Virus record (IMG/VR): IMGVR_UViG_3300036770_004547 | Strand: one strand, 5' to 3' | DNA: 64,000 bases | Source: an uncultured virus (IMG/VR IMGVR_UViG_3300036770_004547) | Lineage: Duplodnaviria; Heunggongvirae; Uroviricota; Caudoviricetes | In this document: in pieces, positions 1-64,000 of the stretch | How positions within the stretch are numbered: the stretch's first letter is position 1 | Layout of the letters: every line of letters starts with the position of its first letter | Translations under genes and position numbers: made by a program | The notes under the pieces: generated by a model | Seen by the model: the letters and a program-made list of their open reading frames with translations, nothing else | Told to the model about the DNA's origin: nothing | The model's database searches: none

Positions 1-1594
1 ATTCACCCACCATCCTGAACGGGAACCCAGATAACATCTCGGCCCGCTCCTCATCCGTTTTTGACGGGAAGAGGTATTTCAGTGCTTCAATGCTATCAAC
101 ACCTAATTCTTGTAAGTTGCGCACCACAATGGAATTGTTAAGGATGTCCTGAGTGGAATCCTCATAGACAGGCCCTAACCAACGCCATTGAATTGTGATG
201 TCACCATCAGGAATAAGACCCAGCACTCCTGGCGGAATTTGCTGAGTTCTTACACATGCCATCATTAGTTGCTTGATCCTTTCTTCAAAACCAACAAGAG
301 CATCTTTATACATTTGAATTTCTTGTTCAGATGCATCTTCTACTGGTTCCACGGGCTTTTCTAATCCTGCAGCAGCAGCAAGGGTCTCCCTAAAGAGACG
401 CTCTTCTTGAAAGATGATTAGTTCCAGGCAACGACAAATGCCATACGTATAAATAGCAGTTGCTTTTTTCTTGGAAGTGGCAGCTACGCGACCAAATAAC
501 GACTTGTATTCAGTAGCGGTAACACCGGCAGAAATAGAAAGCTCATCAACGCCACCAAGAGCAGTACGAATCTCTTCCCGATATTGGCGAGCAAAGGCGT
601 TTTGGTCTCCAGTGATAGCATCTGGAACAATGTAGCCAACCCTATCGTTTGGCTCCAGGTTGGCAATGATGCGTGGAACCCGGATCTGTCCGTCGACACC
701 GCGACTAATTGGATCTGCCTTGAATGTGGAACGACTTAAAGCAGAAGCACTAGCAAAGCCAGAGTTTGCTGCAATAGAAGGACGTTGAACAACGCCGTCT
801 CCACCTGCTTCAATAAGGTCAGTTTTGGGACGAGAAGAAAGAAGAGTTGGGTTACCAAAGAACTGAACGTTTTTCCGCATCGTGCGGATCATTTCGTCAT
901 GCGTAACAATGTGATTAGCAAGTGCATCAAACTCGCCAACACCTTCTGTAGAAAAGCCTTTGGGATTATTAAAGATCTCTACGCAGGGAATAAAGCCGAG
1001 AGTATTGCGATATGTCTTTGTTTTACCAGGGGTTACACCCATGGGCTGGTCAAAAGAAATCTCACCTTCTGAATGAGTTTCTTCAATTGTTTTTCTTTTG
1101 ATTGAAAGACGGATGTAACGCTTGGTGCCTTGGCCCCCAAGGGTTTCCATTCCAGTGATTGAACCTTGATTAATATCTTGATTAAAGCCAAAACCATTTT
1201 TGACTTTATAGCTGTATATGATGACGACCTCATCCAGTTCACCATCAACGTTGTAATAAGAACGATACTCGTGCTTACGAAAGAAGTAAAGTCGATAGTT
1301 GCTTTGAGTAGGACGGATATAAAACAAACCCTGGCCGTCACATAAAAAATAGTCCCAAATGGAATCCAGATGAGTGTCAATTTGATTGTATTTGACTACT
1401 CGGTCGATAAAGTCTTTTCGTTGACTTCCAAAGTTGTCTTGAGCTGGAAAAAATTCAACACCCTGTCGGATGCCAAACATTTTCATCTGTGCTAAGTGGG
1501 CTGCAACAACGCCAGTGTCTACGCCAATCCCACCGTCTTTCTCAAGATAGGAATCAACAATTTCTTTAAGACGAGATTTAGCGTCGGCAGCCAT
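1..1594 (-). CDS. Portal protein (3' end runs off the window; absent from ORF track)
   Basis: Manual translation from ATG at 1594: MAADAKSRLKEIVDSYLEKDGG...GFIPCVEIFNNPKG...QELGVDSIEALKYLFP, open to position 1. Portal-like motifs; lies downstream of the terminase. Confidence 0.75.
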   Translation of the reverse strand, partial: MAADAKSRLKEIVDSYLEKDGGIGVDTGVVAAHLAQMKMFGIRQGVEFFPAQDNFGSQRKDFIDRVVKYNQIDTHLDSIWDYFLCDGQGLFYIRPTQSNYRLYFFRKHEYRSYYNVDGELDEVVIIYSYKVKNGFGFNQDINQGSITGMETLGGQGTKRYIRLSIKRKTIEETHSEGEISFDQPMGVTPGKTKTYRNTLGFIPCVEIFNNPKGFSTEGVGEFDALANHIVTHDEMIRTMRKNVQFFGNPTLLSSRPKTDLIEAGGDGVVQRPSIAANSGFASASALSRSTFKADPISRGVDGQIRVPRIIANLEPNDRVGYIVPDAITGDQNAFARQYREEIRTALGGVDELSISAGVTATEYKSLFGRVAATSKKKATAIYTYGICRCLELIIFQEERLFRETLAAAAGLEKPVEPVEDASEQEIQMYKDALVGFEERIKQLMMACVRTQQIPPGVLGLIPDGDITIQWRWLGPVYEDSTQDILNNSIVVRNLQELGVDSIEALKYLFPSKTDEERAEMLSGFPFRMVGE

Positions 1595-1635
1595 TAACTA
1601 TTTTCAACCCAATGGAATTAGTTTAACAGTTTTGA

Positions 1636-1950
1636 TTAGGAAACATATTTATTTAAGAAACCTGCCGGAAGCTGCTGACCGATTTGAGGTCCCAGGTAAA
1701 AACCTGCGTTACCCATGGGATTCATGCCGGGCATAAAAGCTTGTGGCAAAGCGTTTTGACCAGGCACCGGAACAGGAATTTTGTTAGGAGAACCATAGAC
1801 ACTTTCAATTGCTCTTGGATCCTCTCCTGGGAGCTTGGGTTGTGTAGTCCGGCGAGCTCGCCCTGGGATTAAAAACTCAGCCGGATTACCAGCAATAGTG
1901 TTTTGTATGCCCGCTTCATTACCCATGAACGTGCCGTAAAGACCAGCCAT
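1636..1950 (-). CDS. Hypothetical Gly/Pro-rich virion-module protein
   Basis: ORF track; TAAAAT element upstream; co-oriented with the module. Confidence 0.6.
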   Translation of the reverse strand: MAGLYGTFMGNEAGIQNTIAGNPAEFLIPGRARRTTQPKLPGEDPRAIESVYGSPNKIPVPVPGQNALPQAFMPGMNPMGNAGFYLGPQIGQQLPAGFLNKYVS

Positions 1951-1976
1951 TGTTATATTGTTATCTTGTTTCTATT

Positions 1977-2162
1977 TTACTCTTCTATTACTTCGTAACC
2001 ACTTTCGTCATTCAAACGAGAAAGGACAATACCTTCTCCTTTGAGGTCCCATGAAAGAATGTCTCCTTCCTGCCAGCCGAGTTCTTCAATAATTTCTTCG
2101 GGAAACTCAATAAAAAGTTCTCCGTCTTGATCTTCTTGAATCTCGATAATGTAGCTGGTCAT
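1977..2162 (-). CDS. AbrB/MazE-like small DNA-binding protein
   Basis: GELFIEFPEEIIEELGWQEGDILSW matches the swapped-hairpin AbrB pattern. Confidence 0.65.
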   Translation of the reverse strand: MTSYIIEIQEDQDGELFIEFPEEIIEELGWQEGDILSWDLKGEGIVLSRLNDESGYEVIEE

Positions 2163-2449
2163 TTCAAAAGGCGATCCATCATTCTGTCCAGCTTACTATT
2201 AATTTCTTTAAAGGTGTCGTGCATATGCTGGATTTCCCGTAAAAAGTCGACTTTTAGTACGTATTCCAGAGGCATGCGGTTGAAACTATCATCAAGATTT
2301 TCAACTTTTTTTTCTTGAATTGTCACGCGATCAGAGAGCTGTTTGATTCGTTCATGCGACCTGGATAACAACTTATTGGCTGCCCAGGTACCACCTGAAA
2401 TGCCTGCAATACCAGTTGTAATCAGAATCGCCAGGTACTCAGGTCCCAT
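2159..2449 (-). CDS. Small membrane protein with N-terminal TM and coiled coil (holin-like or hypothetical)
   Basis: Hydrophobic N-terminus followed by heptads. Confidence 0.5.
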   Translation of the reverse strand: MGPEYLAILITTGIAGISGGTWAANKLLSRSHERIKQLSDRVTIQEKKVENLDDSFNRMPLEYVLKVDFLREIQHMHDTFKEINSKLDRMMDRLLK

Positions 2450-2478
2450 GGCAAAAGCTTTTTTTCTTATTCTAATCG

Positions 2479-4005
2479 TCAGTAATCAACTTGAAGATTC
2501 CCTTTCTTTGCTAATCCGTTTACGAGCCAAACGAGCGCGTCGACGGTATCGTCGTGACTACTAACACCAAAGTTAGTAAGTTCTTCAAACATAGCAGTGA
2601 AGTTTCGGTAGCGATTAAAGATGAGCTTTCGATCTTCAAACATACCCATAATTCCTCTGAAGCGAGCTAGTTTATCTGCCCTAAAACCTTTAACTGGATG
2701 CCAGATTAAATTGTAAAGATTGTCTCCACTTAAACAGATTCGTTTGAAGTCGGCTTCTAAGGATGCCTGGTACTGTACAGCTTCTCCCCATATGTCACAC
2801 GTGTTGTAAGTCGGAAAGTAATTACCGTTGCTATCTCTACCTATGATTGACCAGTCATTAAGCAACTCTTTTAAAGCATCAAGTTTTTCTAAGTTACCCA
2901 TGACGCGCATGCGGCGGTAATCAATGATGTGAACTTTGTCACCAAGCCGTCCACCAAGAACAAATACGGTGTAATCATTCTTTTCTTTTGTACCAGCGGA
3001 GAGGTCAACCCCAACCCCAAGAGCATCAAACTCAGTTGCAATCTCAGCCTTGACAATCAGCTCAGGCGCAAGAGACAACTCATTCTGCCTGACGATTTGA
3101 TTCATGTACTGGAAAGAAAAAGCAATTGGTGCTTGCCGTTTTTTTTCTTTTAAATAGTCAAGGGACCACATTTCTGGCCAATAAGACTCCTCATCTCCAG
3201 TTTCTGGATCACTTTGGATAGCAGAAAGAACAATCTGCGTCCAGTTGTTTTGTGAATTAAAAGTAGTTGCATGAATGTCATCATGCCTAAATCTGGTGCC
3301 AAGACAGATCGCCCTGCCACCTTCGAACATGGTTGGTGCGATAACAGCGTTCCAGTTATCCTGCATCATTTTTCTGATGTCAGGGTTAGAAATATCTGAT
3401 GAGCTTTTGATAGCGTCATCAATAATTACAAGTTGACTTCGTTTTGAAGTAACTGAACCCTTTAGGCCTGCAGCGCAAAGAGTGAATTGTTCTTCACCGG
3501 CAATATCAATACCCGCAAAGCGGTGGTCAATTGACCAGTACTCATTACTCGTGACGTTCTTGAGTAGCTTTACAGTTGGAAAAACTTCTTGATATCTCTT
3601 GCTTTCAATAAGTCTTTTAATGGTTGCCGACTTAGATCGTGCGATATCAACAGTGTACGAAAGATAAAGAATTTGCAGTGGTCTTTTGGCTGCCGTATGG
3701 ACACCAATGGCCCATGCCGCAAACAAACCTGCGACAGTGGACTTGGCTGAGCCCCTAGGCGCCAATAGGTCAATGTTGGGACCAGCAACCTTAAGTAGAC
3801 AAGAGCTGTCCTGGTTGGTTACCAAGTGCCGATGCCAGTCCTGGTGATGTTTAGCTGGTGGTTTATCGGCTACGTAATCACAGAAAAAACCAAAGTCTTC
3901 TCTTGCCTGCTCCAAGATATCTTCATTATCGTGCTTACGAACGCGATGCTTTTGTGCAGCGGCTTGAGCATTACGCCTGTAAGCTTGATGAAGATGTGCA
4001 GGCAC
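2479..4005 (-). CDS. terL: Terminase large subunit
   Basis: Walker A-like LAPRGSAKST, Walker B VIIDD, coupling motif LGTRF, RNase H nuclease GVDLS...DYT...HDDTVDA. Confidence 0.95.
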   Translation of the reverse strand: MPAHLHQAYRRNAQAAAQKHRVRKHDNEDILEQAREDFGFFCDYVADKPPAKHHQDWHRHLVTNQDSSCLLKVAGPNIDLLAPRGSAKSTVAGLFAAWAIGVHTAAKRPLQILYLSYTVDIARSKSATIKRLIESKRYQEVFPTVKLLKNVTSNEYWSIDHRFAGIDIAGEEQFTLCAAGLKGSVTSKRSQLVIIDDAIKSSSDISNPDIRKMMQDNWNAVIAPTMFEGGRAICLGTRFRHDDIHATTFNSQNNWTQIVLSAIQSDPETGDEESYWPEMWSLDYLKEKKRQAPIAFSFQYMNQIVRQNELSLAPELIVKAEIATEFDALGVGVDLSAGTKEKNDYTVFVLGGRLGDKVHIIDYRRMRVMGNLEKLDALKELLNDWSIIGRDSNGNYFPTYNTCDIWGEAVQYQASLEADFKRICLSGDNLYNLIWHPVKGFRADKLARFRGIMGMFEDRKLIFNRYRNFTAMFEELTNFGVSSHDDTVDALVWLVNGLAKKGNLQVDY

Positions 4006-4035
4006 GATATAGCCAGTAAGTTAGTTAATACTAAC

Positions 4036-4197
4036 CTACTCTTTTGTTTTGTTGCGTTTTTGCTCTTGATATTTACGTGCCTTATCTAAAGCTGCTTTGC
4101 GCTTTTCTTTGTCATTCATCTCGGAGCCATCTTCTTTCTTGGCTTCTTTCTTTTTAAAGTATTCCACCAGTTGGGGTGGCATCTTACCTTTTGTCAT
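4036..4197 (-). CDS. Small lysine-rich protein (53 aa, not in track)
   Basis: MTKGKMPPQLVEYFKKKEAKK...; ATGA overlap with the upstream ORF. Confidence 0.6.
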   Translation of the reverse strand: MTKGKMPPQLVEYFKKKEAKKEDGSEMNDKEKRKAALDKARKYQEQKRNKTKE

Positions 4198-4343
4198 TTA
4201 TTGTTTTGTGCGGCGTTACGCATGCGATCTACGAGTTGTTTGTACTCAGGCGTACCAGGATCAGGCAGACGAGTGGAACGGCCAGGACCAAAAATAATTC
4301 CGGAACGGATAGGAACATTAGTTGGTGATTGCTGTTGTTGCAT
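4194..4343 (-). CDS. Small hypothetical protein (49 aa, not in track)
   Basis: MQQQQSPTNVPIRSGIIFGPGRSTRLPDPGTPEYKQLVDRMRNAAQNNK; fills the gap with a coupled stop/start. Confidence 0.5.
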   Translation of the reverse strand: MQQQQSPTNVPIRSGIIFGPGRSTRLPDPGTPEYKQLVDRMRNAAQNNK

Positions 4344-4348
4344 TGACA

Positions 4349-4882
4349 CTATTCATTTAATTGCATTTTAGCCCACACTGACATTGATGCTTCTTGCAAT
4401 GGACCTTCAATTGGGTCATCTTTAAATACTGCAAGCAACTCACGAATGGCTTGGTCAGCACCAGCCATCAGTAAACCTTTGCGGTCCTTAACGATTGTGT
4501 AGGATTCAACTTGATTAATGGTGCCACGCAATTCTTTTGTCATTGCCGCAAGCCTGGCAACACCAGCGTCACGCTTAACGGCAAGATTCTCAATATCTTC
4601 ACGCAACTTACGCATGTCTTCTTGGATCTCTTCGATCTCGTTAAGAAGAACACGCAGGTGATCTGGTTTTTTGTAATGAGTCAATACCCAGGCGTTGCAA
4701 CCTGTGATGGATCCTCTGTACCCAAGGAACCTAGAATATAAATAAATCTCAATTACAGAGTATGTTTTCTTGGCAAATTCAAGAAAACTCTCTTGAGTAG
4801 CTGAGTCTAAATTATCAACCCACTGATCAAACAGCTCAATATCGATAAGCTCGTTGGGACTGACCGTAGTCCCGCGCCTCAT
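4349..4882 (-). CDS. Helical coiled-coil protein, candidate terminase small subunit (start uncertain)
   Basis: Size, helical content and position upstream of terL; function is inference. Confidence 0.45.
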   Translation of the reverse strand: MRRGTTVSPNELIDIELFDQWVDNLDSATQESFLEFAKKTYSVIEIYLYSRFLGYRGSITGCNAWVLTHYKKPDHLRVLLNEIEEIQEDMRKLREDIENLAVKRDAGVARLAAMTKELRGTINQVESYTIVKDRKGLLMAGADQAIRELLAVFKDDPIEGPLQEASMSVWAKMQLNE

Positions 4883-5084
4883 CGGCTTGTTTGAATTGCT
4901 GGGACTGTTCAGAAGAGGTTCGTTGCTCTTCTGCTCCTTTGCCAATAGTTTCTCGTTCTTGCTCACCAGCAGTCTCCATTTTCTTTTTGGAAAATTCGTA
5001 GGCAACGCCAGCCGCCTGACGATATTTATCTAGATCAAACCAATCATCAACATCGGTTTGTCCAGCGGGAACACTGCTAGTCAT
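4836..5084 (-). CDS. Small virion-module protein with FDLDKYR motif
   Basis: ORF track; motif shared with neighbouring micro-genes. Confidence 0.65.
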   Translation of the reverse strand: MTSSVPAGQTDVDDWFDLDKYRQAAGVAYEFSKKKMETAGEQERETIGKGAEEQRTSSEQSQQFKQADEARDYGQSQRAYRY

Positions 5085-5093
5085 AATAACAAA

Positions 5094-5234
5094 TTATACC
5101 GACTTTGGTAAAGGAAGTTTTTTGTCTAAACGCTCTTTATCTCGTTTAGATTGCTGAAGCCGCTCCAAAAGATTGCGATATTTATCCAGGTCAAATTCCG
5201 GACCTAAAGGTTGGTTTTGACCTGAATTTTGCAT
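5094..5234 (-). CDS. 46-aa paralog (MQNSGQNQPLGPEFDLDKYRNLLERLQQSKRDKERLDKKLPLPKSV)
   Basis: Manual translation; aligns with the 56-aa pair. Confidence 0.65.
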   Translation of the reverse strand: MQNSGQNQPLGPEFDLDKYRNLLERLQQSKRDKERLDKKLPLPKSV

Positions 5235-5239
5235 ATCGA

Positions 5240-5410
5240 TCAGAAGTTAGACATCATACTAGCAAGGCCCTGCGAGAAGATATCGCGACGACCCTCGACG
5301 GATTTTTGACGCTGCTGACGACCTTTGGAAGCTTCCAAACGATCTAGCAATTCCTGAAAACGATTCAGATCAAAATCAGTTGCGGTATCGGTACCGGAAG
5401 AAGCAGTCAT
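5240..5410 (-). CDS. 56-aa protein, tandem duplicate copy 2
   Basis: MTASSGTDTATDFDLNRFQELLDRLEASKGRQQRQKSVEGRRDIFSQGLASMMSNF. Confidence 0.85.
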   Translation of the reverse strand: MTASSGTDTATDFDLNRFQELLDRLEASKGRQQRQKSVEGRRDIFSQGLASMMSNF

Positions 5411-5433
5411 TGTAGGAAAATTTTACTAAACAA

Positions 5434-5604
5434 TTAGAAATTAGACATCATACTAGCAAGGCCCTGCGAGAAGATATCGCGGCGACCTTCAACAGATTTC
5501 TGGCGTTGCTGACGACCTTTGGAAGCTTCCAGGCGGTTTAACAGTTCCTGAAAACGATTTAGGTCAAAATCAGTTGCGGTATCAGTTCCAGAAGAAGCAG
5601 TCAT
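5434..5604 (-). CDS. 56-aa protein, tandem duplicate copy 1
   Basis: Same protein as copy 2 except one N/D change; the other differences are synonymous. Confidence 0.85.
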   Translation of the reverse strand: MTASSGTDTATDFDLNRFQELLNRLEASKGRQQRQKSVEGRRDIFSQGLASMMSNF

Positions 5605-5644
5605 TATAAAAAAGATTCAATAAACAAATTATAGCAAGTGTAAA

Positions 5645-6520
5645 TTAACTCCAAAATCCAGACAACGCGCTAGACATAACATTGCCCCAACTACCAATCT
5701 TAGCTACTTCTTTAGATCCTTCGTTCTTTAATTTTTGTACTTGACTATCAATTTCGCCTTGGAGATTGGTCAAGCCAGCACTGTAAAGATACTGTCTGGT
5801 ATCACGAATGTTTTGTACTTGCTCTTGAAGTTCAAAAGGAGTACCAGTAACTTCTTGACCAAAATCAGGAGTTGTAACTTTAGTTCGTTCGGCAAGATCT
5901 CCAGAATACTGAGGAAGAAGCGACTTATCAAATTTAAATGCACGTTTACCTGTTCTTTCACCTTTTTCATCGACTGTTTGTTTACCAAACATCGTGTCAT
6001 AGTAATTATCCAGGTAGCTTTGATTAAATTTCTTTTGGTACTCAGGGCTTTTAGCAAGAGAACCTTTAAAGTCCTCCATGGTCCCGTAGTAACCTTCTTG
6101 GAATCGCGTCTGAGCCTTGGCAAGTTCTTCTCCTGTAGCTTGCCTACCAAGAAGCTCTTCATACGCCGCCGAGATCCCTGTGGCCCTCTTTCCAGGAAGA
6201 GATGCTGTGTACTGTTGAGTCAGTTCTTGGATGTCCGCTTCTGGCGGAGTCATCTCATATTTAGCTGCATAATCACGCAATTGATTAGCAGCAGACTCAT
6301 ATCCAATTAAGCCTTGAGCTAATTGTTGTTGAGTTGTTTTCTTTAGCCCACCATATGCTGCAGCGCCTGCAGCTTTACGTGCTGTTGACTCAGCTTTGGC
6401 TTCTTCGCGCTCTTTAGCGGCACGTTCTTCTAAAATAGCTTCTTTCTCTTTTGTATATTCGAGATATTTCTTAAAACTATCGTCGGGCGGTGGCGGAGTA
6501 TAAGTAGGTGCTGATCCCAT
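5645..6520 (-). CDS. Putative internal virion/ejection protein
   Basis: Coiled-coil N-terminus, amphipathic C-terminus, virion-module context. Confidence 0.5.
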   Translation of the reverse strand: MGSAPTYTPPPPDDSFKKYLEYTKEKEAILEERAAKEREEAKAESTARKAAGAAAYGGLKKTTQQQLAQGLIGYESAANQLRDYAAKYEMTPPEADIQELTQQYTASLPGKRATGISAAYEELLGRQATGEELAKAQTRFQEGYYGTMEDFKGSLAKSPEYQKKFNQSYLDNYYDTMFGKQTVDEKGERTGKRAFKFDKSLLPQYSGDLAERTKVTTPDFGQEVTGTPFELQEQVQNIRDTRQYLYSAGLTNLQGEIDSQVQKLKNEGSKEVAKIGSWGNVMSSALSGFWS

Positions 6521-6531
6521 TTTGTTTACCT

Positions 6532-7119
6532 CTATGCGAATAAACCGTATTTACCGGCAAGTGCAACATCTTGTCCTATTGGACCAAACATACGTGATGT
6601 TTGAAATCCTGCTTTAAGACTTGCCATTTCAAGTTCATTTTTTCGATCTCGCGCAGATTGTTGGCGAGTTGCAGGATCTTCGCTAAATGCTCGCGCCCTT
6701 TCCGCTGCTTGAGTGGAATATAGCAAATCCTGGGGACGACTAAAAAATTGCTTAAATTTTTCGCCTTCTTTTTCTCGTGTAAACGAAATATCACCACCAG
6801 TACCAGCGCCAAACATTGGTACCCAACGTGCTTGCCCTAAGGAACCAAGTGCCTCTGCTTGTTTATACTGGAGACCAGCTCCAGCCATAACCGCGTTTTG
6901 ATAAGCAGCTTGAGCAGCGCCTTGGCTTCCAAAGATACCTCCTACTGCAGAGCCAAGTCCACCGACGCCGGCCATTGCTATTGAAAAGGGATCCAATTTC
7001 GAACCTCCGCTTGAACTACTGCTTTTTAATTGAGAAGATAAACCCCCTTGAAAGGGATTCAAAGAAGAGCTATACCCAAAAGAAGGATTTGAAAAATACG
7101 GATAATCTGGGAAGCTCAT
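6532..7119 (-). CDS. Putative internal virion/ejection protein (Gly/Ala-rich)
   Basis: DPFSIAMAGVGGLGSAVGGIFGSQGAAQAA resembles podovirus ejection-protein N-termini. Confidence 0.55.
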   Translation of the reverse strand: MSFPDYPYFSNPSFGYSSSLNPFQGGLSSQLKSSSSSGGSKLDPFSIAMAGVGGLGSAVGGIFGSQGAAQAAYQNAVMAGAGLQYKQAEALGSLGQARWVPMFGAGTGGDISFTREKEGEKFKQFFSRPQDLLYSTQAAERARAFSEDPATRQQSARDRKNELEMASLKAGFQTSRMFGPIGQDVALAGKYGLFA

Positions 7120-7125
7120 TTTATT

Positions 7126-7650
7126 TTAACTAAGGTATTTTTGGGGCTGAAAAGGAGCAGTAACAAAATTAGGAGTAGGTGTATTTAAAACATTTGCCAG
7201 GGATTGAGTACCCATTTGAGAACCTAAAAGTTTATAAGCTGCATTTTGAGAAAAAATTTGCCCAGGAAGTTGAGCCAAGTTGGCAAGCATTCCGTATTTA
7301 AAACGTCTTTCGTCTCTTTCTTTTTCGTATTCACGTTGTTTAGTGACAGCGTAATCAATGTTTTCTCTAGATAATCTGGAAGCTTTTTGCGCTGCAATAT
7401 CTTGTACTTGTGCTTGCGTAATAATAGAGGCAAGATTTGGATTTTGAAGTCCGTAAACAAGTTGCGACATTTCACTTAGTTTACTGGGATCCACAGAAGG
7501 TTGAGTTGCTGATATTTCTTTCCTTAGACGATCGTATTCATTTTCCTCCTGGGGGCCATAAAAAGATTGTCCTTGTGCCGGAAAAACTTTTTTAAATTCT
7601 GTGGGGTCCCAATTACCGGCCATGGGAAATGATGGGTTAGCCATTATCAA
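7126..7650 (-). CDS. Putative internal virion protein
   Basis: Gln-rich helical protein in the same run. Confidence 0.45.
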   Translation of the reverse strand: MIMANPSFPMAGNWDPTEFKKVFPAQGQSFYGPQEENEYDRLRKEISATQPSVDPSKLSEMSQLVYGLQNPNLASIITQAQVQDIAAQKASRLSRENIDYAVTKQREYEKERDERRFKYGMLANLAQLPGQIFSQNAAYKLLGSQMGTQSLANVLNTPTPNFVTAPFQPQKYLS

Positions 7651-8624
7651 CCTCCAAATTGAATTTGTGGCATGGGAAGCATTGCCGCATTGTATGGGCT
7701 ATTTGCTGCCAGGGTACGAGCAAGTGCTCCTTCTTCGGCCTTAGTCCTATCTAAGTACTGGAATATACCCGACATCCGGGCTAAGTTTTGCGCACCTGCG
7801 ATCTGAGTATTTATCATCGCTTGATTTGCAGCTAACTCGTTTCGCTGTGCTCTTTCAATAATAGGTTGCATTGATTTGAGATAATTAAGTCTATTTTGAC
7901 TGTCAATTTGACTAGCGGCTTTCATATATTCAATTTCATTGGTCATATTCATTCGATTCATTTTCTGTTGTCTATCCAACTCCATCTGTTGATCTAACGA
8001 AATCATTTCGCGATTAAACGCTGCGGCAGAACGCATCTTTGCACGTTCACCAATATCAACTTTTCCAAAGATTGGTAAATTAAGAGAAAGATCCTGCATG
8101 CCACTACCAAGACCAAGAAGGCCTCCGCTTCCTGCAAGTGCTTGTGTTGCACCTTGAGCGGCTTGAGGAGCTGAGCCTGTTATTCCTTGTACACCACGGG
8201 CGGCAGCTTGTTGCGCTTGATAACCAACAAACGAAGGAGCTAAGTACCTCAGTGCCATACCAGCAGCCCTGACTGGTAAAGGACCTTTTTCTAGCAATCC
8301 TTTAGTAAGAGCGTTAGTTAACATATTTGTTGCTTGGCCAGCGACAAGTCCAATAGGCGCACTAGCAAGACCTGCTATTGGATCCTGGAGTGTTGTCTCG
8401 ACGGCACCAAGAACAGCACCTGTTTTACCACCACCTGCTCGTCTATATGCACCTTCTTTATTCCTAAACAATCCACCAGGGGATTCTAAATTCTTTTCAA
8501 AATCTTTTCCAAAGGCGCCCATGTTTTGCATCATCTTCTGAAAATAATCAGAAGGATCAAAACCAGGACCTGGTGCGCCTCCAGAAGTTCCTGACATTCC
8601 TAAGTTATAGCCAGGTATTGCCAT
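7647..8624 (-). CDS. Putative DNA pilot/ejection protein
   Basis: Gly/Ala hydrophobic segment followed by Gln/Met/Asn-rich coiled coil. Confidence 0.5.
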   Translation of the reverse strand: MAIPGYNLGMSGTSGGAPGPGFDPSDYFQKMMQNMGAFGKDFEKNLESPGGLFRNKEGAYRRAGGGKTGAVLGAVETTLQDPIAGLASAPIGLVAGQATNMLTNALTKGLLEKGPLPVRAAGMALRYLAPSFVGYQAQQAAARGVQGITGSAPQAAQGATQALAGSGGLLGLGSGMQDLSLNLPIFGKVDIGERAKMRSAAAFNREMISLDQQMELDRQQKMNRMNMTNEIEYMKAASQIDSQNRLNYLKSMQPIIERAQRNELAANQAMINTQIAGAQNLARMSGIFQYLDRTKAEEGALARTLAANSPYNAAMLPMPQIQFGG

Positions 8625-8647
8625 CGAATTAGTAACTTTTCTATATT

Positions 8648-9652
8648 TTAAATTCTACCAGCAGAAATATTTTGGTACTCTTGTTGAGTTGGTAATTTGT
8701 TCATTGAATTACCAGCAGCAGCAATAGCTTGGTTGGTAAGAGTACCAATAACTGCACCGGCAGCAGAACCAACTGCGCCACCTGCCAAACCACGAACAAT
8801 AGAAGGTGTACGCTTTGTCATGGCACGTGACACTTCTGCTTTTTGACCTGCCAGTAAACTTGGCTGTACTGTTTGAGTGACAGAAGGAGATTTATTAACA
8901 CCAATGCGTGCACCAAGTACACCACCAGCTAATGTTCCGGCATACGGAATACTAACTGGATAACCCAAGATTCGAGCTTCTGGGTCGCCCTGTAAATTTT
9001 CAGGTGTTACTTTAACAAGCCCCAGGGTTGCTTGACCAATTGGACCAGGATCGTTGTACAAGAAATTCATATAGTTTGCGTAACGTTGCTTAGTAAGATC
9101 AGGAATCTCTTCTTTAGCTTTTTCGTATGCCAAAGGACGGCCAGTGCGGCCCAAGAAAAATCTTTGAAAAAGTTCTGATGCAGGGTTGGTTGTTTTAGTT
9201 GGATCTTCTGGATCTGGTTCATTTTGTTTGAATCCTGTTGGTCTTCCAAGCTCTCCTAAATTTAAAACATCATATGCACCTGTTAAGGCAAGGGCTGGCT
9301 GCACAGCAGCAAGAGATACAATCCCACGGCCATAACGCCCTAATTGATTTTGGGGATCAACATATTTTTTAAAAATTTGATTAGATATTTCAGCAGGATG
9401 ACTAATGCCCCAGTAAAAACTGCGCATTTCATCAGAAGTTAAATCAGCCCCAAGACGCGCTGAATATGCACCCAAAAAAGCGCCCGGTGTTTTTCTAGCG
9501 CTAATACCTGCCGCTTGAAGACCCTGCTTAAATTCAGGATCATAAAAAACATTTTTACCATAACGATTGGCGTCTTGATCAAGACTCTTTAAAAGTTCTT
9601 TGGCAGCTTGGTATCCACCACGAACTCCTTGACGCAACGGAGTGTTTGCCAT
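8648..9652 (-). CDS. Putative internal virion protein with glycine-zipper C-terminus
   Basis: GLAGGAVGSAAGAVIG. Confidence 0.5.
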   Translation of the reverse strand: MANTPLRQGVRGGYQAAKELLKSLDQDANRYGKNVFYDPEFKQGLQAAGISARKTPGAFLGAYSARLGADLTSDEMRSFYWGISHPAEISNQIFKKYVDPQNQLGRYGRGIVSLAAVQPALALTGAYDVLNLGELGRPTGFKQNEPDPEDPTKTTNPASELFQRFFLGRTGRPLAYEKAKEEIPDLTKQRYANYMNFLYNDPGPIGQATLGLVKVTPENLQGDPEARILGYPVSIPYAGTLAGGVLGARIGVNKSPSVTQTVQPSLLAGQKAEVSRAMTKRTPSIVRGLAGGAVGSAAGAVIGTLTNQAIAAAGNSMNKLPTQQEYQNISAGRI

Positions 9653-10221
9653 TATGTTATCCTCTGTTGTTCTTGTAACTGCGCCAGAATTTCTGGAGGA
9701 AGTGTAATGCCTGGGTAATGAAGTGTCTGTTCAATTCCTTGAGTTTGGAACTGGGTGCCAGGTGCAACAGTTTGTGGTTGCATTAAGTTGTTAACTGCTT
9801 GTCGCTGACTGTTCTGTTGAGCGACTTGACGTTCTTGAGAAATATTTGGTGGCTCAACTTGTGCAGTAGGAAGCAATGCTCCTTGTGTTACGTAGTCAAC
9901 TACAGGCATTGACGCAAGAGAAGCTGCTAAGTTGGCTGCACCTTCAACTCTCGAAGGAGCATAGTCAAGTTGTTTGGTAATTGTTTTACCACCGCCTATA
10001 TCAATAACCGCTTTACCACCAGGAGTCCCAGGGAAAAATTTACGCGCTGCCGCAACCGTTGGGTAATTTAAAAGAAAATCACCAGCAGCATACGCAAGCC
10101 CTGCTGTTGGGCCTCCGCCTAGCGTACCAAGAAGAAAGTTAAGTCCGGCTCCAGGGAGCGCAGCTTTAGCCGCCTCAACTGACGTTTTACTTCCTAGTCT
10201 CTTCAGCAGTCCTGCTAACAT
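9652..10221 (-). CDS. Putative internal virion protein (Gly/Ala-rich, Gln-rich tail)
   Basis: ORF track; composition. Confidence 0.5.
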   Translation of the reverse strand: MLAGLLKRLGSKTSVEAAKAALPGAGLNFLLGTLGGGPTAGLAYAAGDFLLNYPTVAAARKFFPGTPGGKAVIDIGGGKTITKQLDYAPSRVEGAANLAASLASMPVVDYVTQGALLPTAQVEPPNISQERQVAQQNSQRQAVNNLMQPQTVAPGTQFQTQGIEQTLHYPGITLPPEILAQLQEQQRIT

Positions 10222-10242
10222 GGTTTTATTTTTTATTCTAAA

Positions 10243-10881
10243 TTAACCAACTGTTTTACCAGGGGAAATATTCTCTTCTTCTTTACTGATAACTTGATTA
10301 CCTTCTCGTTCCTCTGTTGGGTTTAACTTTTTATTCTGAAGAAGTTGTGCAACAGAAACTTTACCTTCTGCTTCACTTTCAGCTCTATTCTCAGCCATTG
10401 ACATAATGAACCCATTGGGATCAGGATTAGCGGTACGCGGCATTGGATTCTTTGCACGCTTACCAGGATTAACAGTGGGACTTAACTTATAAGCTTCAAC
10501 CCACTCTTCTCTGAAATCAGGTTGTTGCTGTGGGCGTGCTTTAGTTAATGCACGGCCATTATCAAAGTCGTAATCAGAGCGTTTAAACCTACCGAGGCCC
10601 GCAAACATTTCATAGTCTTCGGGCGGTAACTGATTTTCTGTATCCCAGAAGGGGGAGTTGGGTACAAAATTAAGACGTGGATTAAGAGTTACCTTCCTGT
10701 TTTGAACTGCTTTAAGTAAGTCTTCCGAAGTGTATCGGGATGGGACCCATGGGGAACCACCTGTTTCAGTGTCATATTTATTTCTGAATAACTCACGAAA
10801 ATTTAACTGGGATGCAATGCGTCCCTTGTTATCAAAAGGATTAGAGATATAACGATTTAGTTCAAGACGTTGGTCTTTCAT
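10243..10881 (-). CDS. Hypothetical protein
   Basis: ORF track; coupled to upstream ORF. Confidence 0.65.
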   Translation of the reverse strand: MKDQRLELNRYISNPFDNKGRIASQLNFRELFRNKYDTETGGSPWVPSRYTSEDLLKAVQNRKVTLNPRLNFVPNSPFWDTENQLPPEDYEMFAGLGRFKRSDYDFDNGRALTKARPQQQPDFREEWVEAYKLSPTVNPGKRAKNPMPRTANPDPNGFIMSMAENRAESEAEGKVSVAQLLQNKKLNPTEEREGNQVISKEEENISPGKTVG

Positions 10882-11096
10882 TCCTTACCTTTCTTTTTAC
10901 CGTGTAAACCAACAAGAGTCTGACGCAGTCTAGCTTGTTTTACCGTACGTTCATCGTACTTCTCGGGATTTGCAAGAACGTTCTCTTGAAGCTGAGCAGA
11001 GGTAATGCCTTTACGTTTAGCTTTAGCAGTAAAGGCGCCTTCTTTGATATCAGCCTTTTGAATCCACTTTTTGTCTTTCTTTTTTTCTTCAGCCAT
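10878..11096 (-). CDS. Small basic phage protein
   Basis: KKWIQKADIKEGAFTAKAK...ARLRQTL. Confidence 0.65.
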   Translation of the reverse strand: MAEEKKKDKKWIQKADIKEGAFTAKAKRKGITSAQLQENVLANPEKYDERTVKQARLRQTLVGLHGKKKGKE

Positions 11097-11098
11097 GA

Positions 11099-14000
11099 TT
11101 ACCTGTTACGACGTTTACCAGAGCGACGACCAGCTTGTGCACGTAATTGATTCATTACATTACTAAGCATTTCTTGATCTATGCCAGGGGGTTCGACCTG
11201 TGCTCGTTTTTGTTGCGCTTCTGTCATTGTAGCTCCAGGAGCCTGTGGGCCGTATTTTTCTAAATAGTCGGCAAGATCATCGCCAACTGTTTCGCCAAAA
11301 TCATATTCAAGTACTGTTTGTGCAATTTCTTCTTCTGGAGAAATTACATCCATTAAACCAAGGGCTTTGCGCCCTTGACTCATTTGTTTGCCAATAGTTG
11401 CTTGCTGACCGGCTCCTTTGGCAAGCAATGAGGCTTGTATTAAAAGCTCGTCAACATCAGCGTTTTCTTGCTGAGCAATACTTGATGCAAATTGCAAAAC
11501 ATTTGCTTTATCTAAAGCTTTACCCGTTCTTTGCTTATGATCTGTTAAAGCATTGACTAATCGCTTGGCTCCTGTTATTTCAGGCGAAGCTGCTACAGTT
11601 TGAGTTCGTTTTGTTGATGCAAGGGTACTAACAGGTTTTAATCCTCCCATATCAGGATCTGTCATCATTATCTCTTTTACTTGCTGAGCTGGCATTTCAA
11701 GAGAACGCAAGCGACTTGGTACTGTAGACTCTGCTCTCCTTGACTCTCTTGCACCTAAGCCGTAGCGTCCAGCAAGACCTGTATCTGTACCTGGTGCTTG
11801 CATCCGGATACGAGAAGCTTCTGATGTATCAGCTAAAGTATTTGCAACGATTAAAGCCTCACGTAAAATTGGATTTTTTGTGGGCCCACCTAAAAATCCG
11901 TAATTCGGATCTTTGCCTAAATTAATTGCATCGTCAATAACTTTAACGCGCTGTCCCGTAATATCTTCTAAAGCATCATTTACTCCTTGCAAGAATAAGT
12001 AATGGTTTTTAGCTGAAGGAACTTGATCGGCTTTTGTAACATCAACAGGAGGCAAATTGGCATCATCAAAACCAAGAATAGATGGTTGTTTTTCTTCTGT
12101 TGTTTTATCTACATACATGCGATTTTCGGGGACTTTATACTTTGTTTGTTTGAAGAACCTTGCTCCTTCCGAACCATCATCATTGATAATTCGATGTTCT
12201 TGAATTAAATTTTTATTTAACAATTGCCCACGTAAAGCTTGGGCCAAAGTTACATCAGTTGTCCGTGTTGCACCGGAAGGATCGCGTGTTACAACTTGAT
12301 CAATAACAAGATTTGGATTTAAACGTGTAGTAACATTTTTTCCTGTAGTTCTGCTCTTGCTTAATTCAATATTTAAGTTCTCACCTTTCTCTAAACCGCT
12401 AATGCGATTTTCGGCACGCTCAATCAACTTTACATTTAAATTATTTGTCAAGCGATTATAAGTATCAGTTGCTTCTTGCGGACTAGTAAACTGACGATTG
12501 GTGTAAGGATTTTTAAATAAAGTTCCATAATTTGGATCAATGTATTGCTCTAACCCTGGATTAGCAATTAAAGTTAATTTATCAATTTTTAAGTATGGAT
12601 TGCCATTGTTTGTAAGTTTAATTTTATCGGCATCCATTGCTTCGTAATGAGTATTAAACAATGGACGCGGTTGAATTTCCAAAAAGCGAGATTCTTTTCC
12701 GCTTCCATACTCTTTAACACCACCAATTGCATAATCCACACCTTGTTTTTTATTCAGTTGTTCCAGTTCCTCGTCAATTGCACTATTGAGTAAATTATTT
12801 AAATCATCAGACCAATTAACTTGGCCTTGCTCTTGTCCTAAATACTTGCCTGCTGCTGAGGTTCCAGGAGATGTGGTAAATTTTTCAACACTTTCTCTTG
12901 GAACAAATCCAATAGCCTGGCCTATTTCTTCGCCAATGCCACTACCAGCCTGAGCTTCACTTGACTGAGTTGCACCAATATCTGATTTACGAAGATAAGA
13001 TCCTGTAGCAGAATCATAATAAAGAGGTTCTAAATCACTGCGATCATAACGAGCAGCAGCCTTGGGTCCAGATACGGAAATTACTTGTTGACCACCCTTA
13101 TCGGTAATAGTAACTACTTCAGTTTTTAAAGAACTAGTACCTGTATAGCCAAAACCTTTTGTCCGTGGAGCCTGCATTTCTCCACCGGAAATCAAATAAT
13201 CTTTAATAGTGTTGGCATTATCTTGTGATAACAAATCGCGAACGCGTTTAGTAGCTCTTAAATGCGCACCAGGATTTAGAATTACAATCTTGCTTAAATC
13301 GCCACCTTCGCGTCTAGCTTGTATTGTTGACCGAGTAGACATTGCATCTCTTAATTCTTTGGCTAACTCTCCAGGGAAAACATTTTCATCACCTAAATTA
13401 TTAGCAATAATCTCAGGCCTCAGCAATCCGTTTTCATCAAATAAAGCTTGACGGTATGAATCTGTAATAGGTGCAGGAGGAGGCGTTTGACGACGCTGTT
13501 TTGCTTCTTCAAGTTTTTGTTCTGCTAAAGTTCCAACAGCATTAGGATCGACTTGGAATCCTTCTGCTTGTGTTGCTTGAACAGAAAACCCTTCTGGTAA
13601 AGGAGCGTCTTCTGCGCTGATGCCCAAAGAAGTTCGAGTTTGATTTAACGCTTGTTGACGCAACGCTTTACGTTTGTTTAATTGTGCAACAACAGACTCA
13701 TTTGGATTAACCGTTAATTCGGCAAAAGCCTCATTGGTGCTTGTATTAGCAGAAGAAACAAAACCACCTTCTTTAACAGAATCTGTATCCCTTTGCTGAA
13801 TAGCATCAATATTTTGAATTGTTTGATCTAAACCTGTATCAACGGCTTCAGCGCTTTGTTTAGAAACAGCGGGTTCCTGAAGTTGTTGTTTAGTAGTTAA
13901 ATCTTCAGCAGGAGCTACAGCACCCGTATCTTCAATATAAGAGCGCGGTGTAAAACTTGGGCGTCGAGCACCTTGCTCCCTAGGAACCATTCGTCCGTGA

Positions 14001-14488
14001 CGACGAATCATTGGTTGCGGTGACCCAGGAACTGTTACTTCTTGTTCTGGTGCAACATCTGGAACTTGCCGCACAGGCTCTTCTGTTACTGTAACCGGTT
14101 GTTTAGAAGGTTGCGGCTGAGAAGATTGCCTTGCTTGCCATTCAGAAAAGTCTTTTTCTTGAGGTTCTGACTTTAATTTTGTAGATGTGTCAAAAAAACT
14201 ACCAAGATCAGTTTGCCTAACGCCAGCATTAGCTGAACGCCTGGGACCACGCAGCAGCTTATTAAGGCCATAAGCACCAGCAGCGCCACCAGCTAGCGCA
14301 ATACCGATTCCAAGCCCCACAGAAAGGGGATCAGGCCCTTGTTGCTGCTCCTGGCGGGGGGCCTTGAGTTGATTACGCCTGTACTCAAGTACCTCAGGCG
14401 CCATTCTTGCCCTTTCTTCCGGATCTTCGGGGACTGGTGCCCCAGTAGCACGGCTGTAAGAGTAGAAATCTGCCGGAGAAAGAGCCAT
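11099..14488 (-). CDS. Large (1129 aa) putative internal virion protein
   Basis: Long ORF with an N-terminal TM-like segment and low-complexity Q/P/A tracts; first gene of the late module. Confidence 0.6.
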   Translation of the reverse strand: MALSPADFYSYSRATGAPVPEDPEERARMAPEVLEYRRNQLKAPRQEQQQGPDPLSVGLGIGIALAGGAAGAYGLNKLLRGPRRSANAGVRQTDLGSFFDTSTKLKSEPQEKDFSEWQARQSSQPQPSKQPVTVTEEPVRQVPDVAPEQEVTVPGSPQPMIRRHGRMVPREQGARRPSFTPRSYIEDTGAVAPAEDLTTKQQLQEPAVSKQSAEAVDTGLDQTIQNIDAIQQRDTDSVKEGGFVSSANTSTNEAFAELTVNPNESVVAQLNKRKALRQQALNQTRTSLGISAEDAPLPEGFSVQATQAEGFQVDPNAVGTLAEQKLEEAKQRRQTPPPAPITDSYRQALFDENGLLRPEIIANNLGDENVFPGELAKELRDAMSTRSTIQARREGGDLSKIVILNPGAHLRATKRVRDLLSQDNANTIKDYLISGGEMQAPRTKGFGYTGTSSLKTEVVTITDKGGQQVISVSGPKAAARYDRSDLEPLYYDSATGSYLRKSDIGATQSSEAQAGSGIGEEIGQAIGFVPRESVEKFTTSPGTSAAGKYLGQEQGQVNWSDDLNNLLNSAIDEELEQLNKKQGVDYAIGGVKEYGSGKESRFLEIQPRPLFNTHYEAMDADKIKLTNNGNPYLKIDKLTLIANPGLEQYIDPNYGTLFKNPYTNRQFTSPQEATDTYNRLTNNLNVKLIERAENRISGLEKGENLNIELSKSRTTGKNVTTRLNPNLVIDQVVTRDPSGATRTTDVTLAQALRGQLLNKNLIQEHRIINDDGSEGARFFKQTKYKVPENRMYVDKTTEEKQPSILGFDDANLPPVDVTKADQVPSAKNHYLFLQGVNDALEDITGQRVKVIDDAINLGKDPNYGFLGGPTKNPILREALIVANTLADTSEASRIRMQAPGTDTGLAGRYGLGARESRRAESTVPSRLRSLEMPAQQVKEIMMTDPDMGGLKPVSTLASTKRTQTVAASPEITGAKRLVNALTDHKQRTGKALDKANVLQFASSIAQQENADVDELLIQASLLAKGAGQQATIGKQMSQGRKALGLMDVISPEEEIAQTVLEYDFGETVGDDLADYLEKYGPQAPGATMTEAQQKRAQVEPPGIDQEMLSNVMNQLRAQAGRRSGKRRNR

Positions 14489-14590
14489 TTGAAGTTATTA
14501 CACTAACTTTTGTGCTGTTTACATTCTATTGGCTGCTAATCCAAAGAGTGTATGTCTTATATTAAGTAAATAACAGCGTAGTTTTGTGAA

Positions 14591-14803
14591 ATGAACGCAG
14601 GTATACGCCAAAAACGCGTAGATGCGCTAGAAAGTATTAAGGGAAAAGCCCTTGACATGGCAAAAGAAGGACGTGATTCGCTAGAAGTGCGTGATTTTGT
14701 AACCATCGCAAAGAAAGAATTGGCTTATCAGCTCCCCGATGAGGAAGCTTTTAAAAAAGCAGTGAAAGCAACACAAGCTTACCAACGTAAAAAACAAAGT
14801 TAA
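14591..14803 (+). CDS. Hypothetical protein
   Basis: ORF track; followed by a terminator. Confidence 0.65.
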   Translation: MNAGIRQKRVDALESIKGKALDMAKEGRDSLEVRDFVTIAKKELAYQLPDEEAFKKAVKATQAYQRKKQS

Positions 14804-14829
14804 GTACAAATGCCTATCAACGATCAAAA

Positions 14830-14855
14830 GCCGGGCCTAAAAACCCGGCATTTTT
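14830..14855 (+). terminator. Intrinsic terminator
   Basis: GCCGGG-cctaaaaa-CCCGGC followed by ATTTTT. Confidence 0.75.
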
Positions 14856-15107
14856 GTGTAAATATTTGGGATAGACGAAACTTTTAGGTACTCATTTGGG
14901 ATTTTATATTTTTTTACATATTTATTTTGTTGTGCGCTCCAGGGGGGCGCCAACTTTTAAGCCCATTTGGGTGCAAAATTACCTGACTGTTCTCCACATA
15001 CCTACATGTAGTGAGTTGTGGGAAGAAAAAAAAGAATAGCGGGGTGGTAGGTAGAGTAACGGGGGCTGCGCATCCGTGTAACGCAGAGTTCCATCGCGTT
15101 TAATTCA

Positions 15108-15380
15108 ATGCGTACATACGAGCAGGCTGAAGTTTACTTTGGCCGTTGCGACCAGGCAGCAGAGTATCTGATGAAGGGCAAGAAGGTGAGCATTCACCTT
15201 GAAGTATTGGGTCAGTTCGGTACTGACGTGAAGCAGTGGCTTGTGGATTTACACAATGCTATTGCAGTCGAGTGCTATGACCCAGCAGATTGCCTAGAGG
15301 ATAGCTGCTCGCCTGAGTATAAGCTGTCGGTTCTTGTGAAGAATGGCAAAGCAATTGCCAGTGCGAAGCAAGTTAACTGA
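15108..15380 (+). CDS. Hypothetical early protein
   Basis: ORF track. Confidence 0.6.
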   Translation: MRTYEQAEVYFGRCDQAAEYLMKGKKVSIHLEVLGQFGTDVKQWLVDLHNAIAVECYDPADCLEDSCSPEYKLSVLVKNGKAIASAKQVN

Positions 15381-15392
15381 CTACGATTGATT

Positions 15393-15446
15393 GTTGCCTT
15401 TTCCCCTGACACGAGTCAGGGGTTTATGCAGCACTCACCCGCTGTC
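15393..15446 (+). ncRNA. Two-state hairpin element, copy 1 of 3
   Basis: GTTGC..CCCCTGAC-acga-GTCAGGGG-tttat-GCAGC-actcaccc-GCTGT. Confidence 0.5.
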
Positions 15447-15457
15447 GTCACATCAAC

Positions 15458-15500
15458 TTTTCCACAACCCTGTGAAAAACTACATGTTACCTGTGGAAAA
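15458..15500. promoter_or_regulatory. Cluster of three DnaA boxes
   Basis: TTTTCCACA at 15458-15466 (+), TTTTTCACA at 15471-15479 (-), TTTTCCACA at 15492-15500 (-). Confidence 0.6.
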
Positions 15501-15611
15501 CTACTTAATTCCGACCTATTTACTCGGGTATTCTGACCCTTTTTTGGGGCACTTCCGCGTGACGTAATTCGCTGAAAAGACTGTCGTCGCAAGGGATCTC
15601 AGCGATTGACC

Positions 15612-15636
15612 CGTCAAGCTGGACGTTAAACGTAGC
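15612..15636 (+). ncRNA. CGTC/GACG-TTAAAC pseudoknot, variant copy
   Basis: CGTC-aaGCTG-GACG-ttaaacg-TAGC. Confidence 0.55.
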
Positions 15637-15658
15637 ATGTCCCATCGCATTCAACACA

Positions 15659-15835
15659 ATGGTTTATTCGGTATGCATTAAGAGTTCATTGTCGTATCAA
15701 GATTTTTTGTTTGCAAAAACATTGTATAGCTCATTAGAGAAAGAGTTTTTTACTGAGCAACAAGCTCAAGAATATATCCAATCTTTTGAAGATTGGGAGC
15801 ATAACTATTTACATATAGAAGTGTTTCCGTTCTAA
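15659..15835 (+). CDS. Hypothetical 58-aa protein (not in track)
   Basis: MVYSVCIKSSLSYQDFLF...EVFPF; follows the pseudoknot. Confidence 0.5.
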   Translation: MVYSVCIKSSLSYQDFLFAKTLYSSLEKEFFTEQQAQEYIQSFEDWEHNYLHIEVFPF

Positions 15836-15843
15836 GTTTTAAC

Positions 15844-15909
15844 GCCTGATGGTGCAGGAAGGGTTCGACTCCCTTCCCAGGCATTGCCTCCAGCGGAGAT
15901 AGGCACCGC
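15844..15909 (+). ncRNA. T-loop mini-tRNA module plus CAGCGGAGAT pseudoknot, copy 1
   Basis: GCCTG..GGAAGGG-TTCGACT-CCCTTCC-CAGGC, then TGCCT-ccaGCGGagat-AGGCA-CCGC. Confidence 0.7.
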
Positions 15910-15996
15910 ACAACAGGAGTTTCCTGTGATTACGATCATTGGTTTAATTCTTATAGCGCCTTGCGTTGTTGACTTAATCCGTAACAAACGTAAGTG

Positions 15997-16194
15997 ATGT
16001 ATTTCATTGTTCTTAACGGTCAACAGTACCGTCAGTACTCAGCTAATGAGTACGCTGAAGCATTAGAAGATGCTGCACAACTGGATTACATCTATAACTC
16101 ACCAGAGTTAAATGATGGTATTCAGGGAACTAACGACATCCAACTTCTCACATTTGCTGAAATGATGGAGTCTGACGTTGTGATGGTCATCTGA
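15997..16194 (+). CDS. Hypothetical protein
   Basis: ORF track. Confidence 0.55.
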   Translation: MYFIVLNGQQYRQYSANEYAEALEDAAQLDYIYNSPELNDGIQGTNDIQLLTFAEMMESDVVMVI

Positions 16195-16260
16195 CCAGGC
16201 GTGATGCCGGGGGATCAAATCCCCCACACAACAATTACCCTCAGCGGAGATGGGTACCGC
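16177..16260 (+). ncRNA. Mini-cloverleaf plus CAGCGGAGAT pseudoknot, copy 2
   Basis: GTTGTG/CACAAC, TGGTC/GACCA, GGC/GCC, GGGGG-ATCAAAT-CCCCC, then TACCC-tcaGCGGagat-GGGTA-CCGC. Confidence 0.7.
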
Positions 16261-16278
16261 ACACACATGGAGTTATCC

Positions 16279-16557
16279 ATGATTGACCTGACTACTGGTT
16301 GGATACAACACCCAGGTGTTTCTGGTGGTTGGCATCTGGAGTATGTCGATTCTGTTTGTGGATTCGATATATCCATCGTTACGGGACCGAAGGGTTCCGG
16401 ATTGATGGGCGTTATTGCTCCAGGGCAGCCAACAACCTATGAAGCCTGGTTGCCAGGATTATCTAACCCAACAGGTTATTTAACTTTAGATGAAATACGT
16501 GGCATCATCATGTATCTTCGAGAGAAACATCGTGATGAAGCTATGTATATGGACTGA
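16279..16557 (+). CDS. Hypothetical protein (start moved to the ATG after the GGAG SD)
   Basis: SD GGAG upstream of ATG 16279. Confidence 0.6.
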   Translation: MIDLTTGWIQHPGVSGGWHLEYVDSVCGFDISIVTGPKGSGLMGVIAPGQPTTYEAWLPGLSNPTGYLTLDEIRGIIMYLREKHRDEAMYMD

Positions 16558-16620
16558 TCCGTAAAAGCGGGTGACCAGGTGCAAACCCTGGTCCAGTTAT
16601 TGCCACTCACTGAGAGTGGC
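16552..16620 (+). ncRNA. T-loop module copy 3 plus hairpin
   Basis: GACTG/CAGTT, ATCCG/CGGGT, GACCAGG-TGCAAAC-CCTGGTC, then GCCACTC-actga-GAGTGGC. Confidence 0.65.
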
Positions 16621-16630
16621 TTGTAAATCT

Positions 16631-16798
16631 ATGATTCGCAAGAATCTGGCTAACATCCTTAAGTTGACGGCTATCAAGCTGGAGACTGATACAACCAAAG
16701 AGACTATTGCATCCAAAGTGCATGAGTATCGTGTCCGCATTGCGGCAGTAATTATGCCTAAAGATGCATTCATGACCGTTGAAACTCAAGTCAAATGA
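16631..16798 (+). CDS. Hypothetical protein
   Basis: ORF track, start trimmed. Confidence 0.55.
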   Translation: MIRKNLANILKLTAIKLETDTTKETIASKVHEYRVRIAAVIMPKDAFMTVETQVK

Positions 16799-17043
16799 TT
16801 ATCTATCAACCTCACATCAACTCAACCGATCGTGTCGTATGGCACGGCGGTGAATCAACCCAGTTGCACTACGAACAGCAGGTCGATGGTTGGGATGGTA
16901 ATCCCGACTGGATAGACCGTAATGTTCAAACTTTTGGCAGTGGTATACCCACGAGCATGAGTGAAATGCACACTCATATGCAAGAGTTTTATAACTATTG
17001 CCAGGTGTGCGAATTTGAACGACGCATGGCAATGGCAGACTAA
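16795..17043 (+). CDS. Hypothetical protein
   Basis: ATGA-coupled ORF. Confidence 0.6.
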   Translation: MIIYQPHINSTDRVVWHGGESTQLHYEQQVDGWDGNPDWIDRNVQTFGSGIPTSMSEMHTHMQEFYNYCQVCEFERRMAMAD

Positions 17044-17044
17044 T

Positions 17045-17098
17045 GTTTGCAACTAACCCTGAGTAGCACCAGGGTTTTCTGCAGACTTTACATCTGCA
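17045..17098 (+). ncRNA. Two-state hairpin element, copy 2
   Basis: GTTTGC..AACCCTG..CAGGGTT-ttct-GCAGA-ctttaca-TCTGC. Confidence 0.6.
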
Positions 17099-17126
17099 CT
17101 CAATTCAACTCAACCCACCTAGGACT

Positions 17127-17369
17127 ATGTCTCCTGCAAGTGTTGAACAACTTCTGATCCAAGACGCCAGGCTTCTCGCTCGTCGAGATGCACCTGTTAT
17201 TGACCAAGAGATTGAAAGTGCACGGCAGCAAGCACTTGAAATCTTTTACCAATGGCAAGACGGCTTGGTTCAGTTCCAAGATCTAATCCCATTTGTTGTT
17301 GTTCTTGAGAAGAAAGTCGATCTTAATCGTGCGCTTCTCAAATGGGAACAAGAACATTTAGTGGATTAA
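17127..17369 (+). CDS. Hypothetical protein
   Basis: ORF track; AGGA SD. Confidence 0.6.
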   Translation: MSPASVEQLLIQDARLLARRDAPVIDQEIESARQQALEIFYQWQDGLVQFQDLIPFVVVLEKKVDLNRALLKWEQEHLVD

Positions 17370-17370
17370 T

Positions 17371-17434
17371 TTCTGCACTTAACCCTTCTTATCCATTGTG
17401 ATGAGTGGGTTTTCTGCAGGACTTAACATCCTGC
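17371..17434 (+). ncRNA. Two-state hairpin element, copy 3
   Basis: TTCTGC..AACCC..GGGTT-ttct-GCAGGA-cttaaca-TCCTGC. Confidence 0.6.
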
Positions 17435-17518
17435 TCCCCCATTCTCATCACCACTAGTACAATCATACTAGTCGCCCATCAACCGTTAGGTTGATTCCCT
17501 TTACTCAGACCCATCACC

Positions 17519-17755
17519 ATGAAACAAATCATCAAACTCGGTATCAATCGTTACATTCATCTTGATACCTATGGCCACCAGGGTGATTACATGGACAATG
17601 CCGTTGGTAAAGTTTTTACTTCACTCGTTGTCATCTGCATTGCATCTATCACTGCTGGTGCCATGTTTGGTTATGATGTCACCACATTCAACCTAGATGA
17701 TGCAACGAGATACTTACCTAAATCACACGGCACTCAAGTGGAAACCAAACGGTGA
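17519..17755 (+). CDS. Small membrane protein
   Basis: One hydrophobic segment. Confidence 0.55.
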   Translation: MKQIIKLGINRYIHLDTYGHQGDYMDNAVGKVFTSLVVICIASITAGAMFGYDVTTFNLDDATRYLPKSHGTQVETKR

Positions 17756-17840
17756 CCTCTCAACAAGAGAACTGGCTGCTGTCCATGCACTTGTTATGGC
17801 AGCAGATCAAAGAACCTTTGCACTAACTGAAACTCAACCT

Positions 17841-18062
17841 ATGACATACGTTGCACTAATCGCTGATGCAACCGGACGTTATGCCCATGTGTATGGCAAT
17901 GCCAACTCATGGGCTCAGTTCATTGATGAACTAGAGGACGTTGGTTGCGAAGTAATAGAGAATCAAACAGAAGACTACGAATCTCTTGAAGATATTCAAG
18001 AGCACTGTGTGACGATCCAACAGTTAACAGGCAAGGAATCAAACTTCATTCCTTACCCGTAA
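17841..18062 (+). CDS. Hypothetical protein
   Basis: ORF track, start trimmed. Confidence 0.55.
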   Translation: MTYVALIADATGRYAHVYGNANSWAQFIDELEDVGCEVIENQTEDYESLEDIQEHCVTIQQLTGKESNFIPYP

Positions 18063-18073
18063 CAACTAAGACA

Positions 18074-18100
18074 CGTCCTGAGTATGACGTTAAACTGCTC
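18074..18100 (+). ncRNA. CGTC/GACG-TTAAAC pseudoknot
   Basis: CGTC-ct-GAGTA-t-GACG-ttaaac-TGCTC. Confidence 0.85.
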
Positions 18101-18131
18101 TACAAACACTGCAATCAATCTCCGACAAATC

Positions 18132-18290
18132 ATGCATTCAAACGAATTCGAAAATGACATTCCGTCTGATGCACTTGATGCTATGGCGGACCAAGCCTAT
18201 GAACAGGAGCAAGCCATGCGCGAGTCTGTTCCAGAGGAATGGCTTGGTGTTGACAAATCAACTTACACACTATCCAATGTACATTTCTAA
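18132..18290 (+). CDS. Small acidic hypothetical protein
   Basis: ORF track, start trimmed. Confidence 0.5.
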   Translation: MHSNEFENDIPSDALDAMADQAYEQEQAMRESVPEEWLGVDKSTYTLSNVHF

Positions 18291-18378
18291 TGAAACAATC
18301 TCAAACCCAACAATATAATGATGATGTAATATTACACATCATTGTTATCATCTCAATCCTTATCACAGAACTCATCTC

Positions 18379-18735
18379 ATGCTTCATCCCATCACCCAAG
18401 AAATCGCTGCAACCTTTGGATACGAACCCTTCGATTCAGAAGAAGGGCAGCAGCAGTACCAGGCAGAGTGCGACTTCCAAAACGCACCAAAGGGAGCACT
18501 CCCCTGCACTGGTAACGTCTACAGAAACAAGCAGGGAGTCCTCCGTTGCTACTGGATCCCAGCCGGAAACAACTACTCGGCAGAGGAAAAGGACGACCTC
18601 ATTGGTTGGTACGACATCCCAACCAACGAAGAGATCGAGGAGTGGTGCTACGACTCAGTTGCGTTCACGCCAGGTGATGACGAAGTCGAACCGGATCACC
18701 CAGACAGTTGGCTAAGAATTCTTGGCTTGATCTAA
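18379..18735 (+). CDS. Hypothetical phage protein
   Basis: C-terminal VEPDHPDSWLRILGLI. Confidence 0.65.
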   Translation: MLHPITQEIAATFGYEPFDSEEGQQQYQAECDFQNAPKGALPCTGNVYRNKQGVLRCYWIPAGNNYSAEEKDDLIGWYDIPTNEEIEEWCYDSVAFTPGDDEVEPDHPDSWLRILGLI

Positions 18736-18840
18736 GTCAAGTATTGTTTAGCTACAAGAAATTACCAATACTACTCATGTATTGGCTAATTACCTAATAC
18801 AAAGGTTATTGAGAATTTGTAGCAATAACCTTTGGCTATT

Positions 18841-18878
18841 CCTGGGCATCCACATACTTGTGTAGTGTAAGTCCCAGG
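18841..18878 (+). ncRNA. Bulged hairpin CTGGGCA...TG-TAAGT-CCCAGG, copy 1
   Basis: Repeated at 24724 with a different apex. Confidence 0.55.
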
Positions 18879-18908
18879 ATCAATCCTTGCTCTATCTACA
18901 CACTCACC

Positions 18909-19235
18909 ATGACACAAACTGAACTTTACTTTGAACCAAAAGTTTATCAAGTCGTTGGCAGAAACAAAGAGCTAACTATTCCTATGCACGATGATAAACG
19001 CATTGAACTAATGATTAAAGAACTTAAAGCTATTGTTAAACGAGAAGAGGATCGTCCTCTTGGATACAACGATCTTCCTTATGGTTCAGAAGAACAACTA
19101 CTAGAAGCCATCGATCTTCTCGAGAAAGCAATCGAATGGCCTTATGAAATTGAAGACTCATACGGTGAACCACCTATCACCATGGATGAAATGCACAGTG
19201 CTGCATGGAAAGAACATCAAGAAGCACATCGATAA
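18909..19235 (+). CDS. Hypothetical protein
   Basis: ORF track, start trimmed. Confidence 0.6.
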   Translation: MTQTELYFEPKVYQVVGRNKELTIPMHDDKRIELMIKELKAIVKREEDRPLGYNDLPYGSEEQLLEAIDLLEKAIEWPYEIEDSYGEPPITMDEMHSAAWKEHQEAHR

Positions 19236-19441
19236 TGGAACAGCGTATCTTTGTTTTTAAAACATTTGAAAAAATTTCTGATGGAAGACCAAAGCTTTTG
19301 GCTATCCCAGAAAATCAGATAAAAGAACTAAGCACTATTTATGGCAGTCAAAATGTTTTTGTGTATGTTAATGGCATAAAAGTTGATTATTCTTTTGATC
19401 GATTAATTAAAGAACTAGGTGTTAGACACGATTGTTTTTAA
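19235..19441 (+). CDS. Hypothetical protein (AT-rich)
   Basis: TAATG-coupled ORF. Confidence 0.55.
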   Translation: MEQRIFVFKTFEKISDGRPKLLAIPENQIKELSTIYGSQNVFVYVNGIKVDYSFDRLIKELGVRHDCF

Positions 19442-19602
19442 CTAAACCGTGGTACTGCCAGATAAACACTGGCCTACCACAGGTTAAGAAACAGTTAAGA
19501 CATCACCCCCAATGTAAATGTTAAGACTCATGTCATGAGTCAAACCACTTGACAGACAGTGGTAAGCTAACAACGTTCAATTACTTCACATCATTCAAAA
19601 CT

Positions 19603-19821
19603 ATGTCAGCACTTAACGACACACCTAAACCACGTATCCCTGACTCGGTAGATCTCCAGCGATTACAAGCCATGCAACTTGTTGCTCGCATGAAAGAAGC
19701 TGCAGATCGCAATGGGATTGGTTTTGTCGGGGGCTTTGTCAGCCCCGACGGACAAAAGTTTATGATGACCAACATGGATGAAGCAGATACTCAGATGCTT
19801 CTTCCTGATGACCTTAAGTAA
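19603..19821 (+). CDS. Hypothetical protein
   Basis: ORF track, start trimmed. Confidence 0.6.
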   Translation: MSALNDTPKPRIPDSVDLQRLQAMQLVARMKEAADRNGIGFVGGFVSPDGQKFMMTNMDEADTQMLLPDDLK

Positions 19822-19973
19822 ACCAATGACTAACGCAGATGCTTTGGTAACATGCGTTGCAATTATTTGTGTAACAATCACTATCTTTAAAATACTTTCA
19901 CTATGAATACATTCTTATTGTTTATCATCTGTTTTATCCTTGGTTATTTAATAACAAATCAACTGATTAAAAG

Positions 19974-20291
19974 ATGAACACCTCTTTAAAACACGAAGAA
20001 CAAATTGATTACATCATTGATAAATTTAACTTTGAAAAAGTTAGATGCGCCATGCTTGCACTTGATTGGCAGTGGGCCTGCACTGAAGGTAAAGGATATG
20101 CAGTGCCATCAATTGCAAGACTCAAAGCAATGGCACGTCACTTGCTTCGCTCATCTATTAAAGATACCGAAGTAACATCTGGTGGACTCTATGCCACATA
20201 CTATCCTCCAGAATATGGAGATGATGATTACTTCGTCTTGAAATTTGTAGTTGCTTTTGTTAACTCTGTTGATTACAACGAAGATGACTAA
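19974..20291 (+). CDS. Hypothetical phage protein
   Basis: ORF track. Confidence 0.65.
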   Translation: MNTSLKHEEQIDYIIDKFNFEKVRCAMLALDWQWACTEGKGYAVPSIARLKAMARHLLRSSIKDTEVTSGGLYATYYPPEYGDDDYFVLKFVVAFVNSVDYNEDD

Positions 20292-20625
20292 CCAACACCC
20301 TATCCCGTCTTTGTTTCAAGTGCGAGAGTGGCGAGAAGAAGCAGTTCGCAGACAGTATACTTGTGACGAAGCTGATGAGTATATTGCCGAACAATCTGCG
20401 CAATGGAGCGCAGATAAGGAATTATTAGCTTGTGGAAATTACCTTAAGCAGTGCGCTGCGTGGGAAGAAGAAGATGTAATTGAGTTTTATAATTACCGCC
20501 GCCCCAAGCTGCCGAGCTTGAAGGAGCAGGCGCTGCTGGCGATTGATACCGCTGTCGCGGATGATCGTTTGTCGGCAGATGTTGCCAACGTTGTCCGCCG
20601 CGCACTGGAGCAACTTGATGACTAA
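20284..20625 (+). CDS. Hypothetical protein, paralog of 25520-25900
   Basis: Shared QW(S/G)AD.EL, RRPK..SLKEQAL and RRALEQLDD motifs. Confidence 0.7.
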   Translation: MTNQHPIPSLFQVREWREEAVRRQYTCDEADEYIAEQSAQWSADKELLACGNYLKQCAAWEEEDVIEFYNYRRPKLPSLKEQALLAIDTAVADDRLSADVANVVRRALEQLDD

Positions 20626-20788
20626 ACAAATTATCTACAAAGAAATTATTGAGATCGATGGTCATGAATACAAAATTGCAGAGTTTGATTACTCTGAGTT
20701 TGTAAACGACGCCATCAACCAAGACTTTATTTCAGATGACAACCAGGAAATTATCAACTGGGTTGTTTCTGACATCACTGAAATCTAA
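20618..20788 (+). CDS. Small acidic hypothetical protein
   Basis: Coupled ORF. Confidence 0.5.
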   Translation: MTKQIIYKEIIEIDGHEYKIAEFDYSEFVNDAINQDFISDDNQEIINWVVSDITEI

Positions 20789-20796
20789 TTAATTCC

Positions 20797-21060
20797 ATGA
20801 CACAAAAAGAACTTAAAGCTACATCTGCTATTGACAAGAAGAATCTTCCTGCTCAACCAGGGGATATCTGGGAATCAAACATGAAGAATAGATTTGGTAC
20901 GGGGTCCAAACTAATGGTCACTGATGAAACTTGGGATGAACACCCAGGTTTCTTGAAGTGTTTTTACCTAATTGGCTGTGCCAACATTGGGCCTTACACC
21001 ATGCTTGATTCAAAGACTATGCGTGGCTTTACTTTGTACCAACGTAAAGAATCCAAATGA
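20797..21060 (+). CDS. Hypothetical protein
   Basis: ORF track. Confidence 0.55.
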   Translation: MTQKELKATSAIDKKNLPAQPGDIWESNMKNRFGTGSKLMVTDETWDEHPGFLKCFYLIGCANIGPYTMLDSKTMRGFTLYQRKESK

Positions 21061-21257
21061 CTCAAAAGAAATCACCAATTAATTTCGACAAAACAATTGC
21101 TGGCTTTAACGTCACGGAACGAGGTATTAAATCATTTACCAAGTCAATTAAACTTGGTCCGTTCCAGGTGACATTCAATGCACGTGAGTCAGGTGTGCAT
21201 GGATCTATTAGTATCCCAGGTACAGGATTAAGCCGTCGAAACATAAAGATAATCTAA
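21057..21257 (+). CDS. DUF4236-like small protein
   Basis: FTKSIKLGPFQVTFN...SISIPGTGLS pattern. Confidence 0.6.
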   Translation: MTQKKSPINFDKTIAGFNVTERGIKSFTKSIKLGPFQVTFNARESGVHGSISIPGTGLSRRNIKII

Positions 21258-21371
21258 AGATCCCCCTACAACCCCCTGGTAACAGCCAGTACCACGAAGT
21301 AATCTCTATTACGTTTCCAAGTACATACCATTTATTAGTAATACAACTATTTATTAACTAACCATTGATCA

Positions 21372-21398
21372 CGTCCTGGACATGACGTTAAACTGTCC
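21372..21398 (+). ncRNA. CGTC/GACG-TTAAAC pseudoknot
   Basis: CGTC-ct-GGACA-t-GACG-ttaaac-TGTCC. Confidence 0.85.
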
Positions 21399-21419
21399 AT
21401 GTCCTATCTCAACTCAACC

Positions 21420-21617
21420 ATGAACTCAGCTCAGTTCCATGCAATGACTGAATGCATGGAGACTTATGGTGGTACATTTGTATCACATCTAGCTACAGCA
21501 TTACGCTATGCAGATCCAGTGAATCGTCAAAAGATTCTTGACGTATTTCCTGATCTTGTAGCTAAGTATGGTCCTGCATCTCAATTCATGAAACCCAAAA
21601 CATTAGCAGAGGTTTGA
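21420..21617 (+). CDS. Conserved small phage protein
   Basis: METYGGTFVSHLATALRYADPVNRQKILDVFPDL. Confidence 0.65.
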   Translation: MNSAQFHAMTECMETYGGTFVSHLATALRYADPVNRQKILDVFPDLVAKYGPASQFMKPKTLAEV

Positions 21618-21620
21618 TTT

Positions 21621-21878
21621 ATGACAGTCCTTGCTATTGAAAACACAATCGTTAATGGTATCCATGTCACAGTTACAGCACTTGTTGAGGACATGCGTCT
21701 TCTATTCAAAACAACTCGTGATGAGCCTGAGGAATGGGCTCCAGCTCTGTGCACAACATCTTTTGAGTTGGATCCAGAGCTGCCTATGCCAACCAGCGAA
21801 GATGACTTCTGTAATTATCTTACTGACCTCGATCTTCGGTGGGAACTCGTTGACACATCTGATTGGAACTTAGACTGA
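21621..21878 (+). CDS. Hypothetical protein
   Basis: ORF track. Confidence 0.6.
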   Translation: MTVLAIENTIVNGIHVTVTALVEDMRLLFKTTRDEPEEWAPALCTTSFELDPELPMPTSEDDFCNYLTDLDLRWELVDTSDWNLD

Positions 21879-22078
21879 TGATTGGCTTTTCAATTGAATT
21901 CAAGCGTTGGTATTTGGTTATTCGTGGACCCAAGGGTCGAGTGTACTCCGCCTTTGGGTTTGCTAAACAAATGCCAGTCATGTTGCCAAATCAAACAATG
22001 ACATTGGATGAATACTTAAAAGATTGTGACGATCAAATTGTTTTTAAAGTTGATGGTAAAGAAGTAATGCGTTGGTAA
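21878..22078 (+). CDS. Hypothetical protein
   Basis: TGATG-coupled ORF. Confidence 0.5.
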   Translation: MIGFSIEFKRWYLVIRGPKGRVYSAFGFAKQMPVMLPNQTMTLDEYLKDCDDQIVFKVDGKEVMRW

Positions 22079-22083
22079 TCCAA

Positions 22084-22110
22084 CGTCCTAAGCATGACGT
22101 TAAACTGCTT
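22084..22110 (+). ncRNA. CGTC/GACG-TTAAAC pseudoknot
   Basis: CGTC-ct-AAGCA-t-GACG-ttaaac-TGCTT. Confidence 0.85.
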
Positions 22111-22138
22111 TACACTATGAACTTACTCTGAACACATC

Positions 22139-23872
22139 ATGCAATTCCGCCTCCCTTCTAACCTGCAAACTGAACTGCTTGCGTATGACCCAGTACTTAA
22201 AAAGCTGGCACGCAGCAACAATCCAAAAACCAAAGCCAAGAAATCTACTCATCCACTTGGTAACCCCAAAGGATTAATCCCTGTTGATGTGGTGCGTGAG
22301 TCACTGCTTGACGATGCAATCACACACATCAATTCAAATCCTGCAGCAGATCGTTACCACAAATTCACACGCATTATTAATGGCGAAGTAATTGTTACCG
22401 CCATCTTGTATCACTACGAGCACTGCTGGTATGCAGCATGGTTACCACCTAAAGGGCAAGAAAGCAAGTATGTGTATGGCTATGCCTTTGCATTCAAAGA
22501 TACAAAGGCTGCACATGAAATTGTGCCTCGGGTAATTACTAACTCTATTGATTCATATCAACAAGTAGTTACTGGTCGTTCAGTAATGTACCAACATCAA
22601 GAGTTGGTTACTGTTGAGTCTATTCAAAATGGACAGACAAGTCGCAATTGGAATATCCCAAATGCTGCTGCTTACTATCAAAAGTCTAAAGAACTTTACA
22701 AGGTTATTAAACAGTTTGAAGAACAACTAGTAACTACTATTCCAGTGTGGCAAGACACTAGTAATATCTTTGAACGTCTTGCAAGCAAACATAATCTACC
22801 GTCAATTTTATTTGTTAGCTCATCAGATGCAGATAATACTTATTGGGAAACAGATGATAGAACAACTTGGCAAGCATCTTATGAATCTTTGTTTAATCTG
22901 ATTACATATCATGCACAAATTAGTGGTAGTTATGGGCATAACTATAGAAGATACAATAAGATTCTGCATATTATTTCTAAGCCATTTTTTAAGAAATGGA
23001 TTCAAGAACAATGCAATAAAGTTAACGCAACATATGTAGATGAAACAAATGAATACCGTAGTTACATCAGGCGTCCATGGCTAACCATTAATAAATTGTT
23101 TGATCGTATTCTTTATGTTAATAGTATTTGGCCTGATTGTCCTATTGATTACTATCAAAATCATATTGAACAAATGCTTAGTGTTGACTTTTCATCTTAT
23201 GGTCATCGTGATGTAACAATGGAATGGCTACGCAAGCACATGCCTGTTGCTTCATTCTTTCAAATTATTTCTAAATACTATGACAAGGAAGTAGCAGAGC
23301 AACAAACAAAGCTTGCTTCATACCATTTAAATGGTGAGCTTGGCATTCACATTTATCGTTTCTATGAATGGAACGATACAACTTCTATGCTTACCAGGAT
23401 TCTTGAAGACAAACCAGACTCAGAGTTTGCACCACCTAAGCGTTGGCGCATCGAAGAGTTTCATGATTATGTTCAGGCAGAAAACTGGAAGATTAAAAAT
23501 CCAAACCAAAGCTTGCCACAAGATTTGTTTCCTGCACCTGTCAAGATTGAACTTGGCTCTAGCAAATGGACATTCTTTCAACCCATTGATACACATCAAC
23601 TGGGTGAGTGGGGACAAGCCGTACGCAATTGCGTTGGTAATGCATCCAGCTATGCGGAGGGTGTCCGCAAGAAACAACACTTTATTGTGTTGTGTTTGAT
23701 TGATGGCAAGCCACAGTTCACTGTCCAATTGGAAGTCAACAATGGTTCAATGTTTGTCAAACAAATTGTTGGACTATCAAACTCTAGGCTTAGCCCGGAA
23801 CAACAAGAGCTGTACACTACAGCATTTGGTCAGGCATTGCAAGCACGTGAATCTGAGCTAGTATCTAACTAG
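22139..23872 (+). CDS. PcfJ-like domain protein
   Basis: C-terminal FHDY...P.DTHQLGEWGQAVRNCVG..SYA...FTVQLE. Confidence 0.7.
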   Translation: MQFRLPSNLQTELLAYDPVLKKLARSNNPKTKAKKSTHPLGNPKGLIPVDVVRESLLDDAITHINSNPAADRYHKFTRIINGEVIVTAILYHYEHCWYAAWLPPKGQESKYVYGYAFAFKDTKAAHEIVPRVITNSIDSYQQVVTGRSVMYQHQELVTVESIQNGQTSRNWNIPNAAAYYQKSKELYKVIKQFEEQLVTTIPVWQDTSNIFERLASKHNLPSILFVSSSDADNTYWETDDRTTWQASYESLFNLITYHAQISGSYGHNYRRYNKILHIISKPFFKKWIQEQCNKVNATYVDETNEYRSYIRRPWLTINKLFDRILYVNSIWPDCPIDYYQNHIEQMLSVDFSSYGHRDVTMEWLRKHMPVASFFQIISKYYDKEVAEQQTKLASYHLNGELGIHIYRFYEWNDTTSMLTRILEDKPDSEFAPPKRWRIEEFHDYVQAENWKIKNPNQSLPQDLFPAPVKIELGSSKWTFFQPIDTHQLGEWGQAVRNCVGNASSYAEGVRKKQHFIVLCLIDGKPQFTVQLEVNNGSMFVKQIVGLSNSRLSPEQQELYTTAFGQALQARESELVSN

Positions 23873-23924
23873 CCCCCACAGGCGTGGTGGTCTTAGCCTC
23901 GTATCTAAGGCCACCATCAAACCA

Positions 23925-24140
23925 ATGACTGACTACACAGATGATCAATTGCTTACCATGGCAATGGCAAACATTGGTCAATTCATTGCTGACAACTCAC
24001 CACACTATGTACTAATTGAAGACCCACGCAACGAAGATGATTACGATACGTGGGACTATGGATGCGAACCATTGCCTCATGATCACACTTGGTATCACAC
24101 ATCAATAGATGTGAGTGTAAATCCAAGTAAGCCTGAGTAG
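23925..24140 (+). CDS. Small acidic hypothetical protein
   Basis: ORF track; preceded by a hairpin at 23885-23916. Confidence 0.55.
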   Translation: MTDYTDDQLLTMAMANIGQFIADNSPHYVLIEDPRNEDDYDTWDYGCEPLPHDHTWYHTSIDVSVNPSKPE

Positions 24141-24203
24141 TCCAGCGGAAGAGACAGGGACCTTAAAAGTCCTCCAGCGTGGGTTCGAATCCCTCCTCAG
24201 GCA
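24131..24203 (+). tRNA. tRNA-Leu(UAA), short variable loop, CCA not encoded
   Basis: Acceptor GCCTGAG/CTCAGGC, anticodon arm GGGAC-CTTAAAA-GTCCT, T arm GTGGG-TTCGAAT-CCCTC, discriminator A. Confidence 0.85.
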
Positions 24204-24221
24204 GTTTTTTATTTTACATTT

Positions 24222-24722
24222 ATGAGCCACGCTAAAGCAGCTTTACTACAAGCTTATAAAAAGGGTTATAGAGTTAAAGATAATGTTGTTTATGGCATTA
24301 TTAAAAAACAACCTTTAAAATTAAGTTGTTCTCAATCTGGTTATTTATATTTTAATATAAAACTTGGACCAAAGACACTTAAAGTATTTTTGCATCGTTT
24401 GGTTGCTTATGAAAAATATCAAGATAAGTTATTTGAACCAGGAATATTGGTTCGTCATTTAAATGGAAATAGTAAAGATAATTCGTTTGAAAACATTTGC
24501 ATTGGAACACAAACAGAAAACATGTTAGACAGGAATCCTGAAGAGCGATTAAACCATGCAATCAAAGCATCTAGTTTTATACGTAAATTTACAAATGAAA
24601 AAGTAAGTCAAATTAAACTTGATCATGCAAATGGTTTAGGTTATAAAGCTTTAATGGAAAAATATTGTATTACTTCTAAAGGAACTTTACATTATATTCT
24701 TACGCGTGAATATGTAACTTAA
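24222..24722 (+). CDS. HNH homing endonuclease
   Basis: HRLVAY...VRHLNGNSKDNSFENICIGTQTENM; markedly AT-rich. Confidence 0.85.
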   Translation: MSHAKAALLQAYKKGYRVKDNVVYGIIKKQPLKLSCSQSGYLYFNIKLGPKTLKVFLHRLVAYEKYQDKLFEPGILVRHLNGNSKDNSFENICIGTQTENMLDRNPEERLNHAIKASSFIRKFTNEKVSQIKLDHANGLGYKALMEKYCITSKGTLHYILTREYVT

Positions 24723-24723
24723 A

Positions 24724-24753
24724 TCTGGGCATTCGTAAGATGTAAGTCCCAGG
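24724..24753 (+). ncRNA. Bulged hairpin CTGGGCA...TG-TAAGT-CCCAGG, copy 2
   Basis: Same stem and bulge as the copy at 18841. Confidence 0.55.
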
Positions 24754-24781
24754 TACCAACTTCACACTTAACTCAAACATC

Positions 24782-25144
24782 ATGTCAATCTTTGCTGTCA
24801 TCAAACATTTCATTCCTCAACCCCATGCATACATGGATGAGGACAAGCGTTATAACCTTGGACTCACATGGACTGACCCAGAGGGTTTGACTGATAGTCA
24901 CAACCTAGAACTCAAGTACGTTCGTAATTCAGAGCGTCTTGCACTCCAAGGGCAGCCACAGCCTGATGGTAGTTGGCAATACACAGAAGCCAATGGTACA
25001 GTCCACACTATTTCAGCAGACCGTGCTATGGCATTCATGGAAAAAACCCATGAGCATGCCACGATCATGTGTCAAATGCTTGATAGGTTAAGAGAGTCTG
25101 GAATGGTGGGTGCACCTGTTGACACCAGTGCTCAAACCGTTTAA
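24782..25144 (+). CDS. Hypothetical protein
   Basis: ORF track. Confidence 0.6.
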   Translation: MSIFAVIKHFIPQPHAYMDEDKRYNLGLTWTDPEGLTDSHNLELKYVRNSERLALQGQPQPDGSWQYTEANGTVHTISADRAMAFMEKTHEHATIMCQMLDRLRESGMVGAPVDTSAQTV

Positions 25145-25147
25145 TCT
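25119..25147 (+). promoter_or_regulatory. Sigma70-like promoter
   Basis: TTGACA-17 nt-TAATCT. Confidence 0.45.
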
Positions 25148-25160
25148 ACACACGAAGGCG

Positions 25161-25192
25161 AGGGGCCTCCAGTAATGGGGGCTTTTTCTTTT
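25161..25192 (+). terminator. Intrinsic terminator-like hairpin
   Basis: GGGGCCTCC-agtaat-GGGGGCTTT followed by a T tract. Confidence 0.55.
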
Positions 25193-25194
25193 CT

Positions 25195-25527
25195 ATGATT
25201 TCAGACAATCCAAACAAAGCAATCAACCTTAACCTTGTTGATCTGGTATGTGACAACATTCCAGATTGGACATGGACAGTTGTTAAAGAGCAACTAATTG
25301 ATGCAATGGTTGATGCAATGCCAACTCACATTCTTGAAAAACTAACAGGAGATCCAACAGGTGATGAACGTGCACTTGAAATCCTTGATGATTATTACAG
25401 ATCAAATGAATTAAACAAAGATTTAATTGTTGATGCATTCAAAATTCTTGGTGAAGATCAAACAACCTATTTGTTAGATGCTCTTCAACTAGAAAAAATT
25501 CAACAACCAACTAACAACAATGACTAA
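25195..25527 (+). CDS. Hypothetical protein
   Basis: ORF track. Confidence 0.6.
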   Translation: MISDNPNKAINLNLVDLVCDNIPDWTWTVVKEQLIDAMVDAMPTHILEKLTGDPTGDERALEILDDYYRSNELNKDLIVDAFKILGEDQTTYLLDALQLEKIQQPTNNND

Positions 25528-25900
25528 CCAACAACATTTAATTACCCCACCGCCGGAGCTGGTGCTGCAGTGGACATCCGAGTGGATGCGATCTGAAGAT
25601 TCCCGCAACCTGATCGACGGTCGCGACAACTTCATGGCTGCTTGCGCCGCCCAATGGGGCGCCGACCAGGAGCTGGAGGCCATCATTCAATTGGCAGACC
25701 AATCCGCGCTCCCAGAAAAAGATCGGTATTTCGACGGGATGACAGTGGCCAGCCTCCGCGCCGCCCGTCGCCCCAAGCCGCTGAGCTTGAAGGAGCAAGC
25801 GCTAGCAGCGCTTGAAAGATACGAAGCAGAGGAATGGTGTGAAGAAATGACATTTGATAGCAGCATTATCCGCCGCGCCCTGGAGCAACTCGATGACTGA
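25520..25900 (+). CDS. Hypothetical protein, paralog of 20284-20625 (GC-rich cassette)
   Basis: ITPPPELV..AAQWGADQELEA..RRPKPLSLKEQAL..RRALEQLDD. Confidence 0.7.
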   Translation: MTNQQHLITPPPELVLQWTSEWMRSEDSRNLIDGRDNFMAACAAQWGADQELEAIIQLADQSALPEKDRYFDGMTVASLRAARRPKPLSLKEQALAALERYEAEEWCEEMTFDSSIIRRALEQLDD

Positions 25901-26198
25901 CGATTTTCCCACCAATTTTGTGAAACTAGAGCCCGCCCACTGCATTAAATTATGTTCTCCGCCAACGGAAGAAGTCATTCGCCTTGACAAAGAAGGCTTC
26001 CATTACCGAGGTCAGTTCATTGCTGATGCTGGTGAAGCCCACCGCTTGATGGTGGAGTTTCTCAGGCAGCAGACCCAACCCGAGCCGCAGGGGCCGACGG
26101 ATGAGGAGCTGGTTGAACTCTTTAACGACAACGACTGGAACTACATCAGCCCAGAAACTTTTTTTGATATTGCTCGTTCTGTACTGGAGTTACGATGA
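25893..26198 (+). CDS. Hypothetical protein
   Basis: Coupled ORF; PEPQGPTDEEL motif. Confidence 0.6.
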   Translation: MTDDFPTNFVKLEPAHCIKLCSPPTEEVIRLDKEGFHYRGQFIADAGEAHRLMVEFLRQQTQPEPQGPTDEELVELFNDNDWNYISPETFFDIARSVLELR

Positions 26199-26449
26199 CT
26201 GAACTCTCTCTCGCCGCACAAGCAATTCTCGCCGCTCAGGCCAAGCAGCGATGTCTGAACGAATGGGATCACGTTAATGATCCTCCGTGCCACCCAAGCG
26301 ACGATGACTGGAACGGATGTTATCAATGCATTGACCGCCGTGGACTTGCCGCTGCCCTGCGAGCTGTTGTACAAGAACTTAAGTATTTTGGTATCACTGA
26401 GAAAAACATTCTTGCCATCGCCGCCGAGTTGGAAGGTGCCAATGATTAA
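26195..26449 (+). CDS. Hypothetical protein
   Basis: MTELSLAAQAIL..LAAALRA..ILAIAAELE. Confidence 0.6.
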   Translation: MTELSLAAQAILAAQAKQRCLNEWDHVNDPPCHPSDDDWNGCYQCIDRRGLAAALRAVVQELKYFGITEKNILAIAAELEGAND

Positions 26450-26660
26450 TCAACAACCATCACTTCAATCAACACTCAAATTCATGGAACTACCTAACGG
26501 AAAGATGAGTCTTCGTCTTGAAATTGACAAAAGTACTTATTGGAAGCTAACTAAAATTGCTGCTGATGATCAACAACATGTAGAAGAATGGCTTGAAGCT
26601 TATTTGCCTGAAACTGCCGATGTAATTGAAAGAACAAAAGCTAGTTACGCAAACAAATGA
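26442..26660 (+). CDS. Small protein, possible ribbon-helix-helix
   Basis: Beta strand followed by two helices (LRLEIDKSTYWKLTKIAA). Confidence 0.45.
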   Translation: MINQQPSLQSTLKFMELPNGKMSLRLEIDKSTYWKLTKIAADDQQHVEEWLEAYLPETADVIERTKASYANK

Positions 26661-27004
26661 ACTGCCGTAAATGTAATTCACTTGACACACGCGTTGTTGC
26701 TGTCACAAGAAAGCCAAGAGAAACTTGGCGTTATTGCAAATGTTTAAAGTGTGATGCACGTTTTAAAACAATTGAGACTTATGCAGTAAACAAACCAATT
26801 GGTTCAACATACACTCGACTGCATCCCAATCACATTAAACGAGGTGAAGCTAATGGTTCTTCTGTATTGACAGAACAAAACATTAAAGACATTAAGTTAC
26901 TTGCATCGCAAAATGTAACTTACAAAGAAATTTCTAAACGGTTTGGAATTCATCCATCAACTGTTTATCGCATTGTTAAACGCAAAATGTGGTCCCATGT
27001 CTAA
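26657..27004 (+). CDS. NrdR-like zinc ribbon fused to an HTH
   Basis: MNCRKC..DTRVV..RYCKCLKCDARFKTIE plus TYKEISKRFGIHPSTVYRIV. Confidence 0.7.
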   Translation: MNCRKCNSLDTRVVAVTRKPRETWRYCKCLKCDARFKTIETYAVNKPIGSTYTRLHPNHIKRGEANGSSVLTEQNIKDIKLLASQNVTYKEISKRFGIHPSTVYRIVKRKMWSHV

Positions 27005-27302
27005 ATACAAAAAAGTTGTCCGCTTTCAACCAGGTGATCGCGTTGCTGAAAAACCTAAAGCAACATACATTCCTAACATTTCACATTGGAAAGCTGACAT
27101 TGTTGCAAAGAATTGCACACAGCGTTATGGAACCATTGTTATGGCTCGACAAAAACGAAACAGTAATGGTACAGAGTCTACTTACTACCAGGTAAAGTGG
27201 GACAACAATACAACAGGTGAGCACGCACAGTGTCGCCTTTGTTTTGAAACTGAACTACCACAAATTCTTGAAGACTACACAGCTCAACTTTATGGGACTT
27301 AA
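26997..27302 (+). CDS. Hypothetical SH3-like protein
   Basis: FQPGDRV..GTIV..YYQVKWD. Confidence 0.55.
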   Translation: MSKYKKVVRFQPGDRVAEKPKATYIPNISHWKADIVAKNCTQRYGTIVMARQKRNSNGTESTYYQVKWDNNTTGEHAQCRLCFETELPQILEDYTAQLYGT

Positions 27303-27343
27303 ACAACTGCGGTTGGTTGTTTACTTAATGCTTTAACAGCATG

Positions 27344-27382
27344 AAGAGATTCGATTTCTTTTCGAATCTCTTTTGCTTTTTT
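27344..27382 (+). terminator. Intrinsic terminator
   Basis: AAGAGATTCGA/TCGAATCTCTT followed by a T-rich tail. Confidence 0.6.
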
Positions 27383-27484
27383 ATTGGTTAAGTAAATAAT
27401 GAATCCAGTTTTCATAACGGTAACTATTGTTACAAATAGTGTACGTTAGTTGTGTAATTTATGTAGTTCACTATGCTACATCTA

Positions 27485-27511
27485 CGTCCTGGATACGACG
27501 TTAAACTGTCC
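27485..27511 (+). ncRNA. CGTC/GACG-TTAAAC pseudoknot
   Basis: CGTC-ct-GGATA-c-GACG-ttaaac-TGTCC. Confidence 0.85.
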
Positions 27512-27562
27512 ACAACATATTAGTAAAACTAATGTGTCTGTATTCAATTCAATTTATTTCAA

Positions 27563-28324
27563 ATGAAACTGCTTAATTTCTCTACTGGTAATGCCAAGCT
27601 TGACAAGCGTTTGATCTTTAGTTTGCCTGCTGGTTACTCATGCCCTCACGCTGGTGTATGCAAAACATTGGCTGATCGCACCACGGGTAAAATCACTGAT
27701 CTGCCTCAGGAAAACGGTCCTAGCTGGCAAGACTATCGCTGCTTTGCTGCTATGGCAGAAACTAGACCTGCTGTACGTGATAGCCGTTGGCACAACTGGG
27801 ATCTAATCAAAGAGGTTATGTACTCTTCTGATAATCCAACAGATGCTCTTGCTGCTTTGATTCAACAATCAATTGATGAATCACAACCTGTTAAATCCAA
27901 GTATGATCTATTGCGTATCCATGAGTCAGGTGACTTCTGGACCCATGTTTATTTCAATGCTTGGTTACAGGTTGCACGTAACAACCCAGGTCTCAAGCTG
28001 TATGCATTTACAAAATCACTGGGTATGTGGTATGAAAAGCGTCATGAAATTCCTGATAACTTTTATTTAACTGCATCAGTAGGTGGCACTCTTGACTACT
28101 TAATTCCCAGGTATCCAGAAGTGTTCTATCGCGTTGCTTATGTTGTGTACACAGAAGAGCAAGCCGAGCAAATGGGTCTCGACATTGACCATGACGATTC
28201 AAAATGCTTTGGTCCTAAGTCGTTTGCACTTCTTGTTCACAACGTGCAACGCGCTGGTTCTGACGCACAGAAAGCATTGACCAAACGTCGCCTAGAAAAC
28301 AAATGGACTGGTTACAAAAAGTAA
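27563..28324 (+). CDS. GP88-like protein
   Basis: GNAKL..FSLPAGYSCP..C..C..RIHESGDF..YAFTKS. Confidence 0.7.
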   Translation: MKLLNFSTGNAKLDKRLIFSLPAGYSCPHAGVCKTLADRTTGKITDLPQENGPSWQDYRCFAAMAETRPAVRDSRWHNWDLIKEVMYSSDNPTDALAALIQQSIDESQPVKSKYDLLRIHESGDFWTHVYFNAWLQVARNNPGLKLYAFTKSLGMWYEKRHEIPDNFYLTASVGGTLDYLIPRYPEVFYRVAYVVYTEEQAEQMGLDIDHDDSKCFGPKSFALLVHNVQRAGSDAQKALTKRRLENKWTGYKK

Positions 28325-28397
28325 GATATTGATGCCGTGACATAGTTGCAATTGATGGGAAAGCTTGTATTATTTAACAGGCTTTCCCAAATCTTCT

Positions 28398-28631
28398 ATG
28401 CCTTACGTTATTGCCACAAGTAAAGACAATGTAAACTACTGCATCCGAGCAGAGAGCAAAACCAATTCTTTTGTTTTGATTCCTGTAGAATCTGATTCGG
28501 ATTTAGCTAAAGTCTTTTGCCATCCATACAGGATTGGCGCAACACAAATCTTGGATTGGATTAATGACAATGCCCCAGACCTCGCCAGTGAAAAACTCTA
28601 CGTTTGCGATGAAGGCAAATTCAGACACTGA
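28398..28631 (+). CDS. Hypothetical protein
   Basis: ORF track, start trimmed. Confidence 0.5.
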   Translation: MPYVIATSKDNVNYCIRAESKTNSFVLIPVESDSDLAKVFCHPYRIGATQILDWINDNAPDLASEKLYVCDEGKFRH

Positions 28632-30435
28632 GCGTTGGCTGGTGTTTGATATTGAATCTGATAATCTTTATGACAAGGTCACTAAGATTCACTGCATTGT
28701 CATCCATGATATCTACAGAAACAAAACTACTACTTATGGGCCTGACCGCATTAACGATGCTCTTGAGCATTTGGCTTGCGGTCATGTTCTAATAGGGCAC
28801 AACATTTTGTTCTATGACATTCCAGTAATCCGCAAACTGTATCCGTTTTATTTAGAAGAAACAACACGGATCATCGACACACTCATTTGCACTCGACTTA
28901 TCTGGCCTAAAGAAAAACTCTATGAACTTGACACAGAACAATATACGCAGGTTCCAAAGAACTTGTGTGGCTCAGCGTCGCTTAAAGCTTGGGGTTATCG
29001 TTTATCAGATTACAAGATTGACTTCAAAGATTTTTCTGAATACTCAGAAGAAATGGCGACCTACTGTAGGCAAGACGTATCAGTTACCTACAAATTATTC
29101 CAGCACATTCAAAAACAAAACTATCCAGAACCAGCGCTTAAACTGGAACATGACTTTGCTTTGGCAATTGAAAGACAAATTAGATCAGGTTTTCCTTTTG
29201 ATGTTGATGCATGCCTTGATCTGGTGGATGGTCTCAGAACAAAAGAAACGGAACTTGCAACACACCTAAAACAAATCTTTCCGCCCATTAAACATAAAGA
29301 AGTATTTATTCCAAAAGTAAATAACAAAACTCGTGGCTACGTTAAAGGTGTACCATTTGAAAAAATTCGTGTAGAAGAATTTAACCCTGGATCCAGGCAA
29401 CAAATTGTTGAGCGTTTAAAACAAAAGTACAATTGGCAACCTGAAAAACTAACCAAGAAAGGTAATCCAATTCTTGATGATGAAGTCATTGAGAAATTGC
29501 CATATCCAGAAGCTAAACCGTTGGCAGAATATATGTTGATTGAGAAACGTCTTGGTCAAATTGCTGATGGCAACAATGCTTGGCTCAAACTTGTCAACAA
29601 TGACACCGGTTGTATCCACGGCGATCTTATTACTAACGGTTGCATCACCGGACGAACTGCTGCAAGGAATCCAAATATTTCTCAAGTCCCTGCTGCTTAC
29701 TCCCCGTATGGAAAAGAATGTCGAAGTTTATTCCATGCTCCTGACGGGTGGTCTCTTATTGGTGTTGACGCTAAAGCACTTGAGTTGCGTTGCCTTGCTG
29801 GATACCTTGCCATCTGGGACGACGGAGAGTATGCCTCTGTTGTAACAAATCCGGACATTGATATCCATACATACAATCAAGAGAAGTTTAATGTTGCTAC
29901 TAGGGACATTTCAAAACGTCTTTTGTATGGACTCTTGTATGGATGTGGATCTTTAAAGGCTGGAACTATTATTGATCCGGATGAAAAAGATGAAGAAGTT
30001 CTGCGTCAACTAGGAAGTAATGCAATCAATTCATTCATGCGTGGATTGCCCGCACTTAAACGATTAAAGAGTGAAATCAGTTTGATGATTCAAGATCGTG
30101 GCTGGTTATACGGATTAGACAAACGTATTTTGTATTGCCGTTCTGACTTCAAAGGATTAAATGTACTGTTGCAATCTTCTGGTGCATTGATTATGAAACA
30201 AGTTGTCATTAACTTACATCAATCAATGAAAGAAACTGGTTATCAGTATGGAATTGATTGGCAACAAAATGCATTTGTTCATGATGAAATTGAATTAAGT
30301 TGTCCTTTTGATAATGTAAATACAATTACTTCAATATGCTTGCAATCTTTTATAAATGCTGGTAAATTTTTTGGATTCCGTTGTTTAATTGAAGGAGATG
30401 CAAAAGTTGGGAAAACGTGGTATGACACACATTGA
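28609..30435 (+). CDS. polA: Family A DNA polymerase (T7-like, with 3'-5' exonuclease)
   Basis: Exo motifs FDIES, GHNILFYD, YCRQDV; motif A DAKALELR; motif B KRLLYGLLYG (Tyr at the E. coli 762 equivalent); motif C VHDE. Confidence 0.95.
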   Translation: MKANSDTERWLVFDIESDNLYDKVTKIHCIVIHDIYRNKTTTYGPDRINDALEHLACGHVLIGHNILFYDIPVIRKLYPFYLEETTRIIDTLICTRLIWPKEKLYELDTEQYTQVPKNLCGSASLKAWGYRLSDYKIDFKDFSEYSEEMATYCRQDVSVTYKLFQHIQKQNYPEPALKLEHDFALAIERQIRSGFPFDVDACLDLVDGLRTKETELATHLKQIFPPIKHKEVFIPKVNNKTRGYVKGVPFEKIRVEEFNPGSRQQIVERLKQKYNWQPEKLTKKGNPILDDEVIEKLPYPEAKPLAEYMLIEKRLGQIADGNNAWLKLVNNDTGCIHGDLITNGCITGRTAARNPNISQVPAAYSPYGKECRSLFHAPDGWSLIGVDAKALELRCLAGYLAIWDDGEYASVVTNPDIDIHTYNQEKFNVATRDISKRLLYGLLYGCGSLKAGTIIDPDEKDEEVLRQLGSNAINSFMRGLPALKRLKSEISLMIQDRGWLYGLDKRILYCRSDFKGLNVLLQSSGALIMKQVVINLHQSMKETGYQYGIDWQQNAFVHDEIELSCPFDNVNTITSICLQSFINAGKFFGFRCLIEGDAKVGKTWYDTH

Positions 30436-30859
30436 TGTACAAGAATGGTTTGATTATAAAGATGGAAATTTATATTGGAAAAAATCTCCTGCTAAACAAG
30501 TAAAGGAAGGAAGTCAAGCCGGATCTATGAATGCTTATGGTTATGTAAGAGTTACTTTTAGAAAAAAAGAATATATGTTGCATCGTTTAATTTGGTTATG
30601 GCACAAAAAAGAATTAATTGAAGGAATGCAAATCGATCATATTAATCAATGTAAAACAGATAATCGAATTGAAAATTTAAGACAAGTATCTCCGTCTGAA
30701 AATAAATTAAACAATAAAGCTAAATATGTTAGTTACTCGACAAAATCTAAAAAATGGGTCGCTTATGGACCAGCAATAAAACGTGTGTACCATTATATTG
30801 GTATGTTTCAAACCAAACAAGAAGCCGAAGAAGCTGTTAAAATTTATTGTTCGTCCTAG
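30422..30859 (+). CDS. HNH endonuclease (AP2-like C-terminus)
   Basis: HRLIWLWH..IDHINQCKTDNRIENLR..YIGMFQTKQEAEEA; AT-rich. Confidence 0.85.
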   Translation: MTHIDVQEWFDYKDGNLYWKKSPAKQVKEGSQAGSMNAYGYVRVTFRKKEYMLHRLIWLWHKKELIEGMQIDHINQCKTDNRIENLRQVSPSENKLNNKAKYVSYSTKSKKWVAYGPAIKRVYHYIGMFQTKQEAEEAVKIYCSS

Positions 30860-30878
30860 GCATGACGCTAAACTGCCT
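30852..30878 (+). ncRNA. CGTC/GACG-TTAAAC pseudoknot
   Basis: CGTC-ct-AGGCA-t-GACG-ctaaac-TGCCT. Confidence 0.85.
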
Positions 30879-30899
30879 TACCACCTGACTTCTGATCCA

Positions 30900-31712
30900 A
30901 TGAATCTTTCATTTCTTTGCGCTCAAACTACTGAGGTTCCAAAAGAGAAAGCTATTAGCGAAAACTCTTTTGCAACTGTGTGCAATTTGTTGCTTCCACC
31001 TGTAGGTAACAAAGCTCCAACACCGATTCAACTTAGTATCTACGGCAAAGCTGCTGAGCGTTTTGCTCGTGTACCAGCAGGTGCACAGATCTACATCCAT
31101 GGTTCAAAGCTTCGTTATGATCTGAACTCCAAAACCTATTCATTGCAAGGCGGTATTGTTACTCAAGTAGATACATCATTTCCAATTCTGAACACTGTGA
31201 TCCTTAGTGGTCGCTGTGTTAAAGACATTGATCAAGATGATGCACGTGCATTTAAGACAACCGCAGATGGATTGATGATCTGCAATCAAACTCTTTCTGT
31301 TAACACAGGAAGGAATCAAGCGGATCTGTTTAACTTCTATGCAATTAATACTGCAGAAGATAAGTTAAACAATGCCGAATTGCTTGTTAACTTTACGCGT
31401 AAAGGTATTGGCCTTAGCATCCAAGGGAAACTTGTTACTGATTCTTGGGTAGATAAAGAAACCAAAGAGAAAAAGAACCTAACCAAAATTCAGTTGGTAT
31501 CAATGACCTTGGCCCCCAAAGGGTCCAATGAGTCCAGGCCAATTGAACCCCAGACTACTGTTGCATCTGACTCAGGTGTTGCTAGTCTATGGGGTGGCAA
31601 GACCGCTGAAGACATCGCTGAGCCTTGGGGTGCACAGACTGGAAACTCTCTTCCTGATCTGCCTGGCTACGCACTGGCTTCTGTTGGTTCTGACGAAGAT
31701 GTTCCCTTTTGA
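30900..31712 (+). CDS. ssb: Single-stranded DNA-binding protein with tandem OB folds
   Basis: NTVILSGR..KGIGLSIQGKLVTDSWVDKET; acidic tail DEDVPF; N-terminal second OB-like half. Confidence 0.8.
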   Translation: MNLSFLCAQTTEVPKEKAISENSFATVCNLLLPPVGNKAPTPIQLSIYGKAAERFARVPAGAQIYIHGSKLRYDLNSKTYSLQGGIVTQVDTSFPILNTVILSGRCVKDIDQDDARAFKTTADGLMICNQTLSVNTGRNQADLFNFYAINTAEDKLNNAELLVNFTRKGIGLSIQGKLVTDSWVDKETKEKKNLTKIQLVSMTLAPKGSNESRPIEPQTTVASDSGVASLWGGKTAEDIAEPWGAQTGNSLPDLPGYALASVGSDEDVPF

Positions 31713-31717
31713 ATTCA

Positions 31718-31951
31718 ATGACTGTTTACAACCACTACGAATTTAAACACATTGATGATTCCACTACTTACTTGGTTTCATTTAATGCTGACCTTGGATC
31801 AAGTGTTATTGATTCTTTTGTTCAGTTTATGTGTGGCTGTGGGTTTGCCAAAGACTTTGTAATTGAATACATGGAAGAAATTGTTGACGAACACAAAGAC
31901 ATGAAAAAGAAACTTGCAGAAATTAAAGACGATCTTATTAGTCTTGATTGA
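31718..31951 (+). CDS. Hypothetical protein
   Basis: ORF track. Confidence 0.6.
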   Translation: MTVYNHYEFKHIDDSTTYLVSFNADLGSSVIDSFVQFMCGCGFAKDFVIEYMEEIVDEHKDMKKKLAEIKDDLISLD

Positions 31952-31956
31952 TTAAA

Positions 31957-31983
31957 CGTCCTGGGCATGACGTTAAACTGCCT
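31957..31983 (+). ncRNA. CGTC/GACG-TTAAAC pseudoknot
   Basis: CGTC-ct-GGGCA-t-GACG-ttaaac-TGCCT. Confidence 0.85.
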
Positions 31984-32004
31984 GTCACTCAACAACAAGC
32001 AATT

Positions 32005-33096
32005 ATGACTTCTATTCTTGATGCTCTGAGACAACCTGACCCCGATACTGAACAAACCTCTGAACCTACTACTAAAACTTCTGCAAAGATTATGACCACT
32101 AAGAAGACATCTGCTCTCGCTACTCGTGGACTGGATTCATTCAAACTTTTTCAAGACAAAAGGTTTGTCTCCGGATACCAAAACCTCGTCACAATTCAAC
32201 CCCTTAATAAGTCTAAGACACGAGGTTGGTTCGTGCGGAACTCAGACCTTGACACTTGTGGATGGAACGCCACTGAAGATCAATTTGCTAAGGGTTCAGT
32301 TTTCTGGAACTACAAGCAAACTTTTGGTATGGCTCCCAACACTTCAGTTGAAGAAGGACTCAATTTTGTTGAGCCTCGCATTCAAATCCTTTTACGTTCT
32401 CCCCTCATGGTTGAGGAAACTATGGGAATGAGGCAAACAATTGGAACCTTTGATGATCCAGCCGTTAAGGAATTGTTTGATGCTGACAAGACGGCATCTG
32501 ATCTTGCCAATAGCAAAGGTGAGATGTACAAGCGTAAGTACAGTGTGCGTACCAAGTATCTTGTTTACATCTTGACAGAAGATAACAAGCGTGCACACAA
32601 GATTCCAATGGTCCTTACTTTGAAAGGACTGAATGGAACTGATGCTGCTGACAAGATTAAACTGTATGAAAAGGAGATGTCTAAGTGCTTAAGCAAAGCA
32701 CTGGACTCTGAGATTCCATTGGCATTCAATGAAAAGTTCTACGCCACTACCGTATTTGCTCCGGTACTTGCCAACGAAATGCGTGGAGCCAACAACGTTG
32801 AGATCTGTGCAATTGAATCTTTTGGTATCCCTGATTACAGCAGCCAAGAAACAGCAATCGAATCACTGAATCAAATGTCAATTCCTGATGAAGATCGGGA
32901 ATCAACTTGGAAGTATCAAGACATGTTTGCTGACTATATTAATCAGCATGCAAAACAAGATGCTGAAAAACTTGGTGGTGCTTATGGAATTAAAGAAGGT
33001 GTAGAAATTCTTCCTGCATCTAGGGGTGGTGATGTAGATGTCAAACTCTTAGCATCTGCACAAGATCCTGATACTGGAGAAAATTATTCTTTCTGA
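32005..33096 (+). CDS. Hypothetical protein (DUF5895-like; candidate ssDNA-binding/annealing protein)
   Basis: PRIQILLRSPL..YLVYILTEDNKRAHKIPMVLTLKG; acidic-aromatic tail; replication context. Confidence 0.5.
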   Translation: MTSILDALRQPDPDTEQTSEPTTKTSAKIMTTKKTSALATRGLDSFKLFQDKRFVSGYQNLVTIQPLNKSKTRGWFVRNSDLDTCGWNATEDQFAKGSVFWNYKQTFGMAPNTSVEEGLNFVEPRIQILLRSPLMVEETMGMRQTIGTFDDPAVKELFDADKTASDLANSKGEMYKRKYSVRTKYLVYILTEDNKRAHKIPMVLTLKGLNGTDAADKIKLYEKEMSKCLSKALDSEIPLAFNEKFYATTVFAPVLANEMRGANNVEICAIESFGIPDYSSQETAIESLNQMSIPDEDRESTWKYQDMFADYINQHAKQDAEKLGGAYGIKEGVEILPASRGGDVDVKLLASAQDPDTGENYSF

Positions 33097-33356
33097 GATT
33101 TAAGTTCGGGGTTAGCAATGTCATTTGCATCAATCAACACATTGTTGAATAGGTGGATGTCTTTGACTAACCCTCTAATTACTGCTTGACGTTGTGTGGC
33201 GATTCTTGCCAAAAGGGTCGCCATTTCTTTTAAAGCACTTACGGAATTACACTCTTGAATTGAACGTTTAATTTTTTCTTCCCAAAACAAATCATCCATT
33301 GATGGTTCAATGTCAAACTTGCTAAGAGGTACGTAATGCTCTTCCATAAGTACCAT
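33084..33356 (-). CDS. Hypothetical protein (isolated minus-strand gene)
   Basis: ORF track; helical with NblA-like size, function unproven. Confidence 0.55.
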   Translation of the reverse strand: MVLMEEHYVPLSKFDIEPSMDDLFWEEKIKRSIQECNSVSALKEMATLLARIATQRQAVIRGLVKDIHLFNNVLIDANDIANPELKSQKE

Positions 33357-33389
33357 GGAGGATAATCAATTCTACACACAACTACACAA

Positions 33390-33566
33390 ATGAAACCAGA
33401 AGATAAAGCAGCATTTGCTACGGGACTAACAACTGGTCTGGTCGCTGGCACAATTGCTGCTATGCTAGGGACGCCCGCAGGCTGGGCTATTACCATTTGG
33501 GGTACGTACCTAATGGCTAAAGGTGTTTACGAAAGCACCAAATACAACTCAACACCAAAGAAATGA
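33390..33566 (+). CDS. Small membrane protein (not in track)
   Basis: MKPEDKAAFATGLTTGLVAGTIAAMLGTPAGWAITIWG; ATGA-coupled to the next gene. Confidence 0.55.
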   Translation: MKPEDKAAFATGLTTGLVAGTIAAMLGTPAGWAITIWGTYLMAKGVYESTKYNSTPKK

Positions 33567-34528
33567 CTGAACTAATTACTCAACTTAATCAAGCTCAACA
33601 ACTTATCTACACCAAAAGCAATCTGCGTCGTGCGTTCCAAGACTTTGATGACACAGAAATCTCTTCCATTTATTTGCGAGATGATCTTGTTATCGTGGTG
33701 CGTAACGATGGTACTGAGCAAACTTACAACAGGCAACTAATTAAAGCTGCGTACCAGCAGTTCACTTATCGTTTAAAAGATTTCTTTTCTTACTTGGGAC
33801 CTAACTTTCGTGGACCATCCATCTGGCGCAACAACTCTTACATCATGTTCAAAGGTTGGCATTACAGCCACAAGTTGGGGTATCTTTCGCAAGCTGCGCA
33901 AATGCAACGTGCGTGGGCCGATAAGTTCATTCATATTTCAGATCAGGCTAAATTGGTTCATTTACTCCAATCAGATCAAACTGATCTTGGGCACCTCGTT
34001 GCCCCTGATGGTTTCCACGAGATTGATCAGGCCATTGATCTTGATGCTCCTGAACTTGATTCGACTACTGAAGCTGAAAGCGTACCTAAACTACAGGCAA
34101 GTCCGTACTGCTCTTGTGGATCATTTCAGCGACAGTTAAATAATCTGTCTGAGTTCCAGGCTGAGATTGAAGGTTACAAACCCTGGTGCATTCACTTGAC
34201 ATGGATGCAGCGATATCGTCAACTCCTTGTTAAGCGCAGTGAAGTCAGGTCGCAATGCCGTGGTCAAACTGCAGAGCAAGCGGTAGCCTGGTGGTACGCC
34301 CCACCAGAAGGCACATCAAATGAAGGTCGGTTTCTTGTTCTATACACCAAGCAGGGCTCTATGGCTCCGCTTAAAGCCTGGCGTACTTACAAACCAAAAG
34401 AAGTCTTTACGCAACATCATGTCTGGGATTTGTTTGATAACATGTTAGACAACGGGTTCATTCCATTTCCTGGGACTGCACTTCCACAACTGAGTAATGC
34501 ATGGAAAACACCGGCAAAGAGTACGTAG
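33563..34528 (+). CDS. SWIM zinc-finger protein
   Basis: YCSCGSF...KPWCIHL (CxC..CxH). Confidence 0.7.
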   Translation: MTELITQLNQAQQLIYTKSNLRRAFQDFDDTEISSIYLRDDLVIVVRNDGTEQTYNRQLIKAAYQQFTYRLKDFFSYLGPNFRGPSIWRNNSYIMFKGWHYSHKLGYLSQAAQMQRAWADKFIHISDQAKLVHLLQSDQTDLGHLVAPDGFHEIDQAIDLDAPELDSTTEAESVPKLQASPYCSCGSFQRQLNNLSEFQAEIEGYKPWCIHLTWMQRYRQLLVKRSEVRSQCRGQTAEQAVAWWYAPPEGTSNEGRFLVLYTKQGSMAPLKAWRTYKPKEVFTQHHVWDLFDNMLDNGFIPFPGTALPQLSNAWKTPAKST

Positions 34529-34758
34529 CTCAAATGCAATTTGAATGTACTGACCCAGAGTCTGTCTTTAAACTAGACATCCGATTCATTGAAGAAGAAG
34601 ATGGGGGCGGCACTATTCAAATTGAATGGGACGAAGAAGATGCTGATCTCCAGTGGTGGAATAACCTTGGAGAAGAAAAACAACAACAGTTTATTATTGA
34701 TGCCTTAAACGTTGCTATTTCTAATGCACTTAATGGAGATGAGTCTGATGAGCTTTGA
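34501..34758 (+). CDS. Acidic hypothetical protein
   Basis: ORF track. Confidence 0.55.
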   Translation: MENTGKEYVAQMQFECTDPESVFKLDIRFIEEEDGGGTIQIEWDEEDADLQWWNNLGEEKQQQFIIDALNVAISNALNGDESDEL

Positions 34759-35065
34759 AACTTATGGCTTGCCTGAAGGTGAGTACTATAAACTTCTGCG
34801 CAGCAAATCTGAGTTTATTCTTAACTGCCTGGCGGTTATGACAACTGAAGCTTCTAATAAAGGCATTAACCTTCAAGGGTTTAGTGATAAGTTTCTTTGG
34901 GATTTGTTTATGGAATGTGTGTACTCTGCTGATGAGCAAGCACGCATGATTCAAAAAGAAAACAACCCAGATGAAATTAAAGCTCGGTCATGGGATCCAG
35001 GGCCTAGCCGGGGTGACATGATGGAAGAAATTAAAAACATCAAAGAACTACTAACAGACAAATAG
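34748..35065 (+). CDS. Hypothetical protein
   Basis: ORF track, start trimmed. Confidence 0.55.
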   Translation: MSFETYGLPEGEYYKLLRSKSEFILNCLAVMTTEASNKGINLQGFSDKFLWDLFMECVYSADEQARMIQKENNPDEIKARSWDPGPSRGDMMEEIKNIKELLTDK

Positions 35066-35074
35066 TTTGTTATA

Positions 35075-35101
35075 CGTCCTAAGCATGACGTTAAACTGCT
35101 T
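35075..35101 (+). ncRNA. CGTC/GACG-TTAAAC pseudoknot
   Basis: CGTC-ct-AAGCA-t-GACG-ttaaac-TGCTT. Confidence 0.85.
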
Positions 35102-35124
35102 GCCAACCAAATTTATTACTACTC

Positions 35125-35247
35125 ATGTTTGAAGTTATTCTTGGCGTTGTTCTTCCTGTTGTCAAAGATCTTCTTTGGACAGCATGCGGAGCTTTGCTGG
35201 CCTATGCAATTAACAAAATTCAATCACACTTCAGTAATGTCTTCTGA
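35125..35247 (+). CDS. 40-aa hydrophobic peptide (not in track)
   Basis: MFEVILGVVLPVVKDLLWTACGALLAYAINKIQSHFSNVF. Confidence 0.5.
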   Translation: MFEVILGVVLPVVKDLLWTACGALLAYAINKIQSHFSNVF

Positions 35248-35452
35248 TACAACCAGGCGCATTGTTGAACTTGCAAAGTCTTACGGCTTTACATTGTTAA
35301 GACAAAAGCGTCATCTTATATTTAAACATTCTTCTGGCAAGATTATTGCTACGTCTCGAACGTCTAGTGATAAACGCGCACTTAAGAATATTGAATCAAC
35401 AATCAAAAAACTTATTTTAAACAATGACTCAAATTACGAAAACAAATCTTAA
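35237..35452 (+). CDS. HicA-like small basic protein
   Basis: LAKSYGFTLLRQKRHLIFKHSSGKII..TSSD.RALKN. Confidence 0.6.
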   Translation: MSSDTTRRIVELAKSYGFTLLRQKRHLIFKHSSGKIIATSRTSSDKRALKNIESTIKKLILNNDSNYENKS

Positions 35453-36137
35453 AGAACTAACGATCTTTAAACTGTATGAGCACTATGGTGCCCTTGAACG
35501 CTCTATTCCTTTATTGGTTTCTGAATCCCAGGAGCTGGCACAGGCTGAGCTTGAGCAGTGCCTTGCCCTTCGGTCTGAAAAGATTGATCGGCTGTACTAC
35601 GCATGGGCGCACCACGAGGACGCAGTAGAGCGTGCCAAGAAAGAACAGGAGCTTTTGGTAACAGCACGTAAGCACCACGAGTCCCAAGTCACTAAGATCA
35701 AGGGGCTTATCAACTGGCTGCGGCGTGCAGCACCACTGGATTCCAATAGGATTACTGGCAAAAACTATGAGTTTGTTCTTAGCAAAAAACGTGAGCTGAC
35801 TGTAGAAATTTCTATTCCTGTAGAGGAATGGAACGAAGCAGATCGCAACGAATTTTGTTTGCAACAAACTGTTACCACAACCAAAAAAACTGTGGTAACT
35901 TCCATGAGTGGTGACGAAATTGAACGCACTACTACACCGGTAACAAAAACAGAAATTATTCCAAATGCCGACAAACTCCGCAGTGCTTACCAAGAAGGAC
36001 AACGAATCCCCGAAGGCGTCAAAATCTGCCAAGACTACAACATCAAGCGGAATCGAATTGTCCACACTAAAGGAATGGACAATCTTCCATCCGAATATCC
36101 AGAAGAGTTTTTACCAGAACTTGAAGCCGCCGACTGA
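35424..36137 (+). CDS. Siphovirus Gp157-like protein
   Basis: SEKIDR..coiled coil..PNADKLRSAYQEGQRIPEGVKI. Confidence 0.7.
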   Translation: MTQITKTNLKELTIFKLYEHYGALERSIPLLVSESQELAQAELEQCLALRSEKIDRLYYAWAHHEDAVERAKKEQELLVTARKHHESQVTKIKGLINWLRRAAPLDSNRITGKNYEFVLSKKRELTVEISIPVEEWNEADRNEFCLQQTVTTTKKTVVTSMSGDEIERTTTPVTKTEIIPNADKLRSAYQEGQRIPEGVKICQDYNIKRNRIVHTKGMDNLPSEYPEEFLPELEAAD

Positions 36138-36378
36138 TCTTGATGACGCACACATCATGTGCCGTTGTCATGAGCAGGCTGTTGAAGACTTTCAGCTACA
36201 AATTGAGATGGTAGATCTTGAGTTGGCAATGCTTTGTGATAACGGAGATACACTTCCGTATAACGAAGCAAAGGCTCAAGAGCTGGAAGAAAAGAAACTG
36301 AAGTTGCTTAGCGGCAAACGGTTTCATATGAATTCCAGGAATGCGTACTGGTTTTATCTGATGAAAGGAAAGAACTAG
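35965..36378 (+). CDS. Hypothetical protein (start uncertain)
   Basis: ORF track. Confidence 0.45.
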   Translation: MPTNSAVLTKKDNESPKASKSAKTTTSSGIELSTLKEWTIFHPNIQKSFYQNLKPPTDLDDAHIMCRCHEQAVEDFQLQIEMVDLELAMLCDNGDTLPYNEAKAQELEEKKLKLLSGKRFHMNSRNAYWFYLMKGKN

Positions 36379-36410
36379 GGGGAATAAACTGAAGAAAAGA
36401 TTAGGGTGCC

Positions 36411-36671
36411 ATGACTGACGACGGACTTACACGGTTGTTTGATTCATTTACGCAGGGTGGCACCCCCCTTCCTGCGTTGATTGGTAACAAGATGGAGTGG
36501 CAAGTTACAGTACTTACCGCTGCCATGATTGCCAATGAAAACCTAGCCTCATCAATGACGGCAGAAGAGATGGTTGATGCTTCCATTAACTACACTCATG
36601 TCATCCAAGAGCGGCTTGGTTACTACCAGCAAAACCAAATGCATTCTTTAGAACGGCTTCTCGAAAAGTAA
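36411..36671 (+). CDS. Hypothetical protein
   Basis: ORF track. Confidence 0.6.
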   Translation: MTDDGLTRLFDSFTQGGTPLPALIGNKMEWQVTVLTAAMIANENLASSMTAEEMVDASINYTHVIQERLGYYQQNQMHSLERLLEK

Positions 36672-36708
36672 AAACCTGCTATTGTTGCAGGGTTCTACAC
36701 TTCTAGAA

Positions 36709-36903
36709 ATGGAAGTCATTCCTAAGTCTGTTGTATCGATTCAAGTTTCATTTGAGATGGATCTTGAGTATGACCCATTTACTGGCCGTACTCTAGATAG
36801 TCTCTTGGCTTTGGTCGAAGATGATCTTTTTGATGCAGTTAATGAATTGCGTCCTGAGATCCAAGATGTTTACCACATGCAAACCAAACTGATCAATGAC
36901 TAA
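36709..36903 (+). CDS. Hypothetical protein
   Basis: ORF track, start trimmed. Confidence 0.55.
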   Translation: MEVIPKSVVSIQVSFEMDLEYDPFTGRTLDSLLALVEDDLFDAVNELRPEIQDVYHMQTKLIND

Positions 36904-37132
36904 CTCATTTGACTACCAGGAAATTCTTAACAATTGGAGCGTTAAACTAGAACAGCAAAAGGCTGATTTCCTGGAGCATTTGTACAATGTGTATCGGCCT
37001 AGTAACCACACATACACCGGCCTATGGGAACGCTTCTGTGTTACGGAGGCTGGTCCGATCATGCGTGACCGGTACTTTGAAATGTTGGATGCTATTGCAC
37101 AGTATGAAGCGTTTCAAAATCAAACTAATTAA
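36896..37132 (+). CDS. Hypothetical protein
   Basis: KADFLEHLYNVY..YTGLW. Confidence 0.6.
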   Translation: MTNSFDYQEILNNWSVKLEQQKADFLEHLYNVYRPSNHTYTGLWERFCVTEAGPIMRDRYFEMLDAIAQYEAFQNQTN

Positions 37133-37183
37133 TTGACATTCTTCAGGCCCACTGCCAAAGTGGGTCTGATACTTCCTTTTGTT

Positions 37184-37402
37184 ATGGACAAAGAAGAAGT
37201 AGAAGCAATGTTAAAGCATGTGCTTCGGTATTTAGATTTGGGTTTGTTGTCTTACATTGGGTATCCACCTGATGCAGATGTTCCAAACCCAGATGATTTT
37301 ATTGAAGGCTACGGCAAATGTATTGAGGATTTTATTCATGAAACCCAACGATTCGGATTTGATCTCAGAGTACAACTCGACCAGGAGGCTGGGGAATCCT
37401 GA
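37184..37402 (+). CDS. Hypothetical protein
   Basis: ORF track, start trimmed. Confidence 0.5.
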   Translation: MDKEEVEAMLKHVLRYLDLGLLSYIGYPPDADVPNPDDFIEGYGKCIEDFIHETQRFGFDLRVQLDQEAGES

Positions 37403-37442
37403 TACTGCAGCCGCTGGTGATTCAAAACAATTACGTGAGAAC

Positions 37443-37667
37443 ATGCACGACACTACCAACGCAACAACAGCTCTTGATCAGTTAATTGAACAACGTGTTT
37501 ATAAAGAATTTGTAGAGCAATTTTCGGACACTGTTGTAAGTGCAGAAGATCAGCTTGATTTTACTCGTCTTGCAGAAGGAATTCTTGAAGTATTGCAAGA
37601 ACAACTGGCGTATCATCAACAAAAAGTTCAGTACTATACAAATATTCTCAAAGAACTTACGCTATGA
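37443..37667 (+). CDS. Hypothetical protein
   Basis: ORF track, start trimmed. Confidence 0.55.
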   Translation: MHDTTNATTALDQLIEQRVYKEFVEQFSDTVVSAEDQLDFTRLAEGILEVLQEQLAYHQQKVQYYTNILKELTL

Positions 37668-37870
37668 AACGCAAGATTCATTGGGTATGCCATGAGTGTG
37701 GCATGAAGTATGGTAGGTGGTACCAGGGGCGTGTGTACTCTGGTCCACCTAAACACTGTGCTACATACCACATGGGCAAGTGTGAAGTCTGTGACTTGAT
37801 TAATGTGCCCGTGACTGAACCCAGGGACTACGGCCAGTTAGTTACATCAAAGATGCCTCGAATAGAATAA
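37664..37870 (+). CDS. Small zinc-finger protein
   Basis: CHECG..CEVC..VTEPRDYG. Confidence 0.65.
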   Translation: MKRKIHWVCHECGMKYGRWYQGRVYSGPPKHCATYHMGKCEVCDLINVPVTEPRDYGQLVTSKMPRIE

Positions 37871-37888
37871 ATAAAATGCTTTAAGTCA

Positions 37889-39208
37889 ATGCCGTTATAC
37901 AGAGATCCTAATAGCCATAATCTCTATGAAGTTATTAAAGTTCAAACGTGTAGCGGCCAACCACTTGAAGTAACAACCGCAAGTGGTAATACGGTTTATT
38001 TTCAACCAGCAACAACAGCAGGTGATGCGTTCGGTAGATTACGAACGTCATCACCTTTAACTCTTTTTGATTCAAGCCATCGTTACCGTGACAATGGACT
38101 GTGGGCTACAGCTACAGGAGTTAACAGCACCTACGTGTTTAGCAGTGGTGAAGGTTTAGTCAACCTCACTGTTGATACAACATCTGGTGCTTATGTTACC
38201 AGGGAAACAACAAAAGTGTGTTCTTATCAGCCAGGGAAGTCCCTGCAGGTAATGAATACATTTGTTATGGCTTCTGGTAAAGCAAACCTTAGGCAACGTG
38301 TTGGATATTTTGGTGTAGCAAACGGTGTTTATTTAGAAGTTAGCGGTACTGCAACACCTGCTTTTGTTGAACGTAATTCTGTTTCTGGTTCAGTAGCAGA
38401 AACGCGAGTGCCCCAGGCTAGCTGGAATGAAGACAAGTTGGATGGTAATGGCCCATCTGGTTTTACATTAGACATTACTAAGGCTCAAATCTCTTGGTTT
38501 GATATTGAATGGCTTGGTCTTGGTACAGTACGTGCTGGTTTTGTTATTAATGGTAAGTTAATTCATTGTCATTCATTCCATCATGCAAACTTAATTACTT
38601 CTACCTACATGACAACGGCATCTTTGCCGTTGCGTTATGAAATTACTAATCTTGGTACTACCGCTAGCAATAGTACATTAAAGCAAGTCTGTTCGACTGT
38701 ACTGTCAGAAGGTGGTTATGAACTAAGAGGTGCACAGTCTACTGTTGGTATTCCTGTTGCTACTCCATACGATTTAACCAATGCATCTACGTTTTATCCG
38801 GTTATTTCTATTCGACTTAAATCTGATTTTCTTGATGCAATTGTTATTTTGACAGCATTGTCAATCATGGGTATCACTAATAATGCAAGTTATAACTGGA
38901 AAGTAGTTATTGGTGGTACTACCACAGGGGGTAGTTGGGTGTCCGCTGGTGATGACTCTGCTGTTGAGTACAACATTACAGGTACCAGCTTTACTCAAGG
39001 TACTGGACGTGGCTTGGCTAGTGGTTTTGCTAACGGTTCCAACCAAGGTTCTTCTGTTATTGATATCTTAAAAGAAGCGTTGTTTAAGTCTCAGCTTGAA
39101 CGCAATGGACTTACAAATACCGCACTTGAATTAACCTTGACATGCGCCAGTGAAGATGCAGGTGCTGATATTCTGGCAACAATGGACTGGGAAGAAGTTG
39201 CAAGATGA
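37889..39208 (+). CDS. Virion structural protein (beta-rich)
   Basis: DAFGRLRTSSPLTLFDSSHRY..YQPGKS..DIEWLGLGTVR..WEE. Confidence 0.7.
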   Translation: MPLYRDPNSHNLYEVIKVQTCSGQPLEVTTASGNTVYFQPATTAGDAFGRLRTSSPLTLFDSSHRYRDNGLWATATGVNSTYVFSSGEGLVNLTVDTTSGAYVTRETTKVCSYQPGKSLQVMNTFVMASGKANLRQRVGYFGVANGVYLEVSGTATPAFVERNSVSGSVAETRVPQASWNEDKLDGNGPSGFTLDITKAQISWFDIEWLGLGTVRAGFVINGKLIHCHSFHHANLITSTYMTTASLPLRYEITNLGTTASNSTLKQVCSTVLSEGGYELRGAQSTVGIPVATPYDLTNASTFYPVISIRLKSDFLDAIVILTALSIMGITNNASYNWKVVIGGTTTGGSWVSAGDDSAVEYNITGTSFTQGTGRGLASGFANGSNQGSSVIDILKEALFKSQLERNGLTNTALELTLTCASEDAGADILATMDWEEVAR

Positions 39209-39249
39209 CATGTTAATAACTGATAAACTAGAAGTACTGATAGAAACTT

Positions 39250-39801
39250 ATGTATACCCCTGGTCCTCAAGCGGTTCCTGTGCCTCAGGCTTCTGTGGTA
39301 CAAGAGGTTCCTCAACCACAAGAGAAACCCAAGACACCTGGTAAATCTAAAGGTGGTGATGTTGGTTCTTTCATTCAGCAGTGCATTTCTCTTTGTTCTT
39401 ACTTAAAAGAACTTGAGACCCAGAGCCACCTAATTCACTTGAACTACGAAGGCGGAAACTTCTTTGGGGTCCATGCATTCTTAAAGGATCAATACGAAGC
39501 ACATCTGGAGCAGTTCGATACACTTGCTGAGTTTATTAGGAGTATGGATTATCTTATGCCTATGTGTGGCATGGGTCTTGCTAATGCCTCCCCAGGGATT
39601 CAGAAAGTCACTAGCTACAAAGGAACAGAGCAGCTTGGGGTGTACTACAAAAACCTTGAAGAGCTGGGTATGAAAGCTAAAAAACTTGAACCCATTGCAC
39701 AAAAAGTCGGTGCCATTGATATTGCTAATTATCTTGCTGACCTTACTGGTCAAGCTTTTAAAGCAGCTTGGTTCATTAAGGCCACATTAAGGAATGGGTA
39801 A
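39250..39801 (+). CDS. dps: Dps/ferritin-like protein
   Basis: HLIHLNYEGGNFFGVHAFLKDQY..FDTLAEFIR..KAAWFI. Confidence 0.8.
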   Translation: MYTPGPQAVPVPQASVVQEVPQPQEKPKTPGKSKGGDVGSFIQQCISLCSYLKELETQSHLIHLNYEGGNFFGVHAFLKDQYEAHLEQFDTLAEFIRSMDYLMPMCGMGLANASPGIQKVTSYKGTEQLGVYYKNLEELGMKAKKLEPIAQKVGAIDIANYLADLTGQAFKAAWFIKATLRNG

Positions 39802-40712
39802 TGGATATTTTCCAAAATCTTTTAAACAAAGTAAAGGGTGCATATAAACAAGCAGATAAAGCTGCAGGTGGTTGGTTGCCAGGGGGTGGTACTGCTGCTC
39901 CTCCTGTACGTGCTATGCAAACCGTAGCTCCTATTGCCGGACGTTTAGCAGGTGCAATTAGAGATCAAGCCGTAATTCCCGTGCTTGATAAAGGTATTGA
40001 AACTGGCGTATTGCCTACCAAGGAGGCAATGTTCGCTCGTTATTTAACAGGAACAAGCAAACCATTAACAGTGTATCCTGCACCTTTATTAAATGAAATT
40101 TCAAATGCTTATGAGAAAGTGGCAATAGATACAACAAAAGAGGATGTTAATAAAATTTTTAAACAAGAAAATCCTTTGTATCGTCAATATGAAACATCTC
40201 AAAATAAACTCAGCAGTTTAAACAAAAGATTGCTAAATCAAGCTGAAATTAATCAAAGACAACCCTCTGCAGAAGATTTGCAAAAAATAAAACAATATGA
40301 ACAGAAAACAAATAGTCTTCGTGAATCTTTAGGCCTTACTCAATTTGATGCAATAACAGGAAATATTCCCAGCTCAACATTAAATGAACAAGAAAGATTA
40401 AACATAATTCAAAGACACAATCTTGTTCAACCGGGCAATGTAAATGTTCTTTACGATTCTGCTTACGGTGTAATGCCAAGAGAGGTGCAACTTTCTCTTG
40501 GTCGGTTTGCCATAAAAAATAACACAATCCAAGATAGATATAAATTTGATGATTTACAAATAGGCCGTCAACAGGTAGATGGATTTGGCAATGTATATCC
40601 TGATGCTGCAGGTGGTGGCGTATTAGGTTCTAATTTAATTGAAATGGGTCTTAAAACAGGAATTTTAAACCCGAAATCTGGTTACGATATTAGAATTCCA
40701 TATAAAAAATAG
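39801..40712 (+). CDS. Hypothetical protein
   Basis: ORF track; TAATG-coupled. Confidence 0.65.
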   Translation: MDIFQNLLNKVKGAYKQADKAAGGWLPGGGTAAPPVRAMQTVAPIAGRLAGAIRDQAVIPVLDKGIETGVLPTKEAMFARYLTGTSKPLTVYPAPLLNEISNAYEKVAIDTTKEDVNKIFKQENPLYRQYETSQNKLSSLNKRLLNQAEINQRQPSAEDLQKIKQYEQKTNSLRESLGLTQFDAITGNIPSSTLNEQERLNIIQRHNLVQPGNVNVLYDSAYGVMPREVQLSLGRFAIKNNTIQDRYKFDDLQIGRQQVDGFGNVYPDAAGGGVLGSNLIEMGLKTGILNPKSGYDIRIPYKK

Positions 40713-40728
40713 TTAGTTGTTTCAGTGC

Positions 40729-41232
40729 TCAAGCTTGTAATAATTGCAGCATAGTAGAAATATCTTTTAAAACATTCTTTGGTACAAAATAAGCTGGGCG
40801 TCCTCGTGCAGGGTCAGCCCAATATTTCTCTTTCATACCATCTTTTCCATAGCACCAGCCATGGATTAGTGTTTGTTTATTCTCGATTGTTACCAAGACA
40901 AACCGTTTATTTGGATTTTCATTTCGTTGAATAATTAAATCATATTTATGTTTGCTTCTTGTTTTAACATCAATATCACCAGGTAAATCTGAACTGTTTC
41001 TGTTAGCTTCTGTTTCTAAATATAAAAAATCTTTTAAATTTAAATAAGAAGCTACAGCCATTTCTCCTGCTGCTCCAAGTAAATGAATCTCTAATGCTTT
41101 TGATCCAATTGATGCACCACCATTGCGTCCTCTAAGTTTTTTTGTTTCATTAACTTGTTGACGACGTTTTCCTTCTTTAAGTGCTTGCTGACGTTCATCG
41201 TCTGAAAAAACAAACGCAACAGGGGTGTGCAT
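40729..41232 (-). CDS. Putative PD-(D/E)xK nuclease-like protein
   Basis: GAAGEMAVA..SDLPGDIDVKT; AT-rich. Confidence 0.55.
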   Translation of the reverse strand: MHTPVAFVFSDDERQQALKEGKRRQQVNETKKLRGRNGGASIGSKALEIHLLGAAGEMAVASYLNLKDFLYLETEANRNSSDLPGDIDVKTRSKHKYDLIIQRNENPNKRFVLVTIENKQTLIHGWCYGKDGMKEKYWADPARGRPAYFVPKNVLKDISTMLQLLQA

Positions 41233-41265
41233 TTTATAAATAGACAATACCAAGAGTATAGCCAA

Positions 41266-41805
41266 TTAAACGCTGAAATATTGTTTGACTGTGTCGATAG
41301 ACACAGGCGTAAAATCATTGCGTTCTACACATGCATTGAAATATTTTTTATCAGGTTTATCTCCATCCATCACAAGATGGCAATGGGTATGACCATGAAC
41401 ATTCCCTCGGTAGTGACCAGATAAACAAGAAGGGTGCACAGGGATGTGCGTAAAGATCAGACCGCCAAGAAAATCAGAGCCTGGTTTAAAGAAAAATGCA
41501 CCGCGTACATCTTCAAAGTACTGAGAAAAATCTTTAAGCTGACCCTGATCATGGTTGCCACGAATCAGAATCTTTCTTCCGTTCAGACGGGTGAGTACCT
41601 TAAGACTGGGTCGTGGCATAACGACATCACCTAGGTGGTACACAGTGTCATGGTTACTCACGGTGTTATTCCAGTTAATAACTATGGTCTCGTCCATCTC
41701 TTCTACGCAAGAGAATGGACGCAACGGTAAGCCACTAGGGTCAACAAAAGAAAGACTTTTGGCGTGACCAAAGTGGGTATCTGCAATAACAAAGATGTTT
41801 GCCAC
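41266..41805 (-). CDS. Calcineurin-like metallophosphoesterase
   Basis: DTHFGH, HLGDV, GNHD, THIP, HGHTH. Confidence 0.9.
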   Translation of the reverse strand: MANIFVIADTHFGHAKSLSFVDPSGLPLRPFSCVEEMDETIVINWNNTVSNHDTVYHLGDVVMPRPSLKVLTRLNGRKILIRGNHDQGQLKDFSQYFEDVRGAFFFKPGSDFLGGLIFTHIPVHPSCLSGHYRGNVHGHTHCHLVMDGDKPDKKYFNACVERNDFTPVSIDTVKQYFSV

Positions 41806-41979
41806 TTACTTTGCGTGCTTTACATACTTTGTGTAATAGATATATCCTACATAATCACTGCAAAGATGACAGAAAAAATCTCCGCCATTATTTTCTGCAT
41901 GTGTCATGCACCAATACCATTCTTCAAAGCATTGTCCAAACCACCACCAACCAACAAATAGCCTTTCAAAAAAATTCAT
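41806..41979 (-). CDS. Small Trp/Cys-rich protein (not in track)
   Basis: MNFFERLFVGWWWFGQCFEEWYWC... Confidence 0.45.
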   Translation of the reverse strand: MNFFERLFVGWWWFGQCFEEWYWCMTHAENNGGDFFCHLCSDYVGYIYYTKYVKHAK

Positions 41980-41995
41980 TGGTTTTTAATTTAGA

Positions 41996-42102
41996 GTCGT
42001 CTGCATGGGATTCGAACCCACATCGCTAAAACCCACTGACTGAAGTACTGCGTCCAGTACCCAAGTGGGGAGCCGCCTTATCCGTTAGTTCGCAACAGAC
42101 GA
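41996..42102 (-). ncRNA. tRNA-like domain lacking an anticodon loop
   Basis: Acceptor TCGTCTG/CAGACGA, D-like loop with GG, T arm GTGGG-TTCGAAT-CCCAT; anticodon arm replaced by a ~50-nt bulged stem. Confidence 0.75.
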
Positions 42103-42536
42103 GTGACCCATCTGTTTGAGCTTCATCTCGAATTCATTTGTCATTCGCGAATAGCAAATAAACCCTTGGTAAGAGATAGGCTTGATGGGTGTTTGAACGG
42201 GTCTAACCTGCGATCCGTAAGGGGTACCTTTCCCTTCAAAGGCTCTGCAGAGTCCAGGGCGGTTGGCCAACCGTATATAGTCCGTCGAGCTTGCCAAATG
42301 GGTCCCCGGCTCAAAGGTGGACTAATCCCCTACGCAAACCAGCAACGTTCGAAAAAGGTCCGAACCAGAATCGACGCAGTGCCCATTCCTGTTGGCTGCA
42401 CCCTACCGACAGAGCAGTAGGGGTGGTTGAACAGTCCTCCCAAGGCAAGTGCCAAGTTCAGACTGTGGGATAGATGGACCAGGTGTGTCGCCTTCTAGGC
42501 TGTTTGCCTAACGCGCACAGGGACCTGGTTTCTATC
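41996..42536 (-). ncRNA. Putative large (~540 nt) structured ncRNA
   Basis: Extended -10 TGTTATACT at 42552-42544; contiguous helical domains; no credible ORF. Confidence 0.7.
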
Positions 42537-42554
42537 AAAAATTAGTATAACAGA

Positions 42555-42620
42555 AATTCCTGGTTGCTCAAGCCAGGAACGGCAACTTTCGGAATCCCAT
42601 CCAATGGATAGTTGAGCAAT
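42555..42620 (-). ncRNA. Putative ~65-nt pseudoknotted small RNA
   Basis: TATAAT at 42629-42624; 5' TTGCTCAA is complementary to the loop of TTCCTGG-CTTGAGCAA-CCAGGAA. Confidence 0.5.
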
Positions 42621-42630
42621 GTGATTATAA

Positions 42631-42801
42631 CTATTTTTTCTTAGCAGCAGCTTCTTTCTTTTTGGCGATCATCTCTTTAAACTTGTCGCGAGCGGCAGCT
42701 TGCTTGTCGGTAGCACCAGTCTTACTTTTAGCAGGGGCAGCCTTACCTTTCATCTCAGGCTTCATTTTGCCTTTAGCAACAGGAGCTTCTTTCTTTTTCA
42801 T
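42631..42801 (-). CDS. Lys/Ala-rich histone-like peptide (56 aa, not in track)
   Basis: MKKKEAPVAKGKMKPEMKGKAAPAKSK...AAAKKK. Confidence 0.6.
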   Translation of the reverse strand: MKKKEAPVAKGKMKPEMKGKAAPAKSKTGATDKQAAARDKFKEMIAKKKEAAAKKK

Positions 42802-42830
42802 GATGTTTTAGGATCTATTACAATTTTAAC

Positions 42831-43025
42831 TCACTTCTTTTTGCGAGCAGCTTTACTTGCTTTCTTTGCTGCTTCAGTATTGGGAACAAACTGCTTGCCT
42901 TGTTTACTACCCGCTTTCTTCTTGGCATCTGTCTTGGCGCGTTCCTCTTTTGAAAGAGAAGCCCATGCTTTCTCTGGGAGGTAGCGTTTAGTTTGTCCTT
43001 TCTCAATTGCTTTATCGGCTGCCAT
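42831..43025 (-). CDS. Small basic protein
   Basis: RYLPEKAWASLSKEERAKTDAKKK. Confidence 0.65.
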   Translation of the reverse strand: MAADKAIEKGQTKRYLPEKAWASLSKEERAKTDAKKKAGSKQGKQFVPNTEAAKKASKAARKKK

Positions 43026-43309
43026 TACTTTGACTCCTTATACTTTTTAGCTGCTGACTTAGCCTTAGATCTTTTTTCATACTCTTCTCGAGTACTCCAT
43101 TTTTCTTTGCTCCACTTTTCTAAATCTTTTTGTTTTTCACCCTTGCCACCTTTGTATCCGCCGCCGGCTTTTTCGTATTCCTGAGCTAATAGTTGCGAGC
43201 GTCTTGCGCTCCATTGACCCGGCTTGCCTCCCTTAGAACTTGCCATGATGCGATCTTTAATTCGCTCACGGAGTTCTGGCTTTGTGTACTTGCTATCGTC
43301 TTGCGCCAC
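43025..43309 (-). CDS. Small basic protein
   Basis: YTKPELRERIK..GGKPGQWSAR..YEKAGGGY..LEKWSKEKW. Confidence 0.7.
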   Translation of the reverse strand: MAQDDSKYTKPELRERIKDRIMASSKGGKPGQWSARRSQLLAQEYEKAGGGYKGGKGEKQKDLEKWSKEKWSTREEYEKRSKAKSAAKKYKESK

Positions 43310-43353
43310 ACGCAGTACTGTTGACCGTACTAACTATTTTAAATCAACAGTAT

Positions 43354-43575
43354 TTAACCCATAAAGAATGGGGGTTTGCTGCCAGGGTTCTTAGATTTAT
43401 CTTCCATTTGACGCATGATATCTTCAACGGATTCAAGTGACTCAATACGAATCAACAAATCGGTAAGCGTTGAAATGACAATAGGATGCTCAGACCTTGC
43501 AGCAAATGCAAGTGCATCACGCAAGTTGTTCGCTGCTTGGTTGACTGATTCCTTGACTTGCGTACTCAGTGCCAT
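43354..43575 (-). CDS. Conserved small cyanophage-type protein
   Basis: MALSTQVKESV..LRDALAFAARSEHP. Confidence 0.65.
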   Translation of the reverse strand: MALSTQVKESVNQAANNLRDALAFAARSEHPIVISTLTDLLIRIESLESVEDIMRQMEDKSKNPGSKPPFFMG

Positions 43576-43771
43576 CTGTGATTGTTTCGGTGCTGTTGTC
43601 AGTATAAACATTGTTTCCTGCATTTTGTTTGGAAAGGATTAAGCTTTGAAGCAATGCGTCGTATTGTCCCAGGGCTTGTGATCCTTGTTCTATTGCATCT
43701 TGATATTGTTTCATAGTTCAGATCTGTAGTAAATACGGGAAACATTAATTAAATGTAGTGGTTTAATCATA

Positions 43772-44509
43772 TCAGGACAACTTGTGTAGCACCGGAATGT
43801 TGTACATCCCAATGTTTCCATAACCACTATCTGCAAATGCAAAACAGATGTTTGTGGTGTCGCAGTCCCAGGTGAGAGTGCGAGGGTTCACACCTGAGAA
43901 ACGTAAGCCCTCAGCAAACGGAAGTGCTTTGTAAACACAAAAGCAATTAAAGGTTGACGCTACGGGAAGAAGGTTGGGTAGTTCGGAAACCTTGGGGCCT
44001 CGGTATTCGGAATCATCTGGATTAATACGTGTTGCCCAACTGTCATAAATCCAGTCAGGTACACCAAACCCATGGGGAAGAATGCTATAACCAGATGCAA
44101 TATTTAAATCCGAATACAAAAGAGGACTAATTTGTTCTGGGCTGTACAAAATGTCTGGTTCAACGCATACAACCTTGTCAAATAAAGCAAGATCGTAAAG
44201 CGTGTGCATTTGATCTAGAGTTTTGTTTCTGGCTTCTGCCAGGTAGCGAACCCTTTCCTCTGCTTTGATTGAACCAAAGTATGGCCAGCCCAAATCAGAG
44301 GTCGTCATTTTTACGGCCTCAAAATGGTTCTGGAATTTTTTTTCTACTAAACGAAGGACTTGTTTGGTGTTGTCCTCTGAATCATTCTCAAATACCGATA
44401 AGTAAAACTTAATGTCGGGATTGTGTTTGGCAAGCAAAACTAATTGATCACACCATGTTGGAACGTGCGGTCCTCGGTTGCGAATGATAGTAGAGATTAA
44501 GCAACGCAT
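43772..44509 (-). CDS. Glycosyltransferase (GT-A)
   Basis: FENDSEDNT..LAEARN..EPD..YDSWATR..STFNC; paralog of 46751-47599. Confidence 0.75.
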   Translation of the reverse strand: MRCLISTIIRNRGPHVPTWCDQLVLLAKHNPDIKFYLSVFENDSEDNTKQVLRLVEKKFQNHFEAVKMTTSDLGWPYFGSIKAEERVRYLAEARNKTLDQMHTLYDLALFDKVVCVEPDILYSPEQISPLLYSDLNIASGYSILPHGFGVPDWIYDSWATRINPDDSEYRGPKVSELPNLLPVASTFNCFCVYKALPFAEGLRFSGVNPRTLTWDCDTTNICFAFADSGYGNIGMYNIPVLHKLS

Positions 44510-45669
44510 CGGTAAAGCTCCGCAGCCATAGAAAGGATTTGATGTTCGTTAACAAAATGATTATTGCCAATATAAAAAGAGTTTGTGTGAATCTCTTCGC
44601 TATTAGGTAGGTATGGGTCTTGGTGGTAATCGTGCATAAAAGGCTGTCTCAATAAATTACCAACAAGAAATGGACGTGTTTCAATTCCCATTTCATTGAG
44701 TTTGGCCTTGAGACGTTCTTTGGTTTCTTCTGATTTGCAATGGAATGGAAGAGTCATTGCACTATTTCCCAGGGGGGCAGGCAATGATTTAATCCAAGGG
44801 TGGCCAACCATTGACCATAAAAATTTGTAGTAATTATCAGCACGTTTTTGAATAAAACGATCTAATTTGTTGAGTTGTACCAGGCCTAGGACAGCTCCTA
44901 ACTCTGTGTTTCTGAAGTTGTAGCCTTCGGTTGGAAAGAGGAAAGAGGGGTCAATGTCAGGTGCTAGTTCTTCTTCCAGGCTGCGGTAGCGGGGGAGCAT
45001 TTCCCTAGCCATCCCATGAGAACGCTTGGCACGCATCAAATTGTACAGATCAACATCATCCGTACAGACCATGCCCCCCTCAATTGTGGTCATGTGGTGA
45101 CCGAAGTAAAAAGAGAAGGTTGAGCCGGTGCCTTCATTGCCGACTTTCTTTTTGTCGGGAGTGAGTGCACCATGGGATTCACAGCAGTCTTCCAAGAGAA
45201 TGGCATCGGGCCAGTATTCTTTGACTTGATTTAACCTGTTGGCAAACCCCATAATGTGTGTTGCGTACACAATGTCAGGTTTAAAGCCAACCTCTTTCAA
45301 TCTTTTGAGAGACTCAAAAGTAGGACTGTAGGTTGTGTAATCAATGTCGTAAAAAAAGATAGAGTGACCTTGCTGCCTAAACGTTGAGATATTGGTTGCC
45401 CAATTCACGGCAGGACAAAGGATCTTCAGCTTTTTGTTCTTGCTGAAATACAAGTCCCGTACTGCATCTAGAAGAAGGGTATTGGCAGTTGAACCACTGC
45501 TGACAAACAACGAATATTTCCTACCCTGCCAGGCTGACCATTCCTCCTCAAATTGCTGACACTTAGGACCGTTAGTAAAACGGTCACTAGTAAGAATGAA
45601 TTTGATTAGAGCAAACTTCTCTTCAAAACCAATGGTGTTTTTTTGAAGAGGCCATTTGAATTTCGACAT
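44497..45669 (-). CDS. colD: DegT-family PLP enzyme, GDP-4-keto-6-deoxymannose 3-dehydratase-like
   Basis: SSGSTAN, LEDCCESHGA, SFYFGHHMTTIEGG (His in place of the PLP Lys). Confidence 0.75.
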   Translation of the reverse strand: MSKFKWPLQKNTIGFEEKFALIKFILTSDRFTNGPKCQQFEEEWSAWQGRKYSLFVSSGSTANTLLLDAVRDLYFSKNKKLKILCPAVNWATNISTFRQQGHSIFFYDIDYTTYSPTFESLKRLKEVGFKPDIVYATHIMGFANRLNQVKEYWPDAILLEDCCESHGALTPDKKKVGNEGTGSTFSFYFGHHMTTIEGGMVCTDDVDLYNLMRAKRSHGMAREMLPRYRSLEEELAPDIDPSFLFPTEGYNFRNTELGAVLGLVQLNKLDRFIQKRADNYYKFLWSMVGHPWIKSLPAPLGNSAMTLPFHCKSEETKERLKAKLNEMGIETRPFLVGNLLRQPFMHDYHQDPYLPNSEEIHTNSFYIGNNHFVNEHQILSMAAELYRCVA

Positions 45670-45720
45670 ACTGCACCACGTAAATTCCTGGTTATAGTGT
45701 CAGTATAAAGAATAATTTCC

Positions 45721-46761
45721 ATGAAAAAAGCAATTGTTACTGGAATTACTGGACAAGATGGTGCATATCTTGCCCGTCTGCTTTTTGATAAGGGGTACGA
45801 AATCCTTGGCCTGGTAAGAAATAATGCAAATCCAGGGAACAAAAATAAGTTGAAGTACTTATTCGATGGCTACATCCCTGAGAAAATTAAGTTTGAATAC
45901 TCGGACATGATGGATGCCACATCTATGCATCGGGCTGTGGATAACTTTGCCCCAGATGAGGTGTACAACTTGGCTGCCCAGAGTCATGTTGGTGTCAGCT
46001 TTAAGTCACCAGGGAGCACGGCACATATCAATGCTATTGGTGTCCTCAATATTTTGGAGGCATGTCGCAACGCCGGTCAGATGCCTAAGTTTTATCAGGC
46101 ATCTACATCAGAAATGTTTGGTAAGGTCCAGGAGGTGCCGCAGTGTGAATCAACGTACTTCTATCCGAGGAGTCCGTATGGTGTCGCCAAGTTGTTTGGG
46201 TACTGGCTGACGGTTAATTACAGGGAAAGCTACGGCCTGTTCGGTTGTAACGGCATCCTTTTTAACCACGAATCTCCTGTGAGGGGAGAAGAGTTCGTAA
46301 CTAGGAAGATTACGAAGGGTGTTGCACGTATTACCCACGGGAAGCAGGACTGTATTGAATTAGGGAACTTGGATGCACGCAGGGACTGGGGTCATGCACG
46401 TGACTATGTAGAAGCCATGTATTTAATGCTGCAGCAACCAAAGGCCAAGGATTATGTGATCTCATCTGGAATTCAGACCAGTGTTCGTAAGTTCTGTGAG
46501 ATGGCTTTTGAGGCTGCAGATCTTCCTATCGTTTGGAAAGGACAGGGTCTAGATGAAGTTGGGTATTGCCCCAGGTTGGGAGAAATCGTGATCCGTATTA
46601 ATCCTGAGTATTACCGTCCGGCAGAAGTTGATACCCTGTTAGGTGACTCAAGTGCTGCACAAATTGAACTTAATTGGAAACCTCAGACTACGTTGAACCA
46701 ACTCGTAGAGGAGATGGTTGAACATGACTTGCGTCAGGAGTGGGATACCTCTACTTACTGA
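45721..46761 (+). CDS. gmd: GDP-mannose 4,6-dehydratase
   Basis: TGITGQDGAYLA, YNLAAQSHV, QASTSEMFG, SPYGVAK, FNHESP, RDWGHA. Confidence 0.95.
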   Translation: MKKAIVTGITGQDGAYLARLLFDKGYEILGLVRNNANPGNKNKLKYLFDGYIPEKIKFEYSDMMDATSMHRAVDNFAPDEVYNLAAQSHVGVSFKSPGSTAHINAIGVLNILEACRNAGQMPKFYQASTSEMFGKVQEVPQCESTYFYPRSPYGVAKLFGYWLTVNYRESYGLFGCNGILFNHESPVRGEEFVTRKITKGVARITHGKQDCIELGNLDARRDWGHARDYVEAMYLMLQQPKAKDYVISSGIQTSVRKFCEMAFEAADLPIVWKGQGLDEVGYCPRLGEIVIRINPEYYRPAEVDTLLGDSSAAQIELNWKPQTTLNQLVEEMVEHDLRQEWDTSTY

Positions 46762-47599
46762 TGAAGGTTGCCATCTGTGCTTCTTGAAGTCGTTTGCGGT
46801 GTAACTCGATGACACTGGGGTGCGGAACAACTTCCTTTTTATGGATGATTTCTGCGTGAAGCGTGGGGTCTGCAATGACCAGATAATCGTTATCTCGGAT
46901 CCCACGGCAGAATTCCCAGTGCTCCACACCATCAATAACCGACCATTTCACATCGGCCAATGCATCGTCTTTGATCATGGCAATTGATCCAAATGCACTA
47001 TTGCACGCAACTGGTTCTTTATTGTCCCAGGCTTGGCGATCCTCTGCGTTAAGAAATGGGTTTGCTGCAAACGTCATTGCTTGTTGACCGGTGGAATCAA
47101 CAAGAGACCAGCTATCAAAATAAGAAGAGCGGTCCGTATCCTCAATGTAATCACGTACGTTTTGCACAGTATTGGGTGAGACCATTCCCCAATCTTCATT
47201 GGCATCAAGGCGATCAATCATTCCAGTGATAAGGGATGGTTCCCAGTGCACATCACTGTCTGCAACCAGGAGGTAATCAAAAAAGTAGTAATTATTAATG
47301 AAGTCAAGTGCGATGTTTCGGTACCGTGCTTGGTACTTAACACGTTCAATGGATGCAACACTTCCCCACTTGGGAGCACCAATGCGTTCTGAGATGACGA
47401 AACCAAGGCGTTCTGAGAGCCAGGACTGGAGGAGTTGTGGGGTTTTGTCTTGGGAATCATTCTCGAAAAAAGCATAGACAGGACTAATATTTTTCTCGAA
47501 CAAGGCTTCTTCCATGGCTTCGAATTGAGCTAGGGAGTACTTAAGATATGGCTCACTGTCGCGCCACAGGGAGAGGATGGCCAGAGTTTTGGTACGCAT
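46751..47599 (-). CDS. Glycosyltransferase (GT-A)
   Basis: FENDSQDKT..ARYRN..DSD..YFDSW..SAFG..EHW. Confidence 0.75.
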   Translation of the reverse strand: MRTKTLAILSLWRDSEPYLKYSLAQFEAMEEALFEKNISPVYAFFENDSQDKTPQLLQSWLSERLGFVISERIGAPKWGSVASIERVKYQARYRNIALDFINNYYFFDYLLVADSDVHWEPSLITGMIDRLDANEDWGMVSPNTVQNVRDYIEDTDRSSYFDSWSLVDSTGQQAMTFAANPFLNAEDRQAWDNKEPVACNSAFGSIAMIKDDALADVKWSVIDGVEHWEFCRGIRDNDYLVIADPTLHAEIIHKKEVVPHPSVIELHRKRLQEAQMATFISK

Positions 47600-47754
47600 T
47601 ACAGATCAATACGGATGTACTCAATGCATTGTTGACGAAGTGATTCTTCGTACTCGTTTGCTTCAATGGTTTCTACGTCTTCAAATGCCAAACCGCTTTC
47701 AGGAACTGTATCAAGTGATGGTTCCAGGTAAAAACGGGTGAGATTTGAAGTCAT
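47599..47754 (-). CDS. Small acidic protein (not in track)
   Basis: MTSNLTRFYLEP..IEYIRIDL; TAATG-coupled. Confidence 0.5.
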   Translation of the reverse strand: MTSNLTRFYLEPSLDTVPESGLAFEDVETIEANEYEESLRQQCIEYIRIDL

Positions 47755-47833
47755 TCCAAGGCAATTAGCTGCCTAAAGACTAGCGTAAACTTAAGAAAAA
47801 GTATTAAAATATAAGGAATATACACAATCTTTC

Positions 47834-48685
47834 ATGGTTGTTGCTGATATTCCGACCGCACCTTGGTACAAACGTTACTCAGAAGAGCCCGAATTATTTG
47901 AAGAGCTGAACTCAAAACCAGCTCGAGTCACGATAAATGGTAAACGGCATTACCACACACCGTTCCTAACTGGCCCTGCGCCATCGGTAACGACAATTAT
48001 TTCGGAAACCGCATCGGAAGCCAACAAGAAAAAGTTGGAGATGTGGTCCAAGAACAATCCAGGCATGAAGGAAGCTGCAGCCGAGAGAGGGACTGCAATT
48101 CACTCATGTATGGAGCACTACCTCAAACGAGAAACAGTTGACGTACCTGAGGCGTACGCAAGTTTCTGGGACGGGATGCCAGCCATTTTAGATCAGTTTC
48201 AAGAAGTTGTGTGGGCCGAAACACCCCTGTGGGAAAAACATCAATTTGCTCTGTCGGAAGATGGTGTTGGCAGGGTGTGGGGATGTGATGAAGAGGGAAG
48301 AGCATGGTCTGGATCTCCAGATATCATTGGTGTAGCCGGAAATAAACTGACGCTTGCTGATTTAAAAACTTCGAACGGACCCTACTACAGGCGGTGGCCC
48401 AAGGACTTAGAGAAAGGGTCGCCTGAGTGGAGGGCTAATCTAGCAGGGTATATGAAATTCAACAAGTGCTGCCTTCAGTTGGGAGCATATGACCTGGGAA
48501 TTGAACAGACTCTGGGGATGAAAGTCCAGCAGGGGGCTATTATTGTATCTACCAAAGACAAGACGCAACTCTTCTTGATCACCAGGAATCACCTCAATAT
48601 CATGAGGGAAAAATGGTTGAAAGTGGTACAGGAGTATTACGAACAAGTCAAGGTAATGTCTGATTATGATCCTGATTTAATCTGA
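47834..48685 (+). CDS. PD-(D/E)xK exonuclease
   Basis: PSVTTII..ERGTAIH..E..GSPDI..DLKTS..QLGAY. Confidence 0.85.
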   Translation: MVVADIPTAPWYKRYSEEPELFEELNSKPARVTINGKRHYHTPFLTGPAPSVTTIISETASEANKKKLEMWSKNNPGMKEAAAERGTAIHSCMEHYLKRETVDVPEAYASFWDGMPAILDQFQEVVWAETPLWEKHQFALSEDGVGRVWGCDEEGRAWSGSPDIIGVAGNKLTLADLKTSNGPYYRRWPKDLEKGSPEWRANLAGYMKFNKCCLQLGAYDLGIEQTLGMKVQQGAIIVSTKDKTQLFLITRNHLNIMREKWLKVVQEYYEQVKVMSDYDPDLI

Positions 48686-48690
48686 AATTC

Positions 48691-48942
48691 ATGAAGGATT
48701 CCGAAGCCCAGATTGAAATAAAAGATTCCGAAGCCCGACTTGAAATAATGGGACCTTCTCCTTGGAGGGTGGGTGTAATAACAGAAACTTATGTGGTTTG
48801 CCCAAAGCACGGTACGCACAGACACACAATTGTTTCAAATATCAAAGGACATGAAGGGACTTGGTGCATGATCTGTGCATTGGAAAAACTTGGTGAGCCT
48901 CTTGAAACTGAGCAACATCCATTCAAATGGGAACGAGAATAA
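48691..48942 (+). CDS. Small Zn-binding protein with an N-terminal 9-aa duplication
   Basis: CPKHG..CMIC; KDSEAQIEI/KDSEARLEI. Confidence 0.55.
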   Translation: MKDSEAQIEIKDSEARLEIMGPSPWRVGVITETYVVCPKHGTHRHTIVSNIKGHEGTWCMICALEKLGEPLETEQHPFKWERE

Positions 48943-49250
48943 AAACAGTGAAAAACCCAATTTTATTTGAAATTTGGAAAGAGCTAATTAAGTGGTGGAA
49001 GAAAGTTTGGTTTGAAGCCAAGCTGAAGGCTCGCCTGCAGATGATCGAATGGCAAACACAAGTAGAAGCGGAGCTTGAACGGAAGGAAAGATTTGAGCCG
49101 GTCTACCAGGAGAAAGATGTTGATCCTGTGCTTCAGACAGGAGAGTCTCAACTGCTAGGCGGTGAGATGAGATTGGCTGCTAAATGGGTAATTAAAGAGG
49201 AGAATGAAAGAAAAGTTAATAAGCAAAGTGAGTCTAATGAGACACGCTGA
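48927..49250 (+). CDS. Hypothetical protein
   Basis: ORF track. Confidence 0.55.
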   Translation: MGTRIKTVKNPILFEIWKELIKWWKKVWFEAKLKARLQMIEWQTQVEAELERKERFEPVYQEKDVDPVLQTGESQLLGGEMRLAAKWVIKEENERKVNKQSESNETR

Positions 49251-49321
49251 TCTTATTGAAGATATAAGAATTACTCAGGGTTGGGAGCCGTAGGATAAAG
49301 GGACTGACAAAGACACGACCC

Positions 49322-49504
49322 ATGGAGATTTCGATCTTGCCTGGGGAGTGGATGCAAACTCTTTGTGTCCGCATGAACAATGCGGCGGAAGGGGATTGTT
49401 TTCTTCTCCCATCTTCTATGCACCTTCATGCATACGAAGTGTTGAAGGAAACGCAATTTCCAGAGAAAAATTTTAAAGTGAAGATTGGATCCACGGGGTG
49501 CTGA
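49322..49504 (+). CDS. Hypothetical protein
   Basis: ORF track; TGATG-coupled to the primase. Confidence 0.5.
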   Translation: MEISILPGEWMQTLCVRMNNAAEGDCFLLPSSMHLHAYEVLKETQFPEKNFKVKIGSTGC

Positions 49505-52170
49505 TGACTAGTGCAAATTTACTGACACTCAAGCCTGGTGAAGTTAACCTCCAGTGGATTCCTATTGAGTGGCCTCTTACTCCTCTTGGTGATAACAAAA
49601 ATCCATACTTGGGTGGTTGGCAAAATAAACCATGCACGCCACAAGAAATCGCTAATGAGATCCAAAAAGGCCTGTGTAAAGCAGTTGGTTTGATCGGTGG
49701 CCCCTGCTACAACGAACCCTTTGGTCACGTATGGGTTGACGTGGACGGAATAACCGTCTACCAACTGATCGAAGAAGTGTCGGGGTTGCAATTCGAACTG
49801 GCACTCCCGCCAACACTAACGATTTGTAGTGGTAAGCCTGGCAGAGAACGCAGGTTGTACCGCCTGGCGAAGAAAGATTGGGAACACTTCATTCGTAATA
49901 AATACGTATGGCACTCCAGTGCTGAAAAGGAGAAGCTGGAGATTCTATGGAAGCGGCACCAGGGTGTGTTGATGGGTTCTCACCCTGAGACCAGTGGGTA
50001 CTACACACCGGAAGGGTTGGGATTTGAGTGGGTTGTCAACATTCCCTTTCTGCCGACCTGGATTCTGGAAGGAATTAAGGAGAAAAATAATAAGCAGGGT
50101 CTGCCAGCCACAGAAGAAGGGCGCATGGTTGGCCCAGGATTTGCGATCAATACACGCATCTCTCTTGAAAGGGATATGCAGCTTGCGATTGAAGCAACAT
50201 GGGCCATGCCTCCGGAAGCTGCGGATGACTACGACATCTGGATTACGGCAGGTCAAGCTCTCCACGAATTAGACGAATCACTCCTTGATGTGTGGGATGA
50301 GTGGTCCAGGCAGAGTGATAAGTACAAACCGGGTGAATGCCAAAGGAGGTGGCAATCCTTTTCAAAAGGTGGTGGCAGAAGTCTTGGATCACTGATCCAT
50401 ATTGCTAAGCAAAACGGTTGGCGCCCTAATGAAAACTACAAGGCGATGAACGTTGATGATGAAATGCTTGAGTACGCATCAAAACAACTGGAGGAAATTG
50501 AACAAGACATGGAACTTACTCTTGAGCCGCAACTGGAATTAGTTGAACGCGAATACGATTCCTCCAGATACCAGAAAAAGAAAAAGGGTAGGAAGGGTAA
50601 AGAGGGTAATGAAGTAACGCGCAACGCACCGTCTGACGTTATTTCTGATCTGTTGCTTCAGGAGTACAAAGGAAATCTTTTGTACAGCATTCCGCATGGT
50701 CAGTTTTTCATGTACCAAAAGGAAGGGAAGGGCCTTTGGTCCCCCATGATGAAGGTCGAAATCTTGGGAGATATTCGTGACAAACTTAAGGCATTGAAGG
50801 AACACGGTGATTTGTTGCCTATGGGGTTTAGCTCCAGGCTGATGACCGATATGCACGAGCATCTTCAGTCGGCACTTTGTTTTAATAACTGGTACGAAGG
50901 TGGTGATCACCTGTTGTTTACCAATGGGATTTTGAATGTTGAGACTCGTGAGCTTCTTCCTTTTAAAAGGGAGATGTACATGACTCAACAGATGCCGTAC
51001 GACTATGACCCGGCGGCAACCTGTGAAGAAATTGTGATCTGGCTGAAGCACACGCAATACAACAACTGGCAGCGTGCTCAGGTGCTAAGGGCATGGCTTC
51101 GGGCCACACTTCTGGGGCGTTATGAACTGCAGAAGTTCCTTGAAATTGTGGGTCCTGGTAAGTCAGGTAAATCAACCTATGCAAATTTGGCCGTTGCATT
51201 AGTTGGAAAGAGGAATGTGTACTCAACTGACTTTGAGAATCTGGAGAAGAACAGGTTTGAAGCGGCGGGTTACATGGGAAGAAAGCTGTTGTTGTTCCAG
51301 GATGCTGATCGGTGGGGTGGTTCAGTTTCGAAGCTGAAGGCAATTACTGGTAATGACTGGATCCGGGCTGAACGTAAGTATCAAAACGAGAATAATGAGC
51401 CATTCCAGTTCAAAGGACTGGTGATGATCACTGCAAACGAAGCGATCCAGACGACGGACTACACATCTGGTTTAGCCAGGCGTAGGCTGACTGTTCCCTT
51501 TGACCGTCCTTTTACTGGATCACAGAAGGAACAGAAAGAACTCATCAAATTCAATACGAAAGGCGAGCCGCAAGGTGAGTTTGCTCCGCTGCTTCCAGGG
51601 CTGGTGAACTGGTTGCTGGACATGAGTGAAGAAGAGATGCGGGAATACCTGATGGAAACCAACAAGAAGGTGGAGTTCTTTGGTAAGTATGCCCATGTCC
51701 AGAACCTGAGGTCCAACCCGATCCTTGACTGGATGGAACACAAGGTTGTGTATGACCCAGGCGTTAAATCGTGTATTGGATTCTTGACGGGTAGCTCTAA
51801 TAACCAGGCGTATGAAAACCACACGCGTTGGTTGTACGCAAGTTATGCCGAATTCTGCAAGCGGTGTAATGTCCACACCATGAGCAGGAGCCGATTTGAG
51901 GTGGTGTTCCTTGATATCTGCAGGAACCAGTTGAATTTGAACGTATTTAATCGGAGAAACAGCAAAGGCCTACTGTTTTTTAATGTGGCCGTACGGGAAT
52001 CAGATGGGAAGTATGACAACTACCCAAGTATCGTGACGGTTGCCTCCGATAAAGAAAAGTACGAAGTTGAATATGGTGTGAAGATTTCTGTGAATAGAGA
52101 TGCGAGAATTGAAGATCAAGAAAATGTAAGTGAAATTGATGAGCAACGCGGGTCGCCACTTGATCCTTGA
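49504..52170 (+). CDS. Primase-helicase: PrimPol + PriCT-2 + D5-like SF3 helicase
   Basis: VDVDG, GSHPET, DYDIWITAGQALH..WDEWSRQSDKY, GPGKSGKST, LKAITGND.IRAERK, ITAN, RRR. Confidence 0.9.
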   Translation: MTSANLLTLKPGEVNLQWIPIEWPLTPLGDNKNPYLGGWQNKPCTPQEIANEIQKGLCKAVGLIGGPCYNEPFGHVWVDVDGITVYQLIEEVSGLQFELALPPTLTICSGKPGRERRLYRLAKKDWEHFIRNKYVWHSSAEKEKLEILWKRHQGVLMGSHPETSGYYTPEGLGFEWVVNIPFLPTWILEGIKEKNNKQGLPATEEGRMVGPGFAINTRISLERDMQLAIEATWAMPPEAADDYDIWITAGQALHELDESLLDVWDEWSRQSDKYKPGECQRRWQSFSKGGGRSLGSLIHIAKQNGWRPNENYKAMNVDDEMLEYASKQLEEIEQDMELTLEPQLELVEREYDSSRYQKKKKGRKGKEGNEVTRNAPSDVISDLLLQEYKGNLLYSIPHGQFFMYQKEGKGLWSPMMKVEILGDIRDKLKALKEHGDLLPMGFSSRLMTDMHEHLQSALCFNNWYEGGDHLLFTNGILNVETRELLPFKREMYMTQQMPYDYDPAATCEEIVIWLKHTQYNNWQRAQVLRAWLRATLLGRYELQKFLEIVGPGKSGKSTYANLAVALVGKRNVYSTDFENLEKNRFEAAGYMGRKLLLFQDADRWGGSVSKLKAITGNDWIRAERKYQNENNEPFQFKGLVMITANEAIQTTDYTSGLARRRLTVPFDRPFTGSQKEQKELIKFNTKGEPQGEFAPLLPGLVNWLLDMSEEEMREYLMETNKKVEFFGKYAHVQNLRSNPILDWMEHKVVYDPGVKSCIGFLTGSSNNQAYENHTRWLYASYAEFCKRCNVHTMSRSRFEVVFLDICRNQLNLNVFNRRNSKGLLFFNVAVRESDGKYDNYPSIVTVASDKEKYEVEYGVKISVNRDARIEDQENVSEIDEQRGSPLDP

Positions 52171-52498
52171 CCTTTATGGCTGCAGCCCAGAGGTTTTGGA
52201 TGATTATGACCAACTGTTTGGGTTGTTGAACCAGGCGTTGGTGTTGTCCAGGGCGACTGTGCTGCAGATCATTGGTCATAAGTTTGAGCCGCAGGGGGCT
52301 ACACTCCTTGCTCTGTTGGCCGAATCACATGCTTCCATTCATACGTGGCCATGTGAAGGGTATGCTGCCGTTGATTTTTATACGTGCAGTGCTGACACGG
52401 ATACAGAGGGGATTAAAGCGTTACTAAAGAAGGGGTTGGGTGCTAATAGTGCAATGGAGAGGGAAATTACTAGATCAATTTACAAAAATATTTGTTAA
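52139..52498 (+). CDS. speD: S-adenosylmethionine decarboxylase proenzyme (pyruvoyl family)
   Basis: GRHLILDLYGC..FEPQG..LAESHASIHTWP..AVDFYTC. Confidence 0.85.
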   Translation: MSNAGRHLILDLYGCSPEVLDDYDQLFGLLNQALVLSRATVLQIIGHKFEPQGATLLALLAESHASIHTWPCEGYAAVDFYTCSADTDTEGIKALLKKGLGANSAMEREITRSIYKNIC

Positions 52499-52534
52499 TT
52501 AATTGGATATAATTGGACAAGTTCTGATTTTCCA

Positions 52535-53797
52535 ATGACTAAAAAGAAATTGCTTTGGGTTGGCGATTTGGCTGCAAAAACCGGATTCGGAAGAGTCGGT
52601 GGTGCGCTGCTACCTAAGCTTCGGGATGAATACGAAATTGTTGTGCTCGCATGTAACTGGCACGGAGATCCAGTAGAGGAGCAGGAATTGTTCAGGATGT
52701 ACCCCGCATCTAACCGTTTTCAGCAAGCACCGTTTGGGGAAGAACGCATCAGGGAAATTGTGGAGCGGGAAGAGCCAGATGTTGTTTGTACGTTGAATGA
52801 TCCCTGGATCGCGGCAGATCAGTACAGGCGTATTCAAGATTTGCACCAGCAGAAGAAGTTTAGGTTCTGCGGGTACCTCACGATGGACTCGTATAACTGG
52901 GTTAGTGGTATCGATCCTTGTATCAATGACTGGGATGCGTTGATCACATTTACGGAATTTGGTGCATACGAATTTATTAAAGCGGGAATTCGCAAGCCAA
53001 TTACTGTTATTCCCCATGGGTTGGATTCTGAGAAGTTTTATCCCATGGATAAGAAGGAGGCACGGAAGAAACTGGGATTGGCTGATGATGTGTTCATTGT
53101 GCTGAATGGGAACAGGAATCAATTCAGGAAACGGATTGACGTAACTATTTCTGCGTTTGCCAAATTTGCTGTTGGTCGGCCAGACGCACGCCTGTACCTG
53201 CATATGGGCTTGAAGGACCAGGGCTGGGATGTAATGCCTGTGTTTGCTAGGGAAATGCAGAAAAACGGGCTTGATCCCAACGGACGCATCATTATGTCCG
53301 CCAACACGCCTAACCCTCCCAACGTGTCGGTGGAGATGCTGAATTGGATCTATAACGCTGCTGATGTAGGTGTCAACACAACCAAGGGGGGCGGCTGGGA
53401 ACTGGTTAACTTTGAGCACGCTGCCTGCAGGGTGGCTCAGGTAGTACCAGACCATACGAGCACCAAAGAGATTTTTGAGGGCTACGGAAAGCTGATTCGG
53501 TGCGACCACGTGGATGTGGACTGCCACTTTTCCAGGGAGATGCCCTGCCCCTCTGACACCCACCTGGCAGAGCTTCTGACGGAGCTGTACGAGAACCCTC
53601 AGGAGCGGCTGGAGACGGCTGAGAAGTGCTACCAGAGGGTCACGGATCCATGCTTCCAGTGGGACGCGGTTGCAGCCGAATTCCACAAGGTGTTCCAGGA
53701 GGTGCTGGATGATACGTATGAACTGCCGCAAGAGGTAGTCTCACCGGTCGCACTTGAGAAGAAAAGTAAGAGGAAAAAGAGGAAAAAAGCTATTTAA
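52535..53797 (+). CDS. Glycosyltransferase family 4 (GT-B)
   Basis: TGFGRV..VIPHG..NRNQFRKRID..YNAADVGVN..GGGWELVNFE. Confidence 0.85.
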   Translation: MTKKKLLWVGDLAAKTGFGRVGGALLPKLRDEYEIVVLACNWHGDPVEEQELFRMYPASNRFQQAPFGEERIREIVEREEPDVVCTLNDPWIAADQYRRIQDLHQQKKFRFCGYLTMDSYNWVSGIDPCINDWDALITFTEFGAYEFIKAGIRKPITVIPHGLDSEKFYPMDKKEARKKLGLADDVFIVLNGNRNQFRKRIDVTISAFAKFAVGRPDARLYLHMGLKDQGWDVMPVFAREMQKNGLDPNGRIIMSANTPNPPNVSVEMLNWIYNAADVGVNTTKGGGWELVNFEHAACRVAQVVPDHTSTKEIFEGYGKLIRCDHVDVDCHFSREMPCPSDTHLAELLTELYENPQERLETAEKCYQRVTDPCFQWDAVAAEFHKVFQEVLDDTYELPQEVVSPVALEKKSKRKKRKKAI

Positions 53798-53827
53798 CCT
53801 TTCTTTAACTAAAGTCCTACCTACCCC

Positions 53828-54115
53828 TCCCCAAGACCCATCCGTCACCAGAATGTAGTGGTGGCAAGGGTTTTGGGGATTTTTACCGGGGAGCAGAGGG
53901 CGGAAGAGGGCGGACTTTGGGGGGAGTTGGCGTACTTGACCCCCCCGCCAAACTACCCTTCACAATACGTGAACGTTTTTGTGAGAAAGTACACAAGGTA
54001 TGTGTACGTTCGGCTAAAATCGTTCACGTGCTACAAAAAGAGTTTAAATAGGGGGTATTCTCGTCAAACTCCCCCCTAACTCCTACCAACAGACCCAAAA
54101 ACCACTCCGCCTGTC
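53828..54115. repeat. Long imperfect inverted-repeat region (origin-like or rod-shaped RNA)
   Basis: GGGGGGAGTTGGCG/CGTCAAACTCCCCCC, ACGTGAACG/CGTTCACGT and GTACACA/TGTGTAC are nested; AGAGGGCGGA x2. Confidence 0.6.
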
Positions 54116-54128
54116 TCACTTGAGTCTC

Positions 54129-54767
54129 ATGGCAAGACTTCTTTTTCGTTACATCCCGAACATTGATGACCTGGATGCCGAGCAACTAGATCGTTTGAAC
54201 TACTACCGTGGCTTTCCTTGTGCTCACGGTCATCTCATTCGAGACTCAAAGAAACACTGGTGTTACCACTGCGCTCTCAAGATCCAGACCAACGTCTGTG
54301 GTTTTGACATCAACTACCTCCACCGCCACTACAAGGTCAGGTATGAGACCCTCTGGAGGAGCATTCCCCATGGTGGGTTTGATGAGTGCTGGGTGATGAA
54401 GGGGGACAAGGAACGGATCACCTTCCCGTCCTACCGGTCCCTGTACAGCGAGCGGTTCACTGAGTACGTCTACATCCACAAGCTGATCTATCAGTGCGCC
54501 TGGGGGGACGTAGGCAACGCGTGGGTCACCAGGACGTGCAAGAACCCTCGTTGCTTCAACCCTTTACACATGAAGTCAGCCTGGAACCAACCCAGCCCAC
54601 CTAAGGCAATCTCACCGTTCTCAACTAAGTTTCAATATGAAAAATTGATGTTGGCTGGTCGGCGTGAATTGGAAGATCTTCCCGCTGATGGACCAGTGGT
54701 GCCGCATTTCAAAATGCCAATAGCACATCCAAGGGATCAAGAGGAGGACAAAGAACTCGAGGAGTAA
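54129..54767 (+). CDS. Zn-binding His-Me-finger-like protein (possibly degenerate HNH)
   Basis: CAHGH..CYHC; DECW..HKLIY..VTRTCKNPRCFNPLHM. Confidence 0.6.
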   Translation: MARLLFRYIPNIDDLDAEQLDRLNYYRGFPCAHGHLIRDSKKHWCYHCALKIQTNVCGFDINYLHRHYKVRYETLWRSIPHGGFDECWVMKGDKERITFPSYRSLYSERFTEYVYIHKLIYQCAWGDVGNAWVTRTCKNPRCFNPLHMKSAWNQPSPPKAISPFSTKFQYEKLMLAGRRELEDLPADGPVVPHFKMPIAHPRDQEEDKELEE

Positions 54768-54791
54768 AATAGAAATAAAATAAATTGATAG

Positions 54792-55715
54792 ATGGCGAGA
54801 TACAGCACACAGACAGGAGTTTCCCAGGGACAACGCTCCGTAAATAACCCGTTGTTCCTTGGTACTTTTAGCGAAACTTCCTTGCGTTATCTGCAGGGAA
54901 CTCTTCAAGCAACTTATTTAGTTCAGAAAGATGGCTTTGGTGGCGGAGCCTACAACCATTGGTTCTCCGTTGAGATCACTAGCCCTGCTTGGATCATCCT
55001 TACAAAAGATGGTGATCGCTCTAAGTACGTTCAGATTTCTTGCTATGACTTAAACCTCATTCCGATTGAGGGTAGGTCAATCTTCCAGGCTGATAGCGCA
55101 AGGGGTGATTTTCTTTTTGACGAAGAGGATAGTGTTTACTATCCCTATGTTGGGCACGTCATGAGTGCTCAGTCTGATCTTTACAATTCTTTTAATCAGT
55201 ACTCCGTATTCAAGGGAGACGATAGGTACTACCCTCTGGGAACTGGCCGCTATCTCATCTGTGTTTCCAGTACTCGTAATGAACCGCTCAGTTACAATGT
55301 AGGACTTGCAATTGAGTTCCCTACAGACGATCTTTTTATTCTTCTTGAAGATCTCGATGGAAGTGAGCTTGCACTTGAAGACGGTATTGATACAGCCAAT
55401 ACAACGACAATTGGTCCAATTATTAGCGTAGATACCGTTGTAGATGGTGGATTTAACGCTTTTACAGAAGATTTAGCGCAAATCAACTCAGGGGTAACTG
55501 TTACCATTAACGAAACTTATACGTGGTTTATTGGAACTGTTGTGCCTCCAGCTCAAGAACCAACTGATCTTTTCTTACTGGATCCCAGCCCCACCTACGA
55601 CCCGCTTGATAGTCACGAACACTCACGCAGTGAATGGATTGACGCATGGAATAGGGAGCACCAACAGTCAGACCGATTTCCTGCTGTGTTTGAACCGTTG
55701 ATTACCAGGCCATAG
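54792..55715 (+). CDS. Putative virion structural protein
   Basis: Beta-rich and acidic; LLEDLDGSELALED motif. Confidence 0.5.
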   Translation: MARYSTQTGVSQGQRSVNNPLFLGTFSETSLRYLQGTLQATYLVQKDGFGGGAYNHWFSVEITSPAWIILTKDGDRSKYVQISCYDLNLIPIEGRSIFQADSARGDFLFDEEDSVYYPYVGHVMSAQSDLYNSFNQYSVFKGDDRYYPLGTGRYLICVSSTRNEPLSYNVGLAIEFPTDDLFILLEDLDGSELALEDGIDTANTTTIGPIISVDTVVDGGFNAFTEDLAQINSGVTVTINETYTWFIGTVVPPAQEPTDLFLLDPSPTYDPLDSHEHSRSEWIDAWNREHQQSDRFPAVFEPLITRP

Positions 55716-55739
55716 TAGCTATACTTTTAAAAAAGTACT

Positions 55740-56618
55740 ATGACCACACTAGTTGCTAACGTACCTCCAACAAAAATTTGGGTCCGAAAAGAATATTTAT
55801 ACGATCTGCAAAAAGGACATGGAGAATACACACCTGGTTATTGGGTGACATGTAAATCTCTTACTGGAAGAGCCTTACAGTTTGAGACTTACCTCACTGA
55901 ATATGGCGCTTTATATGACAAGCTTCCCATCAGTGCATTCTTGTCTTGGGATCCAGATCACCCGGACAAACCACAGGCTCCTACACCTGATCTTCCGTTA
56001 ACTGATCTTCAGTACTGGAATGGGTTTGATCATGGTTTAACTGTGATCGAAAAGAATCTCATCTTCAATATGCGTTTTGAGGTGCTAACACGAGAGCATG
56101 GTGTAATGCAGGGCACATACTTATTCACAATTGACAACTACCATCCACATCGTAACGAACCCGACTTTTATTTTTCGGAGTTTCCCGATGAACACAAATC
56201 GCACAACATTGTGGCTTTGGACAATGGCCAAATTGGGGCTTATCCTAACAATCGTTGCCGAATGGTTGACCCATCACTGACGTACCACAACCTAAAGACG
56301 CCTGACTTTAAGGTATCTACTAGGTACTTCGATGTCGAGTGTGTACCTAAATGGGGCAGGCTTGGTGAATCAGATGAATATTTCTGGAAAACGCCCAATG
56401 AAAAAGAAAAAGAGACAACGAAAGAAATTAGTAACAAAGAAGTTACCAAACAAGTATCTACTGAAGATGCGTCTGATTCCGTACTTGAGGGGATCTGCGG
56501 GGACGACATGGCTTGCCTCATTAGCCACTGGAAAGAGCACGCGCCAGATCAACGATTGGATGGAGAAGCGTGGGAGGAGAACATGCGTAAAGCGCTTGGG
56601 ACAAAATTTGACAGGTAA
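55740..56618 (+). CDS. Conserved hypothetical phage protein
   Basis: WVRKEYLYDL..GALYDKLPISAF..EHKSHN..YPNNR. Confidence 0.7.
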   Translation: MTTLVANVPPTKIWVRKEYLYDLQKGHGEYTPGYWVTCKSLTGRALQFETYLTEYGALYDKLPISAFLSWDPDHPDKPQAPTPDLPLTDLQYWNGFDHGLTVIEKNLIFNMRFEVLTREHGVMQGTYLFTIDNYHPHRNEPDFYFSEFPDEHKSHNIVALDNGQIGAYPNNRCRMVDPSLTYHNLKTPDFKVSTRYFDVECVPKWGRLGESDEYFWKTPNEKEKETTKEISNKEVTKQVSTEDASDSVLEGICGDDMACLISHWKEHAPDQRLDGEAWEENMRKALGTKFDR

Positions 56619-56841
56619 ATTAACTCTTCATTTTTATCGCACCGTAATTGATACATTACGTCAATGGTGTGAGGAGTTAGCACCAGGGGATATGATTGCT
56701 TTCAGGTGTGAAAGTGCTGATCCGGACAAACAGTATCGAGTGTGGGGTAAATGGCTGACTCGTAAAGATAGCCAGTACCAGTGGAAGGGCAATCCTGAAT
56801 TAAAGTGTTATACCTTCTATAAACAAAGATACGTAGAATAA
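56467..56841 (+). CDS. Hypothetical protein
   Basis: ORF track, start trimmed; overlaps upstream gene. Confidence 0.5.
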   Translation: MRLIPYLRGSAGTTWLASLATGKSTRQINDWMEKRGRRTCVKRLGQNLTGKLTLHFYRTVIDTLRQWCEELAPGDMIAFRCESADPDKQYRVWGKWLTRKDSQYQWKGNPELKCYTFYKQRYVE

Positions 56842-56862
56842 AAGAAGAGTTACCGAATACTC

Positions 56863-57027
56863 ATGGACAAACTTAATCATTACGTTGAGATTGCGCTGTC
56901 TATCCACGCAGCCGCATCTATTATCTGCGCCCTGACCCCCACCAAGAAAGACGACACCTTCCTTGGTTATGCCTATAAAGTACTTGAGTTTCTTGCCCTG
57001 AATATTGGTCGTGCTAAAGATCGCTGA
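56863..57027 (+). CDS. Holin-like small membrane protein (not in track)
   Basis: ASIICALTPTKKDDTFLGYAYKVLEFLALNIG; near the endolysin. Confidence 0.6.
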   Translation: MDKLNHYVEIALSIHAAASIICALTPTKKDDTFLGYAYKVLEFLALNIGRAKDR

Positions 57028-57186
57028 TTATTCAATAGGATTAAACCACATCACGACACCACCTTCGCGTTCAACCCATTCTCTTGTTGCGTACGCTTCT
57101 TCTTTTGGAAGTGTTGCGCATTTTTTTTCATCGCCTACGTGCCAACAGATATTCACCCGGATCTTTGGGTCTCTTTTTACTTTCAT
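57028..57186 (-). CDS. Hypothetical protein
   Basis: ATGA-coupled to the endolysin. Confidence 0.55.
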   Translation of the reverse strand: MKVKRDPKIRVNICWHVGDEKKCATLPKEEAYATREWVEREGGVVMWFNPIE

Positions 57187-58310
57187 TTGTTCACAAGAAT
57201 TGCCCAACCAGTGTTCGGCCCATCTACTTCCCAACGGCGCAACCAATTCTTGCGGCTGTAACGGATCCCATCACCAGCCTTTGTTTTATTGCTGACGTAC
57301 CCACCCTTTGTCATATCAGCTTCTCCGTACGGATCGTTGTGTACAAAGTGTGTGGGTGTAAAGCCACGAATTACAGACCAATGCCCACCACCAGATGGTT
57401 TTGCAGCAGTGCCGTAATGCAGCCAACCACAAGCAATTGGTCTGCCATTACGAATTTCATTCTCAATAATTGCAGCATTGCCATTGGTAATGAACTTTGC
57501 ATTGAGTCCCAGGTGCCTCAGTGCTTTTAACTGCGCCATGGAATCAGTTGTGTCACCAAAGTTTTTACGAATTTTGTTGTATTCATCATCTGATTCAACC
57601 TTGTTATAGAAAGCTGCAATCATTGCACAACTAGAGGAGAAACATTCCCTGGAACCAGTGCCTGACTGATTGTCTAGTTGATAAAAATATGGAACAGTAA
57701 GAATCTTTTCACTGATGACATCAGGACCAGCAGGTGGTTTACCTACTTCACGGTCCATGATTTGAATGAGTTTTGTTGCGTAGTCTGGATCAGTGGCGTA
57801 GCGTTCTGCTACAAGAAGATTTGCGCACTCGTTGCGACTGGATGCGCGATTGACACCCTTGAAATTGCTGTAGTCCTTGTACCAGCGATCAACTAAGTAC
57901 TGAATACAGGAAGCAAGATCAGGAAAATCAAGAAAATCTGCGTTGATTTCGATCCATTTGTCATTGATGAATTCTTTGGTGCCAGCCGAACTTCCCTTAC
58001 CTTTTAGTCCAAAGTAATTGTTCTTGCCTGAAGTGTGTTTACCGTACCCGCTCTCAAGTGCCCATTGAGCAGCAACAACTTCTGGGAATTTTGCACCACC
58101 TTTCTTTGCATATTTCAATACACCATCCCAAGTATTGGTAACAGGCTTGTTATCAATTGGTTGTTGAATTGCAAGTTCTGGATTTCTGTACAGACGTGCA
58201 AACTCTTCCTTTTGTTCTGCGGTAAGAACTGAATTCAACCAACGAAATGCCCTGACCTGGTGATCAAGACCATTGAAATACGTTGCAGCATCTACTAAAT
58301 TTATTGTCAT
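57183..58310 (-). CDS. Endolysin: GH73 glucosaminidase + C39-like peptidase
   Basis: AQWALESGYG..NNYFGLK..YATDPDY; VPYFYQLDN..C..GHW..NDPYG. Confidence 0.85.
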   Translation of the reverse strand: MTINLVDAATYFNGLDHQVRAFRWLNSVLTAEQKEEFARLYRNPELAIQQPIDNKPVTNTWDGVLKYAKKGGAKFPEVVAAQWALESGYGKHTSGKNNYFGLKGKGSSAGTKEFINDKWIEINADFLDFPDLASCIQYLVDRWYKDYSNFKGVNRASSRNECANLLVAERYATDPDYATKLIQIMDREVGKPPAGPDVISEKILTVPYFYQLDNQSGTGSRECFSSSCAMIAAFYNKVESDDEYNKIRKNFGDTTDSMAQLKALRHLGLNAKFITNGNAAIIENEIRNGRPIACGWLHYGTAAKPSGGGHWSVIRGFTPTHFVHNDPYGEADMTKGGYVSNKTKAGDGIRYSRKNWLRRWEVDGPNTGWAILVNK

Positions 58311-58351
58311 TTTCTTATAAGTATCTTCATTACTACTATAAAATGACCAAT

Positions 58352-58377
58352 AAAAAATGCGGCCGTATTGACCGCAC
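58352..58377 (-). terminator. Intrinsic terminator
   Basis: GTGCGGTC-aatac-GGCCGCAT followed by TTTTT on the minus strand. Confidence 0.7.
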
Positions 58378-58395
58378 TCCTTATGTAGGGTTTAT

Positions 58396-58701
58396 TCAGG
58401 CCCAGGGAACACCTGCTGCTTTCGTTGGATGCTGCTGTTCATTAATTTGAGATTGCAAAGCTGCTTCAATTTCAGCAACTTTTTCAGGACCAAATTTTTC
58501 TTTGACCCAATTCACGACCTGTTCTTCCGTTAATTGACTGTACGGGATGAGGTTATCGGGACGCTCAAAGCCCAAAGATCCATACGCACCACTGGTATAA
58601 ACACCGTTACTAGCATTGACGGTATAGTGTGCCGTGAAAACAAAACCATCGTCAGTTTCTCGCTCAAGCTGAGCAATCTTCCACTCAAAAGTCGTAGCCA
58701 T
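58396..58701 (-). CDS. Tail-fibre-associated small protein
   Basis: WKIAQLER..IPYSQLTEEQVVNWVK..GVPW. Confidence 0.7.
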   Translation of the reverse strand: MATTFEWKIAQLERETDDGFVFTAHYTVNASNGVYTSGAYGSLGFERPDNLIPYSQLTEEQVVNWVKEKFGPEKVAEIEAALQSQINEQQHPTKAAGVPWA

Positions 58702-58771
58702 AAATCAAAAAGATTTTTTATAAGTATAGCGTAATTGAAGACGGTTACACTACTCGCCCAGAAAGATGCTG

Positions 58772-58939
58772 TCAAGCCGAGATGCGTTTAAATTCTTCCA
58801 TGAACTCTTTTCCCATTAACTGTTCCAGCTCACCAGGCTTGATGTTGTTGATGATTTTCATACATTCTTTAAAACGCATGTCGTTCTCATCTTCATCATC
58901 AAGTGGTTCTCCTTGCCAGGTAATTTGATTATCGTGCAT
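58772..58939 (-). CDS. Small hypothetical protein (not in track)
   Basis: MHDNQITWQGEPLDD..FKRISA. Confidence 0.45.
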   Translation of the reverse strand: MHDNQITWQGEPLDDEDENDMRFKECMKIINNIKPGELEQLMGKEFMEEFKRISA

Positions 58940-58941
58940 AA

Positions 58942-59124
58942 CTAAAAACAGGCAAGCATCTTTTGAATACGCTCCACTTGATACTCATACTCTTCCATAG
59001 CTTCCACATCATTGATGCTGCGAGTAGTGGCGTAATTACTGAGATCAAGGCGAAGCTTGTCAGTGTCGCTCCAAAGGCGGTCCATCACGAACTGTTTGAT
59101 CAACCGTTTGTTTTCAGCGTTCAT
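58942..59124 (-). CDS. Hypothetical protein
   Basis: ORF track. Confidence 0.55.
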   Translation of the reverse strand: MNAENKRLIKQFVMDRLWSDTDKLRLDLSNYATTRSINDVEAMEEYEYQVERIQKMLACF

Positions 59125-59142
59125 GGTAATTAGGGAAGGTGA

Positions 59143-59373
59143 CTAAGGGATTTTGCGGAAGTCATCAAGCTCGGCGTACAGAACCGCAGCGGCGTTCTCC
59201 CAATACTGATGATCATTCAACCAGGCGGCTATTTCTTGAATTGCGGCCACGGCTTCCTCTGTCCATTCTGGCGTGTTTTCGTCTTCTACTTCAGCGCTGC
59301 CAATAACCCAGCGCACGCGCTCGACTAAGTGGCTATCTGTGGTTGGTCGGTTTGGGTTGGTGTAGCTGACCAT
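59143..59373 (-). CDS. Hypothetical protein
   Basis: LVERV..AAIQEIAAWL. Confidence 0.6.
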   Translation of the reverse strand: MVSYTNPNRPTTDSHLVERVRWVIGSAEVEDENTPEWTEEAVAAIQEIAAWLNDHQYWENAAAVLYAELDDFRKIP

Positions 59374-59414
59374 TTTGGTTACATCAACAAAAAGGTTTTA
59401 GTGGGAATGGTTAA

Positions 59415-59618
59415 TCAGTTTGGCCAGGCTTCATCAGCTACGGACCAGAGGTGATCTACAAACTTCTGGAGTTCCTCTCTGTTCTTGAAATCTTGCTGGT
59501 AATACGCGTCATCATCGTTCGACAAAAAGACCCTGCCGTTTTTTACCCAAGCGGTGTGTTGGCAGTTTCCCCCATCTGGATCGAAATCGGGGTCGGGGTC
59601 GTAAGCTTCAAAGGTCAT
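59415..59618 (-). CDS. Hypothetical protein
   Basis: ORF track, start trimmed. Confidence 0.55.
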   Translation of the reverse strand: MTFEAYDPDPDFDPDGGNCQHTAWVKNGRVFLSNDDDAYYQQDFKNREELQKFVDHLWSVADEAWPN

Positions 59619-59755
59619 GGTTTCTAAGGAACTGTGGCCAGGGGCAGGGTGTTGACGCACCGCTGCCCTAACACACTACCACACAGCGTCAAGCCCAACC
59701 ATCCGGGATTTCCAGGTAGTTGAGCCATGCCTCGATGTGAGTAGGGTTACTGGGT

Positions 59756-62122
59756 CTAGCAAGCCATCAACACGCAAGGCACGCAGTAGCTGCCATCGTC
59801 GTAGGTGCAGGTGACGTGGGTTGATGTCACCTTGGCCACGGTCTTGCTGCGGATGATGTCATCGTCCTGGGGTTTGGCGGTGCCATCACCAGCGGACATC
59901 AACAGGTCGCCACGTTGTACGGTGACGCCTTGGGCAATGCGGATGATCATGTCGCCAGTCATCGCACAGAAGAAGTCCAGCGGACCATCATCGGAAAATG
60001 ACGTGGAGACAAACACGCCAGCCACGTTCGGGTCGCCTTCAACGTCGCTTACCTTGGTTTTGTTGAGCTGTTCGTTATCTTCATCACCCCACTCGCACAT
60101 CTCGTCCAAGTTGGACATAAGTGTGCCCTTGAGGATGCTTGACGGGTCTTCGTCATTTGGGAGTTGAGACCAACGGGCAAGGTGGCCGCCTCCGTAGGTG
60201 ACAGTGGTGCCGGAAACTGAGATGCTTCCTTCGAGTGTTCCAGCTTGGAAGAAATCAATTAAGCCTCCATCATTTGTGAGCCGGTTAATTGAGAGAGGTA
60301 CTCCAGAGGCGCGTGAAATGTTAATGTATTCTTTTATACGCACACCAGCAGTGTCTAGGTCTGAGACAGTTTTGGCAATTAATACTTCACCATCACTCGT
60401 AATCCTCATCCGCTCCGTCGGGCTGCTCGCTCCGTCGGCGGTAGTGGCGAACACTAATCTGCCCGGCATGTCGTTAGCGCCGGGGGTGCCGTCTACAGCA
60501 GCTTTAATAGTGGCCAGCTCAACAAATTCCGTTCCATCATTTCCTTGCCAAACAATGCCACCAATAACATTGTCGCTGGCAACCAGAGTATTGCTATTAA
60601 CGGATGCCCCATTGCTGCGATTGATAAGAAAGTTGCCGGCATTATTATTGCAAGTAATAGAAATACTACTTTCGCTAAACGTGTCTCCTTCTACTTGAAG
60701 CCAAGCAGATCCCGTGCCGTTGTAGTAATTAGCACGCGCAGTAGACGTGCCAACTAACAGGCGTCCCGAGCTGTCGATGCGGGCGCGTTCGGTTGATGAT
60801 GCAGAATTAAAAATTATGTTTCCGGAGTTTGCTTGAAGCGTTACATTGCCATTGCCGCTGTCATTGGCCAGCGCAAGGTCGCTGTTTGATGTTGTCAAAT
60901 ACCCCACATAAGCGCCTACTGCTCCATCAGATGGCCTCGCTAATTTAAGTCTGCTTGCAACGGAGGCAGTGCCAACGACTGCATCGCCCCTAACGTCCAA
61001 AAGCACAGTTGCATTAGGACTCGTAGTGCCAATCCCTACGTTGCCTCCCGAAGTAATGCGCAGCCTCTCGGTACCGCCGCCAGAAGATCCAGTACGTAAA
61101 ACAAGTGCAGATGCTGCACCGCTCGAAGGATTTTCTCTGATCGCTTCAATGCTGGAAGTAATTGTTGAATTACTGTCTGTGGCCCAAGCAATGGCGCCAA
61201 GACCTGTGTTTGCAGATAGAGTACCACCGCTTGAAGAATTTGTAATATATACAGCAGGCTGATAAGCTGTTCCATAAGTACCCGTTGTATAAATTTCTAA
61301 TTTGGCTCCAGGGCTACTAGTCCCCAGACCTAATCGGCCACTGGAGTCCAGGCGCATCCGCTCGGTTGGTGATGCTGATCCATCAGGTGTCGTACTAAAG
61401 ACAATCCTGCCTGGCATGTCATCGGCACCAGGAGTGCCGTCTACGAATGCAACAATATTGGCAGCTTGGACAAGCTCAGTGCCATCAGAACCTAGAAAAG
61501 AAAATCCGCCAAGACTATCATTGTTTTGAACGACGGTGTTTCCGCCGACCGACGCTGATCGGGTTTTGCCGAACAATAACAAAGAAGAGTTGTCATCCGC
61601 TGAATTTCTGGTGAAAGATACTCTTGAATTATTGTTGCTAGTTCCTTCTATTTGAAAAACTGTTTCTTGCCCTGTTGTATTAAAGAAATTACCACGCGCA
61701 GTAGACGTTCCGACGAGTACCCGACCACTAGCATCAACAAACAGCCTGCCCGACCCATTAGTTGAGATGGCTACTTCATTTGCCGCAGATGAATATATAC
61801 CAGTATCTACATCCCCTATAAAACTAATTGAAGGATTTGCTGCCGTACCAGATGCAAATACTCCAGAGGTAACAGTTTGCGTCCCTCCGCTAATAGTTGT
61901 GAATGTGCCAGAAACAGCGGTTAAATTACCAAACTGACCAACTGCACCAGTTACCGTTGCACCGGAAACCGTTGTACCACCACGAATAACATCACCGGAA
62001 ATTGTTCCAGTGACAGTTAGGTTTCCAGAAGTAGATGCAACAATTCCTGAAACTGTAATAGTCTGATCAACTCCACCATTGGTGAAGATAATGTTATCGA
62101 CTTTTAAAGTACCGTACGCCAT
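59756..62122 (-). CDS. Tail fibre protein with repeated modules and a C-terminal chaperone-like domain
   Basis: Repeated ERMRIDSSGR.L.GT units; DGTPGA.DMPGR.VF twice; C-terminal GHLARWSQL..VPCVLMAC. Confidence 0.85.
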   Translation of the reverse strand: MAYGTLKVDNIIFTNGGVDQTITVSGIVASTSGNLTVTGTISGDVIRGGTTVSGATVTGAVGQFGNLTAVSGTFTTISGGTQTVTSGVFASGTAANPSISFIGDVDTGIYSSAANEVAISTNGSGRLFVDASGRVLVGTSTARGNFFNTTGQETVFQIEGTSNNNSRVSFTRNSADDNSSLLLFGKTRSASVGGNTVVQNNDSLGGFSFLGSDGTELVQAANIVAFVDGTPGADDMPGRIVFSTTPDGSASPTERMRLDSSGRLGLGTSSPGAKLEIYTTGTYGTAYQPAVYITNSSSGGTLSANTGLGAIAWATDSNSTITSSIEAIRENPSSGAASALVLRTGSSGGGTERLRITSGGNVGIGTTSPNATVLLDVRGDAVVGTASVASRLKLARPSDGAVGAYVGYLTTSNSDLALANDSGNGNVTLQANSGNIIFNSASSTERARIDSSGRLLVGTSTARANYYNGTGSAWLQVEGDTFSESSISITCNNNAGNFLINRSNGASVNSNTLVASDNVIGGIVWQGNDGTEFVELATIKAAVDGTPGANDMPGRLVFATTADGASSPTERMRITSDGEVLIAKTVSDLDTAGVRIKEYINISRASGVPLSINRLTNDGGLIDFFQAGTLEGSISVSGTTVTYGGGHLARWSQLPNDEDPSSILKGTLMSNLDEMCEWGDEDNEQLNKTKVSDVEGDPNVAGVFVSTSFSDDGPLDFFCAMTGDMIIRIAQGVTVQRGDLLMSAGDGTAKPQDDDIIRSKTVAKVTSTHVTCTYDDGSYCVPCVLMAC

Positions 62123-62159
62123 AATCTTTGTTACTTTTTCTTTATTTTAACCGAAACAA

Positions 62160-63938
62160 TTAAGGCAGAATTGTAATTGTTCCTCGGATAATTAAACCTG
62201 CATCACCAGAGATAACACCGGAAGAAATGAGAGCTGGTGTTGATCCAGATGGTGCGGTAAACACGCCTGACACACCGGTTAAATTTGTAAACTGACCAAT
62301 GTTTCCTGTAACCGTAGCACCTGAAACACTAGTAGTTCCAACAACGGTTACACCCGTAATATCTGTTGCCCTAACTGCAGAACCTGTAATTGTTTGCCCT
62401 GAGACGGTTCCGGTAACATTAATTCCAGAACTAAAGTAACCAGAACCAAGAACTGTTAAGTCACCACTGATTGTGGCACTGGTAAAAGTTTGGTTAGTTG
62501 CATTTAAAAACTCAAAATTACCAGATGTTGCATTAACAATGTTTCCTGTAATTGTGGCACCGGAAATTTGTGCAGTAAATACACCGCTTACACCAGTAAT
62601 TGTTGTTGCTTGAACTGTGTTACCAGTTATTGTTTGTCCAGATATCTGAGAGGTGAATACACCTGAGACACCCGTAAGCGTCGTGAACTGCCCGATATCA
62701 CCGGTGACAGATGCTCCTGATACTTGGGTTGTAAAGACTCCTGATTGGAAATTAGCTGTGGTTCCTGTAACCGTTGTTCCAGTGACGGTTGTGAATCCTG
62801 CGGTGTTTCCTGTAAGGGTTCCAAATTGTCCTGCATTGCCAGTAACAGTTGCTCCACTTAATTGAACAAAGTTTCCAGACGTGAAGTTTGCAGTTGTACC
62901 AGTGGCAGTAACTCCACTCAATGTGCCACTGACATTGACTCCAGACGTAAAGAAACCGGAGCCAAGAACAGATAGATTTCCTGAGACAGTTAGATTATTT
63001 TGAACTGTGTGGCCACTGGTAACCAAGGTACCAAACGTGCCTGTTGTTGCATTAACCGTATTACCAGTAATGGTGGCACCAGAGAGCTGAGTTGTGAAAA
63101 CACCAGAAATTCCGGTAATTGTCGAAGCCTTTAACGTGTTACCCGTGATCGTTGCTCCGGAGATTTGATCAGTAAAGACACCAGAAACTCCGGTGATACT
63201 GGTAAATAAAGCTGTATCTCCGGTAACGGTTGCACCTGAAATGCGATCAGTGAAGACGCCGCTAACACCAGTAATGTTTGTAAATTTACCCGTGTTTCCC
63301 GTAATTACTGCACCCGACAATTGTGAAGTAAAAACCCCAGACGCGCCTGTGACAGTTGTAAAATTGGCTGTATTTCCTGTGACAGCAGCGCCAGAAATTT
63401 GACCAGTGAATACGCCTGACTGGAAATTAGCAGTTACCCCAGTAATCGTTGAACCTGTCAGGGTACCTGTTACAGTGACACCAGAGGAAAAGAAAGCATT
63501 ACCTAATTCCCTAAACGTGCCGCTAACCGTTAAATCACCTTGAGTAGTATGACCACTGGCCGTAAGATTTTGAAAAGTTGCGTTTGTAGCGTTGACGGTT
63601 GTACCAGTAATCGTTGTGCCGCTAAGGGTACCAGTGACATTCAAGCTGTTTTGAATGAAAACACCGCTGAAGTTAGCGACTCCAGTCGATGTAATGGCAT
63701 TAAAAGTTGCTTGGCCTGTAACCGTAAATGTACTGTTGATCAACAGAGGACCGGTCATGGTCCCACCGCTGAGAGTTAAATATTTTGTGTTAAGGTAATT
63801 GCTAAATTCGTTTAAGGTAATCTTCTTATTTTTTAACGTCGGGTCAACTTCGAAGACGCGAACAAGTGTCAGCAGATCTTGCTCTGCCAAGATTGCGCCT
63901 TGAATTGAAGGCAGTTCAGTAATCCTTCTATTGGCCAC
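62160..63938 (-). CDS. Tail fibre/spike protein with ~26-aa T/G-rich repeats
   Basis: MANRRITELP..; repeats of TGVSGVFTxQISGATITGN. Confidence 0.8.
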   Translation of the reverse strand: MANRRITELPSIQGAILAEQDLLTLVRVFEVDPTLKNKKITLNEFSNYLNTKYLTLSGGTMTGPLLINSTFTVTGQATFNAITSTGVANFSGVFIQNSLNVTGTLSGTTITGTTVNATNATFQNLTASGHTTQGDLTVSGTFRELGNAFFSSGVTVTGTLTGSTITGVTANFQSGVFTGQISGAAVTGNTANFTTVTGASGVFTSQLSGAVITGNTGKFTNITGVSGVFTDRISGATVTGDTALFTSITGVSGVFTDQISGATITGNTLKASTITGISGVFTTQLSGATITGNTVNATTGTFGTLVTSGHTVQNNLTVSGNLSVLGSGFFTSGVNVSGTLSGVTATGTTANFTSGNFVQLSGATVTGNAGQFGTLTGNTAGFTTVTGTTVTGTTANFQSGVFTTQVSGASVTGDIGQFTTLTGVSGVFTSQISGQTITGNTVQATTITGVSGVFTAQISGATITGNIVNATSGNFEFLNATNQTFTSATISGDLTVLGSGYFSSGINVTGTVSGQTITGSAVRATDITGVTVVGTTSVSGATVTGNIGQFTNLTGVSGVFTAPSGSTPALISSGVISGDAGLIIRGTITILP

Positions 63939-64000
63939 CTATATCAAAAACAAAGCCTATGTAATTGATTATAGGTGGCCCTAGTTCGAAAGATCTTATT

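Follow-up and report, generated by a model that had tools for sequence, protein, structure and literature searches.

Copies of the pseudoknot and their genomic context

The DNA analysed here, a stretch of 64,000 nucleotides referred to as the window, belongs to a relative of the Synechococcus phage S-EIVl, a cyanobacterial virus. It contains seven copies of a pseudoknot of the form CGTCCT-N5-Y-GACG-YTAAAC-N5′ and one short-loop variant, every one on the + strand. The pattern CGTC-N8-GACG-N-TAAAC matched seven times, on the + strand only, at positions 18074, 21372, 22084, 27485, 30852, 31957, and 35075, against a chance expectation of 0.03, and this count was reached in none of 100 shuffles. 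GACGYTAAAC matched eight times, again on the + strand only, the eighth match being the variant at 15612 (CGTC-AAGCTG-GACG-TTAAAC-GTAGC). All cells of the loop and downstream pentamers pair, and the three that are not Watson-Crick are G-T on the + strand. These results confirm the original prediction of eight dispersed copies with matching pentamers in the window.

Copy 1 (15612..15636) displayed a partial covariance-model match at 15622-15631. Its stem 1 joins CGTC (15612-15615) with GACG (15622-15625) around the loop AAGCTG, its stem 2 joins GCTG (15618-15621) with TAGC (15633-15636), its linker reads TTAAACG, and a G-poor leader extends to the ATG at 15659 (58-aa ORF). Copy 2 (18074..18100; stem 2 GAGTA/TGCTC; model score 46.9 bits) lies 11 nt past the stop codon that ends ORF 17697-18062 and is followed by the ATG at 18132 (52-aa ORF). 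Copy 3 (21372..21398; GGACA/TGTCC; 48.8 bits) is separated by a gap of 114 nt from ORF 21057-21257 and abuts an ATG at 21399, with an in-frame ATG 21 nt further. Copy 4 (22084..22110; AAGCA/TGCTT; 47.5 bits) lies 5 nt past the stop of ORF 21863-22078 and ahead of a PcfJ-like gene (22139-23872). Copy 5 (27485..27511; GGATA/TGTCC; junction base C; 44.3 bits) has a terminator-like hairpin (27343-27373) 112 nt upstream, and precedes a GP88-family gene (27563-28324) and then polA (28534-30435). Copy 6 (30852..30878; AGGCA/TGCCT; linker CTAAAC; 43.2 bits) contains the stop TAG (30857-30859) of an HNH endonuclease ORF (30389-30859) and is followed by the SSB gene, starting at 30900. Copy 7 (31957..31983; GGGCA/TGCCT, with one G-U; 48.0 bits) lies 5 nt past the stop of ORF 31709-31951, and a DUF5895 gene starts at 32005. 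Finally, copy 8 (35075..35101; AAGCA/TGCTT; 47.9 bits) lies 9 nt past the stop of ORF 34712-35065 and precedes a conserved 40-codon ORF (ATG 35125), the start of which is shared by related contigs.

From copy 1 to copy 8, the distances between the end of stem 2 and the first open ATG were 20, 31, 0 (21 to the next in-frame ATG), 28, 51, 21, 21, and 23 nt, and the leaders contained 0-10% G. The downstream genes had been named correctly for the PcfJ-like, GP88/polA, ssb, and DUF5895 cases. The HicA-like assignment did not hold: the ORFs after 35075 had no Pfam family, and their PHROGs matches were solely of unknown function.

A covariance model of the knot detected seven copies in the window, seven in S-EIVl, and nine and eight in two other contigs, in agreement with the proposed genome-wide use. 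Orthologous knots of S-EIVl precede the homologues of the PcfJ-like (copy 4), GP88 (copy 5), and ssb (copy 6) genes, and in these the sequence of stem 2 differs while its complementarity is kept. The S-EIVl counterpart of copy 7 was weaker (17.3 bits).

Covariation supports an RNA structure

Sequence variation confirms both helices of the H-type pseudoknot. Among 131 unique copies, stem 2 occurred in 47 distinct complementary combinations, with 95.5% of cells paired. Cells altered on both sides numbered 125, compared with 47.3±7.5 in shuffles (reached in 0 of 500), and pairing fell to 17-52% when the 3′ partners were shifted by 1-3 columns. The original prediction held stem 1 to be invariant, which is true of the seven pattern copies of the window; other genomes show compensatory changes in its two outer pairs. 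The 3′ base of the outermost pair was not G in 94 true copies, 64 of which carried a complementary 5′ base (A-U 28, U-A 27, G-C 7, G-U 2). At the second pair, all 40 true copies paired (A-U 20, C-G 11, U-A 4, U-G 3, G-U 2), compared with six of 14 chance-class hits from the same scan. Every copy within a genome sits on the coding strand. Wobble cells comprised 65 G·U and 9 A·C, an excess which indicates that the sense strand is the one that folds. Together, the covariation in both helices and the G·U excess bear out the earlier claim of an RNA structure and argue against a DNA promoter. The junction base was a pyrimidine throughout the 131 copies (108 U, 23 C).

Distribution and placement

The knot is a portable, widespread module that is not confined to this genome. 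Hundreds of further phage and prophage sequences carry it as well, among them IMG/VR phage contigs and prophages of Firmicutes, Saccharibacteria, and Chloroflexota. The short-loop subclass to which the 15612 variant belongs (loop RAGCTG, GYAGC downstream, 4-bp stem 2 GCUG/YAGC) is represented by nine more copies in IMG/VR, and the Chloroflexota form TAAAC-CAGCC displays a compensating A-to-G change in the loop. Tandem copies occur 7-8 nt apart. One Enterococcus prophage copy begins 2 nt past a T-run, and another copy directly precedes a hammerhead ribozyme. No Rfam family, preQ1 and pistol included, matched the knot at E up to 10, a comparison that the original prediction had proposed.

The gap between the upstream stop and the knot peaked at 5 nt (35 of 106 copies) and measured 5-11 nt in 70 of 106, while the distance from knot to ATG peaked at 20-23 nt (45 of 106). 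Leaders contained 10.5% G, compared with 20.9% upstream, and those of the S-EIVl-like group had no obvious Shine-Dalgarno (SD) sequence. In Firmicutes prophages, other copies are followed by ordinary SD leaders, with 50-90 nt between knot and start. Five of 264 copies sit 4-12 nt upstream of a tRNA, with the tRNA 5′ end at position 31 in three of these five cases, suggesting that the role of the knot is not tied to translation. Across copies, neither conservation downstream of stem 2 nor a conserved -35 element was found, and a sigma-70 scan called none of the eight window copies.

Similarity to coremin

The phage knot shares a sequence core, identical in stem 1, the first loop base, and the linker UUAAACU, with coremin, the Xrn1-resistant RNA of plant viruses (PMC6546385, PMC10520033, PMC10321173). 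This likeness was not recognised in the original prediction. According to those papers, the coremin motif is GUCCGAAGACGUUAAACUAC, with hairpin hp1 formed by C1-C4/G9-G12, a spacer at U13-C21, and the loop rule Y..AD; the motif (xrRNA_C) is known from beny-, cucumo-, and many other RNA viruses; and its types include a Watson-Crick form (xrRNA_WCC) and an octaloop variant from groundnut rosette virus (PMC6546385, PMC10520033, PMC10321173). In the Watson-Crick variants, loop and spacer form an H-type pseudoknot; contacts of an A-rich linker with stem 1 are also reported, and the octaloop variant resists Xrn1. Coremin is described there as stalling both Xrn1 and scanning ribosomes and as stimulating -1 frameshifting, and a helper hairpin, hp2, as strictly necessary for Xrn1 resistance.

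Set against this published description, the phage knot matches coremin in stem 1 (CGUC/GACG, for which the pairing counts above the sequence), in requiring a pyrimidine as the first loop base, in closing the loop with A-D, and in the linker UUAAACU, which is identical. Both form an H-type pseudoknot through pairing between the loop and the 3′ portion of the spacer, and the pair A(loop)-U19 and the one next to it in the phage knot are equivalent to pairs 7-19 and 6-20 of Watson-Crick coremin. Tandem copies and an intergenic location are also common to the two. When the 8-nt loop of the phage knot was left free, position 1 was C in 120, position 7 A in 119, and position 8 U/A in 108 of 121 copies. 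In some phage contigs, a coremin-type copy with a YGNNAD hexaloop lies 8 nt behind an 8-loop copy.

The two also differ. The phage knot occurs in 5′ leaders and between cistrons of dsDNA phages and prophages, whereas coremin occurs in the 3′ UTR of RNA viruses of eukaryotes (plant and fungal). Its loop is C-Y-R-R-R-Y-A-D (8 nt), with U/C at position 2 instead of the G of YGAD/YGNNAD, its stem 2 comprises 5-6 canonical pairs, against 0-3 in coremin, and at spacer position 20, where coremin has A, 117 of 131 copies have G. A hairpin resembling hp2 followed the knot in six of 131 copies, equal to the six in shuffled sequence. The likeness could represent convergence on a stable fold put to another use.

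Possible function of the knot

We assign a probability of roughly one half to the knot being a small one-way roadblock that precedes each cistron, and in some cases a tRNA, and would shield phage messages from 5′-3′ decay. By analogy, we infer that its fold equals that of coremin, resists bacterial nucleases, and is used in this way during infection. Each copy would be transcribed within early or replication mRNAs and would fold into a 27-nt H-type RNA pseudoknot composed of stem 1 (CGUC/GACG), a loop 1 of C or CU, a stem 2 of 5-6 variable Watson-Crick pairs, one junction pyrimidine after stem 2, and a linker UUAAAC that crosses stem 1. This would make it the counterpart, in viruses of prokaryotes, of the exoribonuclease-resistant coremin RNA known from RNA viruses of plants and fungi, with the weak loop-spacer contact and hp2 replaced by a longer canonical stem 2. 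Sited past the upstream stop and about 20 nt ahead of the next start, the knot may act as a protein-independent, direction-specific mechanical roadblock. Once a polycistronic transcript is cut upstream, 5′-to-3′ decay would halt at the knot, leaving the cistron or tRNA precursor beyond it intact behind a defined and protected 5′ end. The enzyme would be RNase J in cyanobacteria, Firmicutes, and similar hosts, with a 5′-end-dependent scanning RNase E as another possibility.

Such a block has precedents. The ring-type xrRNAs of flaviviruses and of tombus- and poleroviruses are likewise reported as protein-free, direction-specific, pseudoknot-dependent blocks to 5′-3′ exonucleases, and that of flaviviruses can stop bacterial RNase J1 in vitro as well, through a general mechanical mechanism (PMC5760640, bioRxiv 10.1101/2025.04.15.649049). 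As described there, they are far larger multi-helix folds (~45-70 nt) with a ring around the 5′ end, and they share no sequence with the phage knot, itself without an Rfam match. Gram-positive bacteria and their phages possess 5′ mRNA stabilisers that stop RNase J1, such as the ermC, aprE, cryIIIA STAB-SD, and SP82 leaders, and reportedly hbs mRNA. In these, as proposed for the knot, an obstacle near the 5′ end protects the downstream RNA, including in phage early RNA, but the obstacles are bound ribosomes or simple 5′-terminal hairpins, and no conserved family of pseudoknots common to several phyla is known among them. Luteoviral -1 frameshift pseudoknots (BWYV, PLRV) resemble the knot in their compact H-type fold, loop 1 of 1-2 nt, and A-rich loop in the minor groove of stem 1, and that of BWYV does not stall Xrn1, according to PMC10321173. 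The phage knot lacks a slippery heptamer and sits past stop codons, between genes.

Against the roadblock stand the lack in the phage knot of hp2, strictly needed in coremin as published, the departures from coremin at loop position 2 and spacer position 20, and the knots ahead of tRNAs or a hammerhead ribozyme, for which decay protection does not obviously account. Co-occurrence with RNase J does not discriminate (encoded in four of five motif-bearing bacterial genomes and eight of 14 control genomes), and no RNase J above the cut-off was found in one Bacteroidetes MAG carrying a copy. A second, distinctly less probable reading is that the knot insulates cistrons, forming a stable boundary that keeps the G-poor, SD-less leader unpaired. 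It may also stop terminated ribosomes from sliding on, so that each cistron is initiated independently, or it could serve as a standby or enhancer site. The fixed distance to the start codon, the minimal post-stop gap of 5 nt, the low G content of the leaders, and the absence of an obvious SD sequence in the S-EIVl-like group all agree with this, as do the effects of coremin on ribosomes in the cited reports. However, the tRNA contexts, which also weaken the translation enhancer of the original prediction, the hammerhead context, and the distant copies ahead of ordinary SD leaders are difficult to reconcile with it, and any stable hairpin would do, leaving the invariant coremin-type core unexplained.

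Compared with a roadblock, we consider readings as an operator, promoter, or riboswitch less likely. An operator bound by an RNA-binding protein of the phage or the host, giving joint control of early genes after the T4 gene 32/regA paradigm, is improbable, even though the loop and linker bases are invariant, the many one-strand copies per genome are restricted to the early/replication block, and one copy precedes ssb. The T4 gene 32 pseudoknot, which likewise belongs to the leader of a phage mRNA, occurs once, on the transcript of its own gene, and works through protein binding. The window instead has eight copies before unrelated genes, only one of them ssb, and the knot is shared with unrelated phages, prophages of several bacterial phyla, and tRNA leaders; as coremin, the same core is described as acting without protein in eukaryotic RNA viruses. 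The autogenous or SSB-specific operator suggested by the original prediction is therefore not upheld, whereas the 5′ exonuclease roadblock on its list gains independent support from the coremin core.

Still less probable is a DNA-level promoter, in which the RNA polymerase of the host or the phage would read TAAACT as a -10-like hexamer and the knot would never be transcribed. TAAACT matches the -10 hexamer at positions 2 (A) and 6 (T), copies abound in early regions as phage promoters do, they are followed by genes and by tRNAs, the 5′ ends of the latter falling near the predicted start, and the T-run beside the Enterococcus copy fits as well. Yet recognition of duplex DNA explains neither two interleaved helices with compensatory changes nor the 65:9 asymmetry of G·U to A·C. 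The T after TAAAC is replaced in the Chloroflexota and short-loop (TAAAC-G) variants, -35 conservation and sigma-70 calls are lacking, tandem copies are very closely spaced, and in RNA viruses the identical core is described as functioning as RNA. We give the lowest probability, a very small one, to a small-molecule sensor or a self-cleaving or processing element. The architecture of the knot (short stem 1, loop-to-3′ pairing, A-rich linker, junction pyrimidine) is reminiscent of preQ1-I riboswitches and of pistol ribozymes in their 5′ half; the junction base is always U or C, and self-cleaving ribozymes often cluster, as the copy abutting a hammerhead might suggest. Opposing this are the empty Rfam search, the absence of an expression platform, and the lack of anything conserved 3′ of stem 2. 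Moreover, the start codon lies at least 20 nt away and is not sequestered, and the downstream genes and tRNAs are unrelated to one another.

A recurrent pseudoknot in the window and in its cultured relative

The + strand of the window carries seven copies of the motif CGTC-N8-GACG-N-TAAAC, which start at 18074, 21372, 22084, 27485, 30852, 31957 and 35075 (0.03 copies expected; none of 100 shuffles reached seven). An eighth copy, a variant with a shorter loop, starts at 15612, and the string GACGYTAAAC occurs eight times in the window, on the + strand only. The original prediction of an H-type pseudoknot held. The loop pentamer pairs with the five bases after TAAAC in all seven copies, with six different sequences, and the three cells that are not Watson-Crick are each G-T on the + strand. 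Stem 1 is identical in the eight copies. A covariance model in which stem 2 was entered as pairs gave the seven copies scores of 43-49 bits, with no other match in the window above 10 bits. The copy at 15612 falls in a recurrent short-loop subclass, in which a RAGCTG loop is followed by TTAAAC-GYAGC, resulting in a stem 2 of 4 bp (GCUG/YAGC); nine further copies of it were present among the IMG/VR matches listed.

The annotation of the window places leftward genes at 1-14.5 kb, including a terminase and a 1129-aa protein, and rightward genes at 14.6-40.7 kb, including small ORFs, a PcfJ-like gene, tRNA-Leu, HNH endonucleases, a GP88-family gene, a family-A DNA polymerase, SSB and DUF5895. All 20 sequencing runs listed for 17600-23000 are recorded as DNA. 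The sole cultured relative found was Synechococcus phage S-EIVl (KJ410740), which is 73.4% identical in nucleotides across 78% of a 5.8-kb query and 72.6% identical in the amino acids of PolA. The covariance model detected seven copies in this phage, all on the coding strand, of which five scored 31-35 bits and the others 16-17 bits. These seven precede homologues of ssb, the PcfJ-like gene, GP88 and DUF5895, plus other small genes, and their stem-1 and stem-2 sequences are altered relative to the window copies with complementarity kept. The model also identified 9, 8, 3, 2 and 1 copies in further contigs, clustered and on a single strand in each.

We found no counterpart to the motif among the families of Rfam 15, preQ1-I, pistol and other small pseudoknots included; the sole gathering-score match in the window is the tRNA-Leu. 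Relaxing the threshold to E values up to 10 over 14400-41000 gave nine matches, none of which overlapped a copy. The motif represents a family absent from Rfam, of which about 300 instances were gathered here.

Both interleaved helices are maintained by compensatory change

An exact-pattern scan of IMG/VR that left the positions 3′ of TAAAC free gave at least 144 instances; among the matches listed, 121 had a fully paired stem 2 and another 20 a single mismatch. Removing duplicates from the listed instances and adding the window copies produced a gap-free alignment of 131 copies, in which the letters fixed by the search pattern (e.g. TAAAC) are invariant by construction outside the window. Stem 2 comprises five to six pairs and displayed 47 distinct combinations. 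On this alignment, cells were paired in 95.5% of cases, against 88.4% in shuffles. Double-sided changes affected 125 cells, a value that shuffles (47.3±7.5) never reached (0/500); as the copies are in many cases orthologous sites from related phages, these cell counts exceed the number of independent events. Four of the six pairs had changed on both sides, with 92.5% of stem-2 cells paired, and shifting the 3′ partners by 1-3 columns lowered pairing to 17-52%. We discarded a seventh pair, between a loop C and position +28, where G is found in just 9/131 copies.

Stem 1 was constant by construction in this first pattern, and two added scans left it free. When the 3′ base of the outer pair was any base except G, 94 of the 125 matches listed had a perfect stem 2, and among these 94 the outer pair was complementary in 64 (A-U 28, U-A 27, G-C 7, G-U 2) and unpaired in 30. 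The scan of the second pair, with a 3′ base other than C, was complete at 56 matches. Forty of these had a perfect stem 2, and the second pair formed in 40/40 (A-U 20, C-G 11, U-A 4, U-G 3, G-U 2), compared with 6 of the 14 matches that had three or fewer stem-2 pairs and served as an internal chance class. The double changes in stem 2 and the freed stem-1 scans indicate that both interleaved helices are maintained by compensatory change.

The wobble cells of the 131 copies comprise 65 G·U and 9 A·C, so the sense strand is the folding strand. Together with two covarying interleaved helices, this asymmetry bears out the earlier proposal of an RNA rather than a DNA signal, and it is very probable that the RNA pseudoknot exists.

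Comparison with the coremin motif of plant viruses

The pseudoknot resembles coremin, an Xrn1-resistant RNA (xrRNA_C; Watson-Crick type xrRNA_WCC) of plant RNA viruses (PMC6546385, PMC10520033, PMC10321173). The coremin motif is printed as GUCCGAAGACGUUAAACUAC, with a first hairpin, hp1, formed by C1-C4/G9-G12. This hairpin has 3-5 bp, (C)GUC/GAC(G), and its pairing is needed, with compensatory changes tolerated. Its loop, lp1, reads YGAD (4 nt) or YGNNAD (6 nt), and the spacer U13-C21 that follows contains the conserved UUAAACUAC, with A16-A20 essential. A second hairpin, hp2, comes right after the spacer and is required for Xrn1 resistance (PMC6546385). The coremin group describes the Watson-Crick variants as H-type pseudoknots in which loop positions 6-8 pair with spacer positions 18-20, predicts contacts from the linker adenosines to stem 1, and reports Xrn1 resistance for a groundnut rosette virus variant whose octaloop is off the loop consensus.

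The phage motif has an identical stem 1, whose pairing is likewise kept under compensatory change (outer pair 64/94, second pair 40/40). Its loop pairs with the 3′ part of the spacer, as is explicit in the Watson-Crick type of coremin, and its UUAAACU linker is identical, the first U being C in 12/131 copies and the TAAAC letters being fixed by the search patterns outside the window. A further scan in which the 8-nt loop was left free gave 121 unique copies among the matches listed. Loop position 1 was C in 120 of these, position 2 was U in 104 and C in 14, position 7 was A in 119, and position 8 was U in 89, A in 19 and C in 13; A followed by U or A occupied positions 7-8 in 108. These counts give the loop consensus C-Y-R-R-R-Y-A-D, which retains the Y...A-D frame of coremin without its G at position 2.

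Unlike coremin, with its YGAD or YGNNAD loops, the phage motif has an 8-nt loop in its main form and departs from the coremin loop consensus. Its stem 2 is canonical and 5-6 bp long; spacer position 20, which pairs with the loop, is A in coremin and mostly G in the phages (G 117, A 11, U 3 of 131); and the motif sits in the 5′ leader or an intercistronic position of DNA-phage transcripts. An hp2-like hairpin (4 bp or more, beginning within 0-4 nt of the end of stem 2) was found in 6/131 copies and in 6/131 shuffled controls, and the mean folding energy of the 30 nt after the knot was -2.0 kcal/mol, against -1.5 in shuffled sequence. Since it departs from coremin in two defining features, the loop rule and hp2, we do not file the phage motif as a plain member of coremin. 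The long canonical stem 2 may replace both the weak loop-spacer contact of coremin and its hp2. We consider it likely that the two motifs are related, by homology or by convergence on one fold. The coremin group confined its database searches to RNA viruses, and in the open-access literature, outside which most subscription journals lie, we found no link of coremin or xrRNAs to phages or bacteria.

Canonical coremin motifs were seen in short IMG/VR contigs of 1.6-13 kb (L266, L297, L320, L384), and about a dozen hexaloop loci are alike (e.g. L276, L291, L323). These have a CGAA or CGNNAT loop, TA(C) and, by eye, a following hairpin, and the contigs are probably RNA viruses inside the collection.

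Distribution across phages and bacteria

The motif extends beyond S-EIVl-like phages. Species-representative genomes contained at least 124 instances of the pattern. Among the matches listed, stem 2 was perfect in 46, had one mismatch in 22 and had three pairs or fewer in 56, the last being the chance class expected of a 15-base pattern in that much DNA. True copies, with hosts assigned from MAG labels, occur in Firmicutes (Enterococcus, Finegoldia, Butyrivibrio, Ruminococcus, Selenomonadaceae, others), Saccharibacteria and Chloroflexota, and also in a Bradymonadales MAG and one Bacteroidetes MAG. Where context was examined, these copies appear to sit in prophage. The Enterococcus copy adjoins a minor-capsid-like gene, and the Saccharibacteria copy lies 7 nt past the stop of a small ORF, with small ORFs around it. 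In Chloroflexota, eight loci (L169, L191, L193, L212, L215, L245, L254, L257) share a variant with stem 2 GGCUG/CAGCC, in which the otherwise constant A-U next to the linker is G-C; their flanks differ between genomes. Among 80 matches listed, Pseudomonadota accounted for 0/29 loci with a full stem 2, seven of which are one conserved Saccharibacteria element, and for 6/34 chance-class loci, which is no more than suggestive of a phylum bias away from Pseudomonadota.

Placement relative to stop codons, start codons and tRNAs

Distances were counted for the 106/131 copies with a visible upstream ORF. The gap from the upstream stop to the knot peaks at 5 nt (35/106) and is 5-11 nt in 70/106; the stop codon lies inside the motif in 6 copies, including the window copy 30852. 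A T-R-A signal at -8 to -6, considered as part of the fold, turned out to be the stop codon of the upstream ORF. Downstream, the first open ATG most often lies 20-23 nt beyond stem 2 (45/106). The 20 nt 3′ of the knot are no more structured than shuffled sequence, and their G content is 10.5%, against 20.9% upstream. A terminating ribosome would open a structure that lies nearer to the stop codon than about 5 nt, and the 5′ edge of an initiating ribosome lies about 20 nt from the start. Set against these footprints, the spacings suggest a cassette placed as close as possible without being disturbed.

Non-coding neighbours were also found. A tRNA gene begins 4-12 nt after the knot in 5 of 264 unique well-formed copies among the matches listed, all in IMG/VR: tRNA-Arg in L391 and L436, tRNA-Gly in L507, and tRNA-Tyr in L510 and L515. 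At five other loci (L387, L415, L421, L435, L454), a copy with one stem-2 mismatch is followed by sequence resembling the start of a tRNA gene. In Butyrivibrio (L179:201-278), the knot is followed without gap by a type III hammerhead ribozyme, whose stem begins at the last stem-2 base and whose match (30.2 bits, E 0.003) is under the Rfam gathering cut-off of 48.5; a permissive Rfam scan of 20 bacterial loci gave nothing else beside the copies. Tandem elements 7-8 nt apart occur at L038, L100, L101 and L240; at L100 and L101, the loop of the second element is 6 nt long, fits YGNNAD and is followed by TTAAACTA.

Proposed function and alternatives

The most economical reading, which we hold at roughly 50% by analogy with coremin, is one of those first proposed: the pseudoknot would be a protein-free roadblock before each cistron. 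Following an upstream cut, 5′-3′ decay would enter and halt at the knot, which would leave a protected 5′ end on the downstream cistron. For coremin, the published work describes Xrn1 stalling one nucleotide before hp1, a block to scanning ribosomes and stimulated frameshifting (PMC6546385, PMC10520033, PMC10321173); in sum, coremin resists machines that pull RNA from its 5′ side. One flaviviral xrRNA halts bacterial RNase J1 as well, through a mechanism described as general and mechanical (PMC5760640), and RNase J is reported from cyanobacteria (PMC7283877). We detected RNase J above the curated cut-off in 4/5 motif-bearing bacterial genomes and in 8/14 control genomes; since the controls have it too and the genomes are too few to discriminate, this co-occurrence is compatible with a roadblock and goes no further.

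The placement of the copies would also suit an insulator of translation or of cistrons, which fits the spacings and the leaders devoid of a Shine-Dalgarno sequence; the tRNA and ribozyme contexts do not fit, and we regard this function as unlikely. The invariant single-stranded bases are what an operator bound by a protein could require, but the motif is spread over unrelated phages, which leaves this reading a decidedly poor prospect. Its original form, an autogenous operator of the T4 gene 32 type, was not supported: that operator is a single pseudoknot on the leader of the SSB gene itself, with cooperative SSB binding, whereas the window has eight copies, just one of which precedes ssb, and other phages have the motif ahead of tRNAs and of capsid-type genes too.

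A promoter, that is, a DNA signal, could be read into the -10-like TAAACT and into tRNA 5′ ends located where transcription from it would start. We sought -35 conservation upstream of the motif in the 131 copies and found none, and a sigma-70 consensus scan (-35 hexamer, 16-18 bp spacer, -10 hexamer with invariant final T) called 0/8 window copies. Duplex recognition cannot account for two covarying interleaved helices or for the 65:9 wobble asymmetry, and where variants lack the final T, a change in the loop compensates. On these grounds, we reject a promoter as very improbable. A riboswitch or ribozyme is scarcely plausible, as there is no Rfam match, expression platform or conserved flank.

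Returning to the roadblock, we tentatively postulate that the motif could constitute the first natural class of exoribonuclease-resistant RNAs of prokaryotic viruses. It would be a minimal, 27-nt Watson-Crick relative of coremin, placed before single cistrons and tRNAs by dsDNA phages of many bacterial phyla, which would stop 5′-3′ decay of the RNase J type and perhaps sequester the enzyme, much as flaviviral sfRNA does with Xrn1. To our knowledge, exoribonuclease-resistant RNAs have so far been known only from RNA viruses of eukaryotes. The concept would reach bacteria through a conserved, covariation-backed coremin relative present in hundreds of phage and prophage sequences; the xrRNA/RNase J1 study calls RNase J1 an enzyme that xrRNAs 'never naturally encounter' (PMC5760640). 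If true, one tiny RNA fold would have been reached or exchanged by bacterial and eukaryotic viruses and would defeat unrelated nucleases. It would account for a possible cistron-by-cistron stabilisation of polycistronic phage messages without Shine-Dalgarno sequences. In plant viruses, the loop-spacer contact is non-canonical; the phage form, which renders it as canonical pairs, could offer a structural handle on the unsolved coremin fold. The motif might also supply a portable 27-nt part for RNA stability or insulation in cyanobacteria and Gram-positive bacteria.

Other features of the window

An HNH endonuclease ORF (Pfam HNH_3) at 30389-30859 (+) lies between polA and ssb, with its TAG stop (30857-30859) inside copy 30852; S-EIVl has no HNH gene at the site between the polA and ssb homologues. 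This ORF looks like a homing-endonuclease insertion that terminates in the knot. The early region also contains the tRNA-Leu (anticodon UAA) at 24131-24203 (+), directly followed by a second HNH endonuclease gene at 24222-24722 (+).

At 16537-16628 (+), a possible small structured RNA includes a T-arm-like hairpin together with a terminal one; its weak Rfam match, to the Streptococcus sRNA SpF41, is sub-threshold (31.3 bits against a cut-off of 52; E 0.25). A terminator-like element at 28356-28389 (+), a 13-bp hairpin that ends in a T-rich tail, separates the GP88-family gene from polA within an apparent single operon; a weak Rfam match of this segment to a snoRNA is surely chance. A ferritin-like protein is encoded at 39250-39801. 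Finally, this phage carries a sugar-nucleotide/glycosyl-transfer gene cluster at 43772-47599 and 52535-53797, which comprises two CAP59-like mannosyltransferases, a DegT-family aminotransferase, a GDP-mannose 4,6-dehydratase and a GT4 glycosyltransferase.

Follow-up and report, generated by a model that had tools for sequence, protein, structure and literature searches.

Several RNAs carry tRNA mimics that act as such or as processing handles, among them the tRNA-like domain of tmRNA, those of bacterial Y RNAs, and mascRNA-type 3' ends. AbiF, an Abi_2-family HEPN toxin of type III-like toxin-antitoxin systems, is the proposed ancestor of Cas13. The abiF RNA motif is reportedly described in the supplement of Weinberg et al. 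(2017), whose main text makes no mention of abiF.

According to a review (PMC12737573), AbiF binds its own ncRNA as an antitoxin, and the inhibitory nucleotides of that ncRNA lie in a single-stranded bulge. PMC12373285 gives the abiF motif as the part of RCd22 that is required for neutralizing AbiF. Phages are known to use RNA mimics against such defences: pseudo-ToxI of phage PhiTE counters ToxN (PMC3475682), RNA anti-CRISPRs consisting of solitary repeats mimic defence RNAs (PMC10651486), and both were tested by experiment. In cyanomyoviruses, structured ncRNAs are found directly before tRNA genes on the same strand (Table 4 of PMC9964418).

The window analysed here is a 64,000-nt stretch of DNA from an uncultured virus, a phage related to Synechococcus phage S-CBS4 and not to the T4-like myoviruses. 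A first-pass annotation had proposed that positions 42536-41996 of its minus strand encode one RNA of about 540 nt, perhaps of a new class. We found that this stretch is a string of small conserved RNA hairpins ending in a tRNA look-alike, and not one giant RNA. Its modules and the adjoining features are the following.

42541..42633, minus strand: conserved non-coding region after the stop codon of a Lys-rich 56-aa ORF (mean column identity 86% among the window, L004, L006 and L009)
42469..42536, minus strand: module A, hairpin GAUAGA...ACCAGGU[inner helices]ACCUGGU...UCUAUC (fold z -5.15, 0 of 200 shuffles as good; covariation)
42431..42466, minus strand: module B, hairpin ACAGUC...GACUGU (fold z -2.82, 2 of 200 shuffles as good; thin covariation)
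42326..42427, minus strand: module C1, 8-bp hairpin with the invariant loop UGCUCUGUCG and an outer stem GCAGCCA/UGG.UUGC around a variable insert (covariation)
42279..42323, minus strand: module C2, AGUCC/GGACU around GAGC/GCUC, with the near-invariant core GACCCAUUUGGCAAGC (covariation)
42195..42278, minus strand: module D, two perfect palindromes and a TTTGAA/TTCAAA closing helix (palindromes real, RNA structure unsupported)
42106..42190, minus strand: module E, hairpin of the abiF motif whose terminal loop carries a further hairpin of 54 nt (RF03085 model and covariation)
41997..42102, minus strand: module T, anticodon-less tRNA-like unit (covariation, alignment A1)
41979-41806, minus strand: 57-aa ORF downstream of T
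41805-41266, minus strand: 179-aa metallophosphoesterase (Pfam Metallophos_2, PHROG 547)

The helices described beforehand were all located (ACCAGGT/ACCTGGT, ACCCATC/GATGGGT, TCGTCTG/CAGACGA, TAGTCC/GGACTA and TTTGAACGG/CCCTTCAAA), as were the palindromes, the -10 box and the tRNA-like end; fold support is weaker than had been described. The ORFs across the stretch indeed do not look like proteins, the longest of them (105, 70, 60 and 57 aa) having no Pfam match at E <= 1. What stands of the first-pass interpretation is a non-coding stretch with conserved structure, adjoining promoter-like boxes and a tRNA-like end, while the single RNA of a new class is not supported: its modules segregate in relatives, and one of them belongs to a known family, abiF (RF03085).

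Related loci were reached via the downstream phosphoesterase; 112 stretches matched the pattern, 106 were confirmed, and the best 80 were kept. Among 79 related loci, compared with the window by blastn and nhmmer and also read directly, the combination of modules varies. Only the promoter region and the tRNA-like unit are present in L005-L008; C1, C2 and D are missing from L009; loci of the L046 type have C1, C2, abiF and a different tRNA-like unit; some others have C1 alone or C2 alone, and C2 occurs without C1 in L082. Nearly the whole set is retained in L004. As different combinations of the parts are found across related cyanophage contigs, we conclude that the stretch is a chain of separable modules.

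Covariation supports modules A, C1, C2, E and T and supports B thinly; D, which has a single, 96% identical homolog, is without support. The proportion of pairs with compensatory changes is 10/15 for T (alignment A1, 12 sequences), 8/16 for C1 (A2, 17 sequences), 8/13 for E (A6, 20 short and expanded forms), 7/12 for A, where pairing is kept by two-sided changes (A4, 16 sequences), 4/13 for C2 (A3, 15 sequences) and 2/11 for B (8 sequences). For T, E and C1, none of 500 shuffles reached the covariation score, and controls in which the partners were slid collapsed. The score is 0.462 for E, compared to 0.179 when shuffled, and 0.378 for C1, compared to 0.163 when shuffled and at most 0.119 when slid. 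In the T alignment, 98.3% of cells are paired, compared to 31.7-46.4% when the 3' partners are slid; its 7-bp acceptor and 5-bp T stem are 100% paired in the 12 sequences, with 9 of these 12 pairs compensatory. The G-U pairs present on the minus strand (for example U-G in 16 of the 17 C1 rows) speak for an RNA made from it, as they would read A-C if the opposite strand were transcribed. In single-sequence folding, the values are z -2.91 for E (1/200 shuffles as good), -1.92 for T (9/200), -1.57 for C1 (15/200) and a non-significant -0.93 for C2 (37/200).

Module A has 23 distinct homologs, and its family often lies directly 5' of a tRNA-like unit in relatives. The outer helix GATAGA/TCTATC that had been assigned to it is possible in the window, L004 and L009, but is missing from most module-A relatives, in which GAU.G.G pairs instead with CCAUC (RNAalifold). 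Judging by their shared AAGCC/AGCC...GCU layout, A and C2 may be divergent relatives of one kind of hairpin. No Rfam family matches C1. For the C2 copy of L046, a weak c-di-GMP-II-GCG candidate, which reached 15.6 bits where 47.9 are required (E 8.7), was treated as chance. At gathering score, Rfam finds only a tRNA-Leu in the whole window. A DNA search for isolate phages having the region gave a single 62-nt match, in S-EIVl and outside the RNA, and an exact 25-nt search of viral contigs gave nothing beyond the window's own near-identical record. In S-CBS4, whose phosphoesterase is the closest among isolates, the corresponding place is taken by an endonuclease VII gene and the RNA is absent. 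RNA-library contigs from three studies align to 42190-42498 with 90-99% identity, such contigs being no proof of transcription; one relative's contig joins 42428 to 42473, skipping module B, with a short side of 26 letters. None lies on 41700-42189 (E, T and the ORFs) or 42499-42900, gaps which prove nothing.

The extended -10 that had been pointed out, TGTTATACT, is present at 42552-42544, with TTGAGC 16 nt upstream. The -35 hexamer sits inside the loop of a terminator-like hairpin, TTCCTGG/CCAGGAA (42579-42557), which is followed by a U-rich run. A second candidate promoter, with a perfect TATAAT at 42629-42624, is conserved upstream, and an inverted repeat, TTGCTCAA/TTGAGCAA, is found at 42619-42612 and 42571-42564. 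The fold of this upstream region alone is not significant (z -1.21). In L005-L008, a TGCTACAAC box lies 3 nt ahead of the 5' end of the tRNA-like unit, too close to start a complete unit, so the promoter assignment is tentative.

Module E is an expanded-loop variant of the Rfam abiF motif. The cmscan alignment and the MFE fold give P1 ACCCAUC/GAUGGGU, a bulged A, P2 AGC/GCU and a 3' internal loop CAAACA. The Rfam scan that had been suggested does find RF03085, at 27.9 bits and E 0.02 (5.9e-5 per record), under the gathering cut-off of 37 bits because of the penalty for the 54-nt loop insertion. In L009 this position is occupied by a canonical abiF hairpin of 37 nt with 55.7 bits, and L053 and L057 (49.9 bits each), L046 (45.5) and L035 (41.9) also exceed the cut-off; in all, an abiF match reaches it in 5 of the 20 relatives that were scanned. 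Wherever a hairpin is inserted in the abiF loop, its tip is a palindrome without a spacer. In the single-stranded 3' internal loop, all 20 phage hairpins of alignment A6 read CAAAC (one of them CAAAAC), whereas 65 of 74 metagenome instances read CAAAU, including 12/12 in Abi_2 loci, mostly with a U-run terminator after the hairpin. By this letter the phage hairpins form a subclass of their own, and their binding or inhibition may differ, since the review cited above places the inhibitory nucleotides in a single-stranded bulge.

The hairpin was then considered across viruses and bacteria. Its core was matched by 89 viral stretches, of which 80 were analysed, representing 69 distinct downstream contexts. 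ARAGORN predicts a tRNA that begins no more than 40 nt from the hairpin in 26 of these 80; a strict test for an acceptor stem and T arm is positive at 34/80 loci, against a background of 26 positives among 1600 random positions drawn from these loci. Among the loci reached via the phosphoesterase, ARAGORN calls an odd tRNA of 68-72 nt upstream of that gene in 31 of 60 scanned. The spacing between the hairpin and the tRNA or tRNA-like unit is about 4 nt, and genuine tRNA-Leu, Arg, Tyr, Val and Ala are among the units that follow. In two isolates, S-CREM1 and S-SZBM1 (host Synechococcus sp. CB0101), the hairpin is found 4 nt before tRNA-Gly and adjacent to tRNA-Ala. The earlier remark that structured phage RNAs travel with tRNAs is borne out in S-CREM1, where the annotated manA abuts tRNA-Asn, wcaG lies 48 nt 5' of tRNA-Met, and abiF lies 4 nt 5' of tRNA-Gly.

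The 22-23-nt core of the short phage forms is letter-identical to hairpins upstream of Abi_2 genes. Among metagenome contigs with a matching 22-nt core, Abi_2 was found in 10 of 30 downstream ORFs scanned. On the viral side, Abi_2 (PF07751) was found in 0 of 59 ORFs of the window, 0 of 22 ORFs downstream of viral hairpins, and 0 of 5 hairpin-carrying phage genomes, control genomes giving matches. We found no AbiF of cyanobacteria in the literature, and one Synechococcus defence inventory names AbiE and no AbiF.

Module T, the tRNA-like 3' end that had been recognized from its T loop UUCGAAU, consists of an acceptor stem CGUCUGU/GCAGACG, a conserved D region CGAACUAACGGAUAAGGCGG, a T arm GUGGG-UUCGAAU-CCCAU, its loop conforming to the tRNA consensus UUCRANY, and the discriminator A41997; CCA is not encoded. 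In place of an anticodon arm with its 7-nt loop, the window has a 47-nt bulged hairpin with a 4-nt loop, and relatives have a short stem with the loop CGCU. By eye, the D region consensus, GARCUAAYNGGAUAAGRCGG, seems to resemble the D arms of class II tRNAs. ARAGORN calls only the tRNA-Leu at 24131-24203 in the window, and the Rfam tRNA and tmRNA models give no match on T at gathering score or at E <= 10. A tmRNA, permuted or not, was rejected: ARAGORN was negative, 106 nt span both acceptor strands, and G-C or U-A stands in place of the alanine identity pair at 3-70.

The explanation we favour, at a probability of about 0.5, is that the locus is a phage ncRNA-tRNA operon in which the tRNA mimic would direct processing and release an orphan antitoxin decoy. 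A precursor would be driven by one of the two conserved promoter-like boxes and would contain, in order, A, B, C1, C2, the poorly supported D, the abiF-type hairpin and the anticodon-less tRNA-like unit. The latter would serve as a handle for processing, its 5' end, 4 nt past the abiF hairpin, being cleaved by RNase P and its 3' end by the enzymes that mature tRNA 3' ends. Small stable RNAs would thereby be released from the upstream part and detached from the downstream mRNA. The freed abiF hairpin, as an orphan antitoxin, could then bind a host AbiF-type HEPN RNase and hold it inactive during infection, by analogy with the action of pseudo-ToxI on ToxN and of RNA anti-CRISPRs on Cas proteins. 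In this way the locus may assist the virus against a suicide defence of its host.

A broader version, which we consider unlikely as a whole, would join all parts of the locus in a compact RNA-centred counter-defence island. The 5' leaders of tRNAs and tRNA mimics would deliver orphan antitoxins, with the RNase P-released abiF hairpin countering AbiF/HEPN and with A and C2 as further decoys; the anticodon-less mimic would be a new phage RNA class, and the phosphoesterase would heal the cyclic-phosphate RNA ends left by HEPN enzymes.

The tRNA-like unit could itself be the functional product, the hairpins serving as a leader (for stability, processing order or RNase protection) with no role towards AbiF. 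In that case it might stand in, as decoy or replacement, for host tRNAs that defence nucleases attack, or be charged and act as a carrier in some process other than translation. Its persistence in L005-L008, where all else is lost, speaks for this, as does the strong conservation of its nearly virus-specific D region, found in 19 viral loci and only 2 matches in a genome collection (a Poribacteria MAG and a Desulfosporosinus genome, both without tRNA calls). A T-type unit is immediately preceded by a genuine tRNA-Pro in 6 of the 9 phage loci that were scanned. In the short type of the unit the anticodon loop varies freely, with Ile, Met, Val, Gln and unassignable calls in one slot. However, the 22-nt identity of the abiF core with bacterial AbiF loci is hard to square with a generic leader, and T cannot be the target of an anticodon nuclease, since it has no anticodon loop. 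We judge this explanation improbable.

A cis-acting leader controlling the 57-aa ORF and the phosphoesterase, by attenuation, a riboswitch-like response or regulated stability, seems distinctly improbable to us. The stretch lies directly upstream of these genes on the same strand, no terminator follows T, and the invariant loops of C1 and C2, set between covarying stems, are aptamer-like. Moreover, in 28 of the 80 viral loci, which were picked independently by their hairpin, a phosphoesterase homolog (protein identity as low as 40%) is encoded on the hairpin's strand, 111-1015 nt past it. On the other side, abiF hairpins and tRNA-like units occur in tRNA arrays that lack the phosphoesterase, as in S-CREM1, in S-SZBM1 and at 52 of the 80 loci; in addition, the downstream gene stays constant while the module content changes, and one would expect a tRNA-shaped unit placed between leader and ORF to be excised. 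Compared with PDB and NCBIfam, the phosphoesterase matches an uncharacterised Aquifex protein and, weakly, PdeM/YfcE, and nothing else. A downstream 178-aa ORF shows by eye a PD-(D/E)xK-like GDIDVK motif and no HEPN motif.

The single large ornate RNA of a new class, perhaps oligomerizing through its palindromes and having a tRNA-like 3' domain, is in our view very unlikely. In its favour, the modules adjoin one another on a single strand without an intervening terminator, and L004 is near-complete. Both palindromes were verified, CGGTTGGCCAACCG at 42260-42273 (a match in 0 of 100 shuffles) and CTCTGCAGAG at 42243-42252 (2 of 100), and the recurrence of palindromic tips in inserted hairpins is the only hint of oligomerization. 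Against it, the modules are separate or reordered in relatives, down to the lone T of L005-L008, and the whole 551 nt fold only marginally better than shuffled controls, the comparison that had been proposed as a check (z -1.95, 4/100 shuffles as good). No long-range helix between modules is conserved among relatives, and the CCCCUAC/GUAGGGG pairing available in the window is missing from the L046-type loci. Module D, with both palindromes and the TTTGAA/TTCAAA multiloop, finds no support in folding energy (z +0.46, 130/200 shuffles as good), and the sole homolog of D is the L004 copy, 96% identical. GOLLD, ROOL and manA, to which the annotation could make no match by eye, do not match at E <= 10 either (Rfam, 41500-43100 of the window and 2400-3000 of L046).

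A DNA-level feature with incidental RNA folds, such as a recombination or promoter-stem-loop (PeSL-like) cassette or palindromic insertions, would fit the mosaic gain and loss among close phages, the spacer-less perfect palindromes and the stem-loop overlapping a promoter box, but is extremely improbable given the strand-specific G-U pairs, the compensatory changes in five modules and the conserved single-stranded loops.

Whatever the function, the locus adds at least three covariation-supported motifs (A, C1 and C2) and an anticodon-less tRNA-like family, none of which matches Rfam 15; it is possible that the 10,006 unnamed candidates of PMC10690425 already include them. The original claim is corrected to a mosaic of small modules, with no new giant RNA. 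If the operon with a processed antitoxin decoy is the right explanation, phages would have put a bacterial antitoxin hairpin to a new use, separated from its toxin gene and joined to tRNA processing signals, and the clustering of structured RNAs with phage tRNAs would be explained.

Compared with known tRNA mimics, T shares the acceptor stem and the T arm with its canonical T loop, and no decoding; it differs from tmRNA in having neither a tag ORF nor G3-U70. Type III antitoxin arrays of the ToxI kind differ from the window in their tandem direct repeats, of which Tandem Repeats Finder (minimum score 30) found none in 41900-42700. Compared with the RNAs of the S-CREM1 tRNA array, the window modules match neither manA nor wcaG, and the terminal unit is an anticodon-less mimic. 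With RF03085, module E and its relatives share P1, the bulged A, P2 AGC/GCU and the CAAA internal loop. The phage version differs in several respects: the genomes tested have no AbiF gene, either close by or at a distance, the hairpin is not followed by a U-run terminator, a tRNA or tRNA-like unit comes 3-4 nt further on, the loop reads CAAAC and not CAAAU, and the window copy has its 54-nt insertion and sub-cut-off score. Pseudo-ToxI and the RNA anti-CRISPRs were tested by experiment; their proposed counterpart here is known from sequence, and literature searches found no target AbiF in the host clade. The likeness is that a phage carries the RNA that partners a defence protein but lacks the protein itself, which is the mode proposed here; if so, AbiF would join the short list of defences countered by phage RNA mimics.

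The best-supported reading of the minus-strand region 42536-41996 is a phage ncRNA-tRNA cassette. The first-pass annotation had taken it for a single promoter-led RNA of about 540 nt and possibly a new class. Relatives were gathered via the downstream metallophosphoesterase gene (179-aa ORF, 41805-41266), and the best 80 of 106 confirmed viral loci (L numbers) were compared by blastn, nhmmer and direct reading. The parts recur in differing combinations, which speaks against the single RNA.

Modules, with aligned sequences and pairs showing compensatory change
42469..42536, minus strand, module A: 16 sequences, 7/12 pairs
42431..42466, minus strand, module B: 8 sequences, 2/11 pairs
42326..42427, minus strand, module C1: 17 sequences, 8/16 pairs
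42279..42323, minus strand, module C2: 15 sequences, 4/13 pairs
42195..42278, minus strand, module D: sole homolog 96% identical
42106..42190, minus strand, module E, abiF hairpin, short and expanded forms jointly: 20 sequences, 8/13 pairs
41997..42102, minus strand, module T, tRNA-like unit: 12 sequences, 10/15 pairs

Nearly all modules are present at L004, plus additional sequence inserted within C2 and between A and B. L005-L008 keep only the upstream conserved region and T, while L009, lacking C1, C2 and D, combines A and B with T and with an abiF hairpin of the canonical 37-nt form. C1, C2 and the canonical hairpin are combined with a different tRNA-like unit of 68-70 nt at L046, L053, L057, L035 and L058, and other loci have only C1 or, like L082, only C2. 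An RNA-library contig of one relative joins A to C1, B being missing; in another such contig, the 12 nt between C1 and C2 are swapped for 52 other letters. This mosaic argues that the 540-nt stretch is, as judged from sequence, a chain of separable modules and not one architecture.

The region does appear non-coding, as proposed: its minus strand holds no ORF longer than 105 aa, and the four longest have no Pfam match at E ≤ 1. The first-pass annotation was also right on the positions of the extended -10 box, of the inverted repeats and of the two perfect palindromes. Folded as one molecule, the stretch is only slightly better than chance (z -1.95, 4 of 100 shuffles equal); taken by module, A, B and E clearly beat chance and T and C1 are marginal, whereas C2 and D show no gain over chance. 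The covariation score of T, E and C1 was matched by none of 500 shuffles, and moving their 3' partners by 1-3 columns lowered paired cells from 97-99% to 27-58%; these values are somewhat favourable, since the alignments tested also served to predict the structures, and the sequences are related to one another.

In a permissive Rfam scan, 42189-42106 aligned end to end with the abiF motif RF03085, scoring 27.9 bits where the cut-off is 37, and its terminal loop is longer by 54 nt. At L009 a canonical abiF hairpin (55.7 bits) takes this place, flanked as in the window by UUCAAACA... and ...UCACUCGUCUGU. By sequence, we identify module E as an abiF hairpin. Passages of PMC12373285 and of a review (PMC12737573) describe such motifs as RNA antitoxins binding the HEPN RNase AbiF. 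The expanded form is common to many relatives, the inserted hairpins varying in sequence and always ending in a spacer-less palindrome. Such inserts were seen at L011-L061, L086-L100 and window 42140-42156, with tips resembling 6-bp restriction sites (GGCGCC, GACGTC, GATATC, TCGCGA); the inserts could represent either small insertions of palindromic sequence or sites of kissing-loop dimerisation.

The tRNA-like 3' end was borne out, the acceptor stem (CGUCUGU/GCAGACG) and T arm of module T being canonical and covarying. Its D region, CGARCUAAYNGGAUAAGRCGG, is almost invariant; the pattern occurs at 19 viral loci and only twice in the genome collection. A single arm lies between D region and T arm, a short stem with loop CGCU in most relatives and a 47-nt bulged hairpin in the window. 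There is no anticodon loop, and neither ARAGORN nor Rfam calls T a tRNA. T follows a real tRNA-Pro(UGG) in 6 of the 9 phage loci examined. At L027 (about 2700-2790) a tRNA-like unit of the short type carries an intron-like insertion of ~45 nt in its anticodon loop; across relatives this slot is read as Ile, Met, Val, Gln or an anticodon that cannot be assigned.

Of 89 viral stretches with the exact 23-nt hairpin core, 80 were fetched. ARAGORN placed a tRNA start within 40 nt after the hairpin in 26 of the 80, and a strict acceptor plus T arm test just 3' of it was positive in 34/80, compared to 26/1600 random positions. Among the units that follow are tRNA-like units and ordinary tRNAs for Leu, Arg, Tyr, Val and Ala. 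In phage S-CREM1 the annotated abiF RNA ends 4 nt 5' of tRNA-Gly, manA abuts tRNA-Asn and wcaG lies upstream of tRNA-Met; in S-SZBM1 the hairpin abuts tRNA-Ala. The AbiF gene family, Abi_2, was found in none of 22 ORFs scanned downstream of viral hairpins, none of the 59 window ORFs and none of five hairpin-carrying phage genomes, control genomes giving a positive result. Among metagenome contigs, the 22-nt core is found mostly in gut- and rumen-type records. A U-run follows in 59/65 of the instances that read CAAAU and a tRNA-shaped unit in 1/74 of all instances; of 30 ORFs scanned after the core, 10 are Abi_2 genes. By genomic neighbourhood, phage copies of the hairpin go with tRNAs and bacterial copies with AbiF. 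Canonical hairpins with no tRNA between also lie 130-360 nt 5' of integrase genes on viral contigs (L107, L109) and directly 5' of a cyanobacterial-type SLH-OprB porin-like ORF (L151, L166).

For the promoter, the window shares a TGnTAnAnT box with L004, L006 and L009. TGCTAYAAT-like boxes lie 7-10 nt 5' of the leading structured module in arrays of other types (L011, L028, L029, L073), a spacing that fits a transcription start just 5' of GAUAGA. At L005-L008, the TGnTAnAnT box is just 3 nt from the tRNA-like 5' end. In the window, a perfect TATAAT (42629-42624, minus strand) directly follows the stop codon of a Lys-rich ORF. The 80-nt leader after it (42541-42620, minus strand) hardly differs between the window and L004, L006 and L009, and its TTGCTCAA/TTGAGCAA can pair across the loop of a terminator-like hairpin; TATAAT may be the real promoter and the leader a 5' module. 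The promoter assignment therefore amounts to candidate boxes. The Lys-rich ORF (42631-42801, minus strand; 56 aa, mostly Lys, Ala and Glu, MKKKEAPVAKGK...AAAKKK) is kept in L006 and L009 and has no family match.

The window is phage DNA, with large terminase, family A DNA polymerase, SSB, primase-helicase, tail fibre and endolysin genes, and a 571-nt RNA region 100% identical to that of a 19.7-kb IMG/VR record. By the neighbouring phosphoesterase, the nearest isolate is Synechococcus phage S-CBS4 (49% identity). Relatives carry tRNA-Leu(UAA) and Glutamine-II riboswitches, the latter typical of picocyanobacteria and their phages; the two adjoin, on the other strand, downstream of the phosphoesterase. 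In the window, at 24131-24722 (plus strand), tRNA-Leu(UAA) is followed 18 nt on by an HNH endonuclease ORF. A sugar-modification gene set (43772-47599 and 52535-53797) comprises GDP-mannose 4,6-dehydratase, a DegT-type aminotransferase, two CAP59-like mannosyltransferase domains and a GT4 glycosyltransferase. A 107-aa ORF (35129-35452, plus strand; PHROG 2053), HicA-like in PADLOC (E 4.4e-8), may be a phage-borne toxin-like domain. Two paralogous ORFs 5 kb apart (20251-20625 and 25520-25900, plus strand) belong to one uncharacterised family, PHROG 32006. After the phosphoesterase, the GDIDVK motif of a 178-aa ORF (40729-41265, minus strand; PHROG 18407) suggests, by eye, a PD-(D/E)xK nuclease fold.

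Because the spacing from hairpin to tRNA 5' end is fixed at 3-4 nt, release of the hairpin by RNase P is a natural inference for the cassette. Of 80 loci chosen on the hairpin only, 28 keep the order hairpin, tRNA-like unit, metallophosphoesterase, which hints at a shared task, perhaps, to speculate, the mending of RNA ends left by HEPN nuclease cleavage. That a lytic phage carries such an antitoxin RNA as an orphan suggests that the hairpin would act as a decoy for a putative host AbiF. Counted against this is the single-stranded internal loop, which reads CAAAC in the phage subclass but CAAAU in the Abi_2-linked one. The models for such a decoy, by analogy, would be pseudo-ToxI and RNA anti-CRISPRs.

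What the first reader, a model, noticed from the sequence alone, without database searches (positions are those of the whole stretch)
41996..42102. tRNA mimic whose anticodon arm is replaced by a long bulged stem
Seen (minus strand): acceptor TCGTCTG/CAGACGA (extendable to 8 bp by a U-G pair), a D-like segment AACTAACGGATAAGGC, and a canonical T arm GTGGG-TTCGAAT-CCCAT. In place of a 17-nt anticodon arm it has GCT..CCCAC..GTACTG-gacg-CAGTAC..GTGGG..AGC, with no 7-nt loop. The discriminator is C and CCA is not encoded. It lacks the G3-U70 alanine identity of tmRNA. Inference: a processing signal (RNase P/Z) that matures the upstream large RNA, a decoy for tRNA-targeting defence enzymes, or a tRNA with an unusual removable insert.
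Basis: partly seen in the sequence, partly recalled or inferred. Interest (0 to 1): 0.72.

Follow-up and report, generated by a model that had tools for sequence, protein, structure and literature searches.

The report
Phage tRNA-shaped RNA without anticodon
This is a real, conserved phage gene for a tRNA-shaped RNA that cannot read codons because its decoding arm is replaced by a long hairpin; it sits at the end of a non-coding RNA operon, probably serves as a cutting signal for tRNA-processing enzymes, and probably has a further job that is still unknown.

Summary
Window 41997-42101 (minus strand) encodes a 105-nt tRNA-shaped RNA. It has a 7-bp acceptor stem (C1-G72), U8, an extended D arm with the GG elbow motif, and a canonical T arm. 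A 49-nt rod of three helices ends in CUG-GACG-CAG where the anticodon arm should be.

ARAGORN and Rfam do not call it. I found 40 distinct relatives in phage and metagenome contigs, among them the isolated Synechococcus phage S-EIVl, with one copy per genome. On 34 of them, 20 of 31 base pairs show compensatory changes and 96.4% of cells pair, against 31-45% for shifted controls.

No relative has a normal anticodon arm, so this is not a recent insertion or a spliceable tRNA. It lacks tmRNA features.

It lies at the 3' end of a promoter-driven non-coding RNA unit. Five bases upstream is an abiF-type RNA motif, the antitoxin RNA of AbiF defence nucleases, and no AbiF gene accompanies it. The same motif and the same UCACU linker abut a true tRNA-Gly in an unrelated cyanophage. 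This supports tRNA-type punctuation by RNase P/Z (inferred, not shown).

The sequence-conserved D arm and apical hairpin imply a further role with an unknown partner. This is a new, uncatalogued family of a known kind.

The parts
41997..42101 (-). The tRNA-shaped, non-decoding RNA (105 nt): acceptor, D arm, rod, T arm and discriminator A at 41997
   Evidence: Covariance model R1 scores it 93.6 bits, E 1e-20; covariation; sequence
42095..42101 (-). Acceptor stem, 5' strand (CGUCUGU)
   Evidence: Pairs with 41998-42004; 6 of 7 pairs show compensatory change and C1-G72 is invariant in 34 of 34
42074..42092 (-). Extended D arm: 2+2 bp stem with an internal bulge and an AAC-GGAUA loop, preceded by invariant U8 at 42094
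   Evidence: Its sequence was also conserved in relatives retrieved without requiring it
42025..42073 (-). Rod replacing the anticodon arm: helix a (3 bp), helix b (5 bp), helix c (6-8 bp), two internal loops and a 4-nt apical loop
   Evidence: The window and L199 carry a 4-5-nt extra CAGU-type repeat in the 3' internal loop
42048..42057 (-). Apical hairpin CUG-GACG-CAG
   Evidence: In a scan that did not require it, 13 of 19 family hits keep it exactly. Three keep GACG with compensating stem changes, one has a GACC loop and two lack it
42005..42021 (-). T arm (5 bp plus UUCGAAU loop)
   Evidence: 3 of 5 pairs covary and 99.4% of cells pair
41998..42004 (-). Acceptor stem, 3' strand (GCAGACG)
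42102..42105 (-). Linker CACU. Together with the last U of the abiF-like motif (42106) it reads UCACU, directly before position 1 of the mimic. This is the inferred RNase P leader
   Evidence: The same UCACU sits between the abiF motif and tRNA-Gly in phage S-CREM1 and in many relatives
42106..42189 (-). abiF-type RNA motif with a 54-nt insertion in its terminal loop
   Evidence: RF03085 scores 27.9 bits against a gathering score of 37, E 0.025. Short versions in relatives score 45.4-50.7 bits, above gathering
42190..42536 (-). Upstream modular non-coding RNA of unknown family, starting with the conserved GAUAGA... 5' block
   Evidence: No ORF with a family hit and no Rfam hit. Blocks are shared in different combinations among relatives. 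Contigs from three RNA libraries lie on 42190-42498
42544..42571 (-). Promoter-like site (TTGAGC, 16 nt, TG-n-TATACT), just after a terminator-type hairpin of the preceding small gene
   Evidence: Equivalent extended -10 boxes precede the RNA in relatives. The transcription start near 42536 is inferred
41266..41805 (-). Downstream phosphoesterase gene. In six relatives it starts 15 nt after the mimic; here a 57-codon ORF (41806-41979) lies between
   Evidence: Pfam Metallophos_2 and phrog_547; synteny

Best explanation
This is a single-copy gene of S-EIVl-type phages for a tRNA-framed, non-decoding small RNA. The tRNA frame is the acceptor stem, the D/T elbow with all the usual tertiary-contact bases, and the T arm. 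It makes the transcript a substrate for the host's tRNA maturation enzymes: RNase P at the 5' end, and RNase Z or exonucleases plus the CCA-adding enzyme at the 3' end.

In this window the RNA is the last unit of a roughly 540-nt non-coding transcript that starts near 42536. Cutting at its 5' end would release the upstream RNA, whose last module is an orphan AbiF-antitoxin-type hairpin ending in UCACU. Cutting at its 3' end would separate it from the downstream message.

The excised RNA of about 105 nt cannot enter decoding, because a 49-nt rod replaces the anticodon arm. It most likely works as a stable scaffold that presents its sequence-conserved D arm and G-GACG-C hairpin to a partner not yet identified.

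Shown here: the fold, its conservation and covariation, its non-decoding nature, its copy number, and its place in tRNA and non-coding RNA arrays.

Inferred: the processing by RNase P/Z, the CCA addition, the stability, and the existence of a partner.
For: - Fold and selection: 34 distinct sequences, 20 of 31 pairs with compensatory changes, 96.4% of cells paired, 0 of 500 shuffles as good, slid controls 31-45%. Independent RNAalifold support.
- tRNA core: U8, the AA..GG..A D loop, U in the 3-nt variable region and GGTTCRAWYCC are invariant or nearly so.
- Non-decoding: no ARAGORN or Rfam tRNA call. In 18 relatives' loci the family is not called tRNA, except one distant variant.
- Copy number: one strong match per genome in 8 of 8 family-bearing records searched, four of them at least 90% complete, plus the complete S-EIVl genome.
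- tRNA-array context: a tRNA-like 'companion' or tRNA-Val ends 1-2 nt upstream, tRNA-Pro and tRNA-Thr lie 16-18 nt downstream, and another tRNA lies 5 nt downstream in L128.
- Punctuation: the abiF motif ends 5-6 nt before the mimic in 11 loci and 79-84 nt before it, with the companion between, in 6. In S-CREM1 the same motif plus UCACU abuts a real tRNA-Gly, and the manA RNA there is flanked directly by tRNA-Leu and tRNA-Asn.
- Transcription unit: an extended -10 promoter-like box and the same 5' block in relatives. Contigs from RNA libraries of three studies lie on 42190-42498.
- More than punctuation: the D-arm sequence was conserved in relatives found without requiring it. The apical GACG loop is kept through compensatory stem changes. 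The mimic is retained in complete genomes that lack any abiF motif and in a sub-lineage that lost the whole upstream RNA.
Against: - No experiment or read-level data show the RNA's ends. The RNA-library contigs do not cover the mimic itself, which proves nothing either way.
- The single-sequence MFE prefers another fold by 5.3 kcal/mol.
- Relatives were retrieved with exact-match patterns taken from the D arm, the apical hairpin or the T loop, so the 'invariance' of whichever motif a pattern contained is partly by construction.
- Two family members (L358, L364) have a short rod without GACG, so the apical hairpin is not universal.
- The discriminator varies (A, C, U, G) and no partner is identified.
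- In the sub-lineage where the promoter abuts the mimic, the -10 box ends only 3 nt before position 1. How a full 5' strand is made there is unclear.
Confidence: 0.6

Rival explanations
1. Punctuation only. It is a decayed tRNA gene kept solely as an RNase P/Z cleavage signal that trims the neighbouring RNAs. The rod has no function of its own.
For: The same slot after abiF-UCACU is filled by a true tRNA-Gly in S-CREM1. The element lies in tRNA arrays. Two members have a different, short rod.
Against: The rod's three helices are kept by compensatory changes and its apical loop by sequence. The D-arm sequence is far more conserved than the acceptor or T stems. The element persists where there is no upstream RNA to trim.
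Confidence: 0.17
2. Anti-defence decoy. The excised tRNA-shaped RNA binds and blocks a host nuclease that recognises the tRNA body, for example a HEPN-type or anticodon nuclease. It offers no cleavable anticodon loop, and it acts alongside the neighbouring orphan AbiF-antitoxin-type RNA.
For: It is adjacent to an abiF-type motif. That motif is the direct RNA antitoxin of the AbiF HEPN RNase (PMC12373285, abstract and passages; PMC12737573, passages). No Abi_2 gene is found in the window's 64 scanned ORFs, in the S-EIVl or S-CREM1 genomes, or in 7 other records. Phage tRNAs that counter tRNA-cutting defences are known (PMC11555353 and PMC13096335, abstracts seen in the listing).
Against: There is no evidence for any interaction. 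AbiF is described as cutting its own ncRNA and single-stranded RNA non-specifically, not tRNA (PMC12737573 passage). The mimic occurs in complete genomes without the abiF motif. I did not show that hosts carry AbiF.
Confidence: 0.17
3. A working tRNA after removal of an insert, or a tmRNA-like or aminoacylated RNA that acts on the ribosome.
For: It has an intact acceptor stem, elbow and T arm. CCA could be added after transcription, as for the phage's own tRNA-Leu.
Against: No anticodon loop can be formed by removing the apical hairpin: the four members checked by eye leave 9 to 13 nt, with no conserved U33-type loop. No relative has a normal arm. Position 3:70 is C-G 16, U-A 15 and U-G 3 of 34, never G-U. 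The discriminator varies. ARAGORN finds no tmRNA. The rod is a closed hairpin without a reading frame.
Confidence: 0.04
4. Chance resemblance or dead pseudogene.
For: No tRNA or Rfam detector calls it. The single-sequence z-score is only -2.15.
Against: There are 40 distinct conserved relatives with compensatory changes in every helix, one copy per genome.
Confidence: 0.02

Closest known systems
Canonical tRNA (Rfam RF00005)
   Same: 7-bp acceptor stem, U8, D loop with GG, 5-bp T stem with the GTTCRAW loop, a discriminator, and location in phage tRNA arrays.
   Different: It has no 5-bp anticodon stem or 7-nt loop; a 49-nt three-helix rod stands there instead. The D stem is extended with a bulge and the variable region is 3 nt. 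It is not called by ARAGORN or Rfam.
Stable tRNA-cluster RNAs of coliphages (T4 species 1/RNA C and species 2/RNA D; T5 RNA1-3)
   Same: They are phage-encoded, lie among tRNA genes, have tRNA-like ends and have no known function. This is recalled from the classical literature and named as closest known in earlier notes of this scan. I did not compare sequences.
   Different: My paper search listed no paper describing their structure. This family is confined to S-EIVl-type phages and has its own D-arm and GACG signatures.
tRNA-like domain of tmRNA
   Same: An acceptor stem and T arm, with the anticodon arm replaced by a long helix.
   Different: There is no G3-U70, no mRNA-like domain, a real D stem, and no ARAGORN tmRNA call.
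tRNA-like processing elements (mascRNA at the MALAT1 3' end; tRNA punctuation of transcripts)
   Same: A tRNA-shaped element directly abutting another non-coding RNA, so that RNase P/Z would define that RNA's end. For mascRNA I saw only listing abstracts (PMC8457004, PMC9777231).
   Different: Those are eukaryotic. Here cleavage is inferred only, and the element has extra conserved parts that punctuation does not explain.
abiF RNA motif (RF03085), the antitoxin RNA of AbiF/Abi_2 HEPN RNases. This concerns the upstream neighbour, not the mimic
   Same: Relatives' copies score above Rfam's gathering threshold. An abiF sRNA has been reported in cyanophage S-CREM1 (PMC9964418, passages and Table 4).
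   Different: The window's copy has a 54-nt loop insertion and scores below threshold. No abiF gene is nearby or in the phage genomes searched. It is followed by a tRNA or tRNA mimic, not by a toxin gene.

Membership tests
Canonical tRNA (RF00005 / ARAGORN) | 7-bp acceptor stem with a discriminator | tested here: met
   7 pairs, 99.2% of cells paired, 6 of 7 with compensatory change
Canonical tRNA (RF00005 / ARAGORN) | D arm and T arm able to form the elbow (G18 G19 with the T loop; U8, A14, A21) | tested here: met
   These bases are invariant or nearly invariant. The D stem is non-standard: 2+2 bp with a bulge. The tertiary contacts themselves are inferred
Canonical tRNA (RF00005 / ARAGORN) | 5-bp anticodon stem with a 7-nt loop (U33 and an anticodon) | tested here: not met
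   A 49-nt rod with a 4-nt apical loop stands in its place
Canonical tRNA (RF00005 / ARAGORN) | Detected by the family's model at its threshold | tested here: not met
   No hit at gathering score or at E<=10. ARAGORN finds none
tmRNA | G3-U70 alanine identity pair | tested here: not met
   Position 3:70 is C-G 16, U-A 15 and U-G 3 of 34
tmRNA | mRNA-like domain with a tag reading frame inside the replaced arm; detected by ARAGORN | tested here: not met
   The rod is a closed 49-nt hairpin. ARAGORN reports no tmRNA
abiF RNA motif RF03085 (upstream neighbour at 42106-42189) | Score at or above the gathering threshold of 37 bits | tested here: inconclusive
   The window scores 27.9 bits with a 54-nt loop insertion. 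Homologous positions in L195, L152, L183 and L185 score 45.4-50.7 bits. S-CREM1 scores 52.2 bits
abiF RNA motif RF03085 (upstream neighbour at 42106-42189) | Association with an abiF/Abi_2 toxin gene | tested here: not met
   No PF07751 hit in 64 window ORFs, in the S-EIVl or S-CREM1 genomes, or in 7 further phage records
tRNA-like processing signals (RNase P/Z substrates) | Cleavage by RNase P at position 1 and by RNase Z after the discriminator | not testable with these tools
   Only context is available: the UCACU linker, neighbouring tRNAs 1-18 nt away, and a true tRNA in the same slot in S-CREM1
Phage tRNA-cluster stable RNAs (T4 RNA C/D type) | A stable RNA co-transcribed and co-processed with phage tRNAs | not tested
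   No sequences or models of these RNAs were compared. The resemblance is recalled and comes from earlier notes

The most novel reading that the evidence does not exclude
The mimic is one module of an RNA-only counter-defence array. Cyanophages would string together orphan antitoxin-type and other decoy RNAs (here an AbiF-antitoxin hairpin plus unknown modules). They would use tRNA-shaped units to have the host's own RNase P/Z cut the modules apart. The tRNA-framed unit would itself be a decoy that presents a conserved G-GACG-C hairpin and D arm to a host factor that binds tRNA.
Probability: 0.2. Interest if true: 0.85.

Novelty: new variant of a known kind. Interest (0 to 1): 0.62.

Why it matters
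Phage tRNA clusters have long been known to hold odd stable RNAs whose function is unknown. This family adds a well-supported case: 40 variants and covariation in every helix. It is present in a cultured phage-host pair (S-EIVl on Synechococcus), so it can be tested at the bench.

Its position is informative. It sits directly after an orphan AbiF-antitoxin-type RNA, with a linker shared with an unrelated cyanophage where a true tRNA takes its place. This suggests that phages use tRNA shapes to mature non-coding RNAs, possibly RNA decoys against abortive-infection nucleases. If confirmed, it would link tRNA mimicry, RNA processing and counter-defence. It would also give natural examples of the 'tRNA scaffold' principle used to stabilise recombinant RNAs (that principle is recalled, not read here).

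Tried and rejected
- Spliceable or suppressor tRNA. A UUCA string in the window's 3' internal loop looked like a UCA anticodon, but it is not conserved in relatives.
- tRNA-Sec-like 8/5 architecture. The eighth pair is not conserved.
- Bacterial homologs. A genome-contig scan for the apical hairpin plus T loop gave 120 loci. By eye all but one are coding-sequence coincidences or tmRNA ends. One conserved coding-sequence context accounts for 44 of them, and its translation looked like leucyl-tRNA synthetase to me (not run through any tool). The exception, L271, is a 3.6-kb contig of a MAG that carries the phage locus.
- First broad pattern (15 bases of the D arm): 117 or more mostly chance loci, not used further.
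- L131, an 82-nt variant in a provirus with a normal D arm and a CGCUG-GACG-CAGCG hairpin. It scores 35 bits with my model and 44.7 bits with Rfam's tRNA model. It was found through a pattern containing the hairpin, so its kinship is uncertain.
- L138/L233, a Clostridia prophage stretch with the same 16-base hairpin next to a T-loop hairpin. At 16.7 bits and E 0.27 it may be chance.
- RNA evidence for the mimic itself. Four RNA-library runs were laid. None of their contigs covers 41997-42101 or the flanking genes, and run X15 gave nothing. This is no evidence of absence.
- Complementarity of the apical loop to CUGCGUC in the upstream RNA. It is present in the window and L195 but not general.
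- Functional link to the downstream phosphoesterase. It matches only a generic phosphoesterase family, and the synteny holds in one sub-lineage only.
- Earlier notes of this scan for this genome or this sequence: none.
- Literature. Searches found no description of this family. PMC10690425 (passages read) lists thousands of unnamed phage RNA candidates that could include it; I did not open its supplements. The Cell 2025 AbiF paper was not held.

Full report
**What is there.** On the minus strand, window 42101-41997 reads as a 105-nt RNA. The window is a tailed-phage genome. It encodes a terminase, family A DNA polymerase, D5-type primase-helicase, SSB and virion proteins. The small genes just upstream are 73% identical to Synechococcus phage S-EIVl. 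ARAGORN finds one tRNA in the window, tRNA-Leu(UAA) at 24131-24203, and nothing at the flagged site. Rfam finds no tRNA there, at gathering score or at E<=10.

**Relatives.** The S-EIVl intergenic region that corresponds by synteny holds a clear homolog. Pattern scans of viral, metagenome and genome collections followed. With a covariance model built from 31 sequences plus a hand-set structure, they gave 34 distinct sequences scoring 86-111 bits. Six more distinct variants scored 64-100 bits. Ordinary tRNAs in the same loci score no more than 28 bits. Each family-bearing phage record searched has exactly one copy, 8 of 8, including the complete S-EIVl genome and four records at least 90% complete. 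The T4-like cyanophage S-CREM1 has none. Of 50,697 GenBank phage records, blastn finds the element only in S-EIVl. Retrieval used exact-match patterns, so diversity is under-sampled. Whichever motif a pattern contained is 'invariant' in its hits by construction.

**Structure.** The acceptor stem is CGUCUGU/GCAGACG and C1-G72 is invariant. The discriminator is A in the window and A, C, U or G across the family. After U8 comes an extended D arm: C10-G28, G11-C27, a two-base bulge, C14-G25 and Y15-R24, with an AAY(N)GGAYA loop. Then come helix a (3 bp), helix b (5 bp) and helix c (6-8 bp) capped by GACG, a 3-nt variable region (GAU) and a canonical T arm.

On the model-fitted alignment of 34 distinct sequences, 96.4% of 1054 cells pair and 20 of 31 pairs have changes on both sides. 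No shuffle in 500 reaches the observed pairing or covariation score, and sliding the partners gives 30.7-45.1% paired. The 'further pair types' measure was not distinctive (240 of 500 shuffles). Helix b is the weakest, at 86.5% paired, partly because its register differs between sub-lineages. An independent MAFFT/RNAalifold run gave 14 of 23 predicted pairs with compensatory change. Alone, the window sequence prefers another fold: MFE -37.4 against -32.1 kcal/mol for the family fold. Abundant G-U pairs fix the strand.

**What is conserved in sequence.** The D arm was conserved in members found with a pattern that did not include it. The apical hairpin was tested with a scan that required only the D arm and T loop. 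Of 19 family hits:
- 13 keep CUG-GACG-CAG exactly;
- 2 have CCG-GACG-CGG;
- 1 has CAG-GACG-CUG;
- 1 has CUG-GACC-CAG;
- 2 (83 nt) have a short rod with another loop.

So the loop is under selection in most of the family, though not all of it, and its stem covaries.

**Not a decoder.** No member has a 7-nt loop on a 5-bp stem. Removing the apical hairpin leaves 9 to 13 unpaired bases in the four members checked by eye, with no conserved anticodon-like loop. Position 3:70 is never G-U. CCA is not encoded, but the phage's real tRNA-Leu lacks it too.

**Context.** The element ends a non-coding unit. A promoter-like TTGAGC / TG-n-TATACT box sits at 42571-42544 on the minus strand, right after the terminator-type hairpin of the last small gene. 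Relatives have equivalent extended -10 boxes followed by the same GAUAGAGG... start. The RNA between the promoter and the mimic has no family-supported ORF and no Rfam match except one. It is built from blocks that recur in different combinations in relatives. Short contigs from RNA libraries of three studies lie on 42190-42498 and nowhere else in 41500-43000. This is a weak hint of an abundant RNA.

The one Rfam match is the abiF motif, at 42189-42106: 27.9 bits against a gathering score of 37, with a 54-nt loop insertion. At the homologous place, L195, L152, L183 and L185 carry short versions scoring 45.4-50.7 bits. By a simple pattern test, 18 of 38 assessable loci have the motif within 260 nt upstream. 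In 11 it ends 5-6 nt before the mimic. In 6 it ends 79-84 nt before, with a second tRNA-like between. In 1 it ends 179 nt before. Three loci had too little upstream sequence to assess.

The abiF motif is the RNA antitoxin that binds and neutralises the AbiF/Abi_2 HEPN RNase (PMC12373285, abstract and passages; PMC12737573, passages). No Abi_2 domain is found in 64 window ORFs. None is found in the S-EIVl and S-CREM1 genomes or in seven other phage records. The motif is therefore orphan.

In S-CREM1, where an abiF sRNA was already reported (PMC9964418, passages and Table 4), the order is tRNA-Asn, abiF motif, UCACU, tRNA-Gly. The manA RNA there is flanked directly by tRNA-Leu and tRNA-Asn. The window has the same UCACU between the motif and the mimic.

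Elsewhere the mimic lies:
- 2 nt after tRNA-Val (L159);
- 1-2 nt after a tRNA-like 'companion' (L141, L143, L170, L214);
- 16-18 nt before tRNA-Pro and tRNA-Thr (L140, L170);
- 5 nt before another tRNA (L128).

**Reading.** A slot that can hold either a true tRNA or this mimic, next to RNAs that need defined ends, is best explained by tRNA-type processing. RNase P would cut after UCACU, and RNase Z or CCA addition would act after the discriminator. This is inferred from context.

Three facts argue for a second role, carried by the D arm and the rod:
- three near-complete or complete genomes keep the mimic without any abiF motif;
- a sub-lineage (L004-L006, L008, L217) lost the whole upstream RNA but kept the mimic;
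- the D arm and GACG hairpin are conserved in sequence.

I cannot name the partner. A decoy role against tRNA-binding defence nucleases is attractive because of the neighbouring orphan antitoxin RNA, but nothing here tests it.

**Comparison with known things.** The element fails the tRNA and tmRNA membership tests. It resembles, in kind, the stable RNAs of coliphage tRNA clusters and tRNA-like processing elements. Earlier notes of this scan describe other phage tRNA-shaped, anticodon-less families. I used them as leads only and tested none. My five literature searches found no description of this family. A catalogue of about 10,000 unnamed viral RNA candidates (PMC10690425) could contain it; I did not open its supplements.

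**Verdict.** This is a new, uncatalogued RNA family of a known kind. It has an experimentally tractable member in S-EIVl.

Noticed in passing
window 42106-42189 (-); L195:2942-2978, L152:2629-2665(-), L183:1873-1909, L185:2941-2977; L372 (S-CREM1) 1532-1568: Orphan abiF-type (AbiF antitoxin) RNA motifs occur in two unrelated cyanophage lineages. Each is followed by the same UCACU linker and then a tRNA or tRNA mimic, and no Abi_2 gene is found in the phage. This may be a phage-made antitoxin mimic, and it deserves its own study.
   Followed up: partly
window 42190-42536 (-); relatives: A promoter-driven, modular non-coding RNA of about 350 nt starts with a conserved GAUAGAGG..CCAGGUCCCUG..CACACCUGGUCCAUC block. 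Further blocks are shared in different combinations between phages. It has no Rfam family. Contigs from RNA libraries of three studies lie on its core.
   Followed up: partly
L001:4612-4685 (S-EIVl); L141:1592-1665(-); L170:1431-1504; L214:478-551; L186:155-227; L197:2399-2471; L152 and L143 upstream of the mimic: A second non-decoding tRNA-like family (the 'companion') lies directly upstream of the mimic in many phages. It has normal acceptor, D and T arms, but a 3-bp stem with a GACAA loop (conserved CGACAAG) in place of the anticodon arm. ARAGORN calls it tRNA-??? with a 2-base anticodon, or tRNA-Cys(ACA). Both mimics display GAC at the start of a small loop.
   Followed up: no
window 42025-42073 (-), 3' internal loop: The window and L199 carry an extra 4-5 nt (a CAGU-type tandem repeat) in the rod's 3' internal loop that other members lack.
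   Followed up: no
L004, L005, L006, L008, L217 (for example L006:1530-1600, minus strand): In one sub-lineage the whole upstream RNA is missing. A TACAAC -10-like box ends 3 nt before position 1 of the mimic, so how its 5' end is made there is unclear.
   Followed up: no
window 43151-43249: About 100 nt in the small-gene cluster match Pelagibacter phage HTVC033P at 75.8% identity. This is unexpected for such distant phages. It lies under an annotated hypothetical protein there.
   Followed up: no
window 24131-24722 (+): The phage's only ordinary tRNA, Leu(UAA), is followed 19 nt later by an HNH endonuclease gene (24222-24722). A second HNH gene lies at 30389-30859, beside the DNA polymerase gene.
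   Followed up: no
L372 (S-CREM1) 746-1644: In S-CREM1 the wcaG, manA and abiF RNA motifs are interleaved with tRNA-Met, Leu, Asn and Gly, with 0-50 nt spacers. This suggests that tRNA punctuation of non-coding RNAs is general in cyanophages.
   Followed up: partly
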